Shown: positions 1 through 12,346 of the stretch, piece by piece
Layout of the letters: the number at the start of each line of letters is the position of its first letter
Position numbering within the stretch: the stretch's first letter is position 1
DNA from: Candidatus Edwardsbacteria bacterium
GTDB taxonomy: Bacteria; Edwardsbacteria; AC1; JBFLXN01
Reading direction: 5' to 3'
NCBI GenBank assembly: GCA_040755715.1
Contig: JBFLXN010000014.1
Coordinates: 1 to 12,346 of the forward strand
DNA: 12,346 bases
The notes under the pieces: generated by a model
Seen by the model: only the letters and a program-made list of their open reading frames with translations
Databases searched by the model: none
What the model was told of the DNA's origin: nothing
Made by a program: the position numbers and the translations under genes

Positions 1-331
1 CGAAATCCTCGGTTTTTACTAAAATTGCACCTCTTTGGATAAGCTTCGATATAATTTCATAATTTTTGCTGCCACCTTTCAGTCCCTCCTCAAGTATCTT
101 CTGGCCCATAGCCCCATCTGCAACCATTCCATCCTGATACACCTTAAAGTTAGCCACCTCTAATTTCTCAAAATATCTGGCTATTGAATCCCAGAAGCCA
201 GAGATAGTTTCTCTATGTTGCTTCCAAAACTTCTCCCCGAAACCTGCAATACCTCTTTTGTCCACCTGCCTAGCAATACTTCCAAGATCGGCACTCATGT
301 GGATGATTGGAACATAGATTAATTTTCGCAT
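1..331 (-). CDS. hypothetical protein, N-terminal 110 codons (gene continues past the left edge)
   Basis: This ORF is absent from the supplied track because it has no stop inside the window. Manual minus-strand translation from the ATG at 331-329 gives MRKLIYVPIIHMSADLGSIARQVDKRGIAGFGEKFWKQHRETISGFWDSIARYFEKLEVANFKVYQDGMVADGAMGQKILEEGLKGGSKNYEIISKLIQRGAILVKTEDF, open to position 1. The ATG overlaps the TAA of the upstream ORF (TAATG). No family recognised. Confidence 0.5.
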   Translation of the reverse strand, partial: MRKLIYVPIIHMSADLGSIARQVDKRGIAGFGEKFWKQHRETISGFWDSIARYFEKLEVANFKVYQDGMVADGAMGQKILEEGLKGGSKNYEIISKLIQRGAILVKTEDF

Positions 332-597
332 TATTTTCCTAATCCTTTAGCTTTTATTAAAAGTTCTGCTGTCTGTTTACGCAGGGTAGATATGGTTCTG
401 CAATTTTTACAATCCTCGTTTTTCTCATCATATTTTTCACAAGACAAAAGCATCTCCACCTCTTTCTTTAAGTGACTCGCCCTTTCGGCTTTATCAGTTA
501 CTGCCTTTGCCTCGTTGATATCGCGGGTCAATTCTTTAATGGTCCATTCCCTTTTTAGAAATATAGGGCACTTTATCTCTGGTTTTGGTTCTGCCAT
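331..597 (-). CDS. small hypothetical protein (88 aa, 4 Cys, charged and helical-looking)
   Basis: Track ORF. Its ATG at 597-595 overlaps the upstream TGA by 1 nt (TGATG), and its TAA overlaps the next ATG (TAATG), so it is translationally coupled on both sides. No family recognised. Confidence 0.55.
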   Translation of the reverse strand: MAEPKPEIKCPIFLKREWTIKELTRDINEAKAVTDKAERASHLKKEVEMLLSCEKYDEKNEDCKNCRTISTLRKQTAELLIKAKGLGK

Positions 598-1502
598 CAG
601 CGTTTAACCTCTGGGATCTGTTTTTCGCTTCCTAACTTCTGCAATCTGACCTCCAATATATTATTATGGTATCTTCTCACAATTCCTTCGCTGTCAACTT
701 TTGCTGGAAGAGAAACCTCTTCATAGTAGTTAGATTCGGGAGTTTTACAAGAGACGGTAAGTCTATCTTCATCTACCCCTAATAATATATCCTCTTCCTG
801 GGCACCTTTTAATTCCATAATGATGTTTAGATGGTCGCCTTCATCAAAGATATCCAATAACAATTCCTCTTTATCTTTTTTTAATTTATCCCCTCCGATA
901 ATCCACCAGCTAAACATAACTTTCTTTCCTGTGGATTCATCAATCTTACATCTTTGGAATACTAAAACCGGAAAACCTATCAGCTCTTGAGCCGTTGGAT
1001 TAATAATATTTCTTACCCTGTGGAGAATATCCATATGATTTGGCGCATTATAGCTGTGAGCCAATTCGTCAATGGTGGCATGTCTATTTTGCCAGACAAA
1101 AAGAAGTATATTTTGGCTCTCAGGATCTAACTCTTTGGCAATCTTATCTATTCCCTCTTGATTTATTTCCAATAGGCTTCTTTCAAATATCTTATTTTTC
1201 CACATCTCTACATCTTTTACCATAATCCAGGCCTTTGAAGCAGTTGCACCGCCTTGATTTCTATAAGAGATACAAAGGGCGTCCTTACTTCTTAATGTAA
1301 AACCCCTCTGTTGAATGCTGATTCCTTTTATATTTTCTAAGGACGTCTGGAATATAATCCTCGCCGGCTGCCAAAGAAAAAGCCTCAGGTTAGTCAGGTA
1401 CAGATGCCCTGGTTTCCAGCCGCTGCGTAGATTATCTTTGTAAAAACCCGGATCGCTTAGTATAACCTCTTCATTCGCTTTTAATTCAGGCTTATTTTTC
1501 AT
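597..1502 (-). CDS. PH/GRAM-like domain plus possible winged-helix module plus C-terminal alpha-crystallin (Hsp20) domain fusion protein
   Basis: The track ORF is 597-1598, and the codon at 1598 is TTG. The N-terminal motif GWKPGHLYLTNLRLFLWQ resembles bacterial PH/GRAM (G-x-LY-x-T-x-x-RL). The C-terminus, LLLDIFDEGDHLNIIMELKGAQEEDILLGVDEDRLTVS...VRRYHNNILEVRLQK, reads as an alpha-crystallin domain. The start is uncertain. ATG 1502 gives an 11-nt overlap with the upstream ORF. ATG 1565 is preceded by GGAAAG. TTG 1598 is the longest option. Confidence 0.8.
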   Translation of the reverse strand: MKNKPELKANEEVILSDPGFYKDNLRSGWKPGHLYLTNLRLFLWQPARIIFQTSLENIKGISIQQRGFTLRSKDALCISYRNQGGATASKAWIMVKDVEMWKNKIFERSLLEINQEGIDKIAKELDPESQNILLFVWQNRHATIDELAHSYNAPNHMDILHRVRNIINPTAQELIGFPVLVFQRCKIDESTGKKVMFSWWIIGGDKLKKDKEELLLDIFDEGDHLNIIMELKGAQEEDILLGVDEDRLTVSCKTPESNYYEEVSLPAKVDSEGIVRRYHNNILEVRLQKLGSEKQIPEVKR

Positions 1503-1767
1503 CTTTTCTGTAGTGTTTATAAGTAAAACCTGGATGTCTTGCACCACCGGGTTTGTTATCTTCATATTCTTTCCGTTTATATTTTGACCTTTTATCAAAT
1601 TCTACCCCTGTAGAATGTATTATCTGGGCATCTTCACCAGTTGAGTATTTAACCGAATATCTTCTTCTCTTTTTTGCCCACTCATCCCAGTCCATAGCTG
1701 TGGAGTGTCTCACCTTTGTGCCGCGGCCAGTAGAATACCCTGAAGTTTTAGGTGTCTTGGATTTCAT
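1492..1767 (-). CDS. small basic protein with four [HY]-S-T-[GA] repeats (hypothetical)
   Basis: ATG at 1767, preceded by AAGGGATAA (SD-like). The ORF fills what would otherwise be a ~180-nt gap in a compact operon. The motif occurs four times as GYSTG, HSTA, KYSTG and HSTG. Its codons differ mostly at wobble positions (CAT/TAC/CAC/TAT; TCT/TCA/TCC/TCT; ACA/ACT/ACA/ACT; GGG/GGT/GCT/GGC), which argues for selection at the protein level. Confidence 0.55.
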   Translation of the reverse strand: MKSKTPKTSGYSTGRGTKVRHSTAMDWDEWAKKRRRYSVKYSTGEDAQIIHSTGVEFDKRSKYKRKEYEDNKPGGARHPGFTYKHYRKDEK

Positions 1768-1782
1768 TTATCCCTTTTTTTC

Positions 1783-2355
1783 CTATTTCCATTTCCAATT
1801 ACAGGTCTTCCAATCATCAGGCACAGAAGGATGGTCTAAAATTCCTGTTTTCCCGCCTGCGTTATCAGTCTCCTTGACTACGTCCTCCTCGTCGACTTTG
1901 GGACTTTGCGGGGCAGGGGACGGAGCTTCCTCACATGGTTCATCTTGAGAGGAATCGAGGGCTTCAGCTGCTTCTTCCTCTTCTACGACCTCTTCGAAGA
2001 CTATCCCGCATTTCGGACAAACTGTTGTGTTTTCTTTTACGGCTGTGCCACAGCTCACACATTCATATCCTTCTATCTCTTCTACTTCTTTTTTGGTCTC
2101 TTCAGTGCCCATACTACCTCCAAGTTCTTTCTCGCCCTCGCCTTCGCCCTTAACCTGTTCTTCTCCCAAGGAAGTAATCCTGTATAAAGCAAACCTACCG
2201 GGCGAAAGCCTTTCTATATACCCTTTCTCCCACAATTTTTTGCATATATCATAGGCATAATTTATTGTAACCCTTAAGTTCCCGGCAATAGTTACGGTAT
2301 TTCCCTGTTTAATTTCCTTAAATTTTTCTAAAATCTTTTTCTCGTTAGGGGTCGT
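1783..2355 (-). CDS. winged-helix DNA-binding domain plus acidic linker plus zinc ribbon protein (putative regulator); non-canonical or damaged start
   Basis: The track ORF 1783-2235 begins at an internal TTG. The frame stays open upstream to the TAA at 2361-2359. That upstream part encodes the rest of a complete wHTH: TPNEKKILEKFKEIKQGNTVTIAGNLRVTINYAYDICKKLWEKGYIERLSPGRFALYRITSLGEE. A perfect SD, AAGGAGGT, lies at 2368-2361, with ACG 6 nt downstream at 2355-2353. There is no ATG, GTG or TTG between 2358 and 2236. The zinc ribbon is CVSCG-x11-CPKCG. Confidence 0.6.
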   Translation of the reverse strand, partial: TTPNEKKILEKFKEIKQGNTVTIAGNLRVTINYAYDICKKLWEKGYIERLSPGRFALYRITSLGEEQVKGEGEGEKELGGSMGTEETKKEVEEIEGYECVSCGTAVKENTTVCPKCGIVFEEVVEEEEAAEALDSSQDEPCEEAPSPAPQSPKVDEEDVVKETDNAGGKTGILDHPSVPDDWKTCNWKWK

Positions 2356-2405
2356 CTTTTACCTCCTTATGTTCTTGGTTATTATTCTATCCTTATGCCA
2401 ACATT

Positions 2406-2858
2406 TCAATATTCGATAGATACAGATTTCCACTTCTTTTCGGCTCTACTCCCTTTGCCTTGGCGCCCTACTTTTTCTTGAAGAGTAGTCAATCTATTGG
2501 GTCCACGATTACGAATTACCAACCACGACCCACGAGTAGGTCCAGATAATTTAATCTCGGCTCGAGAGTGAGGTCCGAGTTTTGTCTCCTCTAACACATC
2601 ACCTTCTAAGGTAAGCCTTCCATTTTCATCTATCCTGCCTTGACTTTCCATCATAGTAACTTCGAACTGTGAAAGGCGCGGGACCATGCTTTGCAGATGA
2701 TAAACAATCAAATATGGCCACCGCATGCTTCCTTTAATCCTTACTACTTTAATTCCCACTGGGCTTGCGAGATTTAATCCCGCTTCCCTTCGAATATTCG
2801 AAGGAATAGATAATCTACCCTCTTCATCAATTTCGCTAAATCCTTTTAACAGCGGCAT
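2406..2858 (-). CDS. tandem AbrB/SpoVT/MraZ-like (swapped-hairpin) domain protein, putative DNA-binding
   Basis: There are two copies of the D-x-x-GR-L/I signature. The first is [21 protein letters not shown] and the second is [21 protein letters not shown]. The ATG at 2858 overlaps the Hsp70 gene end by 23 nt. Confidence 0.7.
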
Positions 2859-4602
2859 CTTTTGTTTCTATCTTTAGATTTCTCTTTATCCGTTTAAACG
2901 CATTATAGACAATCTCAACCAGCTTTCTTAATTCATCAATTTTTACCCTGGTCTCTTTATATTCACCCTTGGATAAAGTTGTCTTTATTGCCAGGATTAG
3001 TTTCTCTATTTTTTCTACATCTGACCTATCTATTAGACCCTCTCCTTCTTCCAGAACCATCTCTGCTGCTTGTATCATACTTTCCGCTCGAATGCCCATT
3101 TGAATCTCTTCTTTTCGCTTTTGGTCTTCCTTGGCATGAATTCGGGCATCTTCTATCATCTCGTTAATCTGGTCCTTGGTCAGCCGGGAAGAAGAACTGA
3201 TCTGGATACTTTTTTCATTATCGGTATGTAAATCCAAGGCTCTGACTTGTAAAATCCCATTGGCATCTATATGGAATGTCACCTCAATCTGAGCTTCACC
3301 CCTTCGACCGGGTGGAATATCAGTAAGCTCAAACTTACCCAGACTTATATTATCGAAGCTCAGGAATCTCTCTCCCTGCAAGACATGGATATCGACCTGA
3401 GTCTGGTTATCTTTAGCTGTCGTAAATATCTGACTGCTGGATGTAGGAATGGTGGTATTTCTTTCTATGATCTTAGCAAATATCCCTCCCTCAGTCTCAA
3501 TTCCTAAAGAAAGGGGAGTAACGTCTAACAATACCACATCTTTTATTTCCCCAATCAAGATATTGGCTTGAATTGCTGCGCCAAGAGCCACTACCTCATC
3601 CGGATTTATATCCTTATAAGGTTCTTTGCCCAGAAGCTCTCGAGCGAGCTTTTGCACAGCAGGCATTCTGGTGGAGCCTCCTACCAAAACTACCCTGTCT
3701 ATCTGGCCGGGGTTGAGCTTTGCATCAGAAAGGACCTGTTTAGTAGGCTCTATCATCTTCTCTAATAAATCCCTGGTTAGCTCTTCAAACTGCTCTCTAC
3801 TCATAGTCAGATGCAGATCCATATCTTGTATGAGAAATGGGATTCTGATATCTGCAAACCTTTTTGTGGAAAGTTCTTTTTTTGCCTTCTCTGAAGCCTC
3901 TTTCAACCGCTGTAAAGCCACCCTATTTCTTCTTACATCCACTCCATGCAACTTCTGAAAATTATCAGCCAAATAATCCATTATCCTCTGGTCCCAATCA
4001 TCTCCGCCAAGATGTGTATTTCCCCCTACTGCCTTCACCTCAAACACGCCATTGCCCAACTCTAAAATAGATACATCGAAAGTGCCTCCACCCAAATCCC
4101 ATATTAGAATATAGTGTATATCCTGCTTGTGTAAGCCGTAGGCCAGGGAAGCAGCAGTAGGTTCATTTATAATCCGCATTACCTCTAATCCGGCTAAGGC
4201 GCCTGCCTCCATAGTCGCCTGGCGCTGGTTATCATTAAAATATGCAGGAACTGTAATTACTGCTTTCTCTATTTTCTCGCCCAAATAATCTTGCGCATCT
4301 TCCTTGACCTTACGAAGGATTAAGGCCGAAATCTCTTGGGGGGTAAATTTTCTCTCGTCAATCTCTACCCCATAATCAGTGCCCATCCGACGTTTAATAG
4401 ATGCAATGGTACGTTCTGGATTTGCAACTGCCTGGGTTCTGGCAAGATTGCCTATCAGCTGCCTCCCTCCATCGGCAAAGGCAACCACTGAAGGAGTAAG
4501 CCTTCCGCCTTCAGCATTGGGTATAATCTCAGGCCTCCCATTGTTTATAAAGGCGGCTACTGAAAAGGTAGTGCCTAAATCTATTCCTATTACCTTACTC
4601 AT
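2836..4602 (-). CDS. dnaK: Hsp70/DnaK-family chaperone paralog (588 aa)
   Basis: Hsp70 motifs present: [56 protein letters not shown] substrate-binding domain ([13 protein letters not shown]) and a helical lid are also present. The true start is the ATG at 4602-4600 ([12 protein letters not shown]), in an ATGA overlap with the upstream stop. The 34-aa extension in the track lies inside the upstream gene. Confidence 0.93.
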
Positions 4603-5672
4603 TTGGCTACCTGGGCTATTTTCTTCTTTAACCGTGGGCTGACCCAGCCGCAGTTTACGCAACCCTTTTCTAATAGCTCTAAGGCGTTTGCCTTTTTTCC
4701 GCATTGAGGGCAGGCTTCTGTTCTTTCTCTAAATGATATGATTCGGGTAAGCGCCCTCTCCCACTCATACATTCCCTCTCCTGAAAAAGAGGCAACCTTT
4801 CTTTGAGAACCACCTTCACCCAGCCCTTGCGCGCAAGAGCTGGGTTCATATATTACGTCAAAGACCTTTTTCTTCTTTAATACCGGGCTCAAATTCCTTA
4901 CATCTATAGCAGAACCTAATATCTTTTCTGAAGGGACTTCAAAAGCCAATCTCTTTTCAAAATCATACCACCAGCATAATCTCTTATTTGTTATATACAG
5001 ATGACCGGGCTTCCAGATACCATCTGATGAGGCCATATGCCAGGCCTTGCCCTTGTGAGTAATCGTTTCTCCTTCTGTCAGGAAATCTAATGTCTCTTCC
5101 TCATATTCGGGTAGAATAAGGTTTTCATCAATTATAAGTCCGCCTAACTTTATCGCCTCTTTTATAGACTCACCTAATTTATCTATCTCCACAGACCGCA
5201 GACGCGCTAATCTATCATCCTTAAGAATAAGTAAGAGCGTATCTTCTTGTATCAAGAGCCCCTTTATCTCATCTAAAGAGGTTTGAAACATCACTTCATT
5301 AAGCTCTTGATTCATGAGCAGCAGTCTTTTATCAGTTAAATAAATCTGCCCCGGTCTCCAACTAACATAGATTCCTTTGGCATAAAAAAAAGAGCCCAAC
5401 ATCTTAAGTTTAAGCTCTTCTCCCTGGATTAAAGAAATCTCTTTTTTAGCTCTATTATCTTTTTCCCAGGCGCGAATCTTCTCATCCCATGCCTTCATCA
5501 TGCCATACTCGAGCATAGTCTCCATGCCGGCCAGGGCGGCTCTTAAATTAACACCGATTAAAGGGATGCCCGCCACAGAGATGATAATGTCAGCGTTGAT
5601 CACCAACCCCTTATCCAGGACCCTATCCAATAAATCAACCAATGTGACCCGTGCATCTCTGGTTGGCTCCAT
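4599..5672 (-). CDS. GvpA/J/M-family (GvpM-like) N-terminal domain fused to two PH/GRAM-like domains and a C-terminal zinc ribbon
   Basis: The N-terminus [49 protein letters not shown] matches the gas-vesicle structural core (LxxVxDRxLDKGxV...). Two PH-like motifs follow, [15 protein letters not shown] and [16 protein letters not shown]. The C-terminus is [25 protein letters not shown]. The ATG at 5672 is preceded by AAGGAG. Confidence 0.85.
4815..4848. repeat. second copy of the 26-bp palindrome (one mismatch), flanked by direct ttca, inside the GvpM-like fusion CDS
   Basis: cccagcccttgcgcgcaagagctggg lies at 4819-4844, with ttca at 4815-4818 and 4845-4848. Element plus one flank is 30 nt, or 10 codons, so it is in frame. 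It encodes [10 protein letters not shown]. Confidence 0.7.
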
Positions 5673-5691
5673 ATGTCGCTTCGCTCCTTTA

Positions 5692-5733
5692 TCAGAATTC
5701 AGAAGTCAGATTTTTCTATCCTCTGTCCTCTGT
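5692..5733. promoter_or_regulatory. two sets of tandem heptamers in the 85-nt gap upstream of the GvpM-like fusion gene
   Basis: TCAGA occurs at 5692, 5699 and 5706, with a 7-bp period. cctctgt occurs twice in tandem at 5720-5733. Confidence 0.25.
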
Positions 5734-5757
5734 TACCTGTTTTTCTATGCTTTGGCT

Positions 5758-6522
5758 TTAGGCGAATGAGTATGGTGGCCAGGGGCCTGTAAATCGAACG
5801 ATCAACCCATTTTCTTTTTTAATCTTTTCTAAAACTTCGCCAAGCCTTTTGACATTTTCCTTAGCAACCAAACAGGATAAGTTCATGATCATCTGTAAGT
5901 TCTCATCTACTTTTTTAGCCTTATCTATATGAATATCAAAAACTTCTTTCTTTATCCGAGCATAAAAGTCCTTAAAATATTCATCGGCCTTTTTTCCCAT
6001 CTCTTTCCTTAATAGATTCTTTATCTTCTCTTCATACATATAGGCTGTGCCCGGTGGTTTAGACTTCAACTCCTCTTTCAAATTCTTAATCTCTGGGCTA
6101 TCTTCGGCTATTCTTTCAACCATAACCTTGGGATCCCATAAAATCTGGACTCCATATTCTTCTTTGCCCTTGACTTTATTTAATCTTTCTTTTAGATTCT
6201 GGTAATCTTTTTGCAGCCACTTTTTCATATTTTCTTTCGGGTCTATGCCTTCTTCGCCAATAATTATGGTATCAAATGCCAGAGGCAGGACAGTACCAAA
6301 CCTCTGCCAGGCATAATCCACTACCTTCTGGTGAGTCATTACCCAACCTTTTACAATATCTTTATCTTCTGATTCGTAGGGGTGAGGTTCACAGTTGTGA
6401 ACAACGGCTGAAATTTCCTGGTATGGAAGAGTGTAAACGTTGCTCCCATCAATTCCAATCTCACCCAGGCTTACCTTTTCGTTGCCATCAGCTATGCAGT
6501 AGAGATATATACCGTCGTTCAC
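5758..6522 (-). CDS. gvpF: gas vesicle protein GvpF/GvpL family
   Basis: N-terminus GIYLYCIADG, then VLPLAFDT, then C-terminal FTGPWPPYSFA, which together are typical of GvpF/L. The preferred start is the GTG at 6522-6520. It forms a GTGA overlap with the gvpK stop and is preceded by AAGGAGA with an 8-nt spacer. The track's ATG at 6549 lacks an SD and overlaps gvpK by 31 nt. Confidence 0.88.
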   Translation of the reverse strand: MNDGIYLYCIADGNEKVSLGEIGIDGSNVYTLPYQEISAVVHNCEPHPYESEDKDIVKGWVMTHQKVVDYAWQRFGTVLPLAFDTIIIGEEGIDPKENMKKWLQKDYQNLKERLNKVKGKEEYGVQILWDPKVMVERIAEDSPEIKNLKEELKSKPPGTAYMYEEKIKNLLRKEMGKKADEYFKDFYARIKKEVFDIHIDKAKKVDENLQMIMNLSCLVAKENVKRLGEVLEKIKKENGLIVRFTGPWPPYSFA

Positions 6523-6836
6523 TTGGCTGTCTCCTTTATTTTTTCCCATCTCGTGGGATTAGCTATTTTATCTATAACATCGTTGACTATATTATCTAAA
6601 CCATCTCTCACTGATTGAACTGCCTCACCAACCCCTTGTTCCTCTTTTATATGCTCTATTGCGACGTCGAGTTCCTTAAGCGCTCTACCCAGACGTTCTA
6701 TCTCTTCTTCGTTTAGGCTTCCACCCTCCATTCGCTTTACCGCCTGAAGTTTAAGGGCATCTCTGATTATTTCAACCAAGGCAAGCACAAGGCCTAAAAC
6801 ACCGCTTTTAAGATTATCTTCATTGATATCTATCAT
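6519..6836 (-). CDS. gvpK: gas vesicle protein GvpK
   Basis: GLVLALVEIIRDALKLQAVKRMEGGSLNEEEIERLGRAL matches the GvpK core as I remember it. The ATG forms an ATGA overlap with the upstream stop. Confidence 0.88.
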   Translation of the reverse strand: MIDINEDNLKSGVLGLVLALVEIIRDALKLQAVKRMEGGSLNEEEIERLGRALKELDVAIEHIKEEQGVGEAVQSVRDGLDNIVNDVIDKIANPTRWEKIKETAK

Positions 6837-7420
6837 TTTTCTATTTTTACTTCTAAAATCCCATTCTTGTATGTTTTTTCTAGTTTTCCTTTAGATTCGC
6901 AGGGTAGTTTTAATTGCTGATGGTACTTGCGATCAGGAATATCTACTGATATTGCAAGGCTGTCTTTGACTAAATCAATTTTTATATCCTTTTCTTCAAT
7001 GCCTGGTATTTCAGCAATCACTTTAATATGATCTTCCTCATCAAAGATATCCGCTGGCCGCTCTTGAGGTGTTGGAGGGGGTGAGGGTTTTACTTCTGGT
7101 CTCTGTTTAGCAAAAGGTTTTCCTCTAAAGGCCCTTCCTCTTATGCCCGGAGGGATGCCGCCGGGGATACCCGAAGGCCTTCCTTCAGCTCTTTTCAAAG
7201 GGGCTTCTTTTATCTTACGCTCCACCTCTTTATCAACCTCCTTAAGCCTCTCTTTGAAAGCCGGGGATTTCTCCAGGCCTTTAATTAATCCCCCTAATCC
7301 GGGAATTACCTTGCCCAGACCTTTAAGTATTCCTCCTGCTACACTTTCAGATTCTTTTTCTCCCGCCTCGGGCGGGACATCCTCTGGTCGCTTTTTGTCT
7401 TTATCTTCTTTACCGGTCAT
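6833..7420 (-). CDS. Hsp20/alpha-crystallin domain protein with a long Gly/Pro-rich N-terminal region
   Basis: The C-terminus reads as an alpha-crystallin domain: DIFDEEDHIKVIAEIPGIEEKDIKIDLVKDSLAISVD...LEKTYKNGILEVKIEK. The N-terminal region carries G-rich repeats (GGILKGLGKVIPGLGGLIKGLEK, GIPGGIPPGIRG). The ATG at 7420 is preceded by AAAGGTG. Confidence 0.85.
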   Translation of the reverse strand: MTGKEDKDKKRPEDVPPEAGEKESESVAGGILKGLGKVIPGLGGLIKGLEKSPAFKERLKEVDKEVERKIKEAPLKRAEGRPSGIPGGIPPGIRGRAFRGKPFAKQRPEVKPSPPPTPQERPADIFDEEDHIKVIAEIPGIEEKDIKIDLVKDSLAISVDIPDRKYHQQLKLPCESKGKLEKTYKNGILEVKIEK

Positions 7421-7468
7421 ATTCTACACCTTTCTTTAGCTTTACTTGTTAAGCTGCTAGCTTATTTC

Positions 7469-7819
7469 TCATTCTGCCTTTATATCTTTTGCCTTGGCGC
7501 TTACCCAGCCACACCAGGGACAGCCCTCATCAAGTAATTCTTCTGCCAGAACTTTTTTGCCGCACTGTGGACAAAGTTCTTTACCCTTCATGGCTTCTTT
7601 CCAGGCTTCTGTTTCCACATTAGTCCCTGATGGAAACTCAAGGCCATACTTTGCTGCTGTCTCAAAAGAAGCCAGGGCTGCCCTTATCTTAATTCCCAAA
7701 AGCTCTACTCCGGCAACAGATATGGCGATATCCGCATTAATCACCAGGCCTTTGTCTAAAACCCGGTCTATGACATCAACCAAAGTAACACTTGCATCTT
7801 TTGTCGCTTCTATTGCCAT
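7469..7819 (-). CDS. gvpJ: gas vesicle structural protein, GvpA/J/M family (GvpJ-like), with a C-terminal zinc ribbon
   Basis: [53 protein letters not shown] is the gas-vesicle core, and it looks J-like from memory of the haloarchaeal GvpJ sequence. The C-terminus is CPQCGKKVLAEELLDEGCPWCGWVS. The ATG at 7819 is preceded by AAGGAGG with an 8-nt spacer. Confidence 0.88.
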   Translation of the reverse strand: MAIEATKDASVTLVDVIDRVLDKGLVINADIAISVAGVELLGIKIRAALASFETAAKYGLEFPSGTNVETEAWKEAMKGKELCPQCGKKVLAEELLDEGCPWCGWVSAKAKDIKAE

Positions 7820-7832
7820 TTCTATTGCCTCC

Positions 7833-8225
7833 TTACCCCGCTACTACACCTTGGCCTTTACATTTGGGGCAAGCCACTGGATGAGGTTTGCGCGGATATA
7901 CCCCACTTCCATTGCAAGTGGTGCATTTTTTAGAAGGTGTCATCCTTGTAACCACCCCTACCCCACCACAGGCTAAACAGTGTATGCGACTTGTAGTATA
8001 TGGGTCTATTCCCTTGCCACCACAAAAATTGCATTTCATTGTCGGGCCAATAATTCTCACCTTACCTTTTCCTAAACACACCTGGCAATCAGAAAGCTTA
8101 GATAAAAGCTGAAAAGGATCTTTTCCTATTCCATTACAAAAGGCGCATATAACTTCCACTTTATTTTTTTCTATTCGCCTAAGCTCCTCAGGTGCAATCG
8201 TAGCCCATTTTGGTTTTTTAGCCAT
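7833..8225 (-). CDS. DnaJ-type cysteine-rich zinc-finger protein with six CxxCxGxG repeats and no J domain
   Basis: Six repeats: CAFCNGIG, CQVCLGKG, CNFCGGKG, CLACGGVG, CTTCNGSG, CPKCKGQG. No HPD motif is present. The ATG at 8225 is preceded by GAGGAGGTG. Confidence 0.85.
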   Translation of the reverse strand: MAKKPKWATIAPEELRRIEKNKVEVICAFCNGIGKDPFQLLSKLSDCQVCLGKGKVRIIGPTMKCNFCGGKGIDPYTTSRIHCLACGGVGVVTRMTPSKKCTTCNGSGVYPRKPHPVACPKCKGQGVVAG

Positions 8226-8262
8226 CTTTCACCTCCTCACCTTCGGCTGGTCGGGGTTAGCA

Positions 8263-8320
8263 GTTATTAGTTATAAGTTATGTATTTTTAACTGATAACT
8301 TATAACCCGTAATCCATAAC
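8263..8320. promoter_or_regulatory. inverted arrays of GTTAT/ATAAC half-sites with 7-bp phasing (operator-like); includes a 12-bp perfect inverted repeat and a candidate promoter
   Basis: gttat occurs at 8263, 8270 and 8277; ataac occurs at 8295, 8302 and 8316. The perfect inverted repeat is gttataagttat (8270-8281) paired with ataacttataac (8295-8306), with a 13-nt loop. On the minus strand, TTATCA (8298-8293), a 17-nt spacer and TATAAC (8275-8270) resemble -35 and -10 boxes. The site lies in the 100-nt gap upstream of the zinc-finger gene. Confidence 0.35.
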
Positions 8321-8325
8321 TTTTT

Positions 8326-8901
8326 TTACCTTCTCTTCTTCTTGGGTTTCCCTTTGGTCTCTTTAGTCTTCTCCTTTATCTCTTCTTTTTCCTCCAAATC
8401 TTTTATGCGCTTCTTAAGTTCTGCCTCTTTTGTCTTAAAATCATCCCCAGTTATTTCAGCTCTCTCAAAACGCATTTTAAGCTCGAGGATTTCTTCTTCT
8501 AAGGCGACCTTAGGGTCTTTTTCTTCTTCAGCCTGCGCTCCCACTGCGGCAGTGATTCCTTTGACCATCTCTACTGGTTGATATGGCGCTGAAATTAGCT
8601 TACCCAAGAATCTAAATAACCCTATATCCTTTGGCCGTTCCAACTTGCGCCTTCTAATGGCTGGTACATTAGATATTCCCCATTTCTTAGTTGGCATCAT
8701 ACCCCAATATTTGGGAATAGTAATATTGGGTTTAGCGCTTACTAGGGGAATAGGTTTAGAAACCAAGGGAATCTCTTTACTAACCAGCGGAATAGCGCTT
8801 GCTACTTGGGGCATAGCCTTACTAACCGATGGTAAGCTACCCGCAGTAAAAGGAATGAATTTGGCTTCTTTCTTGTTAGATTTTTTCTTTTTGGGAGACA
8901 T
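8326..8901 (-). CDS. GvpG-like protein with an N-terminal [ILM]P-x-V-[SA]-K heptad-repeat extension and a Lys-rich tail
   Basis: The C-terminal half, LFRFLGKLISAPYQPVEMVKGITAAVGAQAEEE...LEEEILELKMRFERAEITGDDFKTKEAELKKRIKDLEE, parallels the canonical GvpG at 11444-11728. Compare LELKMRFERAEI here with LELQMRFEMGEV there. The N-terminal repeats are LPSVSKA, MPQVASA, IPLVSKE, IPLVSKP and IPLVSAKP. Confidence 0.78.
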   Translation of the reverse strand: MSPKKKKSNKKEAKFIPFTAGSLPSVSKAMPQVASAIPLVSKEIPLVSKPIPLVSAKPNITIPKYWGMMPTKKWGISNVPAIRRRKLERPKDIGLFRFLGKLISAPYQPVEMVKGITAAVGAQAEEEKDPKVALEEEILELKMRFERAEITGDDFKTKEAELKKRIKDLEEKEEIKEKTKETKGKPKKKRR

Positions 8902-8930
8902 CTTCCCTCCGCTCTTTTTTATATTTATAT

Positions 8931-10895
8931 TTATCCATATATTTCCTTAGAAAAATCCTTTAATCGGTCAATACCTTTGATCTGATAAGGGAAAAGCGGC
9001 AGCTGACCAATTTGATATTGCGAAGACCTTTCCCTCTCTATTTCCTGGATAATCTTAATCTGCTCACCTCTTTTTGACTCGCAAAAATTACATCTAGTTT
9101 TCGGAAGAATCATATTAACCAGAATATAATGAGAGGGGATGTTAAGTCGCTTAAGGTTCTCAAGGAGGCCGTCCATCTCACTCTTGCCCATAGCCTCTGG
9201 AATACCTACAACCACAAATTGACACCTCGCCGGATCTGTGAGAATCTCCTGTATTTTTCTCACCTTCTTAGAAAACTCTATCATCTCTTCAGCCTGTTTG
9301 GCCAATCGTACTATCCCCTTATATTTTATAAGTAATTTAAATATTGCATTTAGCCACTCCCTGGCAACCTGAGGCATCTCTAGAAACCGCAATAGGTGTC
9401 CTGTAGCTGCTGAATCTAAGATATATATATCAAATTTTCCTCCATCTATAAATTCCACCACCTTAGCTAAAGCCATAATCTCATCCAAACCGGGAGGAGT
9501 AAGTGAGATAAGTTCCTCTAAAATCTCCCTATCGAACTTAACATCCACTCCACCTCCGATAAATTTACTAAATACCTCGCTTATTTGGTCTTTATAATCC
9601 TTTTTAAAATTCTCAAGCAACTTCAAAGCATCTATCTCCAGGGCAAATAGATTATTGGGGACAGTCTCCTTCGGGGACAGTCCCCCTATCTGAGTGAGAT
9701 TATCTCCAATAGATAGACCAAAACTATCGGATAGCGAATGGGCAGGGTCGGTAGAAAAGACTAAGACTTTTTTAGAGGGGTATTTTTTGGCCATACTAAG
9801 TGCAGTGGCTGAAGCTATGGATGTTTTACCCACCCCACCTTTTCCCCCAAATATATATAATATAATGCCTTTCTCTATTAATTGAGGCAATTTAATAATA
9901 GAGAAAATCTTAGACTTGAAATCAAAAGGTTTCTTTCCAATGGGAAGGCGATGTGGCTTCTCTTCAAATAAAACCTGGGCATATTCCTTTAGTCGATCCA
10001 TCCCTCTGATTTGATATGGAAATATCGGTATCTGATGAAGTTCGAGATTTGCGAATTTTTGCCTGATTATATCTAATTCTTTCTTTTGTTCTTTCTCTTC
10101 CTTAGAACAAAAGGGACACCTGTTTTGACTACTTTTAATTTGATTGACGATAATAGATTTCACTGAAATTCCATATCCTTTTAATATCGCCAACAACCTT
10201 TCTGTCTCTTCTATAGCCAAGGTCTCGGGTTTAGTGACAGGTATAAATTCTGTTGAATCGCGGTTCTTTAGTAACCGACTTACTCTATCCACGTCGCTTT
10301 TCACCATCTCTAAAAATTCATCAGCGTCGTCTTTTTTGTATTTGCCAGCAAAATGGCTGGCTAAAAATCTATGCTTAGATTGCATCAAATCTAAAACTTC
10401 GACCCACTTTTTCATCTGAAGGGGTAAACCTAAAAGCCTTATGGTATGTCCTGTAGGTGCGGTGTCCAAGATGATTAAATCGTATTTCTCTTCTCTTAAG
10501 ATATTAGCTATTTTTATAACCGCCATTATCTCATCTAACCCTGGAATAGAAAGGGAAAAGAAATTCTCTATATCTTGCCTGTCGAAATAAGTTCCTCTCT
10601 CAACGATCTTTTTCATCACCAAATCATATTTCTTTTTAAAAAGAGAGGCCTCTTCCTCAGCTTTTATTTCTAAAGCCCAAAGATTGTTTAAATCTTTTAT
10701 GGGTGTAATGGTATTACCAACAGTATAGCCCAAACTATCACCCACTGAATGAGCAGGGTCACAGGATACAATCAAAATCCTCTGCTTGGGATAATGTTGG
10801 GCTAAATAAAGGCCAGTAGCAGTCGCTGATGTAGTTTTTCCGCAACCCCCCTTTCCACCAAAGATTATTAGACGCCGCTTCTCGCTGATTTTCAT
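8931..10895 (-). CDS. tandem-fused ArsA/Get3 (TRC40)-family ATPase (654 aa, two homologous halves)
   Basis: Half 1 has GGKGGCGKTT, CDPAHSVGDSLG, DTAPTGHTIRLLGLP and a CPFC motif. Half 2 has GGKGGVGKTS, TDPAHSLSDSFG, DSAATGHLLRFLEMP and a CNFC motif. Each half ends in a matching tail: IPIFPYQIRGMDRLKEY in half 1 and LPLFPYQIKGIDRLKDF in half 2. ATG at 10895. Confidence 0.92.
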   Translation of the reverse strand: MKISEKRRLIIFGGKGGCGKTTSATATGLYLAQHYPKQRILIVSCDPAHSVGDSLGYTVGNTITPIKDLNNLWALEIKAEEEASLFKKKYDLVMKKIVERGTYFDRQDIENFFSLSIPGLDEIMAVIKIANILREEKYDLIILDTAPTGHTIRLLGLPLQMKKWVEVLDLMQSKHRFLASHFAGKYKKDDADEFLEMVKSDVDRVSRLLKNRDSTEFIPVTKPETLAIEETERLLAILKGYGISVKSIIVNQIKSSQNRCPFCSKEEKEQKKELDIIRQKFANLELHQIPIFPYQIRGMDRLKEYAQVLFEEKPHRLPIGKKPFDFKSKIFSIIKLPQLIEKGIILYIFGGKGGVGKTSIASATALSMAKKYPSKKVLVFSTDPAHSLSDSFGLSIGDNLTQIGGLSPKETVPNNLFALEIDALKLLENFKKDYKDQISEVFSKFIGGGVDVKFDREILEELISLTPPGLDEIMALAKVVEFIDGGKFDIYILDSAATGHLLRFLEMPQVAREWLNAIFKLLIKYKGIVRLAKQAEEMIEFSKKVRKIQEILTDPARCQFVVVGIPEAMGKSEMDGLLENLKRLNIPSHYILVNMILPKTRCNFCESKRGEQIKIIQEIERERSSQYQIGQLPLFPYQIKGIDRLKDFSKEIYG

Positions 10896-10949
10896 CTGCG
10901 TTCATCTGATTTCCGGTGATATCTACGTTTATCTACGTTATTCTACTTC
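10891..10949. repeat. 10-bp-phased direct repeats spanning the gvpO end and the ATPase start
   Basis: ttcatctg occurs at 10891 and 10901. atctacgtt occurs at 10921 and 10931, with a degenerate ttctacttc at 10941. The first pair duplicates the ATG context (CAGATGAA twice on the minus strand). Confidence 0.4.
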
Positions 10950-11207
10950 AACTGTCTCGGTATCCGCCCTCTTTCTTAACCTTGTCCGATTAAATTCCAT
11001 TACATTGCCATCGTCATCCAAAATTACCTCATAGGTGGCTAAGATATCCATCTGGTCAGGAATGGAGTGCTTTTCTATCATCTCCATAGTAACCTTCCAG
11101 CCTTTTTCATCCTTAGCCGCCCCTAAAGTAGTAGAAAGTTCCAGTCCTGTAAACCTACTCAATTCCTCACGAGCCTTCTCAATAATCTGTTGCATTGTCT
11201 TCGCCAT
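10938..11207 (-). CDS. gvpO: gas vesicle protein GvpO
   Basis: The pattern AREELSRFTGLELSTTLGAAKDEKGWKVTMEMIEKHSIPDQMDILATYEVILDDDGNVMEFNRTRLRKR matches my recollection of the GvpO family (...G-W-x-V-x-x-E-x-x-E...P...D-x-LA-x-YEV-x-LD..G.......R). The ATG is preceded by AAGGAGGT with a 7-nt spacer. Confidence 0.82.
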   Translation of the reverse strand: MAKTMQQIIEKAREELSRFTGLELSTTLGAAKDEKGWKVTMEMIEKHSIPDQMDILATYEVILDDDGNVMEFNRTRLRKRADTETVEVE

Positions 11208-11232
11208 CTTTTATACCTCCTTTTTTAAAAAG

Positions 11233-11439
11233 TTATAGTTTCCTTTTAATCTTAGCCCCACAGGAAGGGCAGAATGCATAACCATAAATATACCGCCACC
11301 TTGCCCCACATTCCTGACATTCGATATTTAAGGGTTCTCCGCATTCTGAACAAAACCGCAGATTCCCCCAGGTTACACTTCCGCATCGAGGGCACCTAAA
11401 TGCACCTTTTGGTAGTGCTGGTTCTATTCTTTCTTCCAC
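11233..11439 (-). CDS. double zinc-ribbon protein (68 aa)
   Basis: Four CxxC pairs: CPRCG, CSECG, CQECG, CPSCG. The GTG start at 11439 is preceded by GGAGGTG with a 5-nt spacer. Confidence 0.72.
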   Translation of the reverse strand: MEERIEPALPKGAFRCPRCGSVTWGNLRFCSECGEPLNIECQECGARWRYIYGYAFCPSCGAKIKRKL

Positions 11440-11443
11440 ATTC

Positions 11444-11728
11444 TCACCTCCTCTCCTCTTTGTATTTCCTGATTGCCTCTAATCTTTCCAGGATTTTTCC
11501 TTCTTTCTTTTTATATTCCTCTTCGTTCACCTCGCCCATCTCAAAGCGCATCTGAAGTTCTAGCAACTCTTCCTGCACTTTAGACTCATCGGTCACCTCA
11601 GTCTCGGCTGTCTCCTTTAGTTTATTTCCGATCCATACCACCCCCTTTATAGGCAACAAAAAAGGCAATAAAATATCGGTTAATCCAAAACCCGATCCTT
11701 TAGAACCACTCTCAGGCTTTTCCTTCAC
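11444..11728 (-). CDS. gvpG: gas vesicle protein GvpG
   Basis: LTDILLPFLLPIKGVVWIGNKLKETAETEVTDESKVQEELLELQMRFEMGEVNEEEYKKKEGKILERLEAIRK fits the GvpG pattern. The present start is the GTG at 11728-11726, in a GTGA overlap created by the inserted element. See the findings for details. Confidence 0.85.
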   Translation of the reverse strand: MKEKPESGSKGSGFGLTDILLPFLLPIKGVVWIGNKLKETAETEVTDESKVQEELLELQMRFEMGEVNEEEYKKKEGKILERLEAIRKYKEERR

Positions 11729-12020
11729 CCCGCCCTTCCTTTCCTTGCAATGCCAAGTCTAGATTTTAATCTTGCCAAACCACTTCCGAACTTCTTCAAG
11801 CTTTTTTCCCTTTCAAATGCCACATCTTTAGATCTATAGGCCTCAAAATATATTAACTCCACTGGTAACATCTTTCTAGTTGAATATATCTTTCCTTGCT
11901 TATGCTCCATTAACCTTTTTTTCAAGTTATTCGTACATCCTATATAAATCCAGTCTTTAACTTTACTACTGAGTAAATATATATAATGCCAATTAGGCTT
12001 TTTAGGAAGGGCGGGGTTCA
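11724..12020 (-). mobile_element. putative miniature autonomous element: TTCA | 12-bp TIR | GIY-YIG ORF | 12-bp TIR | TTCA
   Basis: The plus strand has ccccgcccttcc at 11728-11739 and its perfect reverse complement ggaagggcgggg at 12005-12016. Direct ttca copies flank these at 11724-11727 and 12017-12020. The ORF start (xTG) and stop (TGA) both fall within the flanking TGAA copies. Confidence 0.5.
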
Positions 12021-12021
12021 C
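11725..12021 (-). CDS. small GIY-YIG nuclease family protein (98 aa)
   Basis: WHYIYLLSSKVKDWIYIGCTNNLKKRLMEHKQG...ELIYFEAY...AFEREKSLKK carries the GIY/YIG motifs, the conserved Arg, the Glu and the RE-x-x-x-K signature. Start is the GTG at 12021 and stop is the TGA at 11727-11725. The ORF is bounded by 12-bp inverted repeats. Confidence 0.85.
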   Translation of the reverse strand: MNPALPKKPNWHYIYLLSSKVKDWIYIGCTNNLKKRLMEHKQGKIYSTRKMLPVELIYFEAYRSKDVAFEREKSLKKFGSGLARLKSRLGIARKGRAG

Positions 12022-12176
12022 CCTGCCCTTCCTTTTCTCGCAATGCCAAGCCTATATTCAATTTGGCTAAACTGTTTTTGCATTTCTTTAAAATCTTTGC
12101 CCTGCCCTTAAGCTTAAAATGTGGGATTTACCCAGCCCTTGCGCGCAAGGGCTGGGTTTAGGAAGGGCGGGGTTCA
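12017..12176 (-). mobile_element. degenerate, internally deleted tandem copy of the GIY-YIG element
   Basis: The TIRs are ccctgcccttcc at 12021-12032 (one mismatch) and ggaagggcgggg at 12161-12172, with flanking ttca at 12017-12020 and 12173-12176. The copy keeps the first 7 codons (ATG AAC CCC GCC CTT CCT AAA = MNPALPK). It also keeps the last 11 codons plus stop (RLGIARKGRAG*), which differ from the intact copy only synonymously. Its interior is disrupted by stops and a 26-bp palindrome. Confidence 0.45.
12127..12160. repeat. 26-bp perfect palindrome cccagcccttgcgcgcaagggctggg flanked by direct ttta
   Basis: The palindrome spans 12131-12156 and is exactly self-complementary. Direct ttta copies sit at 12127-12130 and 12157-12160. 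It is GC-rich in an AT-rich context. Confidence 0.7.
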
Positions 12177-12346
12177 TAACTTTCTCCTTCAAGTACAATT
12201 ACTAATTCTACAAAGTTACATGGAGGTACAGGTCCAACGTATTTGAACTTTATCCTTCCATCATAAATTGTGCTTAGTCTATCTACTAATCTATCAAATT
12301 CTTCCACCCGGGGCTTTTCTACCAAGAAAGCTAAGTTTGTTATCAT
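12158..12346 (-). CDS. gas vesicle protein GvpF/GvpL family, C-terminal 62 codons (gene starts beyond the right edge)
   Basis: LAFLVEKPRVEEFDRLVDRL...IKFKYVGPVPPCNF parallels the FTGPWPPYSF end of the other GvpF/L gene. The last codons (YEPRPS) and the stop lie inside inserted repeat sequence. Confidence 0.82.
   Translation of the reverse strand: MITNLAFLVEKPRVEEFDRLVDRLSTIYDGRIKFKYVGPVPPCNFVELVIVLEGESYEPRPS

Follow-up and report, generated by a model that had tools for sequence, protein, structure and literature searches.

A gas-vesicle gene cluster of Candidatus Edwardsbacteria with a candidate chaperone pathway for its shell proteins

Why should a gas-vesicle operon carry an Hsp70, small heat-shock proteins and a Get3-like ATPase of its own? 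The question is raised by a contig of Candidatus Edwardsbacteria, of which a stretch of 12,346 nucleotides, here called the window, was analyzed. It covers approximately the downstream two-thirds of a large gene cluster for gas vesicles, the buoyancy organelles, in an uncultured anaerobe. GvpF is known to bind GvpA, while GvpL binds GvpJ and GvpM, and a chaperone role has been proposed for GvpF (PMC9501494, PMC11445434). Aggregation of GvpA is proteotoxic in E. coli (PMC12848028). We consider it likely from gene content and order that a supercluster for gas-vesicle biogenesis, about 25–30 kb long as estimated from relatives, has its distal part in the window and encodes a dedicated proteostasis network beside the usual Gvp assembly proteins.

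Gene content of the window

The features are given below with their main evidence; L numbers denote related loci.

1..331, minus: conserved cluster protein of about 225–256 aa, N-terminal 110 codons, running off the window (translation)
331..597, minus: 88-aa protein, 39% identity to L019:19673-19912 at the matching position
597..1565, minus: PH/GRAM-like, winged-helix and alpha-crystallin protein, 322 aa (NF041800, E 2e-19)
1783..2235, minus: zinc-ribbon protein with acidic tail, 128-150 aa (zinc-ribbon Pfam matches)
2406..2858, minus: tandem AbrB/MraZ-like protein, 150 aa (weak PF02381 match, E 1e-4)
2836..4602, minus: DnaK-type Hsp70, 588 aa (PF00012, E 1e-214)
4599..5672, minus: GvpM-like domain, two PH/GRAM-like domains and C-terminal zinc ribbon, 357 aa (PF00741, E 5e-17)
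5758..6549, minus: GvpF/L (PF06386, E 4e-65)
6519..6836, minus: GvpK (PF05121, E 8e-19)
6833..7420, minus: small heat-shock protein (Hsp20), 195 aa (PF00011, 24.2 bits, cutoff 20.8)
7469..7819, minus: GvpJ-like protein (GvpA/J/M family) with C-terminal zinc ribbon (PF00741, E 9e-17)
7833..8225, minus: stand-alone DnaJ-type zinc-finger protein, 130 aa (PF00684, E 4e-11)
8326..8901, minus: long GvpG paralogue, 191 aa (PF05120, E 2e-9, residues 102-167)
8931..10895, minus: tandem two-domain Get3/TRC40/ArsA-family ATPase, 654 aa (PF02374, E 2e-139)
10938..11207, minus: GvpO (PF05800, E 2e-18)
11233..11439, minus: double zinc-ribbon protein, 68 aa, four CxxC (PF12773, E 4e-9)
11444..11728, minus: GvpG, 94 aa (PF05120, E 7e-24)
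11725..12157, minus: inserted mobile element, about 445 bp (alignment with L001 and L009)
11725-12021, minus: GIY-YIG nuclease, 98 aa (PF01541, E 4e-14)
12158..12346, minus: GvpF/L, C-terminal end, running off the window (PF06386, E 7e-11)

HMM searches on the ORFs upheld each Gvp assignment of the original prediction: GvpF/L (one whole, one C-terminal fragment), two GvpG, GvpO, GvpK, a GvpJ-like and a GvpM-like protein have profile support. The same is true of the interleaved chaperone genes, i.e. a DnaK-type Hsp70, a protein with six CxxCxGxG repeats, two alpha-crystallin proteins and the tandem Get3/ArsA ATPase. Pfam and NCBIfam profiles detected no GvpA, GvpN or GvpC in the window, in agreement with the earlier reading. 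That reading had overlooked the GIY-YIG insertion, the zinc ribbons on the GvpJ-like and GvpM-like proteins, the PH/GRAM-like domains, the double zinc-ribbon protein, the AbrB-like protein and three conserved genes without names at the 3' end. The 19 genes are all encoded by the minus strand (ORF listing, Pfam and NCBIfam), and all ORFs are intact. The array had been described as translationally coupled; this holds for some junctions only, 7 of the 18 overlapping by 1-23 nt and the others having gaps of 4-236 nt. GvpK and the Hsp20 stop codon overlap by 4 nt, and GvpF/L (5758..6549) probably starts at 6522, again with a 4-nt overlap with the GvpK stop, in agreement with the gene call in L007.

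Both GvpA/J/M-family proteins are fusions. The GvpJ-like protein matches the NCBIfam model for GvpJ best (98 bits, versus 57 for GvpA) and ends in a zinc ribbon with a CPQC...CPWC motif, homologous to that of the GvpM-like protein, for which GvpM is the top NCBIfam model (97 bits). The Pfam GRAM match of the latter is weak; its PH-like regions and the PH-like domain encoded at 597-1565 match each other.

The GvpF/L fragment at the upstream edge represents a third F/L paralogue of the cluster and shows 95% identity to L001:9000-9182. In the long GvpG paralogue an N-terminal extension rich in repeats precedes the GvpG domain. The double zinc-ribbon gene is a conserved cluster member with an equivalent position in L001-3, L009-12, L014, L016, L018 and L019. 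The tandem AbrB/MraZ-like protein, likely a regulator, is akin to a 56-aa AbrB/MazE-like gene located after gvpN in relatives; it matches this gene in L011, L014, L012, L018 and L019, where PF04014 is matched weakly. Homologues of the protein at 1..331 occur in L004-6, L013, L016 and L019, and the full-length homologue has no Pfam match. The 88-aa protein matches neither Pfam nor NCBIfam models. For the zinc-ribbon protein with acidic tail no homologue was found in the other loci, and it is lineage-specific.

Conserved order in related loci

Fourteen distinct related loci share the gene order. These belong to Nitrospirota/Thermodesulfovibrionales (L001-3, L009), Desulfobacterota (L004-6), Ca. 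Hakubella of the Actinomycetota (L016), Ca. Scalindua rubra (L010) and a Ca. Euphemobacter type (L011), the rest being metagenome or genome contigs (L012-14, L018-19). In the neighbourhood survey, distantly related organisms also keep the chaperone genes within their gvp clusters, and because synteny is conserved across phyla, a chance juxtaposition is excluded.

The region upstream of the window's equivalent encodes, in the relatives, GvpA in its canonical form (67-70 aa), GvpN in one or two copies, a further Hsp20, a Cdc48-like double AAA+ ATPase and a GvpF/L with a C-terminal J domain (GvpF/L-J). By analogy, GvpA, GvpN, Cdc48 and the J-domain GvpF/L would also belong to the cluster of the window. 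Homologous clusters in L012, L013 and L019 are headed by the canonical GvpA (67-70 aa), with gvpA 7-9 kb upstream of GvpF/L-J; this GvpA presumably resembles the cyanobacterial protein. On a 27,293-bp contig labelled as the same MAG, a GvpF/L-J with 95% identity (P0002) was found together with an Hsp70 100% identical to that of the window (P0121).

GvpF/L-J scores with both domain models (PF06386 2e-61 and PF00226 1e-11 in L001, likewise in L004). A search returned 563 homologues; among the best 120, both domains are present in 119, the exception being a truncated fragment, and the HPD motif is conserved in 118. The fusion occurs in more than 100 protein clusters. Since the J domain is fused to GvpF/L, a known binder of the GvpA family would be physically tied to Hsp70, and GvpF/L-J is likely to be the link between Gvp clients and Hsp70. 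A comparable arrangement is HscA/HscB of Isc Fe-S cluster assembly, where a dedicated J-domain adaptor brings one client class to an Hsp70 of the same operon. However, the Hsp70 of the cluster scores top as DnaK, not HscA, and the partner of the J domain in the fusion is a GvpF/L fold instead of an HscB-type domain.

Of nine loci with GvpF/L-J at the centre, all have Cdc48, the J domain and Hsp20, eight have ArsA and five have Hsp70. L013 has the J domain without the cluster Hsp70, L019 has Hsp70 without ArsA, and no Hsp70 was seen within range in L012 and L018. The modules are facultative, so none is strictly required.

Parts of this layout have been described. Castillo and Saier reported in 2010 that Hsp20 and a tandem ArsA, the latter roughly 640 aa long, lie amid gvpF/L, G, J, K, M, N and O, with no ars genes, in Polaribacter irgensii, Pelodictyon luteolum, Geobacter uraniireducens, Anabaena/Nostoc and an acidobacterium, and proposed energising of biogenesis and chaperoning as their roles (PMC2963123). 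The original prediction had placed all chaperones outside the recognized gvp set, which is right only in part, ArsA and Hsp20 having been known there since 2010. That study is silent on Hsp70, the J domain of GvpF/L, the Cdc48-like ATPase, CxxCxGxG proteins, zinc-ribbon/PH fusions of GvpJ and GvpM and the Get3-type CxxC, all of which the window or its relatives carry. No paper was found that describes, for gvp clusters, an Hsp70, a J domain fused to GvpF/L, Cdc48 or the zinc-finger components.

Chaperones and the tandem ATPase

Hsp70 passes NF001413 with 792 bits (cutoff 648), and its motifs are intact. The closest solved relative is Geobacillus DnaK (2v7y); identity to E. coli DnaK is 48% with a 24-residue gap, the 24-aa insert of the E. 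coli protein being missing. The lack of this diderm-type insert, although the gene occurs in Nitrospirota and Desulfobacterota, suggests that Hsp70 travels with the cluster. Its start codon, ATG at 4602, overlaps the stop of the gvpM-like gene by 4 nt; a longer ORF of 622 aa was rejected as a listing artefact. No GrpE-type exchange factor was recognized in the cluster.

The protein at 7833..8225 (PF00684, 43.4 bits, cutoff 32.7; also PF15777) contains six CxxCxGxG repeats at residues 27, 47, 65, 83, 101 and 119, enough for three predicted zinc centres, and no J domain. Plant BSD2 (Rubisco) and Bacillus anti-TRAP are likewise small proteins consisting only of such repeats, but with four instead of six, and the likeness in sequence is confined to the repeat motif. 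BSD2 serves as holdase to an assembly intermediate prone to aggregation. The Hsp20 (NF041800, E 2e-20) has a Gly/Pro-rich N-terminal region followed by the alpha-crystallin domain. For the second alpha-crystallin protein (597..1565) the AF2 model has a pLDDT of 82, and Foldseek returned the alpha-crystallin domain of Sulfolobus Hsp20.1 (TM 0.84) as well as PH-like matches. The family comprises 141 matches, and the gene adjoins Hsp70 in several phyla.

The tandem ATPase has two P-loops, two switch II motifs and one CxxC per half. As judged from its sequence it is of the Get3 type, not of the arsenic-pump type: TIGR00345 gives 463 bits (cutoff 135), and among solved structures Chlamydomonas ARSA1 and archaeal Get3 match best, the CxxC of both halves aligning with that of archaeal Get3. 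P-loop, switch II and the CxxC zinc motif are shared with chloroplast ARSA1 (PDB 5zme) and archaeal Get3 (3ug6, 3zq6), and ARSA1 is also a pseudo-dimer by tandem duplication. In contrast to Get3/TRC40 systems, neither Get1/2 or Get4/5 partners nor a tail-anchored membrane client are encoded nearby; no tail-anchored client is evident, and the client here would presumably be a hydrophobic beta-hairpin protein on its way to a gas-facing protein shell, not to a lipid bilayer. The Pfam family name, anion-transporting ATPase, could suggest an arsenite-efflux ATPase in an incidental position. This is hardly credible, as the arsenical-pump equivalog TIGR04291 reaches 223 against a cutoff of 650, E. 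coli ArsA matches much more weakly than Get3 or ARSA1, and the CxxC of Get3 type is found in both halves. Moreover, arsB, acr3, arsD and arsR are absent from every locus compared, the position of the ATPase is constant in eight of the nine GvpF/L-J loci, and an association of ArsA with gvp genes had been noted earlier (PMC2963123).

A proposed pathway and its alternatives

A layout common to many phyla points, on evidence that is comparative throughout, towards a dedicated chaperone pathway for very sticky shell proteins. The holdase/foldase/targeting system of the original prediction gains support from the GvpF/L-J fusion with its HPD motif and from the Get3-type ArsA. Among the segments encoded in the cluster, the beta-hairpins of GvpA/J/M-family proteins are the most hydrophobic. 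After synthesis, these proteins would be captured by GvpF/L adaptors. The J-domain paralogue would then pass the client to the cluster Hsp70, translationally coupled to the gvpM-like gene, and trigger its ATPase. Unassembled subunits may be buffered by ATP-independent holdases, namely the small heat-shock proteins, the PH/winged-helix/alpha-crystallin protein and the six-repeat CxxCxGxG protein. In an ATP-dependent cycle, the pseudo-dimeric Get3-like ATPase could shield hydrophobic segments and deliver them to the growing shell, and the upstream Cdc48-like unfoldase and GvpN might recycle or insert subunits. Binding partners and hand-over order are those we infer, with functional gas vesicles as the expected product in the Edwardsbacteria host. 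Canonical clusters (Halobacterium gvpACNO/DEFGHIJKLM, B. megaterium gvpB-U, Anabaena gvpACNJKFGVW, Serratia 39006) share GvpF/L, G, J, K, M(S), O, N and A, with GvpF/L binding A/J/M-family proteins. There, however, it is Gvp proteins themselves (GvpF, G, H) that are credited with chaperoning; the clusters encode no general ATP-dependent chaperones, and their GvpF/L lacks a J domain.

Alternatively, the chaperone genes could form a general stress module beside or co-regulated with gvp, with gas vesicles made under stress and clients throughout the proteome. For Ca. Hakubella, Merino et al. 2020 interpreted the adjacent hsp20 as pointing to heat-shock induction, the Hsp70 is a near-canonical DnaK, and the modules are variably present. 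We regard this as unlikely, since the chaperone genes are scattered among the gvp genes rather than set beside them, Hsp70 overlaps the gvpM-like gene, and the J domain is fused to GvpF/L itself. The customary hrcA-grpE-dnaK-dnaJ context is missing around the cluster Hsp70, whose lack of the insert also speaks for a gene moving with the cluster. It is similarly improbable that no classical gas vesicles are formed here, the locus being a decaying remnant or encoding a different GvpJ/GvpM structure, with the zinc-ribbon/PH fusions as marks of changed function. Such a reading would fit the unusual fusions, the mobile element in the operon and the lack of GvpA in the window and in the available upstream sequence of the closest Nitrospirota contig; in addition, gas vesicles of the listed host lineages are predicted here from genes. 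Against it stand the intact ORFs, an insertion that spares both flanking genes, and clusters with the same fusions that start with canonical GvpA. Moreover, gvpA lies several kilobases upstream of GvpF/L-J elsewhere, and the upstream sequence of L008 ends near the contig edge. The dedicated chaperone pathway is our preferred reading.

The mobile element is specific to this window and absent from all related loci. It is inserted between gvpF/L and gvpG and consists of a derivative of about 150 bp without ORF and a unit encoding the GIY-YIG nuclease, with terminal inverted repeats CCCCGCCCTTCC / GGAAGGGCGGGG and a TGAA target duplication. The insertion altered the final residues of the upstream GvpF/L, and the start codon of GvpG is now a GTG that stems from the target duplication. 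The Logan assembly breaks at the GIY-YIG insertion.

The window belongs to an expanded, chaperone-equipped type of gas-vesicle cluster that is widespread in uncultured anaerobes. According to the ORF listing, every open reading frame of meaningful length lies on the minus strand. GC content is about 0.40 along the whole window and GC skew is negative throughout. Pfam and NCBIfam profile searches gave the following gene order, numbered along transcription from 12346 to 1.

Gene order in the window
1, minus strand: GvpF/L gene, C-terminal end
2, minus strand: GIY-YIG nuclease, 98 aa
3, minus strand: GvpG
4, minus strand: double zinc-ribbon protein, 68 aa
5, minus strand: GvpO
6, minus strand: tandem Get3/ArsA ATPase, 654 aa
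7, minus strand: GvpG paralogue, 191 aa
8, minus strand: 130-aa protein with six CxxCxGxG repeats
9, 7469-7819, minus strand: GvpJ-like protein with C-terminal zinc ribbon
10, 6833-7420, minus strand: Hsp20, 195 aa
11, minus strand: GvpK
12, minus strand: GvpF/L
13, 4599-5672, minus strand: GvpM-like domain with two PH/GRAM-like regions and a zinc ribbon of the type seen in the GvpJ-like protein, 357 aa
14, minus strand: Hsp70, 588 aa
15, minus strand: tandem AbrB/MraZ-like protein
16, minus strand: zinc-ribbon protein, lineage-specific
17, 597-1565, minus strand: protein with an alpha-crystallin domain at its end, 322 aa
18, minus strand: unknown protein, 88 aa
19, minus strand: conserved unknown protein, first 110 codons

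Gas-vesicle identity and gene order

Every gene named in the original prediction was recovered in the window by Pfam and NCBIfam, and the same searches confirmed that GvpA, GvpN and GvpC are absent from it. The gvpF/L, G, J, K, M and O genes are co-oriented and all score above the Pfam gathering scores; the labels J and M are NCBIfam best matches that lie below that library's haloarchaeal 'exception' cutoffs. The array had also been described as translationally coupled. This applies only to part of the array, with 4-nt overlaps at Hsp20/GvpK, GvpK/GvpF/L and GvpM-like/Hsp70; over all junctions, the extremes are an overlap of 23 nt and a gap of 236 nt. A promoter and terminator scan of the window gave the same counts as shuffled sequence and is therefore uninformative on operon structure. 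No Rfam family matched in the window at gathering thresholds.

The GvpJ-like protein scores best with the GvpJ model (98 bits, compared to 57 for GvpA, NCBIfam), and GvpM is the best NCBIfam model for the protein at 4599-5672. Related loci start with a separate, canonical GvpA: L012, L013 and L019, all metagenome or genome contigs, are headed by one or two genes for a GvpA of 67–70 aa, which we take to resemble cyanobacterial GvpA closely. L012 and L019 carry a sigma-54 activator gene ahead of gvpA. With its best score for GvpJ and a canonical GvpA in the relatives, the GvpJ-like protein could be ruled out as the GvpA of the cluster. GvpN-like AAA_5 genes, often two, lie upstream in L001/L008, L002, L010–L014, L018 and L019. 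The related loci are real gas-vesicle clusters. Since the two shell-family proteins score as GvpJ and GvpM and the relatives start with GvpA, the window is read as the downstream portion of a longer cluster, with gvpA and gvpN presumably upstream. This agrees with the earlier suggestion that both genes may lie outside the window. In the closest relative, L008, no GvpA occurs in the upstream sequence up to the contig end. We infer that GvpA, GvpN and GvpF/L-J, a GvpF/L protein carrying a J domain at its C-terminus, are encoded on the window's own source contig.

The C-termini of the GvpJ-like (7469-7570) and GvpM-like (4599-4710) proteins are homologous zinc ribbons (CPQCGKK...GCxxCGW). Both shell-family proteins retain this ribbon fusion across Nitrospirota, Desulfobacterota and Actinomycetota, and the ribbon may be a shared putative docking handle.

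A composite mobile element (11725-12157, minus strand), about 445 bp long, was inserted precisely at the site of the gvpF/L-gvpG overlap known from the relatives. It is bounded by 12-bp terminal inverted repeats (CCCCGCCCTTCC / GGAAGGGCGGGG) with the target duplication TGAA, and consists of an ORF-less deletion derivative in tandem with a unit for the 98-aa GIY-YIG nuclease. The element was found in the window only, all relatives being free of the insertion. Its insertion changed the gvpG start from ATG to GTG and altered the last residues of GvpF/L, both genes still being intact. An independent Logan assembly breaks at the GIY-YIG element, as such a break is expected for a repeated element.

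Conservation in related clusters

Scanning species-representative genomes with the ArsA protein, i.e. the tandem two-domain ATPase, yielded six loci, which were then compared by tblastn with every window protein. Three MAGs of Nitrospirota/Thermodesulfovibrionales type keep the gene order of the window at 60–100% identity, and three Desulfobacterota MAGs contain a rearranged yet clearly homologous gene set at 43–72% identity. Hsp70 directly follows the GvpM-like gene in all six. The gene-neighbourhood comparison across phyla hence settles in favour of a conserved arrangement of chaperone genes beside gvp genes, not an accident; what the genes are, their motifs, the fusions and the synteny are direct observations. 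A further Hsp70 homologue, 65% identical, has the same cluster context in Ca. Hakubella thermalkaliphila (Actinomycetota).

The part of the Nitrospirota-type locus L001 that lies upstream of the window's equivalent encodes a GvpN-like AAA_5 ATPase, a TPR protein, small winged-helix proteins, a further Hsp20, a Cdc48-like double AAA+ ATPase and GvpF/L-J. The latter fusion is the most informative new element of the cluster type. In L001 its two domains match PF06386 (2e-61) and PF00226 (1e-11), and the fusion is likewise present in the Desulfobacterota locus L004. A homologue search gave 563 matches; both domains occur in 119 of the 120 top protein clusters, the exception being a truncated fragment, and the HPD motif in 118, both exceptions again being truncated. 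Among the source labels are Nitrospirota, Thermodesulfovibrionales, Omnitrophica, Atribacteria, Ca. Euphemobacter, Ca. Scalindua rubra, Dehalococcoidales and Marinimicrobia. All related clusters examined have GvpF/L-J upstream, where, outside the window, it would provide a cognate HPD-containing J-domain partner for Hsp70.

Nine neighbourhoods centred on the GvpF/L-J gene provided a sample unbiased as to Hsp70. The Cdc48-like ATPase and Hsp20 were present in 9/9, tandem ArsA in 8/9 (missing from L019) and Hsp70 in 5/9 (L008, L009, L011, L014 and L019); the contig of L010 stops too early to judge Hsp70, the covered ranges of L012 and L018 stop in a second ArsA, before the position where Hsp70 could appear, and in L013 Hsp70 is absent from a sequence that stops after gvpM. 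Some relatives can thus dispense with the Hsp70 or the ArsA module.

The window Hsp70 is 100% identical to the database entry P0121, whose source is a MAG with the label Ca. Edwardsbacteria (contig of 27,293 bp). Entry P0002, a GvpF/L-J 95% identical to that of L001, is listed from a 27,293-bp contig with the same MAG label. The closest relatives of this MAG's cluster are Nitrospirota or Thermodesulfovibrionales MAGs (85–100% identity), so that either the contig was mis-binned or the cluster was recently transferred.

Two GvpN-like AAA_5 ATPases are encoded in many of the related clusters (L008:656-1573 and 4361-5242; L011, L014, L018). Conserved between the paired genes are a CxxCxGxG/CHP02642 protein of about 250 aa, unknown proteins of about 350–435 aa and about 130 aa, and a 56-aa AbrB/MazE-like protein. 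In the anammox bacterium Ca. Scalindua rubra a gene with a Pfam Volactin (actin-family) match (L010:11599-12651, MAYW01000009) sits between GvpF/L-J and the next GvpF/L.

Chaperone and ATPase components

Hsp70 matches PF00012 with an E value of 1e-214 and exceeds the NF001413 cutoff (792 vs 648 bits), while its TIGR02350 score of 774 lies below the cutoff of 822.55. Full-length alignments with Geobacillus and E. coli DnaK show intact motifs: nucleotide-binding, linker and substrate-binding motifs are conserved, and an actin-like domain, the linker and a substrate-binding domain with lid are all present. The true start is the ATG at 4602, judging from the alignments with DnaK and from the gene calls of relatives. 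The listed 622-aa ORF starts 34 codons further upstream, with a Lys/Arg-rich stretch (4603-4704) inside the gvpM-like gene.

Identity to E. coli DnaK is 48%, with a clean 24-residue gap at E. coli DnaK residues 76–99. The insert that E. coli has at this place is typical of DnaK in diderm bacteria. Because it is also missing in the Nitrospirota and Desulfobacterota copies, the gap suggests that the Hsp70 gene travels with the cluster. It likewise suggests a separate origin of the gvp-linked Hsp70, for which it is the sole evidence. The homologue search for this Hsp70 returned only close relatives, with identities of at least 62%.

No GrpE-type nucleotide exchange factor was matched among the window proteins or the scanned upstream proteins. 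Such a factor could be encoded elsewhere or could be one of the unnamed proteins. A three-gene tail is conserved after Hsp70, comprising the PH-wHTH-ACD protein (597-1565 in the window), a protein of about 90 aa and one of 225–256 aa; it was seen at window 1-597, L019:18645-20615 and L004:2551-3321. Neither of the last two, the ~90-aa and the 225–256 aa protein, matched a Pfam or NCBIfam family, and one of them could be a candidate for the missing exchange factor.

The tandem ATPase (8931-10895) exceeds the cutoff of the broad Get3/ArsA/TRC40 model TIGR00345 (463 vs 135 bits) and contains two P-loops of the deviant Walker A type and two switch II motifs (family signature DTAPTGH). CPFC at residues 260–263 aligns with the CxxC zinc motif of archaeal Get3 (3ug6, 3zq6), and CNFC at residues 602–605 takes the equivalent place in the second half. 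Among solved structures, archaeal Get3 and ARSA1, a tandem factor of chloroplasts, match it best. A role in arsenic resistance was rejected: the protein fails the arsenical-pump models (TIGR04291, 223 bits vs 650; NF041417, 354 vs 800) and is nearest to ARSA1/Get3. The ars genes arsB/acr3, arsD and arsR are absent from every locus. A tail-anchored client or receptor-like gene for the ATPase was not seen in the window. No window protein contains a membrane-spanning or tail-anchor-like (C-terminal TM-like) segment, the hydrophobicity peaks being the GvpM and GvpJ hairpins.

The 130-aa protein consists only of its six CxxCxGxG repeats; PF00684 passes and TIGR02349 reaches 37 against a cutoff of 377. 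Its assignment as DnaJ was rejected, as it contains these repeats without a J domain, and it is regarded as a stand-alone zinc-finger protein. The protein at 6833-7420 has an alpha-crystallin domain (PF00011, 24.2 vs cutoff 20.8). For the protein at 597-1565 the PF00011 score of 19.4 is just under the cutoff, and NF041800 matches with an E value of 2e-19. Its structural model (56 homologues, pLDDT 82) comprises a PH-like beta-sandwich, a winged helix and an alpha-crystallin domain. The latter superposes on the alpha-crystallin domain of Sulfolobus Hsp20.1 with a TM score of 0.84, and PH-like structures were matched too. Its PH-like domain is homologous to those of the GvpM-like protein; PH/GRAM-like domains occur at residues of about 90–310 of the GvpM-like fusion and in the winged-helix and alpha-crystallin protein. 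One possibility is that this sHsp-like protein also regulates transcription via its winged helix upon the presence of unassembled subunits.

A putative chaperone relay and earlier work

The finding bears on how extremely hydrophobic GvpA-family subunits are kept soluble and inserted into the shell during gas-vesicle growth. According to literature, GvpF binds GvpA, GvpL binds GvpJ and GvpM, and GvpF has been proposed as shell-protein chaperone (PMC9501494, PMC11445434). The chaperone-like role of GvpF and GvpG in current models was derived only by inference from interaction screens (PMC11445434). As a natural fusion, GvpF/L-J adds independent evolutionary evidence for GvpF/L as client adaptor. 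With its HPD motif it is kept in more than 100 protein clusters, usually beside cluster-encoded Hsp70, Cdc48, sHsps and Get3-like ATPase.

In the relay we propose, GvpF/L-J would capture a subunit of the A/J/M family and hand it to Hsp70. Holdase function would fall to the sHsps, the zinc-finger protein and the PH-wHTH-ACD protein, and the Get3-like pseudo-dimer together with the Cdc48-like ATPase would contribute further ATP-driven handling. A J domain on a GvpF/L paralogue and the coupling of the Hsp70 gene with the gvpM-like gene fit this scheme; which clients are bound, and in what order the steps follow, we infer. Confidence in each individual step is limited, since no GrpE was recognised and since some relatives can do without Hsp70 or ArsA. 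Our tentative proposal, held to be possible rather than probable, is that GvpF/L proteins are client-delivering Hsp70 co-chaperones and that shell assembly in a widespread anaerobe gvp lineage is an ATP-driven relay from GvpF/L-J to a dedicated Hsp70, with a Get3-like pseudo-dimer bearing the hydrophobic hairpin and with subunits recycled by a Cdc48-like unfoldase. If true, it would be the first instance in which machinery of the Get3 type and Hsp70 have been repurposed for insertion into a gas-facing protein shell and not into a membrane. GvpA aggregation is a source of proteotoxicity in heterologous hosts and limits gas-vesicle expression for ultrasound reporters (PMC12848028); modules moved to other hosts would then relieve this limit on engineered gas vesicles.

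The occurrence of ArsA and Hsp20 in gvp clusters is the already published part of the finding. In the survey by Castillo & Saier 2010, gvp clusters from Bacteroidetes/Chlorobi, Geobacter, cyanobacteria and an acidobacterium contained two-domain ArsA homologues and hsp20, for which the authors put forward roles in energising and as chaperones (PMC2963123). The genome paper on Ca. Hakubella thermalkaliphila (Merino et al. 2020) mentions gvp genes and hsp20 and nothing more, and a 2022 review of Gvp proteins is silent on Hsp20, Hsp70, DnaK and ArsA (PMC9501494). Database annotation of the proteins reads 'GvpL/GvpF family' or 'molecular chaperone DnaK' only. In the full-text literature, a coverage that leaves most subscription journals outside, searches for gas vesicle with Hsp70, DnaK, J domain, Get3, Cdc48 or Nitrospirota found the architecture undescribed beyond ArsA and Hsp20. 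In a 2023 genome-mining study non-gvp cluster genes were handled as a burden to avoid (PMC10344784). The clusters described here point the other way: efficient assembly may be owed to some of the 'non-gvp' genes.

The finding opens direct experiments on GvpF/L-J, its clients and each module. Hurt et al. 2023 (Supplementary Table 1) list a 23.5 kb cluster of Desulfobacterium vacuolatum DSM 3385 (FWXY01000008:1268-24724) from which gas vesicles were made in E. coli at 30 C. If it shares the architecture, an experimental system already exists. The size of this cluster fits the expanded architecture, and D. vacuolatum belongs to the family of the Desulfobacterota loci L004–L006.

Follow-up and report, generated by a model that had tools for sequence, protein, structure and literature searches.

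The window, by which we mean the whole 12.3-kb stretch of DNA that was analysed, is one operon-like gvp cluster with all of its genes on the minus strand. The order begins with the end of a GvpL/F gene, a small GIY-YIG-like ORF, GvpG, a Zn-ribbon protein and GvpO, and continues with a two-domain ArsA-type ATPase, a second GvpG and a DnaJ-type CXXCXGXG zinc-finger protein. A GvpA-like protein with a C-terminal Zn ribbon, an sHsp, GvpK and GvpL/F come next, followed by a GvpJ/M-like PH fusion, Hsp70/DnaK, an AbrB/MraZ-like protein and an acidic Zn-ribbon protein. The last part consists of the gene under study, encoding a protein with a PH-like module, a winged-helix-like domain (wH) and an alpha-crystallin domain (ACD), and two more translationally coupled genes. 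The features on which the analysis draws are as follows.

597..1502, minus strand: most likely CDS of the PH-wH-ACD protein (301 aa, ATG start)
1173..1502, minus strand: its PH-like (GRAM/GLUE-like) module, H-type, strongly basic; residues 1-110
888..1172, minus strand: its winged-helix-like domain (the weaker call), acidic; residues 111-205
627..863, minus strand: its short ACD, without a C-terminal IxI motif; residues 214-292
331..597, minus strand: p88, an 88-aa protein with four cysteines
2836..4602, minus strand: Hsp70/DnaK, 588 aa from ATG 4602 (HSP70, E 1e-214)
4599-5672, minus strand: the fusion, with a GvpJ/M-like domain, two PH modules and a Zn ribbon
5133-5453 (Ja) and 4725-5087 (Jb), minus strand: the two PH modules of the fusion
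6833-7420, minus strand: stand-alone gvp-cluster sHsp with a low-complexity N-terminal region (ACD at 6836-7066)
8931..10895, minus strand: two-domain ArsA/Get3-like ATPase (ArsA_ATPase, E 1.7e-139)

The N-terminal domain of the fusion matched Pfam Gas_vesicle (E 4.5e-17) and the NCBIfam GvpM-like model (E 3.9e-28). More than 1000 homologues of the fusion were found, many with precomputed Pfam GRAM, GLUE or bPH_3 matches on record, and it is presumed to be a client or partner of the PH-wH-ACD protein. One of the homologues, encoded in a MAG labelled Candidatus Edwardsbacteria, shows 100% identity to the fusion. The DnaK ORF overlaps the stop codon of the fusion by 4 nt, and p88 is translationally coupled to the PH-wH-ACD gene by a 1-nt overlap. 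Besides the AbrB/MraZ-like protein, another wH-like protein with a Zn ribbon is encoded in the window, and the 280-nt gap upstream of the PH-wH-ACD gene contains three copies of a 10-nt motif. Promoter and terminator scans of the window did not rise above shuffled background, Rfam matched nothing within it, and NCBIfam models cover neither p88 nor the GvpK/GvpO-like ORFs. GvpN is absent from the gvp cluster stretches seen here.

The PH-wH-ACD gene had initially been annotated at 597-1598. This span represents the maximal reading frame counted from a TTG codon, but the TTG start is not conserved. The homologues (n=141, mostly 290-312 aa in length) have their N-terminus at MKNKPEL, and neither the extension from TTG-1598 nor that from ATG-1565 (an alternative start giving 322 aa and chosen by one gene caller) is conserved among them. 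The TTG-1598 start was therefore rejected in favor of ATG-1502, making 597-1502 the most likely CDS.

An AlphaFold2 model of the protein, built from 42 homologues with a mean pLDDT of 81.7, contains seven strands and a C-terminal helix at residues 13-108, four helices and a beta-hairpin at residues 115-201, and a beta-sandwich at residues 216-289. Combined with profile matches, the model bears out the three-domain architecture (PH-like, wH-like and ACD) that had been proposed from the sequence. The first domain has the fold of the PH superfamily, a seven-stranded bent beta-sandwich closed by a C-terminal alpha-helix, with E11, W29, K30, L36, T37, R40 and W101 as invariant residues and a conserved basic patch formed by R26, K30 and R40; the module has a net charge of about +8. 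Assignment of residues ~115-201 as a winged-helix-like domain is a weaker call, with an alpha-alpha-beta-alpha-alpha-beta-beta topology compared to alpha1-beta1-alpha2-alpha3-beta2-beta3 in a canonical wHTH. A basic DNA-binding surface was not found in this domain, its family mean net charge being -4.4 (-1.7 for the core), and DNA binding is therefore unlikely. The ACD beta-sandwich is recognisable by both sequence and fold. Searching PDB sequences with the family profile retrieved the ACD of S. solfataricus Hsp20.1 (4rzk) with an E of 2e-20, the NCBIfam archaeal Hsp20 model matched with an E of 1.5e-19, and Pfam HSP20 exceeded its cut-off when the ACD was scanned by itself. The same PDB sequence search returned ACD relatives only, with no match for the PH or wH parts, for which NCBIfam has no model either, and Foldseek against the PDB found no solved structure with this three-domain arrangement (TMq <=0.26).

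Pairs of motifs had been quoted in the initial annotation as parallels between this protein and its two neighbors, the GvpJ/M-like fusion and the stand-alone sHsp. They are present in the sequence and lie inside significant alignments, with similarity far above chance. By BLASTP, residues 2-74 aligned with residues 76-152 of the fusion (39% identity, E 1e-10) and residues 29-80 with residues 220-275 (39% identity, E 3e-8), the latter alignment including WKPGHLYLTN. The proposed ACD similarity to the neighboring sHsp was likewise upheld, with residues 212-289 aligning with its residues 119-195 (38% identity, E 2e-16) in a stretch that includes DIFDEGDHLNIIMELKG and DIFDEEDHIKVIAEIPG, respectively. 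Profile-profile comparison by hhalign established homology of the N-terminal module to each of the two PH modules in the fusion (PH1, 99.3% probability, E 1.1e-20; PH2, 98.7%, E 1.4e-16), which are in turn homologous to each other (E 4.5e-16).

The profile of this module was run with HMMER against 1.84 billion representative proteins at a cut-off of E <=1e-3, and only 207 clusters matched. Domain architectures were assigned with custom domain HMMs to the best 150 of these 207 matches, with the following counts.

PH only (for the most part fragments or stand-alone proteins of ~100-160 aa): 67 of the best 150
PH+wH+ACD: 37 of the best 150
GvpA-like+PH+PH, with or without a Zn ribbon: 17 of the best 150
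PH+wH: 8 of the best 150
PH+ACD: 8 of the best 150
GvpA-like+PH: 4 of the best 150

A few further mixes of the same domains occurred, and no partner domain beyond GvpA-like, wH, ACD and Zn ribbon was recognised among these best 150 of 207. Most of the longer PH-only matches carry low-complexity tails. In the Pfam scan of the window proteins, every PH-type match (GLUE, GRAM, pICln, CheF) stayed below its cut-off, the best being Vps36 GLUE with an E of 1e-3 (19.5 bits vs a cut-off of 24.1), although one stand-alone PH relative barely passed CheF-arch (25.4 vs a cut-off of 25). Mutual closest relationship of the three PH modules, which had been named as a test of their kinship, was indeed observed: E values among them run from 1e-16 to 1e-20, against ~1e-3 for the best Pfam family, and we accept the result because of the 207-cluster profile search and the confinement of partner domains to gvp-type architectures. 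Judged by these searches, the module belongs to a small family that is nearly confined to gas-vesicle proteins. An ESCRT-II Vps36-like reading (GLUE plus wH) was considered and set aside, because Vps36 GLUE fits the structure no better than other PH domains do, and the evidence for the wH is weak.

A neighbor-joining tree of 165 PH modules drawn from gvp loci resolved four clean clades.

Clade H: PH adjoining wH, including the second PH of double-PH variants
Clade S: stand-alone PH proteins and the first PH of double-PH variants
Clade Ja: the first PH of GvpJ/M-like proteins, single-PH forms included
Clade Jb: the second PH on GvpJ/M-like proteins

Placement of the first PH of double-PH variants in clade S means that a stand-alone PH gene was fused on to give these variants. 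The four groups are old paralogous clades, and the motif common to them (WKPG-LYLTN-RL) is the family-wide core. Thus, the view that one PH module is shared by the fusion and the PH-wH-ACD protein holds as homology but not as a recent copy. Mean net charge also separates the clades, being about +8 for H and +5 to +9 for S compared to about 0 for Ja/Jb. By contrast with the initial annotation, which had taken the shared module to suggest a common docking target, a single docking target is not implied for four old clades, and the contrast between basic H and S and neutral J weighs against one. The strong charge difference between H-type and J-type modules likewise makes a PH-PH equivalence doubtful.

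Genomes were scanned at one genome per species. From the 151 relatives so obtained, 80 loci were retained, and ORFs at these loci were labelled with the window proteins and domain HMMs. More than 12 bacterial phyla have the family at gvp clusters, and loci from several archaeal lineages were also found. Bacterial lineages include Nitrospirota/Thermodesulfovibrionales, Aminicenantes, Acidobacteria, Actinomycetota, Chloroflexota, Clostridia, Planctomycetota (Scalindua, Pirellulales), Verrucomicrobiota, Bipolaricaulia, Desulfobacterota, Atribacterota and Bacteroidota, with Desulfoluna spongiiphila AA1 and D. butyratoxydans MSL71 as cultured members of the Desulfobacterota. In Bathyarchaeia, Micrarchaeota and Methanophagales the match is limited to residues ~110-290, the archaeal clusters encoding a PH-less wH+ACD form whose gene lies between GvpA-Zn and GvpK, the position taken by the stand-alone sHsp in the window.

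Co-location with gvpA/J/K/L/F/G/O genes is conserved across lineages, with a recurrent order of GvpK, GvpL/F, GvpJ-PH2, DnaK and the PH-wH-ACD gene, then ArsA or p88 plus p110. At least one gvp gene was present in 34 of the 47 PH+wH+ACD loci and at least three in 29, many of the remaining contigs being short. DnaK was present in 39/47 of these loci and immediately upstream of the PH-wH-ACD gene in 30/47, ArsA directly adjoined it in 17/47, and p88 lay directly downstream in 8/47. p88 recurs in this downstream position in several phyla and is also part of a minimal module at locus L004. Seven loci carry a PH+PH+wH+ACD variant directly after the GvpJ fusion, with DnaK nearby in one of the seven. 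On an Actinomycetota contig, ArsA, GvpJ-PH2, DnaK, the PH-wH-ACD gene and p88 stand alone between tuf/rpmG and secE/nusG, an arrangement that argues for the five being one functional unit.

Compared with known sHsps (PF00011), the protein is alike in its ACD, for which the Hsp20.1 ACD of S. solfataricus (4rzk) is the closest solved structure. However, sHsps have a flexible, variable substrate-binding N-terminal region where this protein has 205 residues of folded, conserved PH and wH. Canonical sHsps build large oligomers through a C-terminal I/V-x-I/V motif that this family lacks ([IV]x[IV] occurs, by chance, in the C-terminal tails of 3 of 42 members, with a median tail of 8 aa), and in the family profile alignment it is also without the beta6 loop that Hsp16.5-type sHsps use for oligomerisation. 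Lacking an IxI motif, a beta6 loop and a flexible N-terminal arm, the protein falls outside the canonical oligomeric sHsps, and unlike sHsps at large it is encoded inside gvp clusters.

A functional parallel is haloarchaeal GvpH (PF05455), an accessory Hsp20-like protein of gvp clusters whose role may be the same as that proposed below. GvpH has neither a PH nor a wH domain, whereas the present protein has both; the GvpH profile PF05455 did not match it, and the neighboring sHsp gave a faint match (E 0.096, 13.2 bits vs a cut-off of 22). As cited in PMC7688916, Tavlaridou 2014 describes haloarchaeal GvpH as non-essential, binding GvpM and preventing its aggregation. Within the PH-like superfamily, which includes GRAM (PF02893), Vps36 GLUE (PF11605), pICln/Voldacs (PF03517), bPH_3 (PF14470) and CheF-arch (PF04283), the module shares the PH fold but belongs to its own narrow 207-cluster family outside the curated Pfam PH-type families. 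The GvpJ/M-like fusion and the PH-wH-ACD protein have homologous PH modules, one operon and equal taxonomic spread, but the former carries clades Ja/Jb with GvpA-like and Zn-ribbon partners, and the latter clade H with wH and ACD.

The presence of ArsA and Hsp20 genes within gvp clusters was pointed out in 2010 (PMC2963123). Our literature search returned no description of a PH-wH-ACD architecture, no paper on PH-like modules in gas-vesicle proteins, and no paper showing gas vesicles in organisms with this cluster type, and NCBI annotates members of the family merely as Hsp20/alpha-crystallin family protein. What would be new, as far as the literature search goes, is this architecture together with a gvp-specific PH family, accessory Hsp20-like proteins in gvp clusters being known.

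The architecture of the protein and its distribution are the solid part of these results. As for function, we consider it about an even call that the protein is an ACD chaperone or adaptor dedicated to the gvp cluster and acting, with the adjacent Hsp70, on aggregation-prone GvpJ/M-type proteins; its holdase role we infer. It would then be an sHsp-type protein in which a basic PH and an acidic wH have replaced the disordered N-terminal arm. The ACD would hold or cap hydrophobic, aggregation-prone GvpA-family proteins awaiting assembly, above all the GvpJ/M-PH fusion, and the PH module would bring the protein to its partner, for which the candidates are the fusion with its PH modules, some other acidic Gvp surface, or the chaperones. 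From there the client might be taken over or released by the neighboring Hsp70, the ArsA/Get3-like ATPase and the DnaJ-type zinc-finger protein. Substrate handover from sHsp to Hsp70 is established chaperone biology. Counting for such a dedicated chaperone are the architecture and folds, the homology of its PH to those of the fusion, the narrowness of this gvp-specific PH family, the steady adjacency to Hsp70 and to a PH-bearing GvpJ/M-like protein, the translational coupling by gene overlaps, and the GvpH-GvpM precedent. Counting against it are the lack of an IxI motif, a beta6 loop and a substrate-binding flexible arm, the difference in charge between H-type and J-type PH modules, and the presence of DnaK in just one of seven double-PH loci. 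More tentatively, and with doubt outweighing confidence, the H, S, Ja and Jb modules could form a gas-vesicle-specific targeting code that links private chaperones, which may comprise the Hsp70, the ACD protein, the ArsA/Get3-like ATPase and the J-type zinc finger, physically to GvpJ/M-type nucleators, with a complex held by chaperones and bridged by PH modules starting amyloid-like shell assembly.

The absence of canonical sHsp oligomerisation elements raises the possibility that the protein instead serves the nucleation complex as a scaffold or structural adaptor, its PH modules binding mutually or to GvpL/F-type hubs and its ACD working as a simple protein-binding beta-sandwich like CS/p23. 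CS domains of Sgt1 and PIH1D1 match the modelled ACD almost as closely as sHsps, several paralogous PH modules (stand-alone PH proteins included) occur together in one cluster, and haloarchaeal accessory Gvp proteins form one complex (PMC7688916). However, the ACD sequence is clearly of the sHsp type (E 2e-20 to 4rzk and 1.5e-19 to archaeal Hsp20), and constant Hsp70 adjacency suits chaperone work better, leaving a scaffold as an unlikely alternative, albeit the one that survives best.

Some ArsA/Get3 proteins carry an Hsp20-like domain in cis (Pfam ArsA_HSP20). The present protein could accordingly be imagined as a co-factor of the ArsA/Get3-like ATPase that supplies the ACD in trans, with its PH recruiting hydrophobic Gvp clients for ATP-dependent delivery. 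Direct adjacency of ArsA in 17/47 loci fits such a co-factor, as do stand-alone S-type PH genes adjoining ArsA at loci L021, L024, L026 and L028, weak ArsA_HSP20 matches within the family and the coevolution of ArsA with gvp genes (PMC2963123). These ArsA_HSP20 matches stay below threshold, though, the archaeal wH+ACD clusters are mostly without ArsA (present in 2/23), and DnaK adjoins the gene more often than ArsA does, so that we hold this role to be distinctly improbable.

Sub-threshold matches to HTH_DeoR, HTH_20 and HTH_24 and the thrice-repeated 10-nt motif in the 280-nt upstream gap would accord with a gvp transcription regulator whose wH binds DNA, whose PH senses an unassembled Gvp protein or ligand and whose ACD oligomerises. 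The family-wide acidity of the wH (-4.4, core -1.7) runs counter to it, and an AbrB/MraZ-like protein and a further wH-like Zn-ribbon protein are already encoded in the cluster, making a regulator very unlikely. Finally, a general stress sHsp lying near gvp genes by accident, as the plain Hsp20/alpha-crystallin name given by NCBI might suggest, is scarcely credible in view of synteny with gvp genes in more than 12 phyla and of a PH module confined to gvp-type architectures.

The protein family bears on the question of how GvpA-family proteins, which are very hydrophobic, stay soluble and reach the growing gas vesicle. The cluster type is widespread, extending over Nitrospirota, Desulfobacterota, Chloroflexota, Atribacterota, Acidobacteriota, Actinomycetota, Planctomycetota and others, with the PH-less form in Bathyarchaeia, and such clusters encode their own Hsp70, ACD proteins and ArsA/Get3-like ATPase, together with a private PH carried by both a shell-family protein and a chaperone. 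The family adds a well-delimited member to the prokaryotic PH-like families, yields direct and testable interaction hypotheses, and may aid heterologous expression of gas vesicles for acoustic reporters. If the PH modules do act as a targeting code, they would represent a previously undescribed assembly pathway for a large and mostly uncultured class of gvp clusters.

A near-identical C-terminal Zn-ribbon motif is carried by the GvpA-like protein (7469-7819, minus strand) and by the GvpJ/M-PH fusion (4599-4700, minus strand), and this ribbon is a second module common to the shell-family proteins of the window's gvp cluster. At other loci the Zn ribbon is also joined to PH modules alone, as PH+PH+ZnR and PH+ZnR. 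The window has just two GvpA-type genes, one for the Zn-ribbon form and the other for the PH fusion; neither a short canonical GvpA gene nor a GvpN (AAA+) gene was seen within this stretch, the cluster running on past its right end.

Two genes lie immediately 3' of the gene for the PH-wH-ACD protein (597-1502, minus strand), and both were found again 3' of its relatives in several phyla:
331-597, minus strand: 88-aa protein (p88) with four cysteines, translationally coupled to the PH-wH-ACD gene, 1-nt overlap with its neighbour
2-331, minus strand: second gene coupled to the PH-wH-ACD gene, 1-nt overlap, homologues of about 225-240 aa
A search for a family match to p88 returned none, and the sole match of the second product was a weak one, TraB/PrgY/GumN-like. 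In an Actinomycetota contig (locus L004, JBFMAG010000009.1, 1698-7223), a minimal set of five genes encodes a single-domain ArsA, the GvpJ-PH2 fusion, DnaK, the PH-wH-ACD protein and a 92-aa p88 homologue, flanked by tuf/rpmG and secE/nusG with nothing else in between; no gvp genes besides the set's own were found on this 12.3-kb contig.

Three further features of the window are on the minus strand:
1607-1616, 1637-1646 and 1727-1736, minus strand: ATTCTACWGG, two copies exact and one with 2 mismatches
1783-2235, minus strand: very acidic Zn-ribbon protein, net charge -21
11725-12021, minus strand: 98-aa ORF with weak GIY-YIG nuclease-type matches
All three ATTCTACWGG copies fall within the 280-nt gap 5' of the PH-wH-ACD gene. 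With 2 mismatches allowed, the whole window holds 35 matches against a shuffle mean of 21, a count that exceeds every shuffle. The AbrB/MraZ-like or wH proteins of the cluster may use the motif as an operator. The N-terminus of the acidic protein resembles a winged-helix wing (GYIERLSPGRFALYRITSLGE); because its homologues are 185-206 aa long, the real start of the gene may lie upstream of the called TTG. The 98-aa ORF, which weakly matches group I intron endonuclease and the UvrC N-terminus, sits between GvpL/F and GvpG, overlaps the GvpG start and has a homologue at only one other locus (L028).

Double-PH variants of about 410-430 aa with PH+PH+wH+ACD architecture, their added PH belonging to the stand-alone (S) type, are present in Atribacterota, Desulfobacterium N47, an Actinomycetota MAG and Mariniphaga (L037, L034, L036, L039, L041, L055 and L038); their genes lie directly 3' of the GvpJ fusion, usually without a nearby DnaK. 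In the gvp clusters of Bathyarchaeia (L066, L070-L072, L075-L079 and L081), the same-cluster GvpJ-like protein has a single PH module, the sHsp position is occupied by a wH+ACD protein without PH, and DnaK is encoded within the cluster. An Hsp70 gene within archaeal gvp clusters is unusual.

Follow-up and report, generated by a model that had tools for sequence, protein, structure and literature searches.

Probable recent loss of the ATG start codon in an otherwise intact winged-helix gene of a chaperone-rich gas-vesicle cluster

We found that a gene for a putative DNA-binding regulator, located within a gas-vesicle (gvp) cluster, has probably undergone a genuine and recent change of its ATG start codon to ACG. 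The gene is otherwise intact, and the same lineage has also deleted a block of partner genes. The window, by which we mean the whole 12,346-nt stretch of DNA that was analyzed, is a gvp cluster with every gene on the minus strand. An earlier note on this DNA had offered non-canonical initiation, a sequencing error or recent inactivation as possible explanations for the missing start codon, and the explanation that we favor, recent inactivation or attenuation, was among them. We prefer it because the change is unique to the window, the open reading frame (ORF) is intact and constrained, and the lineage has also lost the partner block.

Results

Reading frame and start region

The minus strand was re-read, and the positions that the earlier note gave for the TAA, the Shine-Dalgarno (SD) sequence, the ACG, the ATT, the TTG and the stop codon all proved correct. 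The start region and frame contain the following features.

1783 to 2355, minus strand: full-length frame for a winged helix-turn-helix (wHTH), Zn-ribbon and W/K-tail protein, 190 codons from ACG; from translation, collinear alignment with 29 homologues and 89% amino acid identity to the 190-aa homologue P0031
2353 to 2355, minus strand: ACG at the ancestral ATG position, T to C at 2354 on the coding strand (A to G on the plus strand); from DNA alignment of orthologous loci
2361 to 2368, minus strand: SD sequence AAGGAGGT, 5 nt 5' of the ACG, anti-SD duplex of -13.5 kcal/mol; the same layout of GGAGGTAAAA plus ATG occurs in loci L012 and L011
2381 to 2409, minus strand: sigma-70-like TTGAAA-17-AATAAT, 10 of 12 matches, 5' of the SD; a weak candidate

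The frame has no internal stops or frameshifts and ends in ...DDWKTCNWKWK before a TAG codon at 1785-1783. The last base of AAGGAGGT is also the first base of the in-frame TAA at 2361-2359, and the spacer between SD and ACG is AAAAG, which places AAG directly before the ACG. This SD is perfect and optimally spaced, and its pairing energy at the ACG is the joint strongest among the 18 genes of the window. As the earlier note had claimed, no canonical start precedes the TTG at 2235, which is the first ATG, GTG or TTG in the ORF list (1783 to 2235, 150 aa). An in-frame ATT codon lies at 2334.

Several other accounts of the start region were considered. The remaining ORFs of the window start with ATG, GTG or TTG in 17 of 17 cases, so unusual start usage across the genome was rejected. 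Readthrough or frameshifting from the upstream gene was rejected because that gene lies in a different frame and its end is 45 nt away from the TAA embedded in the SD; the target frame 5' of the TAA is also devoid of any start codon. To our knowledge, C-to-U editing of mRNA, as occurs in plant organelles, has no bacterial precedent. Promoter-like sites in the region were no more numerous than the shuffled expectation, mRNA structure at the start region was not significant (z = 0.21), and the window contained no Rfam families or tRNAs.

Comparison with orthologues

A search of 5.8 billion proteins returned 30 matches. The best of these, P0001, is the NCBI annotation of the window locus itself: 150 aa from a TTG, an exact match to the locus, with 'Candidatus Edwardsbacteria' as its source and a contig of 27 kb. 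The homologues matched with E values of 1e-38 to 1e-93 and 99% query coverage. Twenty-seven of the 29 span the N-terminal 40 residues and are considered full-length here; these begin with M-T-[S/P/Q]-N-E-K-K, and the window reads T-T-P-N-E-K-K in the same alignment, with the initiator Met of the homologues opposite the window ACG. The earlier note had proposed such a comparison, reasoning that orthologues starting at the position equivalent to 2235 would overturn its interpretation. No such starts were found, and all 27 full-length homologues begin at the ACG position.

We then compared orthologous DNA loci from metagenomes, MAGs and Logan assemblies. Nine non-redundant loci (L001, L002, L004-L008, L011 and L012) have ATG at the start position. 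When these are aligned with the window, all nine carry T as the second base of the start codon and the window alone has C; the flanking columns (A.GAC) are the same in all 10 sequences, and the AAG before the start codon is common to six of the nine orthologous loci. These alignments indicate that the window ACG is the ancestral start codon, mutated by a single T-to-C change, and that its placement behind the SD did not arise by chance. They also indicate that the strong SD is inherited and not compensatory; we rejected compensatory SD strengthening because the ATG-bearing L012 and L011 have the same GGAGGTAAAA.

The window protein belongs to a gvp-cluster wHTH/Zn-ribbon/WK-tail family (P0002-P0031), with which it shares collinear full-length similarity from the N-terminal MT(S/P/Q)NEKK to the C-terminal PEDWKTCNWKWK. 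All near-invariant family residues in the alignment (A1) are kept in the window except the initiator Met, the canonical ATG being absent from the conserved family position. The closest allele, P0031 of locus L008, comes from a different MAG, has 91% nucleotide and 89% amino acid identity, encodes 190 aa and starts with ATG; this ATG allele is reproduced in L009. A single-sequence scan of genome contigs gave no matches, and a profile scan found only L007.

Selective constraint

Pairwise dN/dS between the window gene and L008 was 0.24-0.32, compared to 0.18-0.32 between intact members. When changes were polarized by L011 and L012, with the start codon excluded, the window branch carried 10 nonsynonymous and 8 synonymous changes (omega ~0.32), and neutrality was rejected at P = 0.019 on these small counts (18 substitutions). 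Omega on the L008 branch was 0.31. Of the usual marks of a pseudogene, the window gene has a disabling mutation, the loss of its sole SD-supported start codon, and it has neither relaxed constraint nor additional frameshifts or stops. Because the ORF is intact and constrained, either the start codon was lost very recently or the gene is still in use, and the signal of purifying selection fits an ACG-initiated functioning gene as well as a very recent loss. If the inactivation is real, it would be a recent event, because the intact ORF has no relaxed constraint.

Protein architecture

From its N-terminus, the protein has a MarR-like wHTH, then an acidic linker and a putative C4 Zn ribbon, and after these a long disordered acidic region followed by a W/K-rich C-terminal motif. 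Its conserved parts map to the window as follows.

2146 to 2355, minus strand: wHTH, residues 1-70 counted from the ACG, with H1, b1, H2, H3 (recognition helix), a b2-b3 wing and H4; from AF2 and Foldseek
2008 to 2061, minus strand: putative C4 zinc ribbon, CxxC-x10-CxxC, with Cys99, 102, 113 and 116 counted from the ACG; near the Pfam cutoff and conserved in most homologues
1786 to 1833, minus strand: C-terminal motif HPSVPDDWKTCNWKWK-COOH, which follows the disordered acidic linker; its P, W, C and W are near-invariant across the family (alignment A1)

The earlier note had described a full wHTH. Structure modeling bears this out, and the domain remains below Pfam and NCBIfam cutoffs. In an AF2 model built from the family alignment, residues 1-70 have pLDDT values of 88-95 and the order H-b-H-H-b-b-H, with H3 at residues 32-45. 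Foldseek matched this domain to MarR-operator DNA complexes (5h3r, E = 1.7e-4, rmsd 2.2 Å over 72 columns). Among Pfam and NCBIfam HTH models, TrmB gave E = 0.011 (16 bits against a cutoff of 25.6) and MarR (PF01047/PF12802) gave E = 0.13 (12.6 against 24.6), and a sequence-profile search of the PDB had no significant match. A MarR dimerization domain, which is built from N- and C-terminal helices in a protein of ~140 aa, is absent, since the model has a 70-residue wHTH followed by disorder and the Zn ribbon. A DNA-binding regulatory role is likely.

The ribbon forms two b-hairpins with pLDDT ~77 in the AF2 model, and everything outside the wHTH and ribbon is disordered. It is the only family signal in Pfam and NCBIfam, with scores just under cutoff (PF13240 Zn_Ribbon_1, 23.2 against 25; PF13248 Zn_ribbon_3, 22.1 against 27; P0031 reaches 26.7 against 27). 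Its spacer is x10 (C-V-S-C, GTAVKENTTV, C-P-K-C) and not x11 as the earlier note had it. That note had also called the DDWKTCNWKWK tail odd, but no other signature of the family is as well conserved in the alignment. The full architecture is found in ~6 cluster representatives of 1.84 billion, together with a few wHTH-only proteins of 63-107 aa. In some related clusters a stand-alone wHTH paralogue of ~70 aa lies just 5' of the wHTH/Zn-ribbon gene (L002 979-1173; L003 6001-6300; P0038, P0046, P0066, P0074, P0086 and P0104); it is absent from the window.

Annotated products

Public annotation of the locus starts from internal TTG codons.

2233 to 2235, minus strand: TTG, the NCBI start of the 150-aa P0001; residue 42, within recognition helix H3; anti-SD +0.6 kcal/mol, no SD
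2167 to 2169, minus strand: TTG, the Logan start of the 128-aa P0032; anti-SD -4.1 kcal/mol

Both products are gene-caller artefacts, because the ORF is intact and constrained and the TTG at 2235 lies inside the recognition helix with no SD. Its position within H3 means that the annotated 150-aa product would lack the DNA-binding domain.

The gas-vesicle cluster and the deleted block

Apart from the wHTH/Zn-ribbon gene, the window encodes GvpF/L, GvpK, GvpO, a GvpG-like protein, two Hsp20-type proteins, Hsp70, an ArsA-like double ATPase and a DnaJ-type CXXC protein, together with the genes listed here.

7469 to 7819, minus strand: GvpA/J-type gene
4599 to 5672, minus strand: GvpA/J-type gene fused to GRAM/PH-like domains
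2406 to 2858, minus strand: upstream neighbor, 150 aa and MraZ/AbrB-like, in a different frame from the wHTH/Zn-ribbon gene; sub-threshold MraZ matches, syntenic in L002-L007
1768 to 1782, minus strand: 15-nt spacer between the wHTH stop and the orf91 ATG, the junction of the deletion described below
1492 to 1767, minus strand: orf91, a small basic ORF and the downstream neighbor

The cluster is unusually rich in chaperones, with Hsp70, the ArsA-like double ATPase, the DnaJ-type CXXC protein, two Hsp20 domains and GRAM/PH-like fusions to GvpA and Hsp20 (597-1598, 2836-4704, 4599-5672, 7833-8225 and 8931-10895). Neither a chaperone-rich gvp cluster of this kind nor a wHTH gvp regulator was described in the literature searched. 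The wHTH/Zn-ribbon family is rare and always occurs in this type of cluster.

Wherever the flanking sequence suffices, the gene order is Hsp70, MraZ-like, an optional DnaJ-CXXC gene, the wHTH gene, TPR75, o93, o139, a second ArsA, orf91, GRAM-Hsp20 and orf88. TPR75, a 75-aa TPR gene, lies directly 3' of the wHTH gene in 10 of 10 other loci with 69-100% amino acid identity (for example L008 2348-2575, L009 1301-1552, L011 796-1065 and L012 1126-1383). The TPR protein is 75-89 aa long, its gene often overlaps the wHTH gene, and it retains 69-89% amino acid identity between loci, whereas the regulator retains 50-60%. TPR domains commonly bind C-terminal peptides, and the conserved C-terminal motif of the regulator is therefore perhaps a TPR ligand. 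The WKTCNWKWK motif (C-terminal peptide HPSVPEDWKTCNWKWK) is the putative ligand, and the two proteins may form a regulator-partner module.

TPR75, o93 and o139 are absent from the window, and the upstream Hsp70 and MraZ-like context is present. The spacer downstream of the wHTH stop can be aligned with L002 for the first ~20 nt past the stop codon, after which the window continues directly with the orf91 ATG. Judged against L002, this is a clean deletion of ~3.7 kb that removed TPR75, o93, o139 and the second ArsA; it is seen in 12.3 kb of a 27-kb contig, and the block could sit elsewhere in the genome.

The cluster is also a mosaic. The GvpA-GRAM and Hsp70 proteins of L007 ('Nitrospirota' MAG042) have 99% and 96.5% amino acid identity to those of the window, but the MraZ-like and wHTH proteins have only 58% and 50% (window 2836-5672 compared to L007 1-2003, and window 1783-2858 compared to L007 2081-6621). 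The wHTH gene itself is closest to L008, with homology that spans the SD to 3 nt past the stop, a gene-sized block. Source records label the related genes P0001, P0012, P0013 and P0031 as Candidatus Edwardsbacteria, Nitrospirota and Patescibacteria, and these mixed labels suggest either that contigs were binned into the wrong MAGs or that the gvp cluster has been transferred horizontally.

Three further observations concern other genes of the window. The start of GRAM-Hsp20 is doubtful, since its TTG at 1598 overlaps orf91 (1492-1767) by 107 nt; the Logan version has 322 aa and the L008 orthologue 301 aa. The Hsp70 start (2836-4704) is also doubtful: the protein has 622 aa from the first ATG and 588 aa in Logan, and several orthologues align from residue 35. 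Finally, a 98-aa GIY-YIG-like ORF (11725-12021, minus strand) is flanked by a 42-nt direct repeat (11724-11765 and 12017-12058, 88% identical), and the 20-nt TGAACCCCGCCCTTCCTAAA occurs exactly at 12001-12020 and 12157-12176, beside a perfect 14+14 palindrome at 12130-12157. The region from 11724 to 12176 resembles a small mobile GIY-YIG cassette that has inserted immediately 5' of the gvpG-like gene.

Discussion

We propose that a single-base transition in this lineage converted the ATG start to ACG. The strong SD would still load ribosomes at the ACG, and initiation there would occur, by analogy with E. coli, at no more than ~1% of the AUG level. In E. coli, ACG belongs to a class of codons that initiate at 0.01-1% of AUG, mostly with Met (bioRxiv 10.1101/063800); these are E. 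coli values, and the window lineage is uncultured. ACG also serves as a 'defective' or 'cryptic' start that needs editing to ATG for expression (PMC13067763; 10.1101/263657). Because ACG initiation is so inefficient in E. coli, the full-length protein would be absent or made in traces, and the allele would be poorly expressed, as a null or severe hypomorph. The start mutation accompanies the deletion of TPR75, o93, o139 and the second ArsA-like ATPase, so the whole regulatory and accessory module may be decaying or being remodeled in this organism. Ordinary gene decay is the most likely explanation, rather than a new mechanism of translation.

One alternative is that the true codon of the organism is ATG and that the C, a single-base difference in a MAG, reflects a consensus error or minor-variant call. 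A Logan contig, L010 of run SRR29635779, matches the window with 100% identity over 11,630 nt, ACG included, so two different assemblers agree over 11.6 kb; because the second yields the identical sequence, an error is less likely than a real change. This contig is a duplicate assembly of the window, and both assemblies may come from the same reads or library, which makes a systematic read error or a mixed population conceivable. ACG is otherwise absent from the aligned relatives. The site has no homopolymer or repeat context, and the window allele has no ATG version in its 90% cluster in a 15-billion-protein collection. Common sequencing-damage artefacts are C to T and G to T, and a coding-strand T to C is not in that direction. 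Exact-protein look-ups of P0001 and orf91 gave no matches, and that of the MraZ-like neighbor gave only the same Logan contig. Overall, we consider an artefact quite unlikely. A second alternative is that a truncated protein, started at TTG 2235 or ATT 2334 and keeping the Zn ribbon and tail, is the real product. PGAP selected TTG 2235, which no other canonical start precedes, and table 11 permits ATT as a rare start codon, which at 2334 would cost only 7 residues. Neither codon has an SD, the ATT pairing at only -3.0 kcal/mol, and starting at TTG 2235 would sacrifice H1, H2 and most of H3. None of the full-length homologues starts there, the residues before this TTG are among the most conserved of the family, and the codons 5' of 2235 are still under constraint. 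We therefore regard a truncated product as highly improbable.

A third alternative accepts the ACG and holds that the gene still works, with the SD driving enough initiation at ACG, by initiator tRNA and with Met, for the needs of a low-copy regulator. Selection would then have kept this attenuated allele, perhaps to compensate for the loss of the TPR partner, and the deletion of the partner block in the same lineage is a conceivable reason for lower dosage. The perfect and optimally spaced SD, the intact ORF with its constrained branch, and the detectable Met-initiated protein that ACG yields in E. coli all fit this idea. Against it, the ACG is unique to one sequence among ~30 homologues and nine non-redundant DNA loci, and the strong SD is shared with ATG-bearing relatives. 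The measured efficiency of ACG is also low enough for use as an OFF state, and our literature search found no natural bacterial ACG-start gene. Functional initiation at the ACG is thus unlikely. Its most specific form is a naturally ACG-started gene whose maximal SD allows trace but sufficient regulator synthesis, selected after loss of a TPR protein that may bind WKTCNWKWK; this is speculative, and we think it improbable. If it were shown, functional ACG initiation here would be a rarity among natural bacterial genes, but the evidence does not favor it.

The main value of the finding lies in annotation: the public 150-aa and 128-aa 'hypothetical proteins' are wrong, being truncated versions of the product of a 190-codon winged-helix regulator gene with a mutated start. 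On the reading that we prefer, start-codon loss, the locus would also show clearly an allele that has lost its start with no other decay as yet, in coincidence with the deletion of a partner block, and would illustrate how gas-vesicle accessory modules are eroded or remodeled in uncultured bacteria. A by-product is perhaps more important. The very rare family that joins a wHTH, a Zn ribbon and a W/K motif, paired with a small TPR protein, is undescribed in the literature that we searched and is a candidate regulator for the study and engineering of non-model gas-vesicle systems.

Several known systems resemble parts of this gene. Its N-terminal 70-residue domain superposes on the MarR wHTH bound to operator DNA, but unlike MarR/TrmB regulators the protein has no dimerization helix bundle and no above-threshold Pfam match, and its wHTH is instead joined to the acidic linker, ribbon and W/K-rich C-terminal motif described above. 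The haloarchaeal activator GvpE and repressor GvpD are likewise regulators encoded inside a gvp cluster, although their architecture and host clade differ, and Pfam/NCBIfam scans of the window protein revealed no similarity to either. With respect to the start codon, infC (IF3) also uses a near-cognate codon, AUU, behind a functional SD for attenuated translation of a regulatory protein. Different species share the infC codon, which belongs to an autoregulatory loop, whereas the window ACG is found only in the window and L010, its relatives all have ATG, and ACG is a weaker initiator than an infC-type AUU in E. coli. Base-editor reporters in E. coli (10.1101/263657; PMC13067763) carry the same ATG-to-ACG substitution behind a functional RBS and are near-OFF until reversed by a C-to-T change. 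They are artificial E. coli constructs, and the window holds a natural allele of an uncultured bacterium; they nevertheless offer a measure of the likely consequence here. Start-lost alleles and pseudogenes are also similar, with a one-base change in the ATG of an intact ORF for which annotation pipelines chose an internal TTG (P0001, P0032). The window ORF differs from these in having no other decay and a maximal SD, which makes residual ACG initiation conceivable.

Follow-up and report, generated by a model that had tools for sequence, protein, structure and literature searches.

A DnaK-family Hsp70 lineage carried in gas-vesicle gene clusters of uncultured bacteria, with a J-domain-bearing GvpF as its probable partner

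Introduction

Bacterial Hsp70 paralogues that serve a single pathway are exemplified by HscA–HscB and HscC–DjlC, in which a pathway's operon includes the gene for its own Hsp70, which works with a pathway-specific J-protein. The gas-vesicle (gvp) cluster described here appears to follow the same logic: as HscB binds IscU, GvpF would bind proteins of the GvpA family. In this case the J-domain is joined to the C-terminal end of a GvpL/F fold instead of an HscB or DjlC scaffold. A further parallel is the eukaryotic auxilin/Hsc70 system, in which a J-domain is likewise placed on a binder of a self-assembling coat component and recruits Hsp70. That system is unrelated in sequence and acts in coat disassembly rather than in building a gas-tight shell, so the likeness is one of analogy only.

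Hsp20, two-domain ArsA, and GvpN are known chaperone-like components of gvp clusters (Castillo & Saier 2010, PMC2963123). GvpF is the primary, chaperone-like binder of the hydrophobic part of GvpA2, a transient contact that is superseded by GvpG, and GvpL is the scaffold for GvpJ, GvpM(S), and GvpK (PMC11445434). Expression of GvpA without assembly factors leads to proteotoxic stress (PMC12848028). No mention of an Hsp70, or of a fusion between a J-domain and GvpL/F, in gvp clusters was found in the open-access PMC and bioRxiv literature, although such absence is not proof.

A gvp cluster with an Hsp70 gene in Candidatus Edwardsbacteria

The window, that is, the whole 12,346-nt stretch of DNA analyzed, contains genes of a gvp cluster that lie on one strand throughout, with intergenic gaps of −31 to +184 nt (Table 1). 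Matches above the Pfam cutoff comprise two each of Gas_vesicle, GvpL_GvpF, and GvpG, along with GvpK and GvpO. As in known gvp clusters, Hsp20 and two-domain ArsA are found beside gvpF/L, G, J/M, K, and O. Neither a short (~70 aa) GvpA nor the GvpN AAA+ ATPase is encoded within the 12,346 nt; the syntenic clusters L093 and L096 encode a 68–70-aa Gas_vesicle protein and a 306–309-aa AAA_5 protein upstream of a J-domain-containing GvpL/F protein (J-GvpF). Pfam searches of the window's open reading frames (ORFs) recover no grpE or J-domain gene, and isc genes are likewise lacking in the window; no DjlC-like gene was found. A role in anti-phage defense was considered and set aside, as PADLOC gave no match for the Hsp70 or its neighbors and only weak P-loop matches for ArsA.

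Table 1. Genes of the window, with coordinates and the family matches on which each annotation is based
Feature	Coordinates	Strand	Evidence
Conserved 88-aa protein, distal cluster end	331..597	-	no family match; homologue 91% identical in L002
PH/GRAM-like N-terminal region + C-terminal Hsp20 domain, 333 aa	597..1598	-	NCBIfam archaeal Hsp20 E=1.7e-19, under cutoff
MraZ/AbrB-like protein, 150 aa	2406..2858	-	weak MraZ: Pfam E=1.2e-4, NCBIfam E=1.3e-4, both under cutoff
DnaK-family Hsp70, 588 aa	2836..4602	-	Pfam HSP70 E=1e-214
GvpM/J-like shell-family domain + two GRAM/PH-like regions + C-terminal zinc ribbon, 357 aa	4599..5672	-	Pfam Gas_vesicle E=4.5e-17; weak GRAM
GvpL/F family protein without J-domain	5758..6549	-	Pfam GvpL_GvpF E=4.2e-65
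GvpK	6519..6836	-	Pfam GvpK E=7.7e-19
Small heat-shock protein, 195 aa, C-terminal Hsp20 domain	6833..7420	-	Pfam HSP20 E=3.6e-5
GvpA/J-like shell-family protein, 116 aa, C-terminal zinc ribbon CPQC...CPWC	7469..7819	-	Pfam Gas_vesicle E=9.4e-17
DnaJ-type zinc-finger protein, 130 aa, without J-domain	7833..8225	-	Pfam DnaJ_CXXCXGXG E=4.1e-11
GvpG-like protein, 191 aa, N-terminally extended	8326..8901	-	Pfam GvpG E=1.9e-9
Two-domain ArsA/Get3-type ATPase, 654 aa	8931..10895	-	Pfam ArsA_ATPase E=1.7e-139, two stretches
GvpO	10938..11207	-	Pfam GvpO E=1.6e-18
Double zinc-ribbon protein, 68 aa	11233..11439	-	Pfam DZR E=4.3e-9
GvpG	11444..11728	-	Pfam GvpG E=6.8e-24
GvpL/F gene, C-terminal end, cut by window edge	12158..12346	-	Pfam GvpL_GvpF E=6.9e-11

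Several proteins of the window are atypical in architecture and recur in related clusters. The N-terminus of the 357-aa fusion best matches the NCBIfam halo GvpM model (97 bits, under the cutoff of 109), its zinc ribbon has the motif CPQC...CVNC, and syntenic homologues are found in L002–L010 and L093–L096. The 116-aa GvpA/J-like protein is 74–91% identical to its counterparts in related clusters, and homologues of the 68-aa double zinc-ribbon protein are present in L002, L007, L008, L010, L092, L093, and L094. Six CXXCXGXG repeats were counted by regular expression in the 130-aa zinc-finger protein. The 195-aa small heat-shock protein also matches the NCBIfam archaeal Hsp20 model (E=1.6e-20, under cutoff). 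The 333-aa protein, with weak Pfam HSP20 and Vps36 matches, is the cluster's second small heat-shock protein, and its homologues lie 3′ of hsp70 in L002, L004, L005, L008, and L009. The 150-aa MraZ/AbrB-like protein, a candidate DNA-binding regulator, is kept in the same 3′ position in L002, L003, L005–L008, L016, and L095.

The hsp70 frame is open over 2836..4704 of the minus strand, with in-frame ATGs at 4704 and 4602. By homology the true start is 4602, because the closest homologues are 588 aa long, share the MSKVIG start, and align over 100% of the query. As the original prediction noted, this start forms a 4-nt ATGA overlap with the stop of the GvpM-like fusion (4599..4602, minus strand). 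It can be read directly from the sequence, where GTA GCC AAA TGA ends the upstream gene and ATG AGT AAG opens hsp70; among relatives, the overlap is kept only in the closest, L001 and L007, and the others have a 9–50 nt gap or intervening genes between the two. The GvpM-like gene is thus not always adjacent to hsp70. At its 3′ end, hsp70 shares its last 23 nt with the start of the next gene. Scans for promoters (27 matches versus 26.2 in shuffled sequence) and terminators (10 versus 12.0) are uninformative, save that the region upstream of position 994, which takes in the gvp–hsp70 stretch, holds no terminator-like site on the minus strand.

The Hsp70 retains the complete DnaK machinery

The prediction of a full-length Hsp70 with complete domains is borne out. 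The Pfam HSP70 match reaches 714.6 bits (cutoff 20.6), and residues 1–571 cover positions 1–596 of 625 in the NCBIfam DnaK model NF001413 at 792.4 bits (cutoff 648). The nucleotide-binding domain, hydrophobic interdomain linker, beta-sandwich substrate-binding domain, and helical lid are all present. The score against the prokaryotic DnaK equivalog model TIGR02350 (774.3 bits) falls under the cutoff of 822.55, as do the scores against the HscA models TIGR01991 (595 bits, cutoff 708.55) and NF003520 (586 bits, cutoff 620). Of the E. coli Hsp70s compared, DnaK is nearest at 48.6% identity, followed by HscA at 40.3% and by HscC, the farthest of them, at 39.0%. Among solved structures, Geobacillus kaustophilus DnaK (PDB 2V7Y) comes closest, at 663 bits over residues 1–502. 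The window protein is 100% identical to an NCBI metagenome-assembled genome (MAG) protein annotated as DnaK.

In domain architecture, substrate pocket, and catalytic, allosteric, and J-interface residues, the protein resembles housekeeping DnaK. The window protein has the catalytic residues D8, K70, E171, D194, T199, and D201 (E. coli numbering throughout), each found in 95% or more of its clade. Conservation within the clade is 94% or higher at every one of the allosteric positions P143 and R151, the J-interface positions R167, N170, and T173, and the linker positions L391 and D393. With the catalytic machinery intact, the gene is predicted to encode a functional DnaK-type Hsp70. The substrate-pocket residues I401, T403, F426, A429, Q433, V436, and I438 are conserved and are those of canonical DnaK. 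HscA and HscC differ in part of this pocket (A429, V436, and the M404 region), where the window Hsp70 is DnaK-like; unlike HscA, its binding site shows no sign of a narrowed client range.

Differences from housekeeping DnaK lie elsewhere. The lid and tail together span 114 aa, compared with 131 aa in E. coli DnaK, and the median is 108 aa in the gvp-linked clade versus 139 aa in housekeeping DnaKs. An insert of ~22 aa in the nucleotide-binding domain of housekeeping DnaKs is missing, as it is from Gram-positive and archaeal DnaKs. T221V and N537I are signatures of the clade, and R56 is variable across it (T in the window protein).

Two sequence features that had been taken as marks of specialization do not hold up. 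The GTTFS motif, proposed as a hallmark of divergence from DnaK, does not define the clade: N13 is replaced by F in 70% of its members, and the equally gvp-linked Hakubella-type subclade has GTTNS. Eukaryotic Hsp70s have an aromatic residue (GTTYS) at the position of this F. The basic C-terminal tail varies across the clade and is partly dual-coding because the 3′ end of hsp70 overlaps the next ORF; it was therefore rejected both as a general feature and as a docking motif. Together with the ATGA overlap, these are lineage-specific, non-defining features.

A separate DnaK-family clade that travels with gvp clusters

The gvp-linked Hsp70s form a separate clade of the DnaK family that, on phylogenetic evidence, is neither HscA nor HscC, although its stem is short (0.0475) and its support in the full tree is weak. 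In a 90-taxon neighbor-joining (NJ) tree of context-verified sequences, from which clade support is taken, they are monophyletic in 170 of 200 bootstrap replicates and stand apart from the DnaKs of grpE/dnaJ operons, as the original prediction anticipated. In the 202-taxon NJ tree, the minimal clade that takes in every gvp-context sequence has 122 members; its exact membership recurs in only 10 of 100 replicates, in part because the gvp-linked P0102 falls just outside. Identity ranges overlap: identity drops to 60.5% within the clade, and clade–housekeeping pairs reach up to 64.2%. The sole member of the 122 without gvp context is L014, which is no counter-example: it is a 5′-truncated copy (match from query residue 79) at a contig end, and its neighbors are DUF772/DDE transposase ORFs.

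Genomic context separates the same groups. The gvp-linked loci, at 62–100% identity, are L001–L010, L016, L094, and L095. All 11 context-checked relatives in this identity range, from several phyla, lie inside gvp clusters without grpE or dnaJ, so the gvp synteny on which the original prediction had been made to depend is conserved in each relative examined. No GrpE or full-length DnaJ match occurs in the window, L001–L010, or L016, the sole DnaJ match being the 51-aa J-domain of the L004 fusion. In contrast, among 76 DnaKs that share no more than 59% identity, 72 adjoin grpE and/or a full dnaJ, and none of the 76 is near gvp genes; at the remaining four loci (L020, L054, L061, L084), dnaJ was not found, nor was grpE in three of them.

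The same lineage and synteny recur in MAGs labeled Nitrospirota, Thermodesulfovibrionales, Omnitrophica, Aminicenantes, Actinomycetota (Hakubella), and others. Bacteria with this type of gvp cluster are uncultured, mostly anaerobic, and belong to several phyla. Hakubella genomes have been independently annotated with gvpAGHJKLMNOV, and their description mentions hsp20 beside the gvp genes but not DnaK (PMC7325909).

A J-domain on GvpF

The original prediction also held that the gene has no J-domain neighbor. This is correct within the window because the window stops before J-GvpF; for the cluster type it does not stand, since clusters L002, L004, L007, and L094 encode a GvpL/F protein with a C-terminal J-domain. 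These four are the clusters with both the Hsp70 and far enough upstream sequence, and J-GvpF is present in every one. The J-GvpF ORFs of L007 (236-1276) and L004 (3658-4698) match GvpL_GvpF at E=1e-52 to 1e-61 and DnaJ at E=1e-11 to 1e-14. In L007, a 97%-identical relative, the GvpL/F ORFs are 236-1276, 1292-2059, and 2035-2913, of which the first holds the J-domain; L007 thus carries two more GvpL/F genes upstream of the counterpart to the window's edge-cut gene.

The fusion is well conserved. Both Pfam domains are found in 119 of the 120 database clusters of J-GvpF homologues listed, and the HPD motif is intact in 118 of the 120, the exceptions being two truncated proteins. An AlphaFold model of J-GvpF (pLDDT 91.5) resembles the GvpF crystal structures 6L5D and 4QSG in its N-terminal part (TM 0.78–0.85) and J-domains in its C-terminal part (1.0–1.4 Å rmsd), including the DnaK-bound J-domain of 5NRO.

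J-GvpF also appears to lie on the window's own contig, just past base 12346, judging from database metadata. P0122, a J-GvpF with 95% identity to the L007 protein, carries the organism label 'Ca. Edwardsbacteria' and a longest-contig value of 27,293 bp. Both entries are the same for the window Hsp70 (P0001), and P0122 was found in the same SRA run as L001. Fifteen Hsp70/J-GvpF pairs with identical longest-contig values were available, and the pairwise-identity matrices of the two proteins are strongly correlated (r=0.956, Mantel p ~2e-4). This correlated divergence establishes co-inheritance only, as expected from one shared cluster, and does not prove interaction.

Proposed function and alternative explanations

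Taken as a whole, the sequence evidence favors with reasonable confidence a sub-lineage of Hsp70 that travels with one type of gvp cluster and pairs with J-GvpF for gas-vesicle assembly; the Hsp70 would thus probably aid assembly instead of general protein folding. J-GvpF would act as a client-specific J-domain protein, a role suggested because its J-domain sits on GvpF, the primary GvpA binder. It would bind newly made, aggregation-prone GvpA-family proteins, and client-loaded J-GvpF would dock on the Hsp70 and set off ATP hydrolysis, whereupon the Hsp70 would clamp a hydrophobic segment of the client. The Hsp70 might then either hold the client soluble until shell insertion or free it from GvpF (hand-off or 'uncoating'). 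Likely co-workers are the two small heat-shock proteins, the DnaJ-type zinc-finger protein, and the Get3-like ArsA ATPase, with a Cdc48-like AAA+ ATPase as a further one in relatives (L004, L092–L094, and L096 encode such ATPases). From these comparisons we infer that the Hsp70 and J-GvpF pair physically, which proteins are the client, and that the cluster builds gas vesicles. The original reading of a specialized Hsp70 is therefore upheld by the clade and its gvp synteny, most of its initial arguments having been replaced, and a dedicated client would be in keeping with it.

The protein could instead be a general proteostasis buffer, one more copy of DnaK that is expressed along with the gvp genes and uses host DnaJ and GrpE, with no specific pairing to J-GvpF. 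It would then raise chaperone capacity or, helped by the small heat-shock proteins and the Cdc48-like ATPase, clear aggregates of misassembled Gvp proteins. The canonical pocket residues, the short clade stem, the presence of two small heat-shock proteins in the window and of Cdc48-like ATPases in the relatives named above, and the proteotoxicity of GvpA overexpression (PMC12848028) are all compatible with such a buffer. So are L093 and L096, syntenic clusters that have J-GvpF yet no Hsp70 within 10 kb on each side; because of these, host DnaK can presumably serve J-GvpF, and the cluster's own Hsp70 may be unnecessary or no more than a supplement. Against a buffer stand the co-occurrence of J-GvpF with the Hsp70 in all four clusters with enough upstream sequence, the 15 pairs sharing a longest-contig value, and the strict conservation of the J-interface residues. 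The fusion of a client binder to a J-domain is, moreover, the usual signature of targeted Hsp70 recruitment, and a non-specific role is accordingly unlikely. A different use of the same partnership is release, in which J-GvpF on a nascent vesicle, or on a GvpF/L–GvpJ/M/K nucleation complex, would recruit the Hsp70 to strip the scaffold, much as Hsc70–auxilin uncoats clathrin or HscA–HscB releases the cluster from IscU. It draws on the same J-GvpF evidence as the main explanation, and a transient GvpA2–GvpF contact that gives way to GvpG fits active release (PMC11445434). Sequence data do not separate this model from holding or hand-off, and as it is argued from analogy only, we regard it as rather improbable.

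That the protein is an ordinary housekeeping DnaK, the organism's sole Hsp70 placed by chance beside gvp genes, would agree with its NCBI name 'molecular chaperone DnaK' and with its score above the NF001413 equivalog cutoff. This reading is very hard to sustain, given that neither grpE nor dnaJ is nearby, that the TIGR02350 cutoff is missed, that the nucleotide-binding-domain insert is absent, and that the lid and tail are ~30 aa shorter than in housekeeping DnaKs. The recurrence of lineage and synteny across several phyla also points to a gene that moves with the cluster rather than to vertical inheritance, and Hakubella single-cell genomes have GrpE outside the sequenced part of the gvp cluster. 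It is equally doubtful, and in our view highly unlikely, that the Gvp-like proteins, with their zinc-ribbon and PH/GRAM fusions, build some structure other than gas vesicles that the Hsp70 serves. Such a structure might be suspected from the atypical shell-family proteins of the window (116 and 357 aa, both with zinc ribbons), from the lack of a short GvpA and of GvpN within it, and from the lack of any report of gas vesicles in these lineages in the open-access PMC and bioRxiv literature. However, GvpF/L, GvpG, GvpK, and GvpO are all encoded, L093 and L096 have a canonical short GvpA and a GvpN-like AAA_5 ATPase, and the Hakubella gvp set was annotated independently (PMC7325909).

Implications

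Both partners are hidden by generic annotations, 'molecular chaperone DnaK' for the one and 'GvpL/GvpF family gas vesicle protein' for the other. If the assembly role proposed here is true, they would form a new pathway-dedicated bacterial Hsp70/J-protein pair alongside HscA–HscB and HscC–DjlC. The J-domain fusion fits the proposal that GvpF is a chaperone of GvpA (PMC11445434). On a broader view, to which we give even odds, GvpF would have turned into a true J-domain co-chaperone and a dedicated DnaK paralogue would have been recruited, yielding, with the small heat-shock proteins, the zinc-finger protein, ArsA, and the Cdc48-like ATPase, a self-contained organelle-specific chaperone network for building a gas compartment with a protein shell. 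In that case, to our knowledge, no Hsp70/J-protein system devoted to an organelle of prokaryotes would have preceded it, and the cluster would provide direct genetic evidence for GvpF as the chaperone of GvpA.

How cells hold the extremely hydrophobic shell protein in solution and then place it in the growing shell is an unsolved question that also restricts gas vesicles as acoustic reporter genes: producing them in foreign hosts brings on proteotoxic stress, and many clusters do not assemble. J-GvpF and the cluster Hsp70 yield a concrete hypothesis, in which the Hsp70 would receive GvpA-family proteins from GvpF.

Identity of the window Hsp70

The window Hsp70 matches the Pfam HSP70 model in full (E = 1e-214) and scores 792 bits against the NCBIfam DnaK model NF001413 (cutoff 648), with residues 1–571 aligned. 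In the ORF listing, its reading frame (2836..4704, minus strand) contains an in-frame ATG at 4602 that yields a 588-amino-acid protein. Because the nearest database homologues are 588 amino acids long with an identical 12-residue N-terminus, the start is placed at 4602 and not at 4704. Read directly, the upstream 357-amino-acid gene ends in GCC AAA TGA and hsp70 begins ATG AGT AAG, giving a 4-nt ATGA overlap. Pfam, NF001413 and this reading agree with the original prediction of a full Hsp70 overlapping a GvpM-like fusion. At its other end, hsp70 shares its final 23 nt with the beginning of a 150-amino-acid MraZ/AbrB-like ORF, an overlap also found in related loci L002 and L008; judged by sequence, the encoded protein is a possible cluster regulator.

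By sequence, the protein is of the DnaK type: it is 48.6% identical to E. coli DnaK, 40.3% to HscA and 39.0% to HscC, its best solved-structure relative is Geobacillus DnaK (2V7Y), and the NCBI pipeline names it DnaK. It scores below cutoff with the HscA models, fails the HscA and HscC tests, lies below the TIGR02350 cutoff and lacks a grpE/dnaJ context. In a neighbour-joining tree of context-verified sequences, gvp-linked Hsp70s (the clade) were compared with 76 DnaKs lacking gvp neighbours (72 linked to grpE/dnaJ; the housekeeping set) and E. coli references. The anticipated separation from grpE/dnaJ-linked DnaKs is recovered there, with the clade monophyletic in 170/200 bootstraps, but the exact clade receives 10/100 support in a 202-taxon neighbour-joining tree, where the gvp-linked protein cluster P0102 falls just outside. 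The clade stem is short (0.0475), and identity ranges within and between groups overlap.

Clade signatures are T221V and N537I (E. coli numbering). A nucleotide-binding-domain insert of ~22 amino acids is missing from 117/122 members, and the lid plus tail is ~30 amino acids shorter than in the housekeeping set. R56, one partner in the R56–E264 pair, varies in the clade and is T in the window Hsp70, as in HscA. Two proposed hallmarks do not generalize: GTTFS occurs in only 70% of the clade, with Hakubella-type members retaining GTTNS, and the C-terminal tail, which is basic in the window, varies across members and is dual-coding in the window. The clade keeps the catalytic, allosteric, J-interface and linker residues and has a canonical substrate pocket, so the window Hsp70 is predicted to be a working, J-responsive chaperone whose binding site is not obviously narrowed.

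Conservation of gas vesicle linkage

An NCBI MAG protein from 'Ca. Edwardsbacteria', labelled DnaK, matches the window Hsp70 at 100% identity, and proteins from Nitrospirota MAGs match it at 97%. Relatives of 570–600 amino acids extend down to 62% identity, in MAGs labelled Thermodesulfovibrionales, Omnitrophica, Aminicenantes, Actinomycetota and Ca. Hakubella. Neighbourhoods were inspected at Hsp70 identities of 100, 97, 88, 88, 80, 68, 65, 65, 64, 64 and 62%. All 11 lie in a gvp cluster with a core of GvpO, ArsA, GvpA-like, Hsp20, GvpK, GvpL/F and GvpM-like fusion genes, and grpE and full dnaJ are absent from every one. Among 76 genome loci whose Hsp70 is at most 59% identical, grpE and/or full dnaJ adjoin the Hsp70 in 72 and gvp genes in none. 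The synteny that the original prediction required is thus conserved, whereas the proposed translational coupling to the GvpM-like gene stands only for the window and its closest relatives; elsewhere, gaps of 9–50 nt or intervening GvpO, zinc-ribbon or ArsA genes replace the ATGA overlap. The conserved trait is therefore cluster membership. The presence of a GrpE in Hakubella single-cell genomes is an indirect hint that genomes with such a cluster may carry a second dnaK.

Despite the Edwardsbacteria label, the window's cluster proteins share 85–100% identity with their counterparts in Nitrospirota and Thermodesulfovibrionales MAGs (L007, L008). The cross-phylum Hsp70 identity of 97% suggests mis-binning or very recent cluster transfer, and MAG taxonomic labels may therefore be unreliable. 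The Actinomycetota MAG of L010 carries a second, truncated gvp-type Hsp70 (L014) abutted by DUF772/DDE transposase ORFs. It was rejected as a clade member without gvp context, being a 5'-truncated copy; because transposase ORFs adjoin it at a contig end, it is either IS-disrupted or an assembly junction. Tandem DnaK pairs in MAGs labelled Vulcanimicrobiota and Synergistia (L029, L030, L071, L080), each copy 52–54% identical to the query in a grpE...dnaJ context, are an unrelated Hsp70 duplication.

Cluster organization

All credible window genes in the ORF listing lie on the minus strand; together they make up a single compact gvp-type cluster read in one direction, and the gaps between genes range from -31 to +184 nt. 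The order of transcription is GvpL/F (cut by the window edge), a small GIY-YIG ORF, GvpG, a double zinc-ribbon protein, GvpO, two-domain ArsA, a GvpG-like protein, a zinc-finger protein, a 116-amino-acid GvpA/J-like protein with a zinc ribbon, Hsp20, GvpK, GvpL/F, the GvpM-like fusion, Hsp70, the MraZ/AbrB-like protein, an acidic zinc-ribbon protein, a PH-like/Hsp20 fusion and an 88-amino-acid protein of unknown function. The GvpM-like fusion has a Gas_vesicle-family N-terminus, with GvpM as best match, followed by two GRAM/PH-like regions and a zinc ribbon. The PH-like region is found again in the Hsp20 fusion, and the C-terminal zinc ribbon, CPQCGKK...GC(P/V)(W/N)CGWVS, is shared with the GvpA/J-like protein (65% identity over 31 amino acids). 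Fusions of shell-family proteins to zinc ribbons or PH domains are unusual. In L007, which carries the 97%-identical Hsp70, the GvpL/F and GvpG genes overlap directly without a GIY-YIG ORF, which suggests that this small and possibly mobile gene was inserted recently in the window. A second, more distant zinc-finger copy follows hsp70 in L002, L003, L007 and L016.

Features of the window and of related loci
Feature	Locus	Coordinates	Strand	Remarks
PH-like/Hsp20 fusion, 333 aa	window	597-1598	minus	
MraZ/AbrB-like ORF, 150 aa	window	2406-2858	minus	starts 23 nt before hsp70 stop codon; sub-threshold MraZ matches only
Hsp70, 588 aa	window	2836-4602	minus	
GvpM-like fusion, 357 aa	window	4599-5672	minus	
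GvpA/J-like protein, 116 aa	window	7469-7819	minus	
DnaJ-type zinc-finger protein, 130 aa	window	7833-8225	minus	stand-alone; six CXXCXGXG repeats, no J-domain
GIY-YIG ORF, 98 aa	window	11725-12021	minus	Pfam E=3.7e-14; between GvpL/F gene and GvpG
Truncated gvp-type Hsp70 with transposase ORFs	L014	6643-8011, 8115-9573		
Cdc48-like ATPase	L004	1482-3638		
Cdc48-like ATPase	L092	7829-9982		
Cdc48-like ATPase	L093	7849-9981		
Cdc48-like ATPase	L094	13109-15253		
Cdc48-like ATPase	L096	7547-9730		
Further cluster genes	L005/L006	13474-17053		
Further cluster genes	L002	17133-18563		
Further cluster genes	L092	11599-12651		

A J-domain GvpF in related clusters

The original prediction noted that the window contains no J-domain dnaJ neighbour of the Hsp70. 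In the L007 cluster, three GvpL/F genes lie upstream of the window's end point, and the first encodes a 346-amino-acid protein with a C-terminal J-domain containing HPD (J-GvpF). The gene also belongs to the clusters of L002, L004 and L094. P0122, a J-GvpF database cluster, shares its organism label, longest-contig value (27,293 bp) and sequencing run with the window Hsp70; these metadata make it very probable that the window's own contig encodes J-GvpF just past base 12346.

Among the database clusters listed for J-GvpF, 119/120 have both GvpL_GvpF and DnaJ Pfam domains and 118/120 have HPD. The labels of their source MAGs include Nitrospirota, Omnitrophica, Atribacteria, Ca. Scalindua, Dehalococcoidales and Marinimicrobia, and in every case the sole annotation is 'GvpL/GvpF family gas vesicle protein'. 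An AlphaFold model of J-GvpF has a pLDDT of 91.5 and can be superposed on GvpF crystal structures (6L5D and 4QSG, TM 0.78–0.85), and its C-terminal 53–54 residues match J-domains at 1.0–1.4 A, including the DnaK-bound J-domain in 5NRO. For 15 Hsp70/J-GvpF pairs, matched by identical longest-contig value, the identity matrices correlate strongly (r=0.956, Mantel p about 2e-4), which shows co-inheritance, not interaction.

Two syntenic loci, L093 and L096, encode J-GvpF with a canonical 68–70-amino-acid GvpA, a GvpN-like ATPase and a Cdc48-like ATPase, with no Hsp70 within 10 kb. The J-domain fusion is therefore wider and probably older than the cluster Hsp70, which is an add-on in a subset of clusters. 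The Cdc48-like protein, a double AAA+ ATPase of about 710–727 amino acids, is recurrent, usually immediately upstream of J-GvpF and beside Hsp20; a window counterpart would fall outside the window. Related clusters also contain a B12-binding radical SAM enzyme, a tubulin/FtsZ-family protein, TPR proteins and a second, larger ArsA, and the Ca. Scalindua rubra cluster a Volactin-family actin-like protein.

Proposed function

A 2010 paper described ArsA and Hsp20, but no Hsp70, as members of gvp clusters (PMC2963123), and the Hakubella genome paper lists gvp genes and hsp20 with no mention of DnaK (PMC7325909). In open-access PMC and bioRxiv full text, no paper was found tying Hsp70, DnaK or a J-domain to gvp clusters.

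According to published interaction work, GvpF binds the hydrophobic part of GvpA2 transiently, as its primary partner, and has been termed chaperone-like (PMC11445434). GvpA without assembly factors is proteotoxic (PMC12848028), and the Hsp70, whose pocket is canonical, might act as a non-specific proteostasis booster, which we consider unlikely. GvpL scaffolds GvpJ, GvpS(M) and GvpK (PMC11445434), and a scaffold-stripping role for the Hsp70 is less likely still. That the protein is a plain housekeeping DnaK, as its pipeline name would have it, is very improbable; its inspected relatives lie apart from grpE and full dnaJ. Equally improbable is a cluster that builds something other than gas vesicles; its shell-family fusions are unusual, and its core holds GvpL/F, GvpK and GvpO genes.

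Targeting J-domain proteins are as a rule built by joining a client-binding module to the J-domain. The reading best supported, and probably the correct one from sequence and synteny, is a hand-off of GvpA-family proteins from J-GvpF to Hsp70. J-GvpF would present these proteins and trigger ATP hydrolysis, its partner being the window-type copy where the cluster encodes its own Hsp70. After that step, the Hsp70 would either hold the client or free it for insertion, and may act beside the small heat-shock proteins, zinc-finger protein and Get3-like ArsA of the cluster. With its zinc finger stand-alone and its J-domain on GvpF, the cluster appears to spread the modules of a class A DnaJ over separate proteins. 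The window Hsp70 is not a member of the HscA or HscC families, but, like HscA–HscB and HscC–DjlC, the system would place an Hsp70 and a pathway-specific J-protein together within the operon of the pathway that they serve.

Follow-up and report, generated by a model that had tools for sequence, protein, structure and literature searches.

The 12,346-nt stretch of Candidatus Edwardsbacteria DNA analyzed here (the window) encodes a gas-vesicle protein that is a real, widely conserved and apparently undescribed version of GvpM, in which a GvpM-type core is fused to two PH-like domains and a zinc ribbon. We consider it fairly probable that this fusion is a seeding/assembly factor whose cytoplasmic extension would serve as a docking hub. 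In the openly accessible literature that we searched, no architecture joining a Gvp core to a PH domain is described.

The fusion gene and its neighbours

The genes of the window that are discussed below are as follows:

597..1565, minus strand: small heat-shock protein (sHsp) with an N-terminal PH-like domain, a helical middle and an alpha-crystallin domain (BLASTP, hhalign, AF2, Foldseek)
2836..4602, minus strand: hsp70/dnaK-like gene, 588 AA from MSKVIG (NCBIfam DnaK 792 bits; gene call on contig L001)
4599..5672, minus strand: GvpM-PH-PH-zinc-ribbon fusion gene, 357 AA (ORF list; gene call on L001; identical to P0001)
5684..5690, minus strand: Shine-Dalgarno sequence AAAGGAG, 11 nt 5′ of the fusion ATG (direct sequence reading)
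5758-6549, minus strand: gvpF/L (Pfam GvpL_GvpF)
6519-6836, minus strand: gvpK (Pfam GvpK)
6833-7420, minus strand: hsp20-like gene (Pfam HSP20)
7469..7819, minus strand: GvpJ-type paralogue, 116 AA, with the same ribbon as the fusion (NCBIfam halo_gas_GvpJ 98 bits; BLASTP)

A previous, sequence-only reading of this DNA had placed the fusion gene at 4599-5672 without giving its strand; the ORF list agrees with these coordinates and puts the gene on the minus strand. The 357-AA open reading frame runs without interruption from the ATG at 5672-5670 to the TGA at 4601-4599 and is far beyond chance, and the short peptides quoted in that reading for the core and the PH-like repeats were all found in its product. 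An identical protein (P0001) from a public Candidatus Edwardsbacteria MAG is annotated as ‘gas vesicle protein’.

The order gvpJ-hsp20-gvpK-gvpF/L-fusion corresponds to J-(H-like)-K-L-M, is conserved across loci and is colinear with haloarchaeal gvpJKLM, in which M is likewise last (order from PMC6107691). A promoter/terminator scan of positions 2300-8400 showed no signal above chance level and, on the minus strand, no terminator, which weakly supports co-transcription of the genes in this interval.

The N-terminal core is of the GvpM type

The fusion protein divides into the following parts:

5502..5672, minus strand: A-J-M family core (predicted alpha1-beta1-beta2-alpha2), GvpM-type, with RAALA and EYG motifs, residues 1-57 (PF00741, NCBIfam, profile alignment, AF2)
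5433..5501, minus strand: conserved basic helix between the core and PH-like domain 1, MMxxWDxxxRxWE, residues 58-80 (alignment; AF2 helix 58-76)
5139..5432, minus strand: PH-like domain 1, residues 81-178, with seven strands at 87-160 and a C-terminal helix at 163-176 (AF2)
5073..5138, minus strand: acidic low-confidence linker, residues 179-200, net charge -8 (family mean -5) (AF2, charge calculation)
4722..5072, minus strand: PH-like domain 2, residues 201-317, with strands at 204-298 and a helix at 301-316 (AF2; GRAM/GLUE matches of relatives)
4602..4721, minus strand: predicted Cys4 zinc ribbon and basic tail, residues 318-357, with C321, C324, C338 and C341 (codons 4650-4712) (conservation, similarity to GvpJ)

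The presence of a Gvp family core at the N-terminus, as proposed previously, was borne out by a search with Pfam Gas_vesicle (PF00741), whose model was matched completely (1-39) by residues 10-48 with 62.4 bits (E 4.5e-17) against a cut-off of 25; the same model matched all 61 relatives. Among the NCBIfam models the best score was that of halo_gas_GvpM (97 bits, 1-67/67), which lies below the curated cut-off of 109 bits of this model tuned to haloarchaeal proteins, vs. 55.8 bits for GvpJ and 41 for GvpA. The RAALA motif occupies residues 44-48 and EYGM residues 55-58; in an alignment of 61 sequences of the fusion family, R44, A45, A46 and A48 show no or almost no variation. RAAIA and EYGL motifs have been reported as specific to GvpJ and GvpM (PMC8716928). 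These sequence features point to a GvpM-type rather than a GvpA core. The helix that links the core to PH-like domain 1 has invariant W62, D63 and R67, and its start, GMMxxWD, is common to the fusion and to plain short GvpM proteins (loci L101 and L163).

Aligned to the solved GvpA chains 8gbs (E 1.6e-10) and 7r1c (E 1.7e-8), the family profile covers their residues ~6-58, yet the fusion is without A-type motifs and has RAALA in place of the canonical GvpA signature. The AF2 model of the whole fusion (mean pLDDT 71, pTM 0.40) gives the core, poorly modelled as a monomer (pLDDT 35-55), a secondary structure of H11-21, E31-33, E36-38 and H43-55, whose elements follow each other as in solved GvpA.

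GvpM proteins are essential for vesicle formation and interact with GvpL, GvpF, GvpH and GvpJ. With Halobacterium salinarum GvpM (9.2 kDa) the fusion has in common the core, with a predicted alpha-beta-beta-alpha fold, and the RAA[IL]A and (E/K)YG motifs, but at 357 AA it is well outside the GvpM size range of ~80-100 AA and four times longer than the haloarchaeal protein; both PH-like domains and the ribbon stand in place of, or are added to, the tail of the latter. The clusters also differ, those with the fusion being bacterial, anaerobe-associated and equipped with Hsp70, ArsA and CDC48-type ATPases. GvpJ and GvpS (B. megaterium pNL29, Halobacterium) belong to the same family and have a proposed role in early assembly and at the bicone tips; those known are, unlike the fusion, without folded extra domains, and the fusion is closer to GvpM (97 bits) than to GvpJ (56 bits).

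Two PH-like domains follow the core

The two PH/GRAM-like repeats noted in the sequence-only reading were confirmed at the level of predicted structure. AF2 gave two modules, each with seven antiparallel strands in a beta-sandwich that a C-terminal helix closes off, with a variable low-confidence loop at 280-288 in the second. The best Foldseek matches were double-PH proteins, namely BBS5 (E 7e-9), FARP1, Dok7 and Spt16M, among 155 matches at E≤1e-3. A seven-stranded sandwich with a helix cap is found likewise in GRAM, GLUE and BBS5 PH-like domains (PF02893, PF11605, PF07289; bacterial bPH_3, PF14470), and the GRAM/GLUE-type motif W-x-G-x-h-Y-h-T-x-x-R-h also occurs in the fusion. The domains of the fusion differ from known GRAM/GLUE domains in being attached to a gas-vesicle core and in scoring below the Pfam gathering scores (18.1 bits vs. 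23.6, E 0.0024, for GRAM; 16.4 vs. 24.1 for Vps36 GLUE). Among the relatives, GRAM was matched at E≤0.01 by 57 of 61 and Vps36 GLUE by 58 of 61, with best E-values of 3.9e-8 and 2.8e-9, respectively. Mean column identity in the alignment of the fusion family is 54%, with invariant Trp, Gly, Arg and Cys residues in the PH domains and the ribbon.

A single-sequence phmmer search with the PH-PH-Zn region matched only 122 of 1.84 billion representatives, nearly all of them from hit residue ~70-90 onwards, i.e., behind a Gvp core. Other contexts for this module were almost absent from the search, the matches being almost only Gvp fusions or their fragments, at a sensitivity too low to find the PH-domain sHsp of the window, which was recovered by profile-profile comparison (hhalign).

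The zinc ribbon is shared with GvpJ

C321, C324, C338 and C341 are invariant in the 61 aligned fusion sequences. The previously proposed ribbon CxxC-x14-CxxC stands as to its two CxxC pairs, while the spacing is 13 (CPQC-x13-CVNC, C324 to C338). AF2 places strands at 318-320 and 327-329, and Pfam zinc-ribbon models gave only sub-threshold scores on the fusion. BLASTP aligned the ribbon with the one at the C-terminus of the adjacent GvpJ, at 65% identity over 31 AA. In a motif test of loci in which GvpJ was also seen, it was present in all 62 GvpJ proteins and in 53 of 62 fusions; approximately 6 of the remaining 9 look like real losses, which suggests that the ribbon is dispensable in some lineages. 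The ribbon was also found on standalone proteins of gvp clusters.

The architecture is conserved in clusters with a separate GvpA

A search for the same architecture elsewhere returned 80 genome loci. The full-length form is present, within gvp clusters, in at least 80 species-level genomes from ~15 bacterial phyla and from ANME-1/Methanomicrobia archaea, and more than 120 full-length homologues share 49-80% identity. The fusion is thus a large conserved family and not a peculiarity of the Edwardsbacteria genome, and its clusters are large, chaperone-rich gas-vesicle clusters widespread in anaerobic bacteria and some archaea. One carrier is Desulfosporosinus fructosivorans (locus L065), whose gvp cluster is stated to be identical to that of D. 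cupriresistens, a species that makes gas vesicles (PMC12739157).

For gene order we used 10-kb flanks and extended four loci to about 27-35 kb. The upstream neighbour of the fusion is gvpF/L in 36 of 61 loci. In related clusters the slot after gvpK-gvpF/L is held by a plain 85-AA GvpM (L101), a short GvpM followed by hsp70 (L163), a 237-AA protein with one PH-like domain and the ribbon (L139) or a 264-AA protein with PH2 and the ribbon (L083). Where both sides of the fusion were covered by at least 5 kb, another PH protein, either an sHsp or a standalone protein, was encoded in 35 of 39 loci.

Twelve of the fusion loci have a separate gene for canonical GvpA (67-77 AA, ~100-115 bits to Anabaena GvpA). 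It was absent within ~27-35 kb in the four extended fusion loci; in sister clusters, a canonical gvpA for a product of 70 AA is located ~16 kb upstream, and a metagenome scan that used the GvpN-like ATPase as its anchor found canonical gvpA at the very beginning of superclusters of the same type (L092, L093, L139 and L166). The idea that the fusion or the ribbon-bearing GvpJ is the sole shell protein was rejected on this ground. The separate encoding of canonical gvpA argues for the fusion being an accessory factor.

Chaperone genes next to the fusion

The stop codon of the fusion overlaps the hsp70 start as noticed previously (ATGA; ...GCC AAA TGA / ATG AGT AAG, M S K V I G I D), and the same 4-nt overlap was obtained in an independent gene call on the identical contig L001. 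Co-translation with Hsp70 at a fixed ratio had been deduced from it, but this does not hold generally, since the overlap is not conserved and many carriers are without a cluster hsp70: elsewhere we observed gaps of 50-228 nt, inserted genes or no hsp70 in the cluster. An hsp70 gene lies within 10 kb of the fusion in 35 of 79 loci, is directly 3′ of it in 17 of 62 and follows behind a gap of more than 1 kb in ~10 more; each of the three gaps that were read contained a histidine-kinase/response-regulator pair. With hsp70 absent from the Firmicutes clusters as well, obligatory Hsp70 coupling was rejected as a general trait.

The sHsp gene at 597..1565 has a longest ORF reaching 1598, and its homologues (family ~300 AA) and the gene call on L001 suggest a start near 1565. 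Its AF2 model has a PH domain (45-141), a helical region (147-233) and an alpha-crystallin domain (ACD, 248-321), the last confirmed by Foldseek. The PH domain is homologous to PH1 and PH2 of the fusion, with 38% identity to PH1 by BLASTP and support from hhalign. Foldseek gave no name for the middle domain, which from its AF2 secondary structure and a likeness to small helix-turn-helix-like cluster proteins may be winged-helix-like. This PH-sHsp is a probable partner or co-targeted protein of the fusion. Chaperones of the GvpH/Hsp20 type are not homologues of the fusion but are a likely class of partner; sHsp genes flank the fusion, one of them with the same type of PH domain.

Proposed function and alternatives

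The sequence-only reading had offered two roles, the tethering of binding modules to the vesicle shell and that of a nucleation or adaptor subunit. A GvpM-type core makes the second the better suggestion and a main-shell role unlikely; we infer the function as follows. By analogy with GvpM, GvpJ and GvpS elsewhere, the hydrophobic core would, together with GvpJ, GvpK and GvpF/L, seed the shell rather than form its bulk, which would come from the separate canonical 70-AA GvpA at the start of the cluster. GvpS, GvpK and GvpJ have been proposed as seeding factors at the bicone tips (PMC11445434; PMC9994262), and the literature is divided on whether GvpJ and GvpM persist in mature vesicles (PMC9994262, PMC6107691, PMC11445434).

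The 290-residue extension would be unable to face the gas space and would hence lie on the cytoplasmic side, and the fusion would be used sub-stoichiometrically. Both PH-like domains and the ribbon, which are also carried by other proteins of the cluster, may be protein-protein interaction modules, with partners suggested by co-occurrence and homology; they would keep the seeding complex together and recruit holdase chaperones to the aggregation-prone fusion. Haloarchaeal GvpM aggregates alone and is kept soluble by GvpH, which binds its C-terminal part, as do GvpF and GvpJ (PMC6107691). The extension would thus enlarge the partner-binding job of this short tail (GvpF, GvpH, GvpJ).

An unlikely alternative is that the extension is a built-in solubility tag that has no specific partner and sterically caps the hydrophobic core against self-polymerization. 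The aggregation of lone GvpM (PMC6107691), the tolerance of fused proteins by some Gvp proteins (PMC11445434) and the existence of plain, one-PH and two-PH versions, suggesting that module number is tolerated, are consistent with it. A passive tag is nevertheless an insufficient explanation for the recurrence of the same modules on GvpJ, sHsp and standalone proteins of the same clusters, and the strong cross-phylum conservation of the PH domains and ribbon, including their invariant Trp, Gly, Arg and Cys, also speaks against it.

Quite unlikely is a shell-decorating subunit that co-polymerizes with GvpA across the mature shell, where an outer coat of PH domains would stiffen it or display binding sites in place of GvpC. 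For this speak the alignment of the core over the entire alpha-beta-beta-alpha region of solved GvpA, the outward-facing C-terminus expected from the GvpA structure, which would put the domains on the surface (PMC9994262), and the fact that no gvpC-like repeat protein was noticed on incidental inspection of the clusters examined. However, the core is M-type rather than A-type, canonical gvpA is present, often in multiple copies, and sister clusters have a plain 85-AA GvpM in the same slot; moreover, an appendage of ~33 kDa per subunit would probably not fit the tight GvpA rib lattice, and GvpJ, GvpM and GvpS are minor or absent in mature vesicles (PMC9994262, PMC11445434).

Lipids and small ligands are frequent binding partners of PH-like domains, and the closest folds include the lipid-binding PH/GRAM domains of TAPP1, MTMR2 and Lam6. 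A tether that holds vesicles, as nuclei or when finished, at the cytoplasmic membrane (or, in sporulating Firmicutes, at that of the forespore) is even so very unlikely, as gas vesicles are lipid-free and net charge gave no conserved polybasic surface signature, PH1 being approximately neutral and PH2 mildly basic with a wide spread in the family. Many PH-like domains (GLUE, TFIIH p62, pICln, BBS5, PTB) bind proteins instead, and the fusion of the same PH type to a holdase chaperone fits better with protein targeting. Gas vesicles do surround the spores in Desulfosporosinus and relatives (PMC12739157), which is in favour of a tether.

An assembly chimera or a frameshifted joining of separate genes, which the sequence-only reading had named as one of two findings that would undo it, is favoured by nothing except a length unusual for the Gvp family and was rejected as virtually impossible: the identical protein is encoded on an independent contig (L001), the ORF is intact in at least 80 independent genomes (80 loci, including the isolates Marinisporobacter balticus DSM 102940, Desulfosporosinus fructosivorans and Anaerobacterium chartisolvens DSM 27016) and recurs in more than 120 protein clusters, and frameshifted copies (e.g., L050, L070) are exceptions.

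Significance for gas-vesicle assembly

Vesicle initiation is the least understood step of gas-vesicle assembly. The GvpA-like minor proteins GvpJ, GvpM and GvpS are the prime suspects for it, but are very small and hydrophobic, and difficult to localize (PMC9994262, PMC11445434). That a folded appendage of ~33 kDa is tolerated at the C-terminus of GvpM argues for a cytoplasm-exposed end and a sparing use of the protein. The extension of the fusion is a built-in mass label, potentially visible by cryo-electron tomography or usable in a pull-down to define the seed complex, and the family offers candidate interactions of PH domains with PH-sHsp and of ribbon with ribbon. The family also suggests that functional modules could be attached to GvpM in engineered acoustic reporter vesicles. 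Current labels (‘gas vesicle protein’, ‘GvpJ’) hide this multi-domain architecture across many anaerobic phyla.

Beyond the proposed seeding role of the fusion itself, we put forward the tentative and rather doubtful idea that the PH-like domain and the CPxCG...GCxxCGW ribbon form a cluster-wide docking code, by which chaperones would be gathered at the vesicle seed into a machine dedicated to it. The ribbon is carried by GvpJ, GvpM and standalone proteins and the PH-like domain by GvpM, sHsp and standalone proteins, and the machine would consist of sHsp, Hsp70 with a J-domain fused to GvpF/L, Get3/ArsA-like ATPases and a CDC48-like unfoldase. Were this so, these anaerobes would nucleate their gas vesicles in a modular way and with active help from chaperones, and the site of nucleation would be marked by the naturally ‘tagged’ GvpM.

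The fusion gene is intact and conserved across phyla

The open reading frame coding for the fusion, a GvpM-type core followed by two PH-like modules and a zinc ribbon, lies where the sequence-only reading had placed it, on a strand left unstated there, and all peptides quoted from it were found in the translation. An AAAGGAG motif 11 nt 5′ of the start codon can be read from the sequence as a good Shine-Dalgarno sequence.

Features of the window
597-1598, minus: small heat-shock protein with a PH-like domain (PH-sHsp); 333-codon longest ORF, probable start near 1565 (homologues about 300-322 aa)
1492-1767, minus: 91-aa ORF with repeated (K/R)(Y/H)STG motifs (MK..YSTGRGTKVRHSTAMDWDE...KYSTG...HSTG)
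1783-2235, minus: ORF with a winged-helix-like end, rubredoxin-like ribbon and acidic tail
2406-2858, minus: AbrB/MraZ-like protein, 150 aa; its start overlaps the hsp70 end by 23 nt
4599-5672, minus: fusion ORF, 357 codons, uninterrupted; ATG 5672-5670, TGA 4601-4599
7469-7819, minus: GvpJ-type paralogue with a zinc ribbon (GvpJ-Zn), 116 aa, 98 bits as GvpJ
7833-8225 and 8931-10895, minus: chaperone-type genes, DnaJ-type CXXCXGXG zinc-finger protein without J-domain and two-domain ArsA/Get3-like ATPase
11233-11439, minus: double zinc ribbon ORF
11725-12021, minus: GIY-YIG endonuclease-like ORF, 98 aa; weak matches to group I intron endonuclease and UvrC

A protein identical to the fusion is on record from a Candidatus Edwardsbacteria MAG under the name 'gas vesicle protein', and the best 120 database matches were nearly all full-length (345-400 aa, 49-80% identity), five being shorter forms or fragments. 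Among prokaryotic genomes sampled at one per species, 375 loci with a relative were found; in each of the 80 kept, the architecture is encoded either complete or cut short by a contig end (39-98% identity). Carriers include Nitrospirota, Omnitrophota-like lineages, Actinomycetota, Atribacterota, Bacteroidales, Chloroflexota, Desulfobacterota, Planctomycetota (Ca. Scalindua rubra), Verrucomicrobiota, Ignavibacteria, Acidobacteria, Aminicenantes and Bacillota, and two are archaeal MAGs (ANME-1 Methanophagales and a Methanomicrobia archaeon). Isolates are represented by Marinisporobacter balticus DSM 102940, Desulfosporosinus fructosivorans and Anaerobacterium chartisolvens DSM 27016. An assembly chimera or frameshift, which had been considered as the origin of the ORF, is excluded by the identical deposited protein, the full-length homologues and the 80 kept loci, isolate genomes included.

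Domain architecture

The proposed N-terminal GvpA/J/M-family core was recovered at residues 10-48 by Pfam Gas_vesicle (PF00741; E 4.5e-17), and a profile from 61 family members aligns with the solved GvpA/GvpB shell proteins 8gbs and 7r1c. Modelled with AlphaFold2 from a 61-sequence alignment (mean pLDDT 71), the fusion is predicted to have two modules, residues 87-176 and 204-316; in each, a helix comes after seven strands, and pLDDT is mostly 73-90. Searched against the PDB with Foldseek, this model matched PH-fold proteins (155 matches at E<=1e-3), with tandem-PH proteins at the top: BBS5 (E 7e-9), then FARP1 PH-PH, Dok7 PH-PTB and Spt16 double-PH. The two PH-like beta-sandwiches expected from the sequence are thus present in the model. 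The fusion itself fell below the Pfam thresholds for GRAM and GLUE, but 57 and 58 of the 61 relatives, respectively, matched these families (best E-values 4e-8 and 3e-9). In the C-terminal zinc ribbon, the four cysteines are invariant in all 61 sequences. Core and PH1 are connected by a conserved basic helix with invariant W62, D63 and R67, and PH1 and PH2 by an acidic disordered linker.

The fusion occupies the GvpM position

Among the NCBIfam models, the fusion core scored highest with GvpM (97 bits, spanning all 67 model positions; below a cut-off set for haloarchaeal GvpM), followed by GvpJ (56) and GvpA (41). Its RAA[IL]A and (E/K)YG motifs have been reported as GvpJ- and GvpM-specific (PMC8716928). 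The window order of gvpJ, hsp20-like gene, gvpK, gvpF/L and fusion is colinear with the haloarchaeal gvpJKLM series (PMC6107691). The strongest evidence for GvpM identity is positional. In the compared genomic and metagenomic loci (L numbers), gvpK-gvpF/L is followed by a plain GvpM of 85 aa sharing the 'AGMETML.YGMM..WD' sequence (L101, 15890-16147), a short GvpM followed by hsp70 (L163, 16327-16743), a 237-aa GvpM with PH1 and ribbon (L139, 19700-20413), a 264-aa GvpM with PH2 and ribbon (L083) or the two-PH form. As plain, one-PH and two-PH GvpM fill one slot, the fusion is a GvpM orthologue, enlarged by accretion of modules.

Four extended views of the supercluster, the large chaperone-rich gvp gene cluster, showed only GvpJ-Zn and the fusion as family genes over ~27-35 kb, and the window stops short of the part holding gvpA. 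When metagenomes were scanned with the GvpN-like AAA5 ATPase as anchor, a canonical GvpA (67-74 aa, ~100-115 bits to Anabaena GvpA) was located ~16 kb upstream of the fusion, as the first gene of a ~25-30 kb supercluster (L092, L093, L096, L139, L166 and others). Usually a small DnaJ-type zinc-finger protein and a GvpN-like ATPase come next; the full order runs through the zinc-finger protein, GvpN-like ATPases, a CDC48-like ATPase, GvpF/L proteins (one with a J-domain), GvpG, GvpO and ArsA to the gvpJ-(hsp20)-gvpK-gvpF/L-gvpM block. Canonical gvpA, often in several copies, also lay within 10 kb of the fusion in 12/80 genome loci. Since a separate canonical gvpA heads the supercluster, the fusion is an accessory factor rather than the main shell protein.

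The chaperone-type gene set was drawn from the window plus L002 and L084-L087. Related loci add a GvpF/L-J-domain fusion; a CDC48-like double-AAA ATPase and two GvpN-like AAA5 ATPases also belong to the set. ArsA homologues have been known as companions of gvp clusters since 2010 (PMC2963123). The GIY-YIG ORF separates gvpG from a gvpF/L gene. These two genes adjoin each other in the closest relative, L004, so the ORF looks like a mobile element inserted into the cluster.

Linkage to hsp70

The gene 3′ of the fusion encodes a DnaK/Hsp70 homologue (792 bits with the DnaK model). The 4-nt ATGA overlap between fusion stop and hsp70 start is evident in the sequence and was reproduced by an independent gene call on the identical public contig. 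It had been taken to imply co-translation at a fixed ratio; the overlap occurs here and in L085, whereas elsewhere the genes are separated by 50-228 nt gaps or inserted genes, and hsp70 lies within 10 kb of the fusion in only 35/79 loci. The overlap is local operon packing rather than a mechanistic element.

Clusters of the Desulfobacterales type carry two inserted genes between fusion and hsp70, one for a histidine-kinase core lacking a sensor, the other for a response regulator that starts with a GYF-like domain (genes read in L020, L024 and L030). The insertion hints at phospho-regulated assembly or expression. Gaps of similar size (>1 kb) were seen in L022, L025, L028, L031, L032, L039 and L052. 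AbrB/MraZ-like homologues were found in 14/84 sequences searched, located after hsp70 in related loci; a 56-aa AbrB-like gene follows the first GvpN-like ATPase in the supercluster upstream half (L084, L087, L092).

Ribbon and PH modules recur on other cluster proteins

GvpJ-Zn terminates in a Cys4 zinc ribbon (CPQCGKK...GCPWCGW) that shares 65% identity over 31 residues with that of the fusion. By a motif test on the same 62 loci, the ribbon was present in 62/62 GvpJ proteins and 53/62 fusions; about six of the nine negatives look like real losses, the rest being frameshifted copies or having a long tail past the ribbon. Such ribbons, single or paired, are also borne by standalone proteins. 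Small (60-110 aa) winged-helix-like and zinc-ribbon proteins are numerous and scattered through these clusters (window 1783-2235 and 11233-11439; L084 5991-6790; L085 1601-2428; several in L086).

The N-terminal domain of PH-sHsp shares 38% identity with PH1 (profile-profile probability 98.7%), and its AlphaFold2 model combines a PH domain with a helical winged-helix-like and an alpha-crystallin domain; databases annotate the family only as 'Hsp20'. Bacteroidales and Atribacterota versions have two PH domains, and Firmicutes encode the PH and middle domains in small genes of their own, the PH gene lying directly upstream of the fusion. An additional PH-bearing protein was found in 35/39 loci with >=5 kb on both sides of the fusion. 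Queried against 1.84 billion protein clusters, the PH-PH-ribbon region matched only 122 representatives; nearly all matches start at residue ~70-90 of the matched protein, so these regions too follow a Gvp core. The 91-aa STG-repeat ORF is conserved in 10 further gvp loci (e.g. L077, L036, L006, L004, L047); it shares part of its length with the PH-sHsp gene when the latter is read as its longest ORF.

Proposed role in vesicle seeding

Gas vesicles occur in sporulating cells of Desulfosporosinus cupriresistens, whose gvp cluster is stated to be identical to that of D. fructosivorans (PMC12739157); the fusion is present in the D. fructosivorans locus L065. That paper lists the gvp genes only as gvpJ or 'pfam00741' and leaves the extension unmentioned. 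Both the protein family and the organelle are known ones, and relatives of the fusion are public under generic names. No description of GvpM with PH-like domains or of zinc-ribbon-bearing GvpJ/GvpM was found in full-text searches of freely accessible papers.

In haloarchaea, GvpJ and GvpM are essential; GvpM made alone aggregates, and GvpH binds its C-terminal part and maintains solubility. This part is also contacted by GvpF and GvpJ, and the N-terminus is bound by GvpL (PMC6107691; PMC8716928). Bacillus megaterium GvpS, GvpK and GvpJ are proposed vesicle seeders at the bicone tips (PMC11445434), and a cryo-EM study proposed GvpA homologues as nucleation factors (PMC9994262). The present analysis establishes the architecture, predicted fold, family, synteny and module sharing of the fusion; by analogy, we infer its most likely seeding role, orientation, partners and stoichiometry. 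Its GvpM core would join the seed with GvpJ, GvpK and GvpF/L, and the 290-residue extension would project into the cytoplasm, as it could not face the gas phase; its bulk would make dense self-polymerisation unlikely. The PH and ribbon modules are probably protein-binding units, the shared ribbon tying GvpM to GvpJ and the shared PH tying it to PH-bearing sHsp or standalone PH proteins. The extension would thereby enlarge the docking role of the short C-terminal tail of haloarchaeal GvpM.

Less probably, the extension is a passive solubility tag, which agrees with the aggregation tendency of GvpM but leaves unexplained both its strong cross-phylum conservation and the recurrence of its modules on other cluster proteins. 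A lipid or membrane tether is a further, less likely role for the PH domains: a conserved polybasic signature is absent and the same domain type is fused to a holdase. A GvpC-like coat or stiffener is disfavoured, as the core is M-type, gvpA genes are separate and plain GvpM occupies the identical slot.

The plain, short, one-PH and two-PH GvpM series at one slot is useful for dissecting the contribution of each module. In the fusion, a putative nucleation factor naturally bears a bulky 'tag', and a set of concrete, testable interaction hypotheses comes with it.

Follow-up and report, generated by a model that had tools for sequence, protein, structure and literature searches.

What is a 26-bp palindrome doing inside a gas-vesicle gene whose reading frame it leaves open, and how did it get there? 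The gene lies in a stretch of 12,346 nt (the window), whose long genes, all of them on the minus strand, make up a gas-vesicle cluster (Table 1). A sequence-only reading of this DNA had taken the palindrome for a mini-element inserted in frame and had seen in it the bare ends of a larger element of the same window, which encodes a GIY-YIG protein. In the following, the 26-bp palindromic mini-element is called PAL.

Table 1. Features of the window, with the genes of its gas-vesicle cluster
Feature	Position	Strand	Remarks
PAL host gene, 357-aa fusion	4599-5672	minus	GvpA/J/M-type domain, two PH/GRAM-like domains, zinc ribbon
Left target copy TTCA	4815-4818		TGAA on the gene strand; basis: one TGAA at the empty site, two at occupied sites
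PAL copy 1, CCCAGCCCTTGCGCGCAAGAGCTGGG	4819-4844	none	one arm mismatch
Right target copy TTCA	4845-4848		duplicated target
gvpG	11444-11728	minus	original start ATGAAGG was the insertion target; present GTG start made by GGGG+TGAA
GIY-YIG ORF, 98 aa, Slx1-like	11725-12021	minus	start and stop codons within flank copies/inverted repeats
Full-length GIY-YIG element, 289 bp	11728-12016	minus	TTCA flanks at 11724-11727 and 12017-12020
ORF-less derivative of the GIY-YIG element, 152 bp	12021-12172	minus	TTCA flanks at 12017-12020 and 12173-12176
Degenerate PAL-like 26-nt sequence, CCCTGCCCTTAAGCTTAAAATGTGGG	12100-12125		AAGCTT centre, 66% identity to PAL (family D1)
PAL copy 2, CCCAGCCCTTGCGCGCAAGGGCTGGG	12131-12156		perfect palindrome, nested inside the 152-bp derivative
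TTTA flanks of PAL copy 2	12127-12130 and 12157-12160		
GvpF/L fragment	right window edge	minus	
GvpO		minus	
Tandem ArsA-like ATPase		minus	
Second GvpG-like protein		minus	
GvpA/J/M-type protein with zinc ribbon		minus	
Hsp20-like protein		minus	
GvpK		minus	
GvpF/L		minus	
Hsp70		minus	

The palindrome in the window

Direct inspection of the window confirms the 26-bp palindrome in the host gene and the direct TTCA copies on its two sides. Its terminal inverted repeats are arms of 13 nt, perfect in copy 2 and with one mismatch in copy 1. The perfect copy between TTTA flanks is likewise as the sequence-only reading described it, but the two copies do not have the same sequence: they differ by one base, the A at 4839, which is the mismatch of copy 1. 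On the mRNA strand this mismatch is a G-U wobble, and RNA folding still gives a 12-bp hairpin for copy 1 (-21.4 kcal/mol, z = -3.0). Both copies lie within 1 mismatch of a perfect palindrome, and none of 200 shuffles of the window contained a match with up to 3 mismatches allowed. A search of Rfam at gathering scores gave no family anywhere in the window, and region 11700-12200 had no blastn match among plasmid sequences.

Filled and empty sites

PAL together with one flank amounts to 30 nt and lies in frame in the host ORF, where it yields residues 276-285 between VIYE and GGSQRK. The protein as a whole is identical to one whose record names a 'Candidatus Edwardsbacteria' MAG. The exact in-frame gain of ten residues that had been claimed for this GvpM-like fusion gene is thus borne out by the ORF translation, and by the orthologue alignment as well. 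Among the 16 aligned orthologues of the fusion protein (54-100% identity), 14 lack the ten residues; only the window protein (P0001) and P0003 have them. P0003 is also 357 aa long, and its ten residues read PSPCAQGLGE. The 14 insert-less orthologues run on from VIYE or VIYN without a gap, and those closely related to the window protein have 347 aa. Removal of the insert had been said to restore VIYEGGSQRK, and this agrees both with the insert-less proteins and with the DNA of an empty site. The gene of P0002 (locus L004) reads GATATA-TGAA-AATAG, with a single TGAA, at the place where the window has, on the gene strand, ATATA-TGAA-PAL-TGAA-GGTGG and where the P0003 gene (L002/L003) has a perfect 26-bp PAL in ATATA-TGAA-PAL-TGAA-GGAAAT. 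One TGAA in L004 as compared to TGAA-PAL-TGAA in the window and in L002 shows the duplication of the target site.

Several independent assemblies contain the insert. Over positions 98-11727 of the window, the Logan assembly of SRR29635779 agrees at 100% identity and has the insert, and the end of its contig coincides exactly with the element boundary, as expected at a repeat. In a second MAG (L007, labelled Nitrospirota MAG042), which is 97.6% identical over 4.2 kb, the same insert is found with the same mismatch, and JGI contigs carry the insert too. An assembly artefact, which the sequence-only reading had wished to see checked, is therefore excluded for the insert. A genome scan of MAG042 gave one PAL only, which suggests, indirectly, that the copy at gvpG is absent from this MAG.

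It can hardly be right, then, to take the palindrome for a functional hairpin native to the gene or its mRNA, or for a product of assembly. The stable RNA fold described above would suit a native hairpin. Against this explanation stand the absence of the palindrome from 14 of the 16 orthologues, the occurrence of the same sequence at unrelated loci with duplicated flanks, its presence in independent assemblies and the lack of an Rfam match.

Concerning the place of the ten residues in the protein, we do not follow the sequence-only reading, which had put them in the linker between the second PH-like domain and the zinc ribbon. In an AlphaFold2 model of the fusion protein, of low confidence (mean pLDDT 62, and below 50 over residues 253-295, which include the insert), residues 276-285 lie between the strands 270-275 and 292-297 and before helix 301-316, the C-terminal helix of the second PH-like domain. 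According to this low-confidence model the ten residues would form a loop inside that domain.

One gain or two at the shared site

P0001 and P0003 have PAL at the same TGAA, which could reflect one insertion or two. By neighbour-joining, P0003 falls outside the clade in which P0001 joins the insert-less P0002, P0004, P0005, P0006 and P0007. Of 500 bootstrap trees, 459 put P0001 among insert-less proteins and leave P0003 outside, and 12 make P0001 and P0003 sisters. The DNA identity of the two genes is 76.8%, whereas their PAL sequences agree at 25 of 26 positions. If PAL diverged as the genes did, one difference or none in 26 nt would have a probability of 0.009; constraint on the palindrome may be an alternative cause of the agreement. 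Two independent insertions, both at this TGAA, are the reading that we prefer.

It seems to us somewhat unlikely that PAL entered this site once, in an ancestor, and was later lost precisely several times by slippage across the hairpin from one 4-bp repeat to the other. Such a history would explain why the site and the flanks are identical in both lineages, and palindromes between short direct repeats are in general prone to precise deletion. Because P0001 groups with insert-less proteins and P0003 lies outside them, however, the topology demands at least three such losses, and the near-identity of the two PAL copies in genes that have otherwise diverged also speaks against a single old insertion, unless the palindrome is constrained.

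PAL at other sites

Copies elsewhere were sought with the pattern CCCNGCNCTTGCGCGCAAGNGCNGGG. The diversity of the family is underestimated in this way, since the pattern fixes the GCGCGC centre and most arm positions; the statistics on duplications are unbiased, since the flanks are outside the pattern. Matches were found in 24 stretches of one-genome-per-species contigs and 104 of metagenome contigs, and viral contigs, scanned likewise, had 0 matches. After deduplication the genomes and metagenomes together have 99 distinct PAL sites, 51 of them in low-GC (<50% GC) and 48 in high-GC contigs. The 24 stretches are from Omnitrophota, WOR-3, Paceibacterota, Scalindua, Verrucomicrobiota and others, and MAGs that bear PAL include some with the label Edwardsbacteria/Nitrospirota.

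Exact 4-bp direct flanks, all of the form T-N-N-A, are present at 24 of the 51 low-GC sites as compared to about 0.2 expected by chance, so that copy number and flanks came out as an insertion would have them. Only 2 of the 48 high-GC sites have exact flanks; at the high-GC sites, which may belong to the same family, the PAL core is embedded in longer hairpins or precedes T-runs. Five of the 27 low-GC sites without exact duplication have one mismatch between the flanks, and 11 belong to a scaffold family that is described below. In the pooled set of 26 duplicated sites the flanks are TGAA (13), TAAA (9), TTAA (2), TTGA (1) and TGCA (1), with a purine at position -1 in 22 of 26 and G or C at position +1 in 19 of 26. 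The target is R-TGAA-S and, more loosely, T-N-N-A. A common target core, TATGAAGG, had been noticed at the host-gene site (ATATA-TGAA-GGTGG) and at the gvpG site (AGTTA-TGAA-GGAAA). It is indeed found in both, but as a strict target it has to be given up for the wider set, and TA-TGAA-G is shared by 4 of the 13 TGAA sites, that of the window included. It is important to note that A always stands before CCC and T always after GGG, and a 28-bp element with a 2-bp duplication therefore fits equally well.

PAL in reading frames

Genes that contain PAL include those of MnmA, a PheS-like and an OppD-like protein, and gas-vesicle genes. Of the 26 duplicated sites, 20 are inside open frames of at least 150 codons, which answers the question of reading-frame outcome that the sequence-only reading had raised. 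All three frames are used, and TQPLRARAG is one of the frame-dependent insert peptides. Read directly, PAL with one flank is free of stops in all frames, except for the TGA within the flank. As the insertion is 30 nt long and brings no stop other than the TGA of the flank, an intragenic PAL adds ten residues and survives where a loop is tolerated.

A parallel to the window is MnmA of an Omnitrophota MAG (L028). P0241 has the insert and 388 aa; P0242 is 92% identical, has 378 aa and lacks the ten residues, and exactly these ten residues are also missing from five further MnmA orthologues and from solved MnmA structures. The residues that PAL encodes in a GltD gene (L059) have native counterparts in the alignment with a solved homologue, and the length is almost unchanged.

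Relation to the GIY-YIG elements

The 289-bp element next to gvpG has the inverted repeats ACCCCGCCCTTCCT and AGGAAGGGCGGGGT and a single ORF, which encodes a 98-aa protein with a GIY-YIG domain (Pfam match 3.7e-14). The right end of the element reads AGGAAGGGCGGGGTGAA. The best solved relatives of the protein are the UPF0213 proteins 1ZG2 (4.2e-05) and 1YWL. UPF0213 proteins of this type are minimal prokaryotic Slx1-like GIY-YIG domains (PMC1564403), and Slx1 is a structure-selective nuclease (PMC7017083). With 96-98 aa, the element protein is a bare nuclease domain and belongs to the stand-alone UPF0213 type of about 100 aa. Homologues have 95-100 aa and come mostly from MAGs of Omnitrophota and the candidate phyla radiation (CPR). 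Among the 120 homologues listed, down to 55% identity, 94 start with [MVL][NS]PA[LFP][PR] and 89 end with GRAG. The ORF fills the element, so that the repeats (TGAA)CCCCGCCCTTCCTAA...AGGAAGGGCGGGG(TGAA) encode the MNPALP start and the KGRAG end. Such elements are found in at least five unrelated operon contexts, and no other gene travels along.

Between the arm of PAL and the end of the GIY-YIG element in the window, 10 of the 12 aligned positions match, as had been claimed, and the differences are at positions 4 and 11. That PAL is an ends-only derivative is further supported by a series of sizes with the same termini and flanks. In the whole set of fetched loci, elements that end in CCCNGCNCTT...AAGNGCNGGG between exact T-N-N-A flanks measure 26, 48, 49, 50, 69, 124, 152 and 283-289 bp; the 26-bp class includes variants with the centres GCACGC and GCGCCC, and of each end the shorter members retain the outermost 9-10 nt, CCCNGCCCTT. 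The 152-bp derivative in the window aligns to both ends of the full element; what it retains is the 5' inverted repeat and, at the 3' end, some 85 nt. PAL copy 2 has been inserted at a TAAA inside this derivative.

The most direct link between PAL and the GIY-YIG elements is locus L152. Here a GIY-YIG gene bounded by CCCAGCCCT...AGGGCTGGG (boundaries also given as CCCAGCCCTCTA...TAGAGGGCTGGG) occupies the central slot of a scaffold of about 150 bp with repeated AACTTACG motifs, and in 11 other loci the same slot of the scaffold holds PAL. This shared slot likewise supports the ends-only reading.

The same likeness of ends could mean that PAL is the footprint left by excision of a former full-length GIY-YIG element and does not move as a unit. 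PAL is in fact two element ends joined, and a 23-bp variant in L073, CCCAGCCCTT-AGG-AAGGGCGGGG, resembles directly joined ends of the GIY type. We nevertheless consider a footprint very unlikely: the identical 26-mer, together with a GCGCGC centre that the GIY-type repeats do not have, is present at dozens of unrelated sites, in different lineages, and an insertion of 293 nt (289 bp with the 4-bp flank) would shift the frame in MnmA or in the gvp gene.

How PAL could move

Insertion polymorphism, duplication of the flanks, many copies across lineages, tolerance in frame, shared termini and the size series are established by the results above. The best explanation, to which we give a probability of roughly 70%, sees in PAL a non-autonomous member, reduced to its ends and compatible with coding, of a family of terminal-inverted-repeat elements of very small size. 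PAL itself is one 13-nt arm set back to back with the other. Insertion is at T-N-N-A, most often at R-TGAA-S, and the tetranucleotide is then present on both sides. We infer that the GIY-YIG nuclease mobilises PAL in trans. An enzyme of the Slx1 type might recognise the hairpin or cruciform of the paired ends, which is a reasonable guess since such enzymes are structure-selective, and might cut at the junction of T-N-N-A and CCC. Some of the observations speak against this explanation: the two positions at which the PAL arms depart from the GIY-YIG repeat of the window, the distance of GIY-YIG genes from PAL loci, the 27 low-GC sites without exact duplication, the high-GC sites with their longer hairpins, and the GltD alignment.

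A more far-reaching reading concerns the parents of about 290 bp. They could be autonomous DNA transposons that have only the 96-98-aa Slx1-like GIY-YIG nuclease and insert at (A/G)TGAA start codons within operons, with PAL as their minimal substrate. We hold this tentatively, at somewhat less than an even chance. If it applies, the element would take over the start codon and ribosome-binding site of the host gene, and its right end would supply that gene with an AGGAAGG sequence resembling a ribosome-binding site and with a GTG start. Selection may then have favoured the stop-free 30-nt form, which would persist in the genes of compact candidate-phylum genomes.

We know of no DNA transposon or transposase with a GIY-YIG catalytic domain. 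This lends some weight to the alternative that an unlinked transposase, such as a DDE enzyme of the piggyBac/IS1380-like or IS5/PIF-like kind, moves PAL as well as the GIY-YIG elements, and that the GIY-YIG gene is a passenger or an addiction module. A 4-bp T..A duplication and CCC...GGG termini recall piggyBac, and GIY-YIG genes do not lie near the PAL loci: when the GIY-YIG protein was compared by tblastn with all PAL loci, only the copy in the window was found and none in the few kb fetched for each of about 125 other loci. On the other hand, the ORF fills its element exactly and both termini of the protein are encoded by the repeats, a feature conserved in 89-94 of the 120 homologues listed; no other gene accompanies the elements in five independent operon contexts; and at no locus was a candidate transposase noticed in what was not a systematic search. 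An unlinked transposase thus appears unlikely to us, and we continue with a GIY-YIG nuclease as the presumed enzyme.

Open-access papers and bioRxiv, searched also with DNA and peptide strings, contained no description of the palindrome or of a GIY-YIG element with inverted repeats and target duplications. If PAL is an ends-only element, it would be the smallest mobile DNA with a clear insertion signature, 26 bp made of two ends only, and it would spread in essential genes of poorly known bacterial phyla without destroying them. Recurrent insertions of ten residues would be a hidden source of variation in protein length and of breaks in annotation and assembly in MAGs. If the parents are autonomous, they would be smaller than any autonomous transposon known so far, and for the first time a GIY-YIG enzyme would be seen to drive a DNA transposon; their architecture would be one built for operon junctions without polar effects. 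A bare-nuclease parent of about 290 bp is a testable case for a new class of transposase, and its small size makes direct biochemistry easier, with oligonucleotide substrates and a 98-aa protein.

Comparison with known systems

Rickettsia palindromic elements are palindromic repeats inserted in frame in coding genes and tolerated there as an extra peptide. The sequence-only reading had compared PAL with them, and in the outcome of insertion the comparison is valid. It does not extend to size and host: the Rickettsia elements are about 100-150 bp long, are confined to Rickettsia, and neither an enzyme nor a clear target duplication is known for them, whereas PAL has 26 bp, occurs in several phyla, has an exact 4-bp duplication and a coding relative. 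As no sequence relationship was seen, the analogy is one of outcome only.

REP/REPIN sequences (RAYT) and IS200/IS605 elements resemble PAL in that their palindromes are short and rich in GC and are probably recognised, in the hairpin form, by a small enzyme of their own. REPs, however, are extragenic, have no target duplication and go together with a Y1 HUH transposase, while PAL is mostly intragenic (20 of 26 duplicated sites are in long frames), has exactly duplicated 4-bp flanks and is associated with a GIY-YIG gene. IS200/IS605 elements use a HUH transposase and subterminal hairpins and insert beside a fixed tetranucleotide without duplicating it. The flanks of PAL are duplicated and vary (TGAA, TAAA, TTAA, TGCA, TTGA), and there is no HUH gene in the elements; in the fetched loci, too, no RAYT gene was noticed.

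Free-standing GIY-YIG homing endonuclease genes, such as seg of T-even phages, are small selfish genes inserted between host genes. In homing endonucleases a DNA-binding domain is joined to the nuclease, and the target is long and specific; the genes spread by repair to the same allele and lack inverted repeats and duplications. The elements described here encode a nuclease domain of 96-98 aa only, have inverted repeats and duplicated flanks, and are found at many unrelated sites, in at least five unrelated operons. The eukaryotic piggyBac elements have a TTAA 4-bp target duplication and CCC...GGG termini; they need a DDE transposase, about 600 aa in size, for which no gene was noticed here, and the resemblance is a lead only.

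Yeast mitochondrial GC clusters, on average about 35 bp long, are GC-rich mobile sequences of an AT-rich genome that occur within frames, alongside free-standing endonuclease ORFs (PMC5726470). In being short, GC-rich, mobile and found within reading frames they are like PAL. They differ from it in host compartment and in sequence classes, they often disrupt frames, and they have no defined GIY-YIG parent with shared ends.

The closest agreement is with bacterial MITEs, which like PAL are non-coding, have terminal inverted repeats and a short target duplication, occur in many copies, share their ends with a larger coding element and are accompanied by intermediate deletion derivatives. PAL shows inverted repeats, a target duplication that is seen from empty and filled sites, 99 dispersed non-coding copies, and termini, flanks and a size series in common with an element that encodes a GIY-YIG protein. 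In contrast to MITEs, which are larger and have different parents, PAL is 26 bp long without any internal sequence, its near-identical copies are spread over several phyla, and its presumed parent of about 290 bp encodes a GIY-YIG nuclease instead of a DDE, HUH, serine or tyrosine transposase. PAL is thus best placed as an extreme variant of the MITE type, from a previously undescribed family, and leads to what is possibly a new class of autonomous elements.

Position of the GIY-YIG element at operon junctions

The GIY-YIG element was located in five operons unrelated to one another. In each it lies exactly on the (A/G)TGAA that starts the downstream gene, and it is oriented like that gene (Table). 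The junctions are gvpF-like/gvpG, argD/argF, pilM/pilN, LMWPc/rpiB and rpmF/plsX. More specifically, the host start codon serves as the start of the element's own ORF, and this ORF is stopped by the TGA within the right flank copy. The host gene regains a GTG start from GGGG+TGAA at the right junction of the element, with a ribosome-binding-like sequence, AGGAAGG, a few bases upstream of the recreated GTG and within the right repeat.

In the window and in L152, which come from two unrelated genomes, a full-length element and a short ORF-less derivative are arranged in tandem with one TGAA common to both. The derivative is 152 bp long in the window as compared to 50 bp in L152. Because the same tandem architecture is found in both genomes, our results suggest that the flank of a resident element is a site of repeated insertion. 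The first position of L001, a Logan contig (SRR29635779), corresponds to window position 11727, so that the contig end coincides exactly with the GIY-YIG element's right flank copy. The assembler broke off at this boundary, as would be expected of an element with more than one copy in the sample.

Scaffolds and variants of the palindrome

The 26-bp palindrome (PAL) is also found within a scaffold, about 150 bp long, that recurs at several loci. The scaffold contains four AACTTACG-type motifs and is bounded by inverted ends of its own, TAATGAG...CTCACTTA. Its centre is occupied by PAL at 11 loci and by a 77-aa GIY-YIG gene in L152. At three loci (L012, L042 and L073) PAL lies instead in a related scaffold, inserted at a TGAA of its left half.

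Next to the second window copy of PAL is a degenerate 26-nt sequence that resembles PAL and is centred on AAGCTT (CCCTGCCCTTAAGCTTAAAATGTGGG), a hint of further palindromes with different centres. In Candidatus Scalindua rubra (L014) an open frame of 758 codons contains, in frame and close to its C-terminus, a PAL variant with compensatory changes in the arms (CCCCGCACTT...AAGTGCGGGG), flanked by TCAA. The C-terminal sequence of this frame is similar to that of the ArsA-like gas-vesicle ATPase of the window.

Coordinates and loci of the features described
Feature	Locus	Coordinates
GIY-YIG element at start codon	window	11724-12020
GIY-YIG element at start codon	L135	3001-3297
GIY-YIG element at start codon	L140	3001-3297
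GIY-YIG element at start codon	L147	10001-10294
GIY-YIG element at start codon	L152	10001-10381
Tandem ORF-less derivative	window	12017-12176
Tandem ORF-less derivative	L152	10002-10059
Scaffold, 77-aa GIY-YIG gene at centre	L152	5150-5620
Scaffold, PAL at centre	L035, L040, L045, L062, L068, L070, L086, L101, L102, L112, L119	
AAGCTT-centred PAL-like sequence	window	12100-12125
PAL variant	L014	3796-3821
26-nt core, high GC (examples)	L033, L051, L056, L071, L079, L085, L114, L132-L134	
GltD-like gene with in-frame PAL, flanks not duplicated	L059	1361-2836
In-frame PAL, flanks not duplicated	L008, L010, L017, L029, L061	
Proteins with PH/GRAM-like modules	window	597-1598(-), 4599-5672(-)

Gas-vesicle cluster and contig L007

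The motif W(K/R)PG(H/Q)(L/I)Y(L/I)T(N/D) is found in PH/GRAM-like modules of two proteins from the gas-vesicle cluster. One of these proteins combines such modules with a GvpA/J/M domain and with a zinc ribbon, the other with an Hsp20-like C-terminus. Hsp70, an Hsp20-like protein and a tandem ArsA-like ATPase are also encoded in the cluster.

Contig L007 (JBFLWW010000004.1) is 97.6% identical to the window and is labelled 'Nitrospirota bacterium MAG042', while the window protein carries the label 'Candidatus Edwardsbacteria'; one of the two labels is probably wrong. Since a genome scan of MAG042 gave only one PAL, this genome may lack the copy at gvpG.

The 26-nt core without duplicated flanks

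The same 26-nt core is present in high-GC soil contigs, where its flanks are not duplicated; 48 loci of this kind, from metagenomes or genomes, exceed 50% GC. Here the core either lies inside longer hairpins of the form CCCAGGGTTG-core-CTACCCTGGG or of the form CCG-core-CGG, or it is followed by T-runs (L046, L100 and L111). Some in-frame copies of PAL lack duplicated flanks (Table). In the GltD-like gene of L059, the PAL-encoded residues align with DSNFKDKQFI of a solved glutamate synthase small chain, the length difference being only one residue; judged from this alignment, PAL seems to have taken the place of native sequence and not to have been added to it.

Follow-up and report, generated by a model that had tools for sequence, protein, structure and literature searches.

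Two proteins of one gas-vesicle (gvp) gene cluster end in the same small cysteine ribbon, and the question addressed here is how this module came to be shared and what it may do. The cluster occupies the minus strand of the window, i.e. the whole 12,346-nucleotide stretch of DNA that was analysed, and both proteins, 116 and 357 residues long, belong to the GvpA family of shell proteins. The seeding of gas vesicles is acknowledged as an open question (PMC9994262, PMC11445434). GvpJ and GvpM, the types to which the two proteins are related, are prime seeding suspects for which no handles are known, and a putative metal-binding module common to both would provide a tractable experimental entry.

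In the order of transcription, the cluster begins with a gvpF/L gene cut by the window end, a GIY-YIG ORF, a gvpG gene (94 aa), a gene for a 68-aa double zinc ribbon protein and gvpO. These are followed by a two-domain ArsA (465 bits), a gvpG of 191 aa, a 130-aa DnaJ-type CxxCxGxG zinc-finger protein (7833..8225, minus strand; PF00684, 43 bits) and the 116-aa GvpJ-type protein. Directly after the latter lies the gene of a ribbon-less Hsp20 of 195 aa (6833..7420, minus strand; Pfam HSP20 match), then gvpK (6519..6836, minus strand; PF05121, 68 bits), a gvpF/L gene (5758..6549, minus strand; PF06386, 220 bits), the gene of the 357-aa protein and dnaK. Several small ORFs and a 333-aa protein (597..1598, minus strand) complete the series. 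Profile and NCBIfam matches divide the 333-aa protein into a PH-like domain, a middle domain and an Hsp20 domain: jackhmmer matched residues 39–137 together with the PH domains of GvpM-type proteins, so that the PH module is common to both, the middle domain resembles a “hypothetical” gene of haloarchaeal mini-clusters (E 1.7e-14), and the NCBIfam archaeal Hsp20 match covers residues 237–331.

The ribbon and its two carriers

That the two paralogs end in a common ribbon, as the original prediction had it, was confirmed, the Cys4 motif CPQCGKK-x5-ELL-x2-GC-x2-CGWVS being present in both translations. In the pairwise alignment that had been suggested as a check, BLASTP aligned the ribbons apart from the shell domains, with 20 of 31 residues identical (65%, E 3e-11); the N-terminal shell domains share 54% identity over 79 aa (E 2e-24). 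The similarity of the ribbons is not due to chance and, judged by sequence, they are homologous. Membership of both proteins in the shell family is supported by Pfam Gas_vesicle (PF00741), a 39-position shell-domain profile with a gathering cut-off of 25 bits, which matched aa 12–50 of the 116-aa protein with 61.3 bits and aa 10–48 of the 357-aa protein with 62.4 bits. The C-terminal part falls into the class of Cys4 zinc ribbons with two CxxC knuckles, as the four cysteines were found in all 240 top homologues (the best 120 of each protein) and their columns are invariant. The ribbon thus appears to be a small, independently folding four-cysteine module, with two CPxCG-type knuckles placed 13 residues apart, and the Cys4 pattern points to a putative metal site.

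The GvpJ-type protein (7469..7819, minus strand), denoted J-ZnR in the following, has a C-terminus that reads ...ELCPQCGKKVLAEELLDEGCPWCGWVSAKAKDIKAE. Its shell (GvpA-like) domain spans aa 12–60 (7640..7786), a region that is nearly invariant in the homologue alignment and includes the Pfam match. The linker EFPSGTNxETAAWKEAxxGK (aa 61–80; 7580..7639) connects it to the J-type ribbon ELCPQCGKKVLAEELLDEGCPWCGWVS (aa 81–107; 7499..7579), delimited from the translation and the invariant residues. An antisense ORF on the plus strand (7494..7976) overlies the gene and is taken as a by-product of the coding strand. The best NCBIfam match of J-ZnR was the haloarchaeal GvpJ model NF046090, with 98.3 bits compared to 57.8 for GvpM and 56.8 for GvpA, which is below the cut-off of 125 bits of a model tuned to haloarchaea. 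Database searches returned 3958 homologues; the best 120 of these are 77–94% identical to J-ZnR and all carry a CPxC-x13-CPWC ribbon. In this set, ribbon residues C83, P84, C86, K88, L95, C100, P101, C103, G104 and W105 are invariant. The linker is likewise conserved among the 120 sequences, with F62, P63, G65 and T66 invariant and E61, S64, A72 and W73 at least 90% conserved, which suggests that it may pack against the ribbon. Comparison of the 27 ribbon codons with six related gvpJ genes gave 9–12 synonymous and 3–8 amino-acid-changing differences; by this codon-level evidence, the ribbon is conserved and under selection. An AlphaFold2 (AF2) model of J-ZnR, calculated with the 120 homologues of 77–94% identity, reached a pLDDT of 49.6 and was unusable.

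For the 357-aa protein (4599..5672, minus strand), the best NCBIfam match was the haloarchaeal GvpM model NF046091, with 97 bits over model positions 1–67 of 67 and a cut-off of 109 bits, compared to 55.8 bits for GvpJ. As both window proteins score below the haloarchaeal equivalog cut-offs, they are named GvpJ-type and GvpM-type here and are not treated as equivalogs. At least 1036 homologues of the long protein were retrieved; the best 120 are 49–100% identical, and each of the 120 carries the ribbon. The match at 100% identity is a protein from a “Candidatus Edwardsbacteria” MAG. In the AF2 model a disordered shell domain precedes two confident PH-like domains and a confident ribbon. The low pLDDT of the shell domain in the monomer model (Pfam match at aa 10–48; 5529..5645) is probably usual for GvpA-like domains outside their lattice. 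PH-like domain 1 (aa 87–176; 5145..5414) is modelled with seven strands and a C-terminal helix at block-mean pLDDT values of 73–92, and PH-like domain 2 (aa 204–316; 4725..5063) is delimited by the AF2 model, Foldseek and a weak GRAM match (Pfam, 18.1 bits, under the 23.6-bit cut-off). Both regions are thus predicted to adopt the PH-like fold, a seven-stranded beta-sandwich capped by a C-terminal helix. A Foldseek search of the PDB gave 163 matches at E ≤ 1e-3; those listed are mostly PH-domain proteins, and the top matches are the double-PH proteins BBS5, FARP1/2, Dok7 and Spt16M (E 1e-8 to 1e-5). Precomputed GRAM and Vps36-GLUE matches exist for many homologues of the 357-aa protein. Model and Foldseek results together bear out the pair of PH domains expected in the middle of the long protein.

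The M-type ribbon (aa 319–345; 4638..4718) is delimited from the translation and has C321, P322, C324, C338, C341 and W343 invariant in 115 aligned homologues. AF2 predicts residues 318–345 as a compact strand/knuckle/short-helix/knuckle unit, with a block-mean pLDDT of 83–87 over residues 311–350. Strands 318–320 and 327–329 and helix 330–335 are arranged around both knuckles in the model, consistent with a compact knuckle and beta-hairpin fold.

Distribution, mobility and origin

A scan of one genome per species located at least 494 stretches encoding a relative, from which 80 loci of 70–91% identity were kept. The GvpJ ribbon is present in all 80. The proposed search of the Gvp family for such extensions therefore has a two-sided outcome: the ribbon is common, in the kept loci as in all best homologues, but it is not annotated as a domain and has not been studied. 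Bacterial carriers include Nitrospirota, Thermodesulfovibrionales, Omnitrophota, Chloroflexota/Dehalococcoidia, Atribacterota and Actinomycetota, further Bacteroidales, Ignavibacteria, Desulfobacterales, Zixibacteria, Petrotogaceae and Verrucomicrobiota; archaeal carriers include Methanophagales, Methanomicrobiaceae, Methanomassiliicoccaceae and Halobacteriota. Among cultured organisms, Desulfoluna spongiiphila AA1 is a carrier, and tblastn identified full-length ribboned GvpJ on plasmids of Natrinema zhouii, Natronococcus occultus SP4 and Streptomyces sp. SGAir0924. The plasmid copies belong to mini-clusters of four or five genes, located on the Natronococcus and Natrinema megaplasmids and on the Streptomyces linear plasmid. 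GvpM, GvpK and GvpL/F constantly accompany ribboned GvpJ, also in these mini-clusters, and GvpF/L together with J, K and M forms the conserved core. GvpK was found in 62 of 62 related loci with a GvpM-type ORF and in half of the shorter loci. Specific to a single, widespread lineage of gvp clusters, the ribbon also defines this lineage, which is large, mostly uncultured and without a representative among the model organisms. Many of its clusters encode ArsA, a split Hsp70 system, PH-domain proteins and Hsp20. ArsA is encoded in 24 of 31 loci with ribboned GvpM vs. 7 of 31 with ribbon-less GvpM, DnaK in 15 vs. 6 and the DnaJ-like zinc protein in 16 vs. 3 of the same 31 each; these are raw locus counts that include the shared ancestry of clusters, and the enrichment may be due to common descent of the cluster type and not to function.

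The range of carriers has a bearing on whether the Cys4 site could act as a redox or metal switch, freeing its metal on oxidation or metal limitation and thereby coupling seeding to the redox state. Zinc-thiolate switches are known from Hsp33 and RsrA-type proteins, and buoyancy control along redox gradients is plausible. Most of the carriers found are anaerobes, namely Atribacterota, Dehalococcoidia, Desulfobacterales, Thermodesulfovibrionales and the methanogen and ANME lineages. Against this stands the ribboned GvpJ of Natrinema zhouii, Natronococcus occultus and Streptomyces sp. SGAir0924, cultured members of aerobic groups, whose full-length tblastn matches weaken the notion of an anaerobe-only redox module; moreover, nothing in the sequence sets a switch apart from a structural site. 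Overall, a switching function is regarded as distinctly improbable.

The ribbon was also found outside the two shell-family proteins. A 40-position profile of J and M ribbons was run against 1.84 billion cluster representatives with a cut-off of E ≤ 1e-3 and gave only 118 matches, 106 of which fall into four gas-vesicle-linked classes. These are GvpJ-type proteins with ribbon, GvpM-type proteins with ribbon and in part PH domains (fragments included), small proteins of two or three tandem ribbons, and Hsp20 proteins with an N-terminal ribbon. The module is thus fused to four different carriers. Five ribbon subtypes can be told apart, all with identical spacing and with CPxCG...(E/K)ELL..GCxxCGW as their common core; identity is 53% between J and M ribbons and 37–45% for the other pairs. 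In 22 of 72 loci examined, the start of a two-ribbon ORF lies no more than about 0.4 kb from the stop codon of gvpJ; in 13 loci Hsp20 comes next, giving the order J, two-ribbon ORF, Hsp20. The genes of two ribbon-Hsp20 fusions (P0348 and P0336) immediately follow ribboned gvpJ in loci L084 and L085, in the slot that the ribbon-less Hsp20 (6833..7420) occupies after J-ZnR in the window; the gene order of L085 (J, Hsp20, K, F, long M) is that of the window. In L084, the GvpJ ribbon ends in GCPICGWTSPLK and the adjacent Hsp20 ribbon in GCPICGWVSPLK, with the common ending GCPICGW(T/V)SPLK. Another GvpJ (P0082) has linker and ribbon duplicated in tandem. The tandem duplication and the ending shared in L084 point to the 3' end of gvpJ as a source of local duplications, and given its presence on non-shell proteins the ribbon behaves as a mobile module.

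With these data, the origin of the long protein can be revisited. According to the original prediction, it would be a descendant of the short type into which the PH pair was inserted, between shell domain and ribbon. Both proteins do begin with a shell domain and end in a ribbon, and a 140-aa GvpM with ribbon and without PH domain (P0249, a single representative in the global library) makes an M-ribbon ancestor that later gained PH domains conceivable. Still, the shell domains fall into separate orthologous groups, GvpJ-type in the short protein and GvpM-type in the long one, which does not support a derivation of the latter from the former. The shell domain of the 357-aa protein groups with the short, ribbon-less GvpM of classical clusters. 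One classical cluster of the same lineage (L003) has, beside ribboned GvpJ, two GvpA genes of 68 aa each and a short GvpM without ribbon, the shell domain of which closely resembles the N-terminus of the 357-aa protein. J-type and M-type ribbons are likewise distinct subtypes, with 73% and 65% identity within type and 53% between types. When GvpM architectures were counted in 60 non-redundant related loci, 29 of the 43 proteins with PH domains were found to carry the ribbon, compared to none of the 17 that lack a PH domain. Proteins with one PH domain comprise 11 without and 4 with ribbon, those with two PH domains 3 without and 25 with ribbon; ribbon-less forms thus occur with one as well as with two PH domains. 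On GvpM, the ribbon travels with the PH module. These counts, the J and M grouping of the shell domains and the demonstrable mobility of the ribbon speak against an insertion into the short type, which we consider a very doubtful origin. The data rather suggest a placement of the long proteins within the GvpM clade, in which M-PH forms without ribbon would be basal.

A possible docking role in vesicle seeding

One module on two seeding proteins, on a holdase-type chaperone and on an adaptor-like tandem protein is read most simply as a docking tag. We therefore tentatively propose, as a reading with a reasonable though less than even prospect of being right, that the ribbon serves as a docking tag for the GvpJ/GvpM/GvpK/GvpL seeding complex. 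By analogy to the published GvpA structure, the C-terminus of a GvpA-like subunit would lie on the outer, cytoplasmic side, and the ribbon of GvpJ and of GvpM-PH-PH would face the cytoplasm. There it could gather its carriers at one site of the complex from which a new vesicle is seeded, with ribbons either touching one another or docking on a common receptor, for which GvpL/F or GvpK are candidates. GvpJ would always be tagged and GvpM-PH often; in other clusters, the two-ribbon adaptor and the cluster's small heat-shock protein would be tagged as well.

Several published observations on gas-vesicle assembly relate to this proposal. J, M/S, K and L have been proposed as the seeding set, GvpA requires J, S and K for its interaction with GvpL, and purified bicones were reported to contain J and S (PMC11445434, PMC9994262). 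GvpJ and GvpM/S were not found in intact mature vesicles (PMC9501494, PMC9994262, PMC11445434). Haloarchaeal GvpH is reported to prevent aggregation of GvpM in PMC9501494, which does not call GvpH an Hsp20; on the assumption that GvpH corresponds to the Hsp20 of the cluster, its effect would fit a chaperone tethered to J or M.

As to the partner, recognition of the ribbon by the CxxC-rich proteins of the cluster had been suggested initially. Such partners cannot be universal, as the GvpJ ribbon is kept in clusters that encode neither a ribboned GvpM nor the DnaJ-like CxxC protein. Both candidates were rejected as obligatory partners, many loci with ribboned GvpJ being devoid of either. In the Natronococcus and Streptomyces mini-clusters the GvpJ ribbon is kept with no other ribboned protein encoded nearby, so that ribbon-ribbon pairing cannot be the only mode.

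A passive function was considered as well, in which the ribbon is a steric or solubility cap, i.e. a rigid hydrophilic knob without a specific partner. Such a knob would keep GvpJ and GvpM soluble and block GvpA-like polymerisation into ribs, thus confining both to tips or seams. In line with this, GvpJ and GvpS are reported to be less aggregation-prone and less toxic than GvpA despite the common hydrophobic core (PMC11445434). Moreover, model GvpJ and GvpM have non-homologous C-terminal extensions, and the GvpJ of Halobacterium aligns only to aa 13–69 of the 116-aa protein. A passive knob would, however, not need the near-invariant surface residues K88, L95 and W105 or a conserved linker, and it leaves the ribbon on a soluble Hsp20 and on a stand-alone two-ribbon protein unexplained. 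We rate the cap as rather unlikely.

Going beyond the docking tag, the ribbon could mark a self-contained seeding/shell module, composed of ribboned GvpJ, GvpM, GvpK, GvpL/F and a small accessory domain, that is able to exist without gvpA. On the Natronococcus and Natrinema megaplasmids and the Streptomyces linear plasmid, such a module stands by itself. No gvpA was found in the window or in the 10-kb flanks of gvpJ in the syntenic loci L002/L005, L006 and L007, and in window-type clusters the two ribboned genes are the only GvpA-family genes within 20 kb. We view this extension as improbable. If the genomes have no gvpA elsewhere, the wall would be made of ribboned GvpJ itself and the vesicle would bear metal-binding knobs all over, or else the module would form another kind of protein nanocompartment; chaperones and adaptors would then recognise the module by its ribbon, which would act as a code.

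As an experimental entry to seeding, the ribbon gains in interest because sister clusters have it also on a chaperone and on a protein resembling an adaptor. It is also relevant for the mining of gas-vesicle clusters for acoustic reporter genes, where an outward-facing ribbon might tolerate fusions or serve as a natural attachment point.

Comparison with known systems

Neither window protein received an at-threshold Pfam or NCBIfam call over its ribbon. The closest family is Pfam DUF7560 (PF24441), which gave 16 bits (E 0.01) for the J ribbon, under the 27-bit cut-off, and did not report the M ribbon, so that neither is assigned to it. Tandem-ribbon proteins encoded beside ribboned gvpJ score 33–38 bits, above the cut-off, and these members are homologous to the J and M ribbons. 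The family differs in being a 44-position entry that has no assigned function and a listed description without reference to gas vesicles. A sequence profile search of the PDB revealed no significant relative over the whole ribbon. Its matches were dismissed as kin because they cover only generic CPxCGK knuckles, namely designed C2H2 fingers over 9–15 residues and eL37 (E 0.1–0.6).

Such generic Cys4 ribbons and rubredoxin-type knuckles (eL37, eL43, eS27, Nop10 and RNA polymerase subunits) are similarly small and have two CxxC knuckles and the CPxCG signature, but the conserved (E/K)ELL..GC..CGW core and the spacer of 13 residues set the gas-vesicle-linked proteins apart. The resemblance nevertheless invites the view that the ribbon binds nucleic acid or is regulatory. 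Automatic JGI names (“ssDNA-binding Zn-ribbon”, “L37AE/L43A”, “DUF1610”) point in this direction, as do the general similarity, the non-significant eL37 matches in the PDB and an NCBIfam S27ae match (E 0.01). Pfam, NCBIfam and the PDB gave no significant match to any nucleic-acid-binding ribbon family, however, and a module that is restricted to gas-vesicle clusters and carried by shell-family proteins and a chaperone makes this the least credible of functions, to which we attach hardly any weight.

Within the gas-vesicle field, the review PMC9501494 mentions a zinc motif on one gas-vesicle protein only, the zinc finger at the C-terminus of haloarchaeal GvpC. GvpC resembles the ribbon proteins in having a zinc motif, and it is located on the outer surface; it differs as an unrelated helical-repeat protein of the outer layer, and no sequence relationship to the ribbon was detected in the PDB profile search or in the search of 1.84 billion representatives. 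The occurrence of ArsA and Hsp20 in gvp clusters was described in 2010 (Castillo and Saier, PMC2963123), and the window is of this kind, with two-domain ArsA (Get3-type) and Hsp20 genes beside gvpFGJKLMO. The passages of that work on these genes describe neither a ribbon nor PH domains. In public records the proteins are named “gas vesicle protein” or bear generic zinc-finger names. The expectation that a metal-binding ribbon on shell-family proteins is undescribed held for the searchable gas-vesicle literature, where titles and abstracts of papers on GvpJ and zinc contain none. As the ribbon is common, is called by neither Pfam nor NCBIfam and is the subject of no paper found, it apparently represents an undescribed domain architecture of a known family.

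The nearest characterised relatives are GvpJ and GvpM of Halobacterium salinarum, which correspond to GvpJ/GvpS of Bacillus megaterium and GvpA3/GvpA2 of Serratia. Halobacterium GvpJ is 61–65% identical to aa 13–69 of the 116-aa protein (tblastn), and as the alignment stops at residue 69 it is devoid of the ribbon. The C-terminal tails of the model proteins are unrelated and have no Cys4 ribbon, and the window GvpM-type protein differs further by its two PH-like domains. Otherwise, the likeness is close: the model proteins are minor GvpA paralogues with the same N-terminal shell domain, and both are encoded in a cluster with gvpK, gvpF/L, gvpG and gvpO. By homology, the GvpJ- and GvpM-type proteins of the window presumably share the early-seeding role of model GvpJ and GvpM.

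Conservation and genomic setting of the ribboned GvpJ

The GvpJ-type protein carrying the C-terminal Cys4 ribbon retains 70–91% identity across distant bacterial phyla and archaea (loci L004–L083), for example 79% to a homologue in a Methanophagales MAG. Such conservation suggests that the protein is under extreme constraint, that the cluster has been transferred horizontally, or both. Two unusual ribboned forms were noted. P0082 (172 aa) is a GvpJ with linker and ribbon duplicated in tandem, and P0281 (154 aa) joins an M-type ribbon to an N-terminal region that appears TIR-like by eye; the latter may be a chimeric ORF.

No canonical gvpA of ~68 aa was found at positions 1–12346 of the window, or in the 10 kb flanking gvpJ on each side at the syntenic loci L002/L005, L006 and L007 (Nitrospirota, Thermodesulfovibrionales and Euphemobacter; 20 kb each). 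The only GvpA-family genes in the window and in these syntenic stretches are the two ribboned ones. Elsewhere among the fetched loci, a GvpA-type gene of 67–118 aa (mostly 68 aa) accompanies the ribboned gvpJ in 27, usually 4–10 kb upstream. In L002, two small ORFs that resemble winged-helix regulators by eye mark where the cluster ends on its upstream side.

Three plasmids of cultured organisms carry self-standing modules of four or five genes: Natronococcus occultus SP4 plasmid 2 (L086, 9001–11568), a Natrinema zhouii plasmid (L088, 7001–9561) and a Streptomyces sp. SGAir0924 plasmid (L087, 9001–11594). These mini-clusters encode the ribboned GvpJ, GvpK, GvpL and either a small hypothetical protein or GvpM-PH-PH, i.e. 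a GvpM-type shell domain with two PH-like domains; the haloarchaeal ones (L086 and L088) additionally contain a short GvpM. A TetR regulator gene adjoins the mini-clusters, and no annotated gvpA, N, O, F or G was found near any of the three.

Ribbon carriers and Hsp20 proteins next to gvpJ

The same ribbon occurs twice in tandem in a family of 94–165 aa proteins (Pfam DUF7560), exemplified by L010 7367–7777, L034 10415–10723, L009 2786–3217 and L050 4223–4555. In 22 of 72 loci its gene lies directly 3' of the ribboned gvpJ, and an Hsp20 gene often comes next; the window has no member of the family. Hsp20 proteins with an N-terminal ribbon occupy the slot directly after gvpJ in L084 (P0348, 3102–3683) and L085 (P0336, 7486–7935). 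The Hsp20 in the same slot of the window (6833–7420) has a Lys/Glu/Pro-rich N-terminal region in place of the ribbon.

A further Hsp20 domain forms the C-terminus of a 333-aa protein (597–1598, minus strand), preceded by a PH-like domain (aa 39–137), which is a relative of the PH-like domains in the GvpM-type protein, and a middle domain. In the haloarchaeal mini-clusters, the gene that separates gvpK from the ribboned gvpJ encodes a "hypothetical protein" with homology to this middle domain (E = 1.7e-14).

Small ORFs flanking gvpG

A 98-aa GIY-YIG endonuclease-like ORF (11725–12021, minus strand) separates gvpG (94 aa) from the truncated gvpF/L. It is missing from the syntenic locus L002, a relative turned up only in L083, and it is probably a mobile insertion. 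Between gvpG and gvpO lies a 68-aa double zinc ribbon protein (11233–11439, minus strand; Pfam DZR, 36.8 bits), which is unrelated to the GvpJ/GvpM ribbon. A comparison of 84 sources, made up of 83 loci plus the window, showed relatives of this protein in 35.

Chaperone genes

The gas-vesicle cluster seems to contain a split Hsp70 system. Its apparent parts are DnaK (2836–4704, minus strand), a DnaJ-type zinc finger that has six CxxCxGxG motifs and is encoded as a protein of its own (7833–8225, minus strand), and a GvpF/L fused to a DnaJ J-domain, known from the syntenic loci (L002, 3449–4471; L085, 11958–12956) at a position past the window's edge. The window also encodes a two-domain ArsA (8931–10895, minus strand) with one CxxC per half, CPFC and CNFC. 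In Get3, a zinc-binding CxxC is located at the dimer interface, and the ArsA motif pair recalls this site by analogy.

Follow-up and report, generated by a model that had tools for sequence, protein, structure and literature searches.

The gene at positions 8931..10895 (minus strand) of the window, the whole 12,346-nucleotide stretch of Candidatus Edwardsbacteria DNA analysed here, encodes a tandem ArsA/Get3 ATPase of 654 amino acids with an ATG start, which we refer to as ArsA-1. Judged from its sequence, ArsA-1 is a Get3-type tandem ATPase and not an arsenite pump, and it is encoded within a cluster of gas vesicle (gvp) genes. We propose that it is a pseudo-dimeric ATPase dedicated to gas-vesicle biogenesis, a proposal which, together with the mechanism set out below, we consider to have an even chance of being correct.

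ArsA-1 is 100% identical to an NCBI protein titled 'ArsA family ATPase [Candidatus Edwardsbacteria bacterium]'. It contains two Pfam ArsA_ATPase matches (E = 1.7e-139), so the domain architecture is a conserved one and the motif set does not arise by chance. The N-terminal Get3-like half comprises aa 1-310 (9966..10895) and the C-terminal Get3-like half aa 346-654 (8934..9860), with both nucleotide-binding domains on one chain; like all features described here, they lie on the minus strand. The two halves share 37% identity over 316 residues (E = 2e-65), and are joined by a linker (aa 311-345, 9861..9965) predicted to be largely disordered (AF2 pLDDT <50 at aa 321-334).

The deviant Walker A motif is GKGGCGKT in the N half (aa 14-21, 10833..10856) and GKGGVGKT in the C half (aa 351-358, 9822..9845). 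In an alignment of 93 homologues, G13-T22 and G351-K357 are invariant, and T358 is conserved in at least 90% of sequences. The switch I motif DPAHS begins at aa 46 in the N half (10746..10760) and at aa 383 in the C half (9735..9749). In the same 93-homologue alignment, D46-S50 are invariant, D46 being the counterpart of the catalytic D57 of Get3, while P384 and A385 are invariant and D383 and H386 are conserved in at least 90%. The switch II or ArsA/Get3 signature reads DTAPTGH in the N half (aa 144, 10446..10466) and DSAATGH in the C half (aa 494, 9396..9416), the S/A variant being typical among ArsA-1 orthologues. The original prediction had read the deviant Walker A, DPAHS and D(T/S)A(P/A)TGH motifs in both halves, and all of them are present there.

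Each half also contains a CxxC motif, CPFC in the N half (C260/C263, 10107..10118) and CNFC in the C half (C602/C605, 9081..9092). The two motifs share an alignment column, which corresponds to the zinc hinge of Get3: both align with C285/C288 of yeast Get3, CDFC of M. jannaschii Get3 and CEFC of M. thermautotrophicus Get3. The N-half motif is invariant in 93/93 aligned homologues and the C-half motif is invariant in the same 93-sequence alignment, and all four cysteines are invariant across the orthologue family. CxxC motifs in both halves were present in every full-length sequence among the 120 closest ArsA-1 homologues, and in 98 of 130 full-length tandem representatives of clusters at 50% identity, at 31-48% identity. 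The predicted occurrence of one CxxC per half at an equivalent position is borne out by this alignment. The ArsA homologue in a Nostoc gvp cluster contains no CxxC. One tandem representative without CxxC (P0158) lies on a 2.4-kb contig, too short for its gene context to be judged.

Comparison of the N half with PDB sequences gave 220 bits for CrArsA1, 171 for MjGet3, 167 for MtGet3, 146 for yeast Get3 and 129 for E. coli ArsA; the corresponding scores for the C half were 192 (CrArsA1), 159 (MjGet3), 153 (MtGet3) and 103 (E. coli ArsA). By these sequence scores, CrArsA1, a carrier of TA proteins, and archaeal Get3 are closest to both halves, and the arsenite pumps are the most distant. Among the NCBIfam subfamily models, GET3_arsA_TRC40 (TIGR00345) was the only one whose cutoff was passed by ArsA-1 (463 bits, cutoff 135; 245 and 223 bits for the single halves). 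The scores for the arsen_driv_ArsA equivalog (TIGR04291, 223.1 bits) and ArsA_halo (354.5 bits) were below the respective cutoffs of 650 and 800. The metalloid cysteines C113, C172 and C422 (E. coli numbering), all present in the reference sequence, a Klebsiella ArsA from an arsRDABC operon, are absent from both halves of ArsA-1, where the columns hold S, K/S-type and G residues. In a neighbor-joining (NJ) tree of coherent topology, the ArsA-1 halves fell outside the clade of Klebsiella and Halobacterium ArsA, with a bootstrap of only 46-56% at the deep nodes. No arsR, arsB, arsC or arsD was detected among the 18 window ORFs scanned against Pfam; the 5'-partial gene at 1-330 was read by eye only. 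The window and the related loci examined likewise contained no arsB, acr3, arsD, arsR or arsC.

Between switch II and the strand that follows, ArsA-1 has an insert of 64 residues in the N half and 57 in the C half, compared with 63 in yeast Get3, 73 in MjGet3 and 37-50 in arsenite pumps. In an AF2 model of ArsA-1 (pLDDT 82.7, pTM 0.79), the insert region formed one long helix, a short loop and a further helix, with no distinct lid. The insert helices have conserved amphipathic hydrophobic faces, which ordinary helix packing would predict as well. The helical subdomains of ArsA-1 contain 5 and 3 Met residues, whereas yeast Get3 has 6 and the archaeal Get3 proteins have 13-14; the hydrophobic fraction is similar throughout (42-47%). 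The Met-rich client groove that had been envisaged is not borne out by these counts. The whole-chain model superposed best on ArsA (TMt 0.74-0.79; 0.79 for closed ArsA, 9nbw), while the single halves superposed on closed Get3 (3zq6, TMt 0.83) and on a Get3-TA complex (4xwo, TMt 0.81). Superposition of the whole chain on Chlamydomonas ArsA1 (5zme) was poor (TMt 0.61, rmsd 16 Å).

The 18 window ORFs scanned against Pfam are all on the minus strand. Eight contain a Gvp-family domain (two GvpF/L and one each of GvpG, GvpG-like, GvpO, GvpA, GvpK and GvpA/J-like) and four are of chaperone type (Hsp70, two Hsp20 and a DnaJ-type zinc finger). The remaining ORFs encode zinc-ribbon or small accessory proteins, together with an inserted GIY-YIG gene. 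Directly upstream of ArsA-1 is GvpO (10938..11207, Pfam GvpO E = 1.6e-18), and two genes upstream is a GvpG with an N-terminal hydrophobic helix and a coiled coil (11444..11728, Pfam GvpG E = 6.8e-24). Directly downstream is a GvpG-like protein with an N-terminal extension of (I/V)PLVS repeats (8326..8901, Pfam GvpG E = 1.9e-9).

Two further Gvp proteins are candidate clients of ArsA-1. A fusion of a GvpA/J-like domain with PH/GRAM-like repeats and a zinc ribbon (4599..5672, Pfam Gas_vesicle E = 4.5e-17) contains the most hydrophobic 19-mer of the window (KD 2.14), and a shell protein of GvpA type that ends in a zinc ribbon (7469..7819, Pfam Gas_vesicle E = 9.4e-17) contains the second most hydrophobic one (KD 1.86). 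Among the chaperone-type proteins are an Hsp70/DnaK of 588 aa (2836..4602, Pfam HSP70 E = 1.4e-214), a GvpH-like Hsp20/alpha-crystallin protein (6833..7420, Pfam HSP20 E = 3.6e-5) and a stand-alone DnaJ-type CxxCxGxG zinc-finger protein (7833..8225, Pfam DnaJ_CXXCXGXG E = 4.1e-11). No tail-anchored protein is encoded in the window, and none of its proteins ends in a TM-like segment, so the usual kind of Get3 client is missing there. The cut gene at window positions 1-330 was considered as the start of a second ArsA paralogue and rejected, its P-loop being absent.

To investigate the conservation of the gvp linkage, gene neighborhoods of ArsA-1 relatives were examined in genome loci (L002-L007), metagenome loci (L008-L010, L013-L016, L018) and the contig of P0265; the window's own contig (L001) and a locus that was too short (L019) were left out of the count. 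The family was linked to gvp genes in 16/16 informative neighborhoods (31-85% identity), so the linkage that had been predicted holds down to 31% identity. Members of the family occur in MAGs labelled Edwardsbacteria, Nitrospirota, Thermodesulfovibrionales, Omnitrophica, Zixibacteria, Acidobacteria, Actinomycetota and Desulfobacteraceae, and the closest relative, L002, has 92% nucleotide identity. A GvpG or GvpG-like gene adjoins the ArsA gene or lies one or two genes away in all informative neighborhoods except three Desulfobacteraceae loci (~6 kb). GvpG-like orthologues follow ArsA-1 in L002-L004, L008-L010 and L015, and a GvpG follows ArsA-2 in L014; in L018 and the P0265 contig, which are distant clusters, the ArsA gene comes straight after GvpG. 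GvpO sits immediately upstream of ArsA-1 in L002-L004, L008-L010 and L013-L016, and this adjacency is kept in every syntenic relative. All of the syntenic relatives with enough upstream sequence (8/8) contain GvpN, a Cdc48-like AAA+ protein, a J-domain::GvpF/L fusion and a second ArsA paralogue. As for a Get1/WRB-like receptor, the only profile match was a faint one to CHD5/Get1 (E = 0.048) in the coiled coil of the GvpG-like protein of L008, which was judged to be probable coiled-coil noise; no Get1/2 homologue was found.

From these observations, we infer that ArsA-1 most likely acts as an ATP-driven, metal-hinged chaperone for hydrophobic Gvp segments, with GvpG as its partner. The fused halves, each with a complete ATP site, would pack like the closed Get3 dimer or closed ArsA. 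The CxxC motifs of the two halves would come together on the pseudo-twofold axis to coordinate a single metal ion, presumably zinc by analogy with Get3; the metal at this predicted four-cysteine site could also be another. The bound metal would serve as a hinge on which the pseudo-dimer opens and closes, driven by ATP. Once it has closed with ATP bound, its two helical subdomains, with the insert of Get3 length that is absent from arsenite pumps, may build a composite hydrophobic groove. This groove would shield an aggregation-prone Gvp segment, the candidates being the core of a GvpA/GvpJ-type protein or the hydrophobic helix at the N terminus of GvpG. Hydrolysis of ATP would then release the client for incorporation, triggered probably by a partner (GvpG, GvpG-like or GvpO) at the nascent vesicle. 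ArsA-1 would act beside GvpN, the Cdc48-like AAA+ protein, Hsp70 and the J-domain::GvpF/L fusion, the Hsp20s and the second ArsA paralogue, and would not replace GvpN. Vesicles form from the model clusters of Halobacterium, B. megaterium and Serratia, and from the Anabaena genes expressed in E. coli, none of which is known to include an ArsA-1-type gene, so ArsA-1 would be accessory at best.

If assembly factors are not in place beforehand, GvpA forms aggregates and proteotoxic stress follows (PMC12848028); GvpO binds both GvpA and GvpN (PMC9372576). A fused pseudo-dimer can carry hydrophobic clients; the monomeric Cr-ArsA1 carries chloroplast TA proteins (PMC11170914). In a more elaborate form of the proposal, which we regard as quite unlikely, the ArsA-type ATPase and its constant neighbor GvpG/GvpG-like would work as a pair, in the manner of the GET pathway, to deliver proteins to an organelle with a protein shell. 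The metal-hinged pseudo-dimer would carry the hydrophobic GvpA/J core, and the coiled coil of GvpG would open the pseudo-dimer at the growing vesicle. GvpG, fixed to the vesicle by its N-terminal hydrophobic helix, would thereby take the part of Get1/WRB at the ER; the four-cysteine site could add redox gating in anaerobes.

Other readings of ArsA-1 were weighed against this proposal. ArsA-1 might be a genuine arsenite/antimonite pump subunit (ArsA), located in the gvp cluster by coincidence, which would agree with its two-domain architecture, its best full-length structural match to ArsA, and the database names 'arsenite-transporting ATPase' and 'ArsA family ATPase'. This is contradicted by the failed ArsA equivalog (223 vs 650 bits), the absence of C113, C172 and C422, the lack of arsB, acr3, arsD, arsR and arsC from the window and all relative loci, the NJ grouping outside the pump clade, and the longer insert, of Get3 length. 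We assign it next to no probability and consider it effectively refuted already. The original prediction that arsenite efflux is an unlikely role agrees with the missing ars genes, the missing metalloid cysteines and the equivalog score. The phylogenetic placement it had called for likewise points to a Get3-type tandem ATPase outside the pump clade, one that neither groups with pumps retaining the metalloid cysteines nor lacks a conserved linkage to gvp genes. ArsA-1 might also take the place of a missing GvpN ATPase in the window cluster, as had been suggested: the window contains no GvpN, and one compact gvp cluster of a distant relative, whose ArsA has CxxC in both halves, has no AAA_5 gene within 10 kb on either side. 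The window, however, stops inside the upstream GvpF/L genes, short of the position of GvpN in relatives, and an AAA_5 GvpN of ~305 aa is encoded at a distance of 8-10 kb upstream of ArsA-1 in L002, L003, L009, L010 and L013-L016. GvpN is present in the Nostoc cyanobacterial gvp cluster and in L018 as well. The two ATPase classes are unrelated (SIMIBI for ArsA-1, AAA+ for GvpN), and ArsA-1 has no Pfam match to AAA_5, the domain of GvpN proteins of ~300-350 aa. A substitution for GvpN is very improbable, and is not supported in this lineage, where GvpN was found in 8/8 syntenic relatives with enough upstream sequence.

The four-cysteine site might instead be mainly a redox or metal sensor, with zinc as in the oxidative-stress holdase switch of yeast Get3 or a bridging Fe-S cluster as in Mrp/NBP35 and NifH, which are relatives within this ATPase class. 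It would then make vesicle assembly, or a holdase activity that needs no ATP, responsive to the exposure of these anaerobes to oxygen or redox changes. MAGs of the relatives are labelled Nitrospirota, Thermodesulfovibrionales, Desulfobacteraceae and Omnitrophica, lineages that we take to be anaerobes, whose place within redox gradients is presumably set by buoyancy. Cys4 zinc-ribbon and DnaJ zinc-finger modules are unusually numerous in the cluster, and the cysteines of the site are strictly invariant even though covalent fusion makes a dimerisation clamp needless. Farkas et al. (PMC6593721) point out that a tandem ArsA has no need of CxxC, and they also mention the redox-switched holdase function of Get3, which is established. 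Nevertheless, the position and spacing of the CxxC motifs fit the Get3 zinc hinge and not the NBP35 cluster site, and the full conservation of both ATP sites argues for an ATP-driven cycle. A sensor function, which we consider unlikely as the main role, is compatible with the chaperone explanation and not exclusive of it. Finally, ArsA-1 might not carry hydrophobic segments, but act as an ATP-dependent assembly or remodelling switch on a soluble nucleation complex (GvpF/L, GvpG, GvpO), or as a ParA/MinD-like vesicle positioner. We consider such a role unlikely. Its most constant neighbors are GvpG, GvpG-like, GvpO and GvpF/L rather than GvpA, the groove region is not Met-rich, and the SIMIBI class includes positioning ATPases, with weak Pfam CbiA/ParA matches in ArsA-1. 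A covalent pseudo-dimer, though, cannot run the monomer-dimer cycle on which ParA/MinD positioning depends, no membrane-targeting helix or DNA-binding surface is evident in ArsA-1, and the nearest relatives in sequence and structure are all client carriers or metalloid pumps.

ArsA-1 belongs to a kind of protein already known, its gvp linkage since 2010 and its tandem-plus-CxxC architecture since 2019. Castillo & Saier 2010 (Int J Microbiol, PMC2963123) described ArsA homologues of two domains that are encoded in gvp operons (clusters 4 and 6 of that study), the largest gvp-linked group being cyanobacterial, and proposed that the homologue 'energizes' a step in the formation of gas vesicles other than the one served by GvpN. 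CxxC, zinc and a Get3-like chaperone mechanism are not mentioned in that work. Like ArsA-1, these homologues are ~640 aa in length with two domains, are encoded among gvpF/G/J/K/L/N/O and hsp20 with no ars genes near, and do not conserve C113/C172/C422. Unlike them, ArsA-1 comes from a cluster type that is much larger, is rich in chaperones and includes two ArsA paralogues. In Farkas, De Laurentiis & Schwappach 2019 (Traffic, PMC6593721), the authors defined a 'Group 8' of bacterial Get3 homologues that combine two tandem domains, each with a TRC40-type insert, with a CxxC motif, called this combination unique among all domains of life, and suggested a general chaperone. Compared by definition rather than with the Myxococcales sequences, ArsA-1 fits this group in its tandem domains, insert of Get3 length in both, CxxC and nucleotide site. 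'Group 8' was described in Myxococcales and some Proteobacteria with no gas-vesicle link, and Castillo & Saier report that in M. xanthus there is no linkage to gvp genes, whereas the ArsA-1 family was seen in MAGs with the labels listed above and is gvp-linked. Searches of the literature collection used here found no paper treating Get3 together with gas vesicles; for ArsA with gvp or gas vesicle, Castillo & Saier was the only relevant match, and gas vesicle with Hsp70 or Cdc48 gave no match for the ArsA-1 cluster type.

Among better-studied ATPases, Get3/TRC40 shares with ArsA-1 the deviant Walker A, switch I/II and CxxC position and has an insert of similar length, but is a homodimer of single-domain chains, whereas ArsA-1 is one fused chain. 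ArsA-1 also differs in not being Met-rich, in lacking Get1/2 and Get4/5 partners and a tail-anchored client nearby, and in its context, a protein-shelled organelle rather than a membrane. Chlamydomonas ArsA1 (PDB 5zme), a monomeric pseudo-dimer, is the best PDB sequence match of both ArsA-1 halves, but has a domain-swapped helix pair (PMC11170914) in place of the CxxC that ArsA-1 contains in each half. In the NJ tree, with the low deep-node bootstrap noted above, its internal duplication appears independent of that of ArsA-1. The ArsA pump ATPases (E. coli R773, L. ferriphilum) are two-domain pseudo-dimers with DTAPTGH, as is ArsA-1, which differs from them in its lack of metalloid cysteines and ars context and in having CxxC and a longer helical insert.

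Gas vesicles are being engineered as acoustic reporters, and their heterologous assembly is limited by aggregation of GvpA, a very hydrophobic shell protein, and the proteotoxic stress that results (PMC12848028). A dedicated Get3-type carrier could help expression in new hosts, and ArsA-1, which hundreds of natural gvp clusters keep together with Hsp70, the J-domain::GvpF/L fusion, Hsp20s and the Cdc48-like ATPase, is a concrete and cheap candidate. For Get3 biology, the gvp context offers a testable physiological setting for the bacterial homologues with tandem domains and CxxC, to which no function had been assigned in 2019. If the proposed role of ArsA-1 is correct, the Get3 fold would be used for the handling of hydrophobic clients beyond the targeting of tail-anchored membrane proteins. 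Should the pairing with GvpG also prove true, it would be the first Get3-type targeting pathway to end at something other than a lipid membrane.

The tandem Get3/ArsA-type ATPase is encoded by a single ORF of 654 aa (8931–10895, minus strand). Its N and C halves contain, respectively, the Walker A motifs GKGGCGKT (aa 14) and GKGGVGKT (aa 351), DPAHS (aa 46 and aa 383), the switch II motifs DTAPTGH (aa 144) and DSAATGH (aa 494), and the CxxC motifs CPFC (aa 260) and CNFC (aa 602). Pfam ArsA_ATPase matched it twice (E 1.7e-139). Alignment of the halves gave 37% mutual identity (E 2e-65), with both CxxC motifs in one shared column. The motif set is real and not due to chance, and the tandem architecture and equivalent CxxC positions agree with the original prediction. 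An NCBI protein from a MAG labelled Candidatus Edwardsbacteria is 100% identical to the ATPase.

GET3_arsA_TRC40 was the only NCBIfam model passed (463 bits vs a cutoff of 135); the arsenite-pump equivalog (223 bits vs 650) and the haloarchaeal ArsA model (354 bits vs 800) failed. Alignment with Klebsiella ArsA from an arsRDABC operon, taken as the reference for the metalloid-binding residues C113, C172 and C422, revealed no Cys at these columns in either half. Both CxxC motifs align with C285/C288 of yeast Get3 and with CDFC and CEFC of two crystallised archaeal Get3 proteins, and the motif is absent from the aligned arsenite pumps, Chlamydomonas ArsA1 and cyanobacterial gvp-linked homolog. 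A sequence search of the PDB scored the N and C halves at 220 and 192 bits against Chlamydomonas ArsA1, 171 and 159 against M. jannaschii Get3, 167 and 153 against M. thermautotrophicus Get3, 126–146 and 105–131 against eukaryotic Get3, and 129 and 103 against E. coli ArsA. The segment joining switch II to the next strand, where Get3 has its TRC40 insert, spans 64 (N half) and 57 (C half) residues, compared with 63 in yeast Get3, 73 in M. jannaschii Get3 and 37–50 in pumps.

In a neighbor-joining tree of halves, the N halves of gvp-linked tandem proteins form one group and the C halves another, both separate from the pumps and from ArsA1, whose duplication is independent. This would fit one old duplication, with deep bootstrap values of only 46–56%. 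Very probably the protein is a Get3-like, gvp-dedicated ATPase rather than a pump. A true arsenite pump, already considered unlikely, is extremely improbable given the failed equivalog, the missing metalloid cysteines and the absence of ars genes from the window (18 ORFs scanned against Pfam; the gene at 1–330 judged by eye only).

The 18 scanned ORFs are all on the minus strand. In transcription order they encode a GvpF/L truncated by the window end, a GIY-YIG protein (11725–12021), GvpG, a double zinc ribbon, GvpO, the ATPase, a GvpG-like protein with an (I/V)PLVS-repeat extension (8326–8901), a DnaJ-type CxxCxGxG zinc-finger protein, a 116-aa GvpA with a C-terminal zinc ribbon (7469–7819), Hsp20, GvpK, GvpF/L, a 357-aa GvpA/J-like domain fused to PH/GRAM-like repeats (4599–5672), Hsp70, an AbrB/MraZ-like protein, a zinc-ribbon protein, a 333-aa PH-like::Hsp20 fusion (597–1598) and a small 88-aa protein. 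Downstream of the 88-aa ORF (MRKLIYVPIIHMSADLGSIARQVDKRG...) is a 5'-partial minus-strand gene (1–330) cut by the window end; it was considered as an ArsA and rejected, as it has no P-loop.

Several of these genes have features of their own. The 116-aa and 357-aa proteins share a C-terminal zinc ribbon, CPQCGKK...C..CGW. The latter also contains two PH/GRAM-like repeats, W(K/R)PG(H/Q)(L/I)Y(L/I)T(N/D)(K/L)RL, and the same repeat occurs in the Hsp20 fusion. The GvpG-like protein, a GvpG paralog encoded directly downstream of the ATPase gene in most relatives, combines a basic N-terminus with tandem (I/V)PLVS repeats and, before its GvpG domain, a conserved WG..P...WG. Its ortholog at metagenome locus L008 matched the Get1/WRB family only faintly and below threshold (CHD5, E 0.048), which is probably coiled-coil noise. 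The 98-aa GIY-YIG nuclease gene (insert 11725–12172) lies exactly between the upstream GvpF/L and GvpG genes, which directly adjoin or overlap each other in the 92%-identical genome locus L002 and all other relatives. The insert looks like a small mobile element, because it is bordered by repeated GGAAGGGCGGGGTTCA / CACCC(C/T)GCCCTTCCTTT motifs. Nucleotide identity between window 2889–11727 and L002 9170–17986 is mosaic: 97–99.7% over 3500–6800 (Hsp70 to GvpK), 60–77% over 7089–7688 (Hsp20, GvpA), 71–88% over 8289–10088 (GvpG-like gene and C-terminal two-thirds of the ATPase), and about 95% again upstream. This pattern suggests recombination between related clusters. The MAG phylum labels are at odds (Edwardsbacteria for the window, Nitrospirota for L002).

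Ten related loci (L002–L004, L008–L010, L013–L016; orthologs 51–85% identical), with MAG labels including Nitrospirota, Thermodesulfovibrionales and Actinomycetota among others, have one syntenic supercluster in common. Its consensus order, kept only in part at some loci, is GvpN (AAA_5, about 305 aa), two small proteins, Hsp20; a Cdc48-like double-AAA+ protein; a GvpF/L::J-domain fusion and one or two GvpF/L; GvpG, zinc ribbon, GvpO; the ATPase, GvpG-like protein, DnaJ zinc finger, GvpA; Hsp20, GvpK, GvpF/L, GvpA/J::GRAM; Hsp70 and further genes; and a second tandem, double-CxxC ArsA paralog (698–793 aa). GvpO immediately precedes the ATPase in all ten. Three Desulfobacteraceae loci (L005–L007) have clusters of this same type, with a single ArsA copy (43–45% identity) at their far end. 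Two distant double-CxxC homologs also lie in gvp clusters: P0213 (33% identity; GvpN-x-x-GvpF/L-GvpG-ArsA-GvpA-GvpK-GvpA) and P0265 (31% identity; JGI 3300043331 contig), the latter in a compact cluster ordered GvpA x2, PAS histidine kinase, response regulator, GvpF/L, GvpG, tandem ArsA, GvpF/L, GvpA/J, GvpF/L, GvpK. GvpG is immediately upstream of ArsA in both. A Nostoc plasmid (L012) represents the cyanobacterial version and carries gvpA-A-C-N-J-K-F-G-(V)-W, then a CxxC-less tandem ArsA, then a Cdc48-like AAA ATPase. The gvp linkage, which the original prediction had proposed to survey, is thus deep and general, from 85% down to 31% identity, and GvpG is the most constant close neighbor of the ArsA gene.

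The second paralog, seen at L003, L009, L010 and L013–L016, is extended at its N-terminus and has DTAPTGH in each half. It lies mostly downstream of Hsp70, and earlier in L014–L016; in L014 a GvpG gene follows it. The window ends before any such position. The Cdc48-like ATPase (CDC48_N + 2x AAA, about 720 aa) and the GvpF/L::J-domain fusion are encoded upstream of the window-type segment at L002, L008–L010 and L013–L016, and also at L005–L007 and L012; in L008 a Volactin-family (PF25216) protein (5308–6363) lies between them.

The suggestion that the ATPase stands in for GvpN was not supported in this lineage, where GvpN coexists with the ArsA gene. The window lacks GvpN because it stops inside the upstream GvpF/L genes, about 7 kb short of the GvpN position in L002. 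Only in the P0265 cluster, where no AAA_5 gene of the GvpN type lies within 10 kb of ArsA, could an ArsA-type protein be the sole cluster ATPase. Substitution for GvpN is highly improbable. As to the original prediction, the feature exists, its description is accurate, and it was rightly told apart from arsenite pumps.

Both CxxC motifs are present in every full-length member of the 120 closest homologs (49–85% identity), and C260, C263, C602 and C605 are invariant in a 93-sequence alignment. When 1.84 billion cluster representatives were searched exhaustively without a profile, the best 150 matches listed included 130 full-length tandem proteins (31–48% identity), of which 98 have both motifs, 7 one and 25 none. 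Farkas et al. noted for ArsA that a covalent fusion needs no dimerisation clamp (PMC6593721); the invariance of the cysteines despite fusion therefore speaks for a hinge with a mechanical function or for a sensing role.

An AlphaFold2 model from the same 93-sequence alignment (pLDDT 82.7, pTM 0.79) has a disordered inter-half linker (aa 321–334). In Foldseek searches of the PDB, the whole chain resembles closed ArsA (9nbw, TMt 0.79; 1f48, 0.74) and each half closed Get3 (3zq6, 0.83; Get3-TA complex 4xwo, 0.81), so that the model represents a pseudo-dimer in the closed state. A long helix (aa 261–280 and 603–623) is predicted to start at each CxxC, as in Get3, and by homology we infer a single four-cysteine metal site shared by the halves. 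The helical subdomains have conserved amphipathic hydrophobic faces. The Met-rich groove sought on the original prediction was not found, with 5 Met in the N-half and 3 in the C-half subdomain.

We propose that the ATPase would act as an ATP-driven pseudo-dimer with a metal hinge, whose composite groove would shield a hydrophobic Gvp segment and release it at the nascent vesicle. Taken jointly, these steps have about an even chance of being correct. Monomeric Cr-ArsA1, likewise a fusion, acts as a carrier of hydrophobic clients, and the CxxC of Get3 is seen as the hinge of its open-closed transition (PMC11170914). GvpA aggregates, with proteotoxic effects, unless assembly factors come first (PMC12848028), and is bound by GvpO and GvpN (PMC9372576). 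Within the window, hydrophobicity peaks in the GvpA-type cores, GvpK and the N-terminal helix of GvpG. Against a carrier stand the lack of a Met-rich groove and the failure to find a tail-anchored client in the window; model gas-vesicle systems are also not known to need this gene. The ATPase might instead be a remodelling switch for a GvpF/L-GvpG-GvpO nucleation complex, or a positioning ATPase, which we consider unlikely; a redox/metal sensor or stress holdase acting through the four-cysteine site appears somewhat less likely still.

This kind of protein is already known. Castillo & Saier (2010) found two-domain ArsA homologs, with hsp20, in the gvp operons of four phyla. They observed that these homologs lack the three ArsA cysteines and suggested that the ATPase supplies energy for a biogenic step other than the one served by GvpN, with no mention of CxxC or zinc (PMC2963123). 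[quoted passage not shown] Our literature searches found no paper that mentions both Get3 and gas vesicles, and no description of a gas-vesicle chaperone network like the one here. New here are the joining of these two descriptions, the four-Cys invariance, the constant GvpG and GvpO adjacency, the ArsA paralog pair and the chaperone-rich cluster. The Cdc48-like protein, GvpF/L::J-domain fusion, in-cluster Hsp70, DnaJ zinc finger and Hsp20s make a private chaperone network for gas-vesicle assembly. A chaperone role is a reasonable candidate for the ATPase and, as a long shot, the ATPase and GvpG may form a GET-like delivery pair for a protein-shelled organelle.

Follow-up and report, generated by a model that had tools for sequence, protein, structure and literature searches.

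Positions 11728-12176 of the window hold a recent insertion of two copies of a mobile element, one intact and one internally deleted. The window is the whole stretch of DNA analysed, positions 1-12,346 of contig JBFLXN010000014.1 from Candidatus Edwardsbacteria bacterium, and the element is read on its minus strand. The favoured reading, to which a probability of about 0.7 is given, is that of a ~0.29-kb mobile element composed of a single-domain GIY-YIG gene between 12-14-bp inverted repeats and moved via its own structure-selective nuclease; we infer that this nuclease is the agent of the mobility. The element belongs to a large, apparently undescribed family present in several uncultured bacterial phyla.

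Layout of the insertion

The start codon of gvpG carries a 449-bp composite (11728-12176) made of an intact 289-bp unit and a 152-bp internally deleted unit. Both units display the ends CCCCGCCCTTCC/GGAAGGGCGGGG and a direct TGAA outside them. The features are as follows:

12158-12346, minus strand: 3' end of gvpF/L (Pfam PF06386)
12173-12177, minus strand: left ATGAA, the original gvpG start codon, unchanged in the empty sites of contigs L007-L009
12021-12172, minus strand: deleted, non-autonomous copy, 152 bp, delineated by alignment with the full copy and shorter derivatives
12161-12172, minus strand: left arm of the deleted copy, CCCCGCCCTTCC, read from the sequence
12131-12156, minus strand: nested 26-bp perfect palindrome CCCAGCCCTTGCGCGCAAGGGCTGGG in the deleted copy, with TAAA at 12157-12160 and 12127-12130
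12021-12032, minus strand: right arm of the deleted copy, GGAAGGGCAGGG, with one mismatch to the left arm
12017-12020, minus strand: middle TGAA, common to the deleted and intact units; G12021 plus TG forms the GTG start of the nuclease
11725-12021, minus strand: intact nuclease ORF, 98 aa (ORF list; Pfam PF01541, E = 3.7e-14)
11728-12016, minus strand: core of the intact element, 289 bp, bounded by the terminal inverted repeats
12005-12016, minus strand: left terminal inverted repeat of the intact unit, CCCCGCCCTTCC
11728-11739, minus strand: right terminal inverted repeat of the intact unit, GGAAGGGCGGGG
11724-11727, minus strand: right TGAA; its TGA is the nuclease stop, and G11728 plus TG forms the present gvpG GTG
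11444-11728, minus strand: gvpG (Pfam PF05120, E = 6.8e-24), its ATG taken over by the element
4815-4848, minus strand: second mini-element, a 26-bp palindrome (4819-4844) with TGAA on each side

The inverted ends with direct 4-bp TGAA flanks given in a preliminary description of this DNA are confirmed, and the arms of the intact unit extend to 14 nt, with 100% complementarity, if the adjoining A and T are included. A terminal 14-bp stem is predicted in the ssDNA fold. Searched with up to two mismatches, the arm motif has 7 occurrences in the window where 1.09 would be expected; none of 200 shuffles attained 7. The same ends as in the intact unit are also found in L001, L002, L012-L015, L018, and L021.

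The terminal repeats are the ORF's own first and last codons (NPALP...GRAG). The start and stop codons of the nuclease both lie outside the 289-bp core because they are situated in the flanking TGAA copies: the 98-codon ORF opens at GTG 12019-12021 and closes at TGA 11725-11727, as had been proposed. The element itself thus contains neither codon and takes its start from the xTG of the left target and its stop from the TGA of the right target.

Of the element sequence, the deleted copy retains ~20 nt at the 5' end and ~55 nt at the 3' end. The left ATGAA, with the host Shine-Dalgarno sequence GAAGGAG immediately upstream, is now the start of a 29-codon remnant ORF. The codons for the RLGIARKGRAG* terminus of this copy differ from the intact ones at four positions, all synonymous, in line with the earlier statement that only synonymous differences separate them.

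Both host genes have been modified at their junction. The last residues of GvpF/L, now ...ESYEPRPS* and formerly ...ESYEGKA*, are altered because the reading frame continues into the element; the former ending had been reconstructed from the sequence and is matched by the empty-site comparison. The present start of gvpG (94 aa) is GTG 11726-11728, preceded by the purine-rich element end AAGGAAAGGAAGGG, so that the suggestion of an SD-like run plus a GTG supplied by the right end of the element holds. A 95% identical GvpG orthologue (P0121) starts with ATG in an empty site. Exact-sequence look-ups of the nuclease and of GvpG returned no record, and that of GvpO returned a sole match, the same-strain contig L006, which ends at the element boundary.

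Empty sites and target duplication

The empty site predicted in silico by removal of the insert is real. The sequence ...AGTTATGAAGGAAAGG... is found in three contigs that carry an orthologous gvp cluster with 93-95% nucleotide identity; in these (L007, L008, and L009) the junction reads ...GAAGGAGAAAGTTATGAAGGAAAGGCCTGAGAG, with a single TGAA, and the empty-site sequence at gvpF/L-gvpG is AGTTATGAAGGAAA. Filled and empty junctions differ by one TGAA, the BLAST segments overlapping by 4 nt in the subject. The 449-bp composite and the 30-bp mini-element thereby each have orthologous empty sites, in contigs of the same 93-95% identity. In the gene maps of L007-L011, gvpF/L overlaps gvpG directly in every case and the insert is missing; vertical conservation of the nuclease gene at this position is therefore not what is observed. 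All sequences compared are metagenome assemblies, in which neither excision footprints nor circular intermediates were seen.

Identical 4-nt flanks are found at 45 distinct elements: 28 TGAA/TTCA, 9 TAAA/TTTA, 5 TGAG, 2 TTAA, and 1 TGCA. They indicate that the target duplicated on insertion is four nucleotides long and has the form T-N-N-A, here TGAA. One and the same core occurs with differing flank pairs, and the flanks are therefore the duplicated target and lie outside the element. That the tetranucleotide belongs to the element, as in IS608, is rejected, since the 26-bp core has co-varying TGAA, TAAA, TTAA, TGCA, and TTTA flank pairs. A 2-bp duplication with a fixed outer A/T is disfavoured because the outer bases of the TGAG|TCCC...GGGA|TGAG subgroup would be non-complementary. 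Several copies of the Patescibacteria type have non-identical flanks (e.g. L063, L039, and L196).

The GIY-YIG nuclease

The nuclease is a single-domain protein in the ~90-100 aa size range, whose Pfam matches are limited to GIY-YIG and the overlapping, related T5orf172. A set of 158 homologues, 52-88% identical, keeps the MNPALP...GRAG termini, and residues Y13, Y15, Y26, R36, H40, and E72 are among those that are invariant. The AlphaFold model has a GIY-YIG fold, with UPF0213, Slx1, and HIGLE as the closest solved folds. The peptide tails encoded by the element ends are poorly modelled, with a pLDDT of 58 (residues 1-10) and 45 (91-98) versus 86-91 for residues 11-70. The dN/dS values of 0.04-0.19 denote strong purifying selection, and, judged from these conserved residues and from the model, the nuclease looks functional. 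Across the copies, interior synonymous sites are saturated (pS 0.45-0.9) and the terminal nucleotides are near-invariant, with a single substitution, in L014. This pattern, with the poorly modelled tails, indicates that the element ends act at the DNA level.

Family distribution and start-codon pattern

Further copies with the same ends and flanks, which the preliminary description had proposed to look for, occur in unrelated operons. Across NCBI, ENA, JGI, and Logan assemblies, at least 14 distinct host genes have an intact element beside them, the host operons including mrp/mnh, LMW phosphatase-rpiB, and argD-argF. Of 15 intact Omnitrophota-clade copies checked, which sit in different operons, 13 share one arrangement: ATGA provides the stop of the upstream gene with its TGA and the start of the nuclease ORF with its xTG, this ORF closes at the TGA of the second TGAA, and a long host ORF restarts at a G/A-TG that combines the final repeat base with TG. 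The borrowing and replacement of a host start described for gvpG is thus recurrent. The restarting ORFs of these copies are 164-695 aa long where complete (94 aa for gvpG in the window). Of all the TGAA sites that these loci contain, only ~5.7% are plausible gene starts; the enrichment at start codons, however, may reflect survivorship and the intact-ORF search method rather than target choice.

Relatives at a greater distance, in Patescibacteria, Planctomycetota, and one Nanoarchaeota bin, possess their own terminal repeats. Each protein subgroup has its repeat (CCCCGCCCTTCC, TCCCGCCCTTCC, ACCCCCACAC..., ATCCCCACACCTAAT..., GCCCCTCAC...), perfect and 13-22 nt long, so that, in the sequences compared, protein subgroup and ends vary together. 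Among the Patescibacteria relatives, some serve as an in-frame fused leader of type IV pilin-like proteins.

A search of the literature on prokaryotic GIY-YIG elements with terminal repeats and target duplications surfaced only the paper on the Ssn family, GIY-YIG site-specific ssDNA nucleases with NTS/SRM hairpin repeats (Chenal et al., Nat Commun 2025, PMC11893778), and a text-term search of the 2006 GIY-YIG survey returned no mention of such elements. The best-surviving alternative to a mobile element is a domesticated Ssn-type host system, in which nuclease and dispersed hairpins would have a cellular role, for instance in restricting incoming or exposed ssDNA as in Neisseria. The gene would simply lie among its recognition sites, and its copies would have been spread by recombination or horizontal transfer. 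Ssn proteins are of similar size, are flanked by cognate hairpins, and act on transforming ssDNA, according to that paper (PMC11893778). The purifying selection on the nuclease would suit such a system, as would the behaviour of one exact protein (P0028), which lies at the argD-argF junction on all nine contigs that carry it and is stable at this locus in several samples. The precise presence or absence, with a 4-nt duplication, at two sites of one cluster argues for mobility instead, as do an identical junction geometry next to at least 14 unrelated host genes and the existence of deletion-derivative series and tandem arrays. Moreover, the SRM motif is unmatched and the C-terminal motif of three SRM-flanked proxy homologues is missing (see below). 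Domestication is therefore considered improbable as the explanation of these copies, although host function and mobility are compatible with each other. Recent multi-site transposition of one identical protein was also considered and is rejected, P0028 having a single context on its nine contigs.

Short derivatives and 26-bp palindromes

Short derivatives that retain the ends measure 152 bp (window), 124, 49, and 35 bp (the latter three from L002, L021, and L012). The 35-152-bp intermediates keep remnants of the ORF, and the short forms therefore derive from the long one. All four, as well as the 26-bp palindrome, behave as non-autonomous copies.

The arms of the 26-bp palindromes differ from the element ends at two positions. 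The intact copy reads CCTAAA where the deleted copy holds the nested palindrome, for which an ssDNA hairpin of -14.6 kcal/mol (z = -6.6) is predicted. The palindrome at 4819-4844 (predicted hairpin of -11.2 kcal/mol, z = -4.7) is in frame within ORF 4599-5672, which encodes a 357-aa GvpA-family protein. It constitutes a 30-bp insertion (26 bp plus the 4-nt duplication) that adds 10 residues to this protein; it is present in L006 and missing from the 347-aa orthologues in L007 and L009. Both 26-bp palindromes, like the Ssn precedent, are additions to the preliminary description. The palindrome was found in 96 JGI metagenome stretches, and two copies lie within the 12 kb window. At distinct low-GC metagenome sites of the 26-bp form, the flanks are identical in 16 of 36 cases versus 0.14 expected.

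In a second alternative, the GIY-YIG gene is a passenger, having homed into the centre of one such palindrome or riding in its loop, and the palindromes are moved by an unlinked enzyme, such as a REP-associated tyrosine (HUH) transposase, or by host recombination. These palindromes outnumber the intact genes, which would favour it. A similar core in other repeat classes and in high-GC contigs, outside the survey of GIY-YIG genes, would agree with a passenger, as would the fact that GIY-YIG enzymes have no known joining activity. Yet the terminal repeat changes together with the protein subgroup across phyla, more than 100 homologues translate the repeats as ORF termini, and the intermediates retain parts of the ORF; a HUH or RAYT gene was looked for in the window and none was found. 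A passenger gene is thus judged still less probable than a domesticated host system.

A classical free-standing homing endonuclease gene, which would cut a cognate allele lacking the intron or gene and be copied into it by homologous recombination, is very improbable: GIY-YIG is a classic homing fold and the protein has a weak, sub-threshold match to the group I intron endonuclease model TIGR01453 (21 bits versus a cut-off of 56), but it has only 98 aa with no DNA-binding or other extra domain in Pfam, its mutually unrelated insertion sites share only TNNA without flanking homology, terminal repeats and a target duplication are present, and the DNA-binding module, intron or phage residence, and homologous allele of the I-TevI/Seg type were not found. 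A group I intron or RNA element is likewise rejected, the Rfam search giving nothing at threshold, as is a phage-borne homing gene, IMG/VR viral contigs giving just five weak partial matches.

Proposed mechanism and implications

Movement of the element by its own nuclease could proceed as follows. The two ends would pair into a stem in single-stranded or extruded DNA, leaving TNNA unpaired at its foot. The nuclease, structure-selective in the manner of Slx1, UPF0213, or Ssn, would recognise the stem and cut at this foot, and would also cut TNNA targets; host repair or ligation would complete excision and insertion. In the inserted state, the host gene downstream takes its new GTG from the last G of the repeat and the TG of the right target copy, with a Shine-Dalgarno-like purine run ahead of it. 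Intact copies would persist mainly at translated start codons, because only there would the promoterless, start-less ORF be expressed and the host operon stay functional. To our knowledge, no GIY-YIG enzyme performs strand transfer or joining, and the element is therefore not fully autonomous in the way of a DDE or HUH transposon.

Whether the family amounts to a previously unrecognised class of prokaryotic DNA transposon, whose sole protein is an 84-98-aa GIY-YIG structure-selective nuclease, is a more tentative proposal, given somewhat less than an even chance. If true, ~0.29 kb would be the smallest self-encoding mobile DNA known to us, in a family spanning Omnitrophota, Planctomycetota, Patescibacteria, and one DPANN archaeal bin. 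A nuclease domain on its own, with less than 100 residues, and two 12-nt ends would suffice for a mobile element, and a GIY-YIG-based class would join the known transposon enzymes. The target duplication would provide the nuclease with both its start and its stop codon and the host gene with a new start, and the element would therefore be tolerated inside operons without polar damage; such use of a 4-nt duplication as a supplier of codons is an unusually economical parasitism in compact operons. Through its 30-bp in-frame copies, the family contributes inserted peptides to the proteins of streamlined uncultured bacteria. The subgroups, each pairing a tiny nuclease with a defined stem, are of interest for single-stranded DNA tools. 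A plausible selfish ancestry would also emerge for the recently discovered Ssn nucleases, as Ssn/NTS systems might descend from such elements by domestication.

Comparison with known systems

The Ssn nuclease/hairpin-repeat family is the closest known system. As in the element, a single-domain GIY-YIG protein of ~94-98 aa is encoded by a gene bracketed by G+C-rich inverted repeats, which are also dispersed as hairpin copies in the Ssn case and probably for the element, and the repeat is directional, the stem being preceded on its 5' side by a short conserved sequence. In the accessible text of the Ssn paper, these nucleases (94-97 aa) bind the hairpin and cut ssDNA beside it, the authors note that the repeat-gene-repeat layout resembles an insertion sequence, and NTS repeats are said to be rare inside genes (PMC11893778). 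The Ssn genes described there have complete hairpins (CGTCAT-stem-loop-stem-ATCCAG) outside the ORF on each flank, whereas in the element one stem is split between the two ends, both of them within the ORF. A target duplication, empty sites, start-codon insertion, and in-gene copies are unreported in that same text (PMC11893778).

Ssn membership is defined there by the cd10448 clade and a blastp match to N. meningitidis SsnA (CAX49033.1) with E < 1e-10 and at least 75% coverage (PMC11893778). Three SRM-flanked homologues from alphaproteobacterial plasmids (L092-L094) were used as proxies for SsnA. The nuclease is 31-37% identical to them over residues 13-79 only (~68% coverage), and their C-terminal W.R.WK..LIE..NP.W.DL is replaced by FGSGLA.LK.RLGI..KGRAG. 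The family profile scores 55-64 bits on these three homologues and 36-51 bits on UPF0213 cores. The SRM regular expression HGTCWYN(0-2)YYVSBRHN(0-5)WNVSBRGN(0-2)RNCYNB gives 4, 4, and 1 hits in the surroundings of the L092, L093, and L094 genes, respectively, only one unrelated hit in L002, and none in the window; Ssn membership by motif is rejected on this last count.

Among solved structures, UPF0213 (1zg2, E = 4e-5) and Slx1 (TM-score ~0.6) match best in sequence and fold. UPF0213 (YhbQ/BH0048) resembles the nuclease in its single-domain size. Unlike the element, however, UPF0213 and Slx1 are host repair proteins or proteins of unknown function, and neither is known to us to be associated with terminal repeats, target duplications, or insertion at multiple loci.

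IS200/IS605 elements and REP/RAYT systems are small like the element, involve the recognition of hairpin-forming DNA and insertion beside a specific tetranucleotide, and have short palindromic derivatives dispersed through the genome. Their enzyme is a HUH/Y1 transposase acting through a covalent intermediate, whereas that of the element is a GIY-YIG hydrolase. IS200/IS605 elements, at least ~0.6-0.7 kb long, have subterminal hairpins without terminal inverted repeats or target duplication, in contrast to the terminal repeats and 4-nt duplication found here. Rickettsia palindromic elements (RPEs) are short palindromes of ~100-150 bp located in frame within protein-coding genes, where the added peptide is tolerated; a linked enzyme gene is undescribed. 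The likeness to them is one of description: the in-gene form of the element measures 26+4 bp and has a relative with similar ends that carries a gene.

The sole ORF of the element encodes a GIY-YIG nuclease, and no recognised transposase class (DDE, HUH/Y1, serine or tyrosine recombinase) is encoded according to Pfam. PiggyBac, a TTAA-specific cut-and-paste transposon, has a DDE transposase of more than 500 aa, is eukaryotic, and bears no sequence relationship to the element. PiggyBac and MITEs nevertheless share with it terminal inverted repeats, a 4-nt T..A duplication, internally deleted non-autonomous derivatives, and a difference between filled and empty sites of exactly one target copy. 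The traits of insertion sequences and MITEs observed for the element are thus terminal inverted repeats, a target duplication, empty sites, and non-autonomous derivatives.

Anatomy of the insertion

The start codon of gvpG is occupied by a composite of 449 bp (11728-12176, minus strand), in which an internally deleted unit precedes an intact one. Read on the minus strand, its left half runs GAAGGAGAAAGTT ATGAA, CCCCGCCCTTCC, the 152-bp unit, GGAAGGGCAGGG and TGAA; after this middle TGAA, the right half follows as CCCCGCCCTTCC, the 289-bp unit, GGAAGGGCGGGG, TGAA and GGAAAAGCC.

Features of the insertion and of the surrounding gas-vesicle cluster
2836-4704: Hsp70-like protein (HSP70 Pfam match on the orthologue in L006, a separate assembly)
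4599-5672: GvpA-family fusion protein of 357 aa hosting a 30-bp insert (Gas_vesicle domain, weak GRAM match, same C-terminal CxxC pairs as the GvpA at 7469-7819)
4819-4844: second copy of the 26-bp palindrome, TGAA on each side
7469-7819: GvpA with two C-terminal CxxC pairs
7833-8225: cysteine-rich protein with repeated CxxCxG motifs
8931-10895: tandem ArsA-type ATPase, 654 aa
11444-11728, minus: gvpG ORF (GvpG by Pfam)
11725-12021, minus: GIY-YIG ORF, 98 aa (Pfam E = 3.7e-14)
11727-11740 and 12004-12017: 14-nt inverted arms, 100% complementary (repeat finder)
12131-12156: perfect 26-bp palindrome CCCAGCCCTTGCGCGCAAGGGCTGGG nested in the deleted unit, TAAA on each side
12158-12346, minus: C-terminus of a GvpF/L protein (Pfam)

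The nuclease ORF takes both its start and its stop codon from the duplicated target: its GTG combines the last G of the upstream unit with the TG of the middle TGAA, and its stop is the TGA within the right TGAA. The present gvpG start is likewise a GTG, made of the element's last G and the TG of the right TGAA. The arm motif, allowing two mismatches, occurs seven times in the window against 1.09 expected, a count reached by none of 200 shuffles. The palindrome at 4819-4844, whose arms resemble the element ends (CCCnGCCCTTnC), makes up with one TGAA an in-frame insert of 30 bp. The preliminary description, drawn from the sequence alone, had set out the composite, and every element of it was found again (layout, arms, ORFs, starts and stops), including the claim that the deleted copy differs only synonymously (four differences in the RLGIARKGRAG* codons, all synonymous); both 26-bp palindromes had escaped it.

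The gas-vesicle cluster itself (2836-10895) is of unusual make-up and includes two GvpG paralogues. The CxxC pairs of the GvpA at 7469-7819 suggest a zinc ribbon.

Empty sites

Contigs reached via GvpG homologues, L007 (GCA_049324155.1), L008 and L009 (both Logan), share the gvp cluster with the window at 93-95% nucleotide identity. In all three, gvpF/L directly overlaps gvpG at the junction GAAGGAGAAAGTTATGAAGGAAAGGCCTGAGAG, which equals the window minus 11728-12176, bar one A/G polymorphism. The empty site reconstructed in silico beforehand thus exists in nature, along with the GvpF/L ending predicted from it (...ESYEGKA*). At the mini-element site, L007 and L009 read ATATA TGAA GGTGG, and their GvpA-family orthologue has 347 aa, lacking exactly the 10 inserted residues. 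BLAST segments flanking the insert overlap in relatives by 4 nt (TGAA) at the composite and mini-element sites alike. Given these empty sites, both insertions are real and precise, and younger than ~5-7% nucleotide divergence. By gene map, gvpF/L also overlaps gvpG in a more distant cluster (L010, L011; GvpG 82% identical).

L007-L009 show upstream additions to the cluster: Hsp20, a CDC48-like AAA ATPase and a GvpF-DnaJ fusion. L006 stems from an independent Logan assembly of this strain, matches window 938-11727 (10.8 kb) at 100% identity and ends exactly at the right TGAA bordering the element (L006 position 1 = window 11727). Coexistence in the sample of filled with empty alleles, or of several copies of the element, would be expected to produce such a break.

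Related elements and start-codon placement

The search detected 158 nuclease homologues at 52-88% identity, most of them 95-98 aa long; where a source is named, the label is mainly Candidatus Omnitrophota. Most of the 28 inspected start with MNPALP or something close to it (MSPALP, VNPALP) and finish with GRAG or a similar ending, these protein termini being the terminal repeats in translation. In all, 341 relatives came from context look-ups together with a scan of 185,579 species-representative genomes, and 80 loci were retrieved. The anatomy is constant in the Omnitrophota clade (xTGAA, then CCCCGCCCTTCC ... GGAAGGGCGGGG, then TGAA), one subgroup having TGAG then TCCCGCCCTTCC. The further copies sought after the preliminary description lie at unrelated host genes with the same ends and flanks; neighbours include an mrp/mnh antiporter operon (L001), LMW phosphatase-rpiB (L002), argD-argF (L191) and a PlsX-like gene (L022).

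Every copy examined is oriented like the host gene downstream of it. Of 15 intact Omnitrophota-clade copies examined, 13 have a long host ORF starting at a G/A-TG whose first base is the final base of the repeat (complete ORFs have 164-695 aa, gvpG in the window 94 aa), and in most of these 13 the upstream host ORF stops at the TGA of ATGA. The host gene receives from the element end a purine-rich run and a GTG (or ATG). Plausible gene starts account for 62 of 1,087 TGAA sites counted in ten of these loci; the corresponding binomial P of 6e-15 is inflated by survivorship and by the protein-based search.

Shorter derivatives and target duplication

Derivatives keeping the ends measure 152 bp (window), 124 bp (L002), 49 bp (L021), 35 bp (L012) and 26 bp. 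A tandem of a short unit then a full unit recurs in the window, L012 and L021, and L016 has two full copies in tandem. In L002, two further pieces lie less than 7 kb from the intact copy at rpiB, which indicates several insertion events in one short stretch: a 124-bp deleted copy (12081-12204; GTGAA ... TGAA) that occupies the start codon of a deaminase gene, and, around 16590, an orphan right end. Peptide inserts of ~10 aa (NPALARKGW, PAPARRSWIY) are found inside the GIY-YIG ORFs of relatives (P0107, P0076), two of them in L027 (10001-10351), and arrays of partial and full copies occur at L025 2580-3062 and L016 841-1392; these observations suggest that the elements target one another.

JGI metagenomes contain 96 stretches with the palindrome pattern. 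Among contigs of less than 48% G+C, 16 of 36 distinct 26-bp sites have identical 4-nt flanks (TGAA, TAAA, TTAA, TGCA, TTTA), against 0.14 expected. Many copies lie in frame within long ORFs (up to 694 codons), encoding, by frame and strand, TQPLRARAG or an alternative of 18 letters not shown here. All loci combined, 45 distinct elements have identical 4-nt flanks. Since one and the same core is found with several flank pairs that co-vary, the flanks are duplicated target and not element sequence. Insertion takes place at TNNA with a 4-nt duplication, and end-only derivatives occur at independent sites, each with its own target duplication.

Two other repeats were observed. The first has a similar hairpin core (CCCnGCCCTT...) within longer, partly palindromic flanks (GAACTTA-hairpin-TTAATTCG) at L001 3203-3253, L015 16523-16568 and 17101-17146, and in L099, L103, L108, L123, L128, L130, L146, L168 and L175, usually away from long ORFs, and could represent a further non-autonomous family or else a repeat that is terminator-like. 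In high-GC soil/peat contigs (JGI, 55-60% G+C; L097, L113, L117, L125, L131, L139, L145, L170, L188-L190), the same 26-bp core pattern sits inside a larger palindrome, CAGGGTTG-core-CTACCCTG, which is a different repeat family from unrelated organisms.

Distant relatives and pilin fusions

Distant relatives (43-55% identity, 84-86 aa, without NPALP/GRAG tails) originate from Patescibacteria, Planctomycetota, Ca. Scalindua, Elusimicrobia and one Nanoarchaeota bin. They are bounded by their own perfect terminal inverted repeats of 13-22 nt (e.g., ATCCCCACACCTAATCAGTTT, ACCCCCACACCAAACATGTTT, GCCCCTCACTCAGAACCTTT); repeat sequence and protein subgroup thus change in concert. Element length is 285-310 bp. 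In many cases the direct flanks are identical (TGAA, TAAA, TTTA, TTGA, TGAG, or the 5-nt CAGTA or CCGTA); in several they are non-identical. With a repeat whose final base is A, a host ATG is recreated at the right junction, as in L033 and in the L082/L089 genes starting MKELAKNKRAYFDYQ. Other copies lie on the upstream gene's stop codon or are intergenic.

In many distant relatives (210-514 aa; P0223, P0229, P0230, P0235, P0291, P0307, P0331), the GIY-YIG domain is fused N-terminally to type IV pilin-like proteins (Pfam N_methyl). The nuclease part in L196 (2510-2810; Logan SRR29366200_1011764) is bounded by a perfect 16-nt repeat, ACCCCGCACCACTTTT, and the reading frame continues across the right repeat as ...KSGAG, then FTLIEL. 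This junction matches the prepilin processing motif G|FTLxE, in which case the nuclease would serve as a pilin leader. Ssn nucleases, GIY-YIG enzymes acting on ssDNA, affect natural transformation, a process that relies on pili of this type.

Constraint, structure, and proposed mechanism

In the interior of the ORF, dN/dS is 0.04-0.19 and synonymous sites are close to saturation. The element ends are conserved at the DNA level, the terminal 12-17 nt being essentially invariant in nucleotides (one substitution, L014). The AlphaFold model displays a confident GIY-YIG core (pLDDT 86-91 across residues 11-70) and low pLDDT in the repeat-encoded parts (58 for residues 1-10, 45 for residues 91-98). 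Invariant residues include Y13, Y15, Y26, R36, H40 and E72, and the nearest solved structures are UPF0213 BH0048, Slx1, HIGLE, the UvrC N-terminal domain and I-TevI. As ssDNA, the mini-elements are predicted to form 12-bp hairpins (z = -4.7 and -6.6), and the full unit to be closed by a 14-bp terminal stem with TGAA unpaired on either side.

We know of no joining activity for GIY-YIG enzymes, and the retrieved protein P0028 was found in one context only, both of which are weak points of the proposed mechanism; joining would be done by host functions. By analogy with Ssn nucleases and Slx1-type enzymes, the nuclease would recognise the stem of the paired ends in single-stranded or extruded DNA and cut at its foot. 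Ssn nucleases bind a hairpin and cut the adjacent ssDNA (PMC11893778). Intact copies would survive mainly on start codons, since only there would the start-less, promoter-less ORF be translated and the operon left intact.

Comparison with known systems

A classical homing endonuclease is rejected, as there is no DNA-binding domain and no intron (Rfam), the insertion sites are unrelated, and viral contigs are nearly devoid of copies. An IS200/IS605 or RAYT element is likewise rejected, given the lack of any HUH protein in the window, the terminal position of the repeats and the target duplication. Literature searches turned up no earlier account of elements of this kind.

The closest system described is the Ssn family, ~94-aa single-domain nucleases whose genes are flanked by NTS/SRM hairpins, a layout that its authors liken to an insertion sequence (PMC11893778). 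Three plasmid-borne Ssn-type homologues were recovered, each flanked by CGTCATCCCCGCGAAGGCGGGGATCCAG-like SRM copies. Against these, only the catalytic core of the window protein aligns (residues 13-79, 31-37% identity), the C-terminal motif W.R.WK..LIE..NP.W.DL derived from the three is absent, and the SRM motif has no match anywhere in the window; the present elements are therefore treated as a clade probably related to, and distinct from, Ssn. On the family profile, Ssn-type proteins score 55-64 bits and UPF0213 cores 36-51 bits. Unlike in Ssn, the half-stems lie inside the ORF. Four properties seen here were not found among the features reported for Ssn: target duplication, empty sites, placement on start codons and copies within genes.

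The finding is real: empty sites and many independent copies support the original reading of a mobile GIY-YIG element on the gvpG start. The anatomy of the elements is surprising and directly testable. They are classed with the known pairing of a GIY-YIG nuclease and cognate inverted-repeat DNA, and there is a substantial chance that these very small mobile elements form a class of their own that has so far gone unrecognised.
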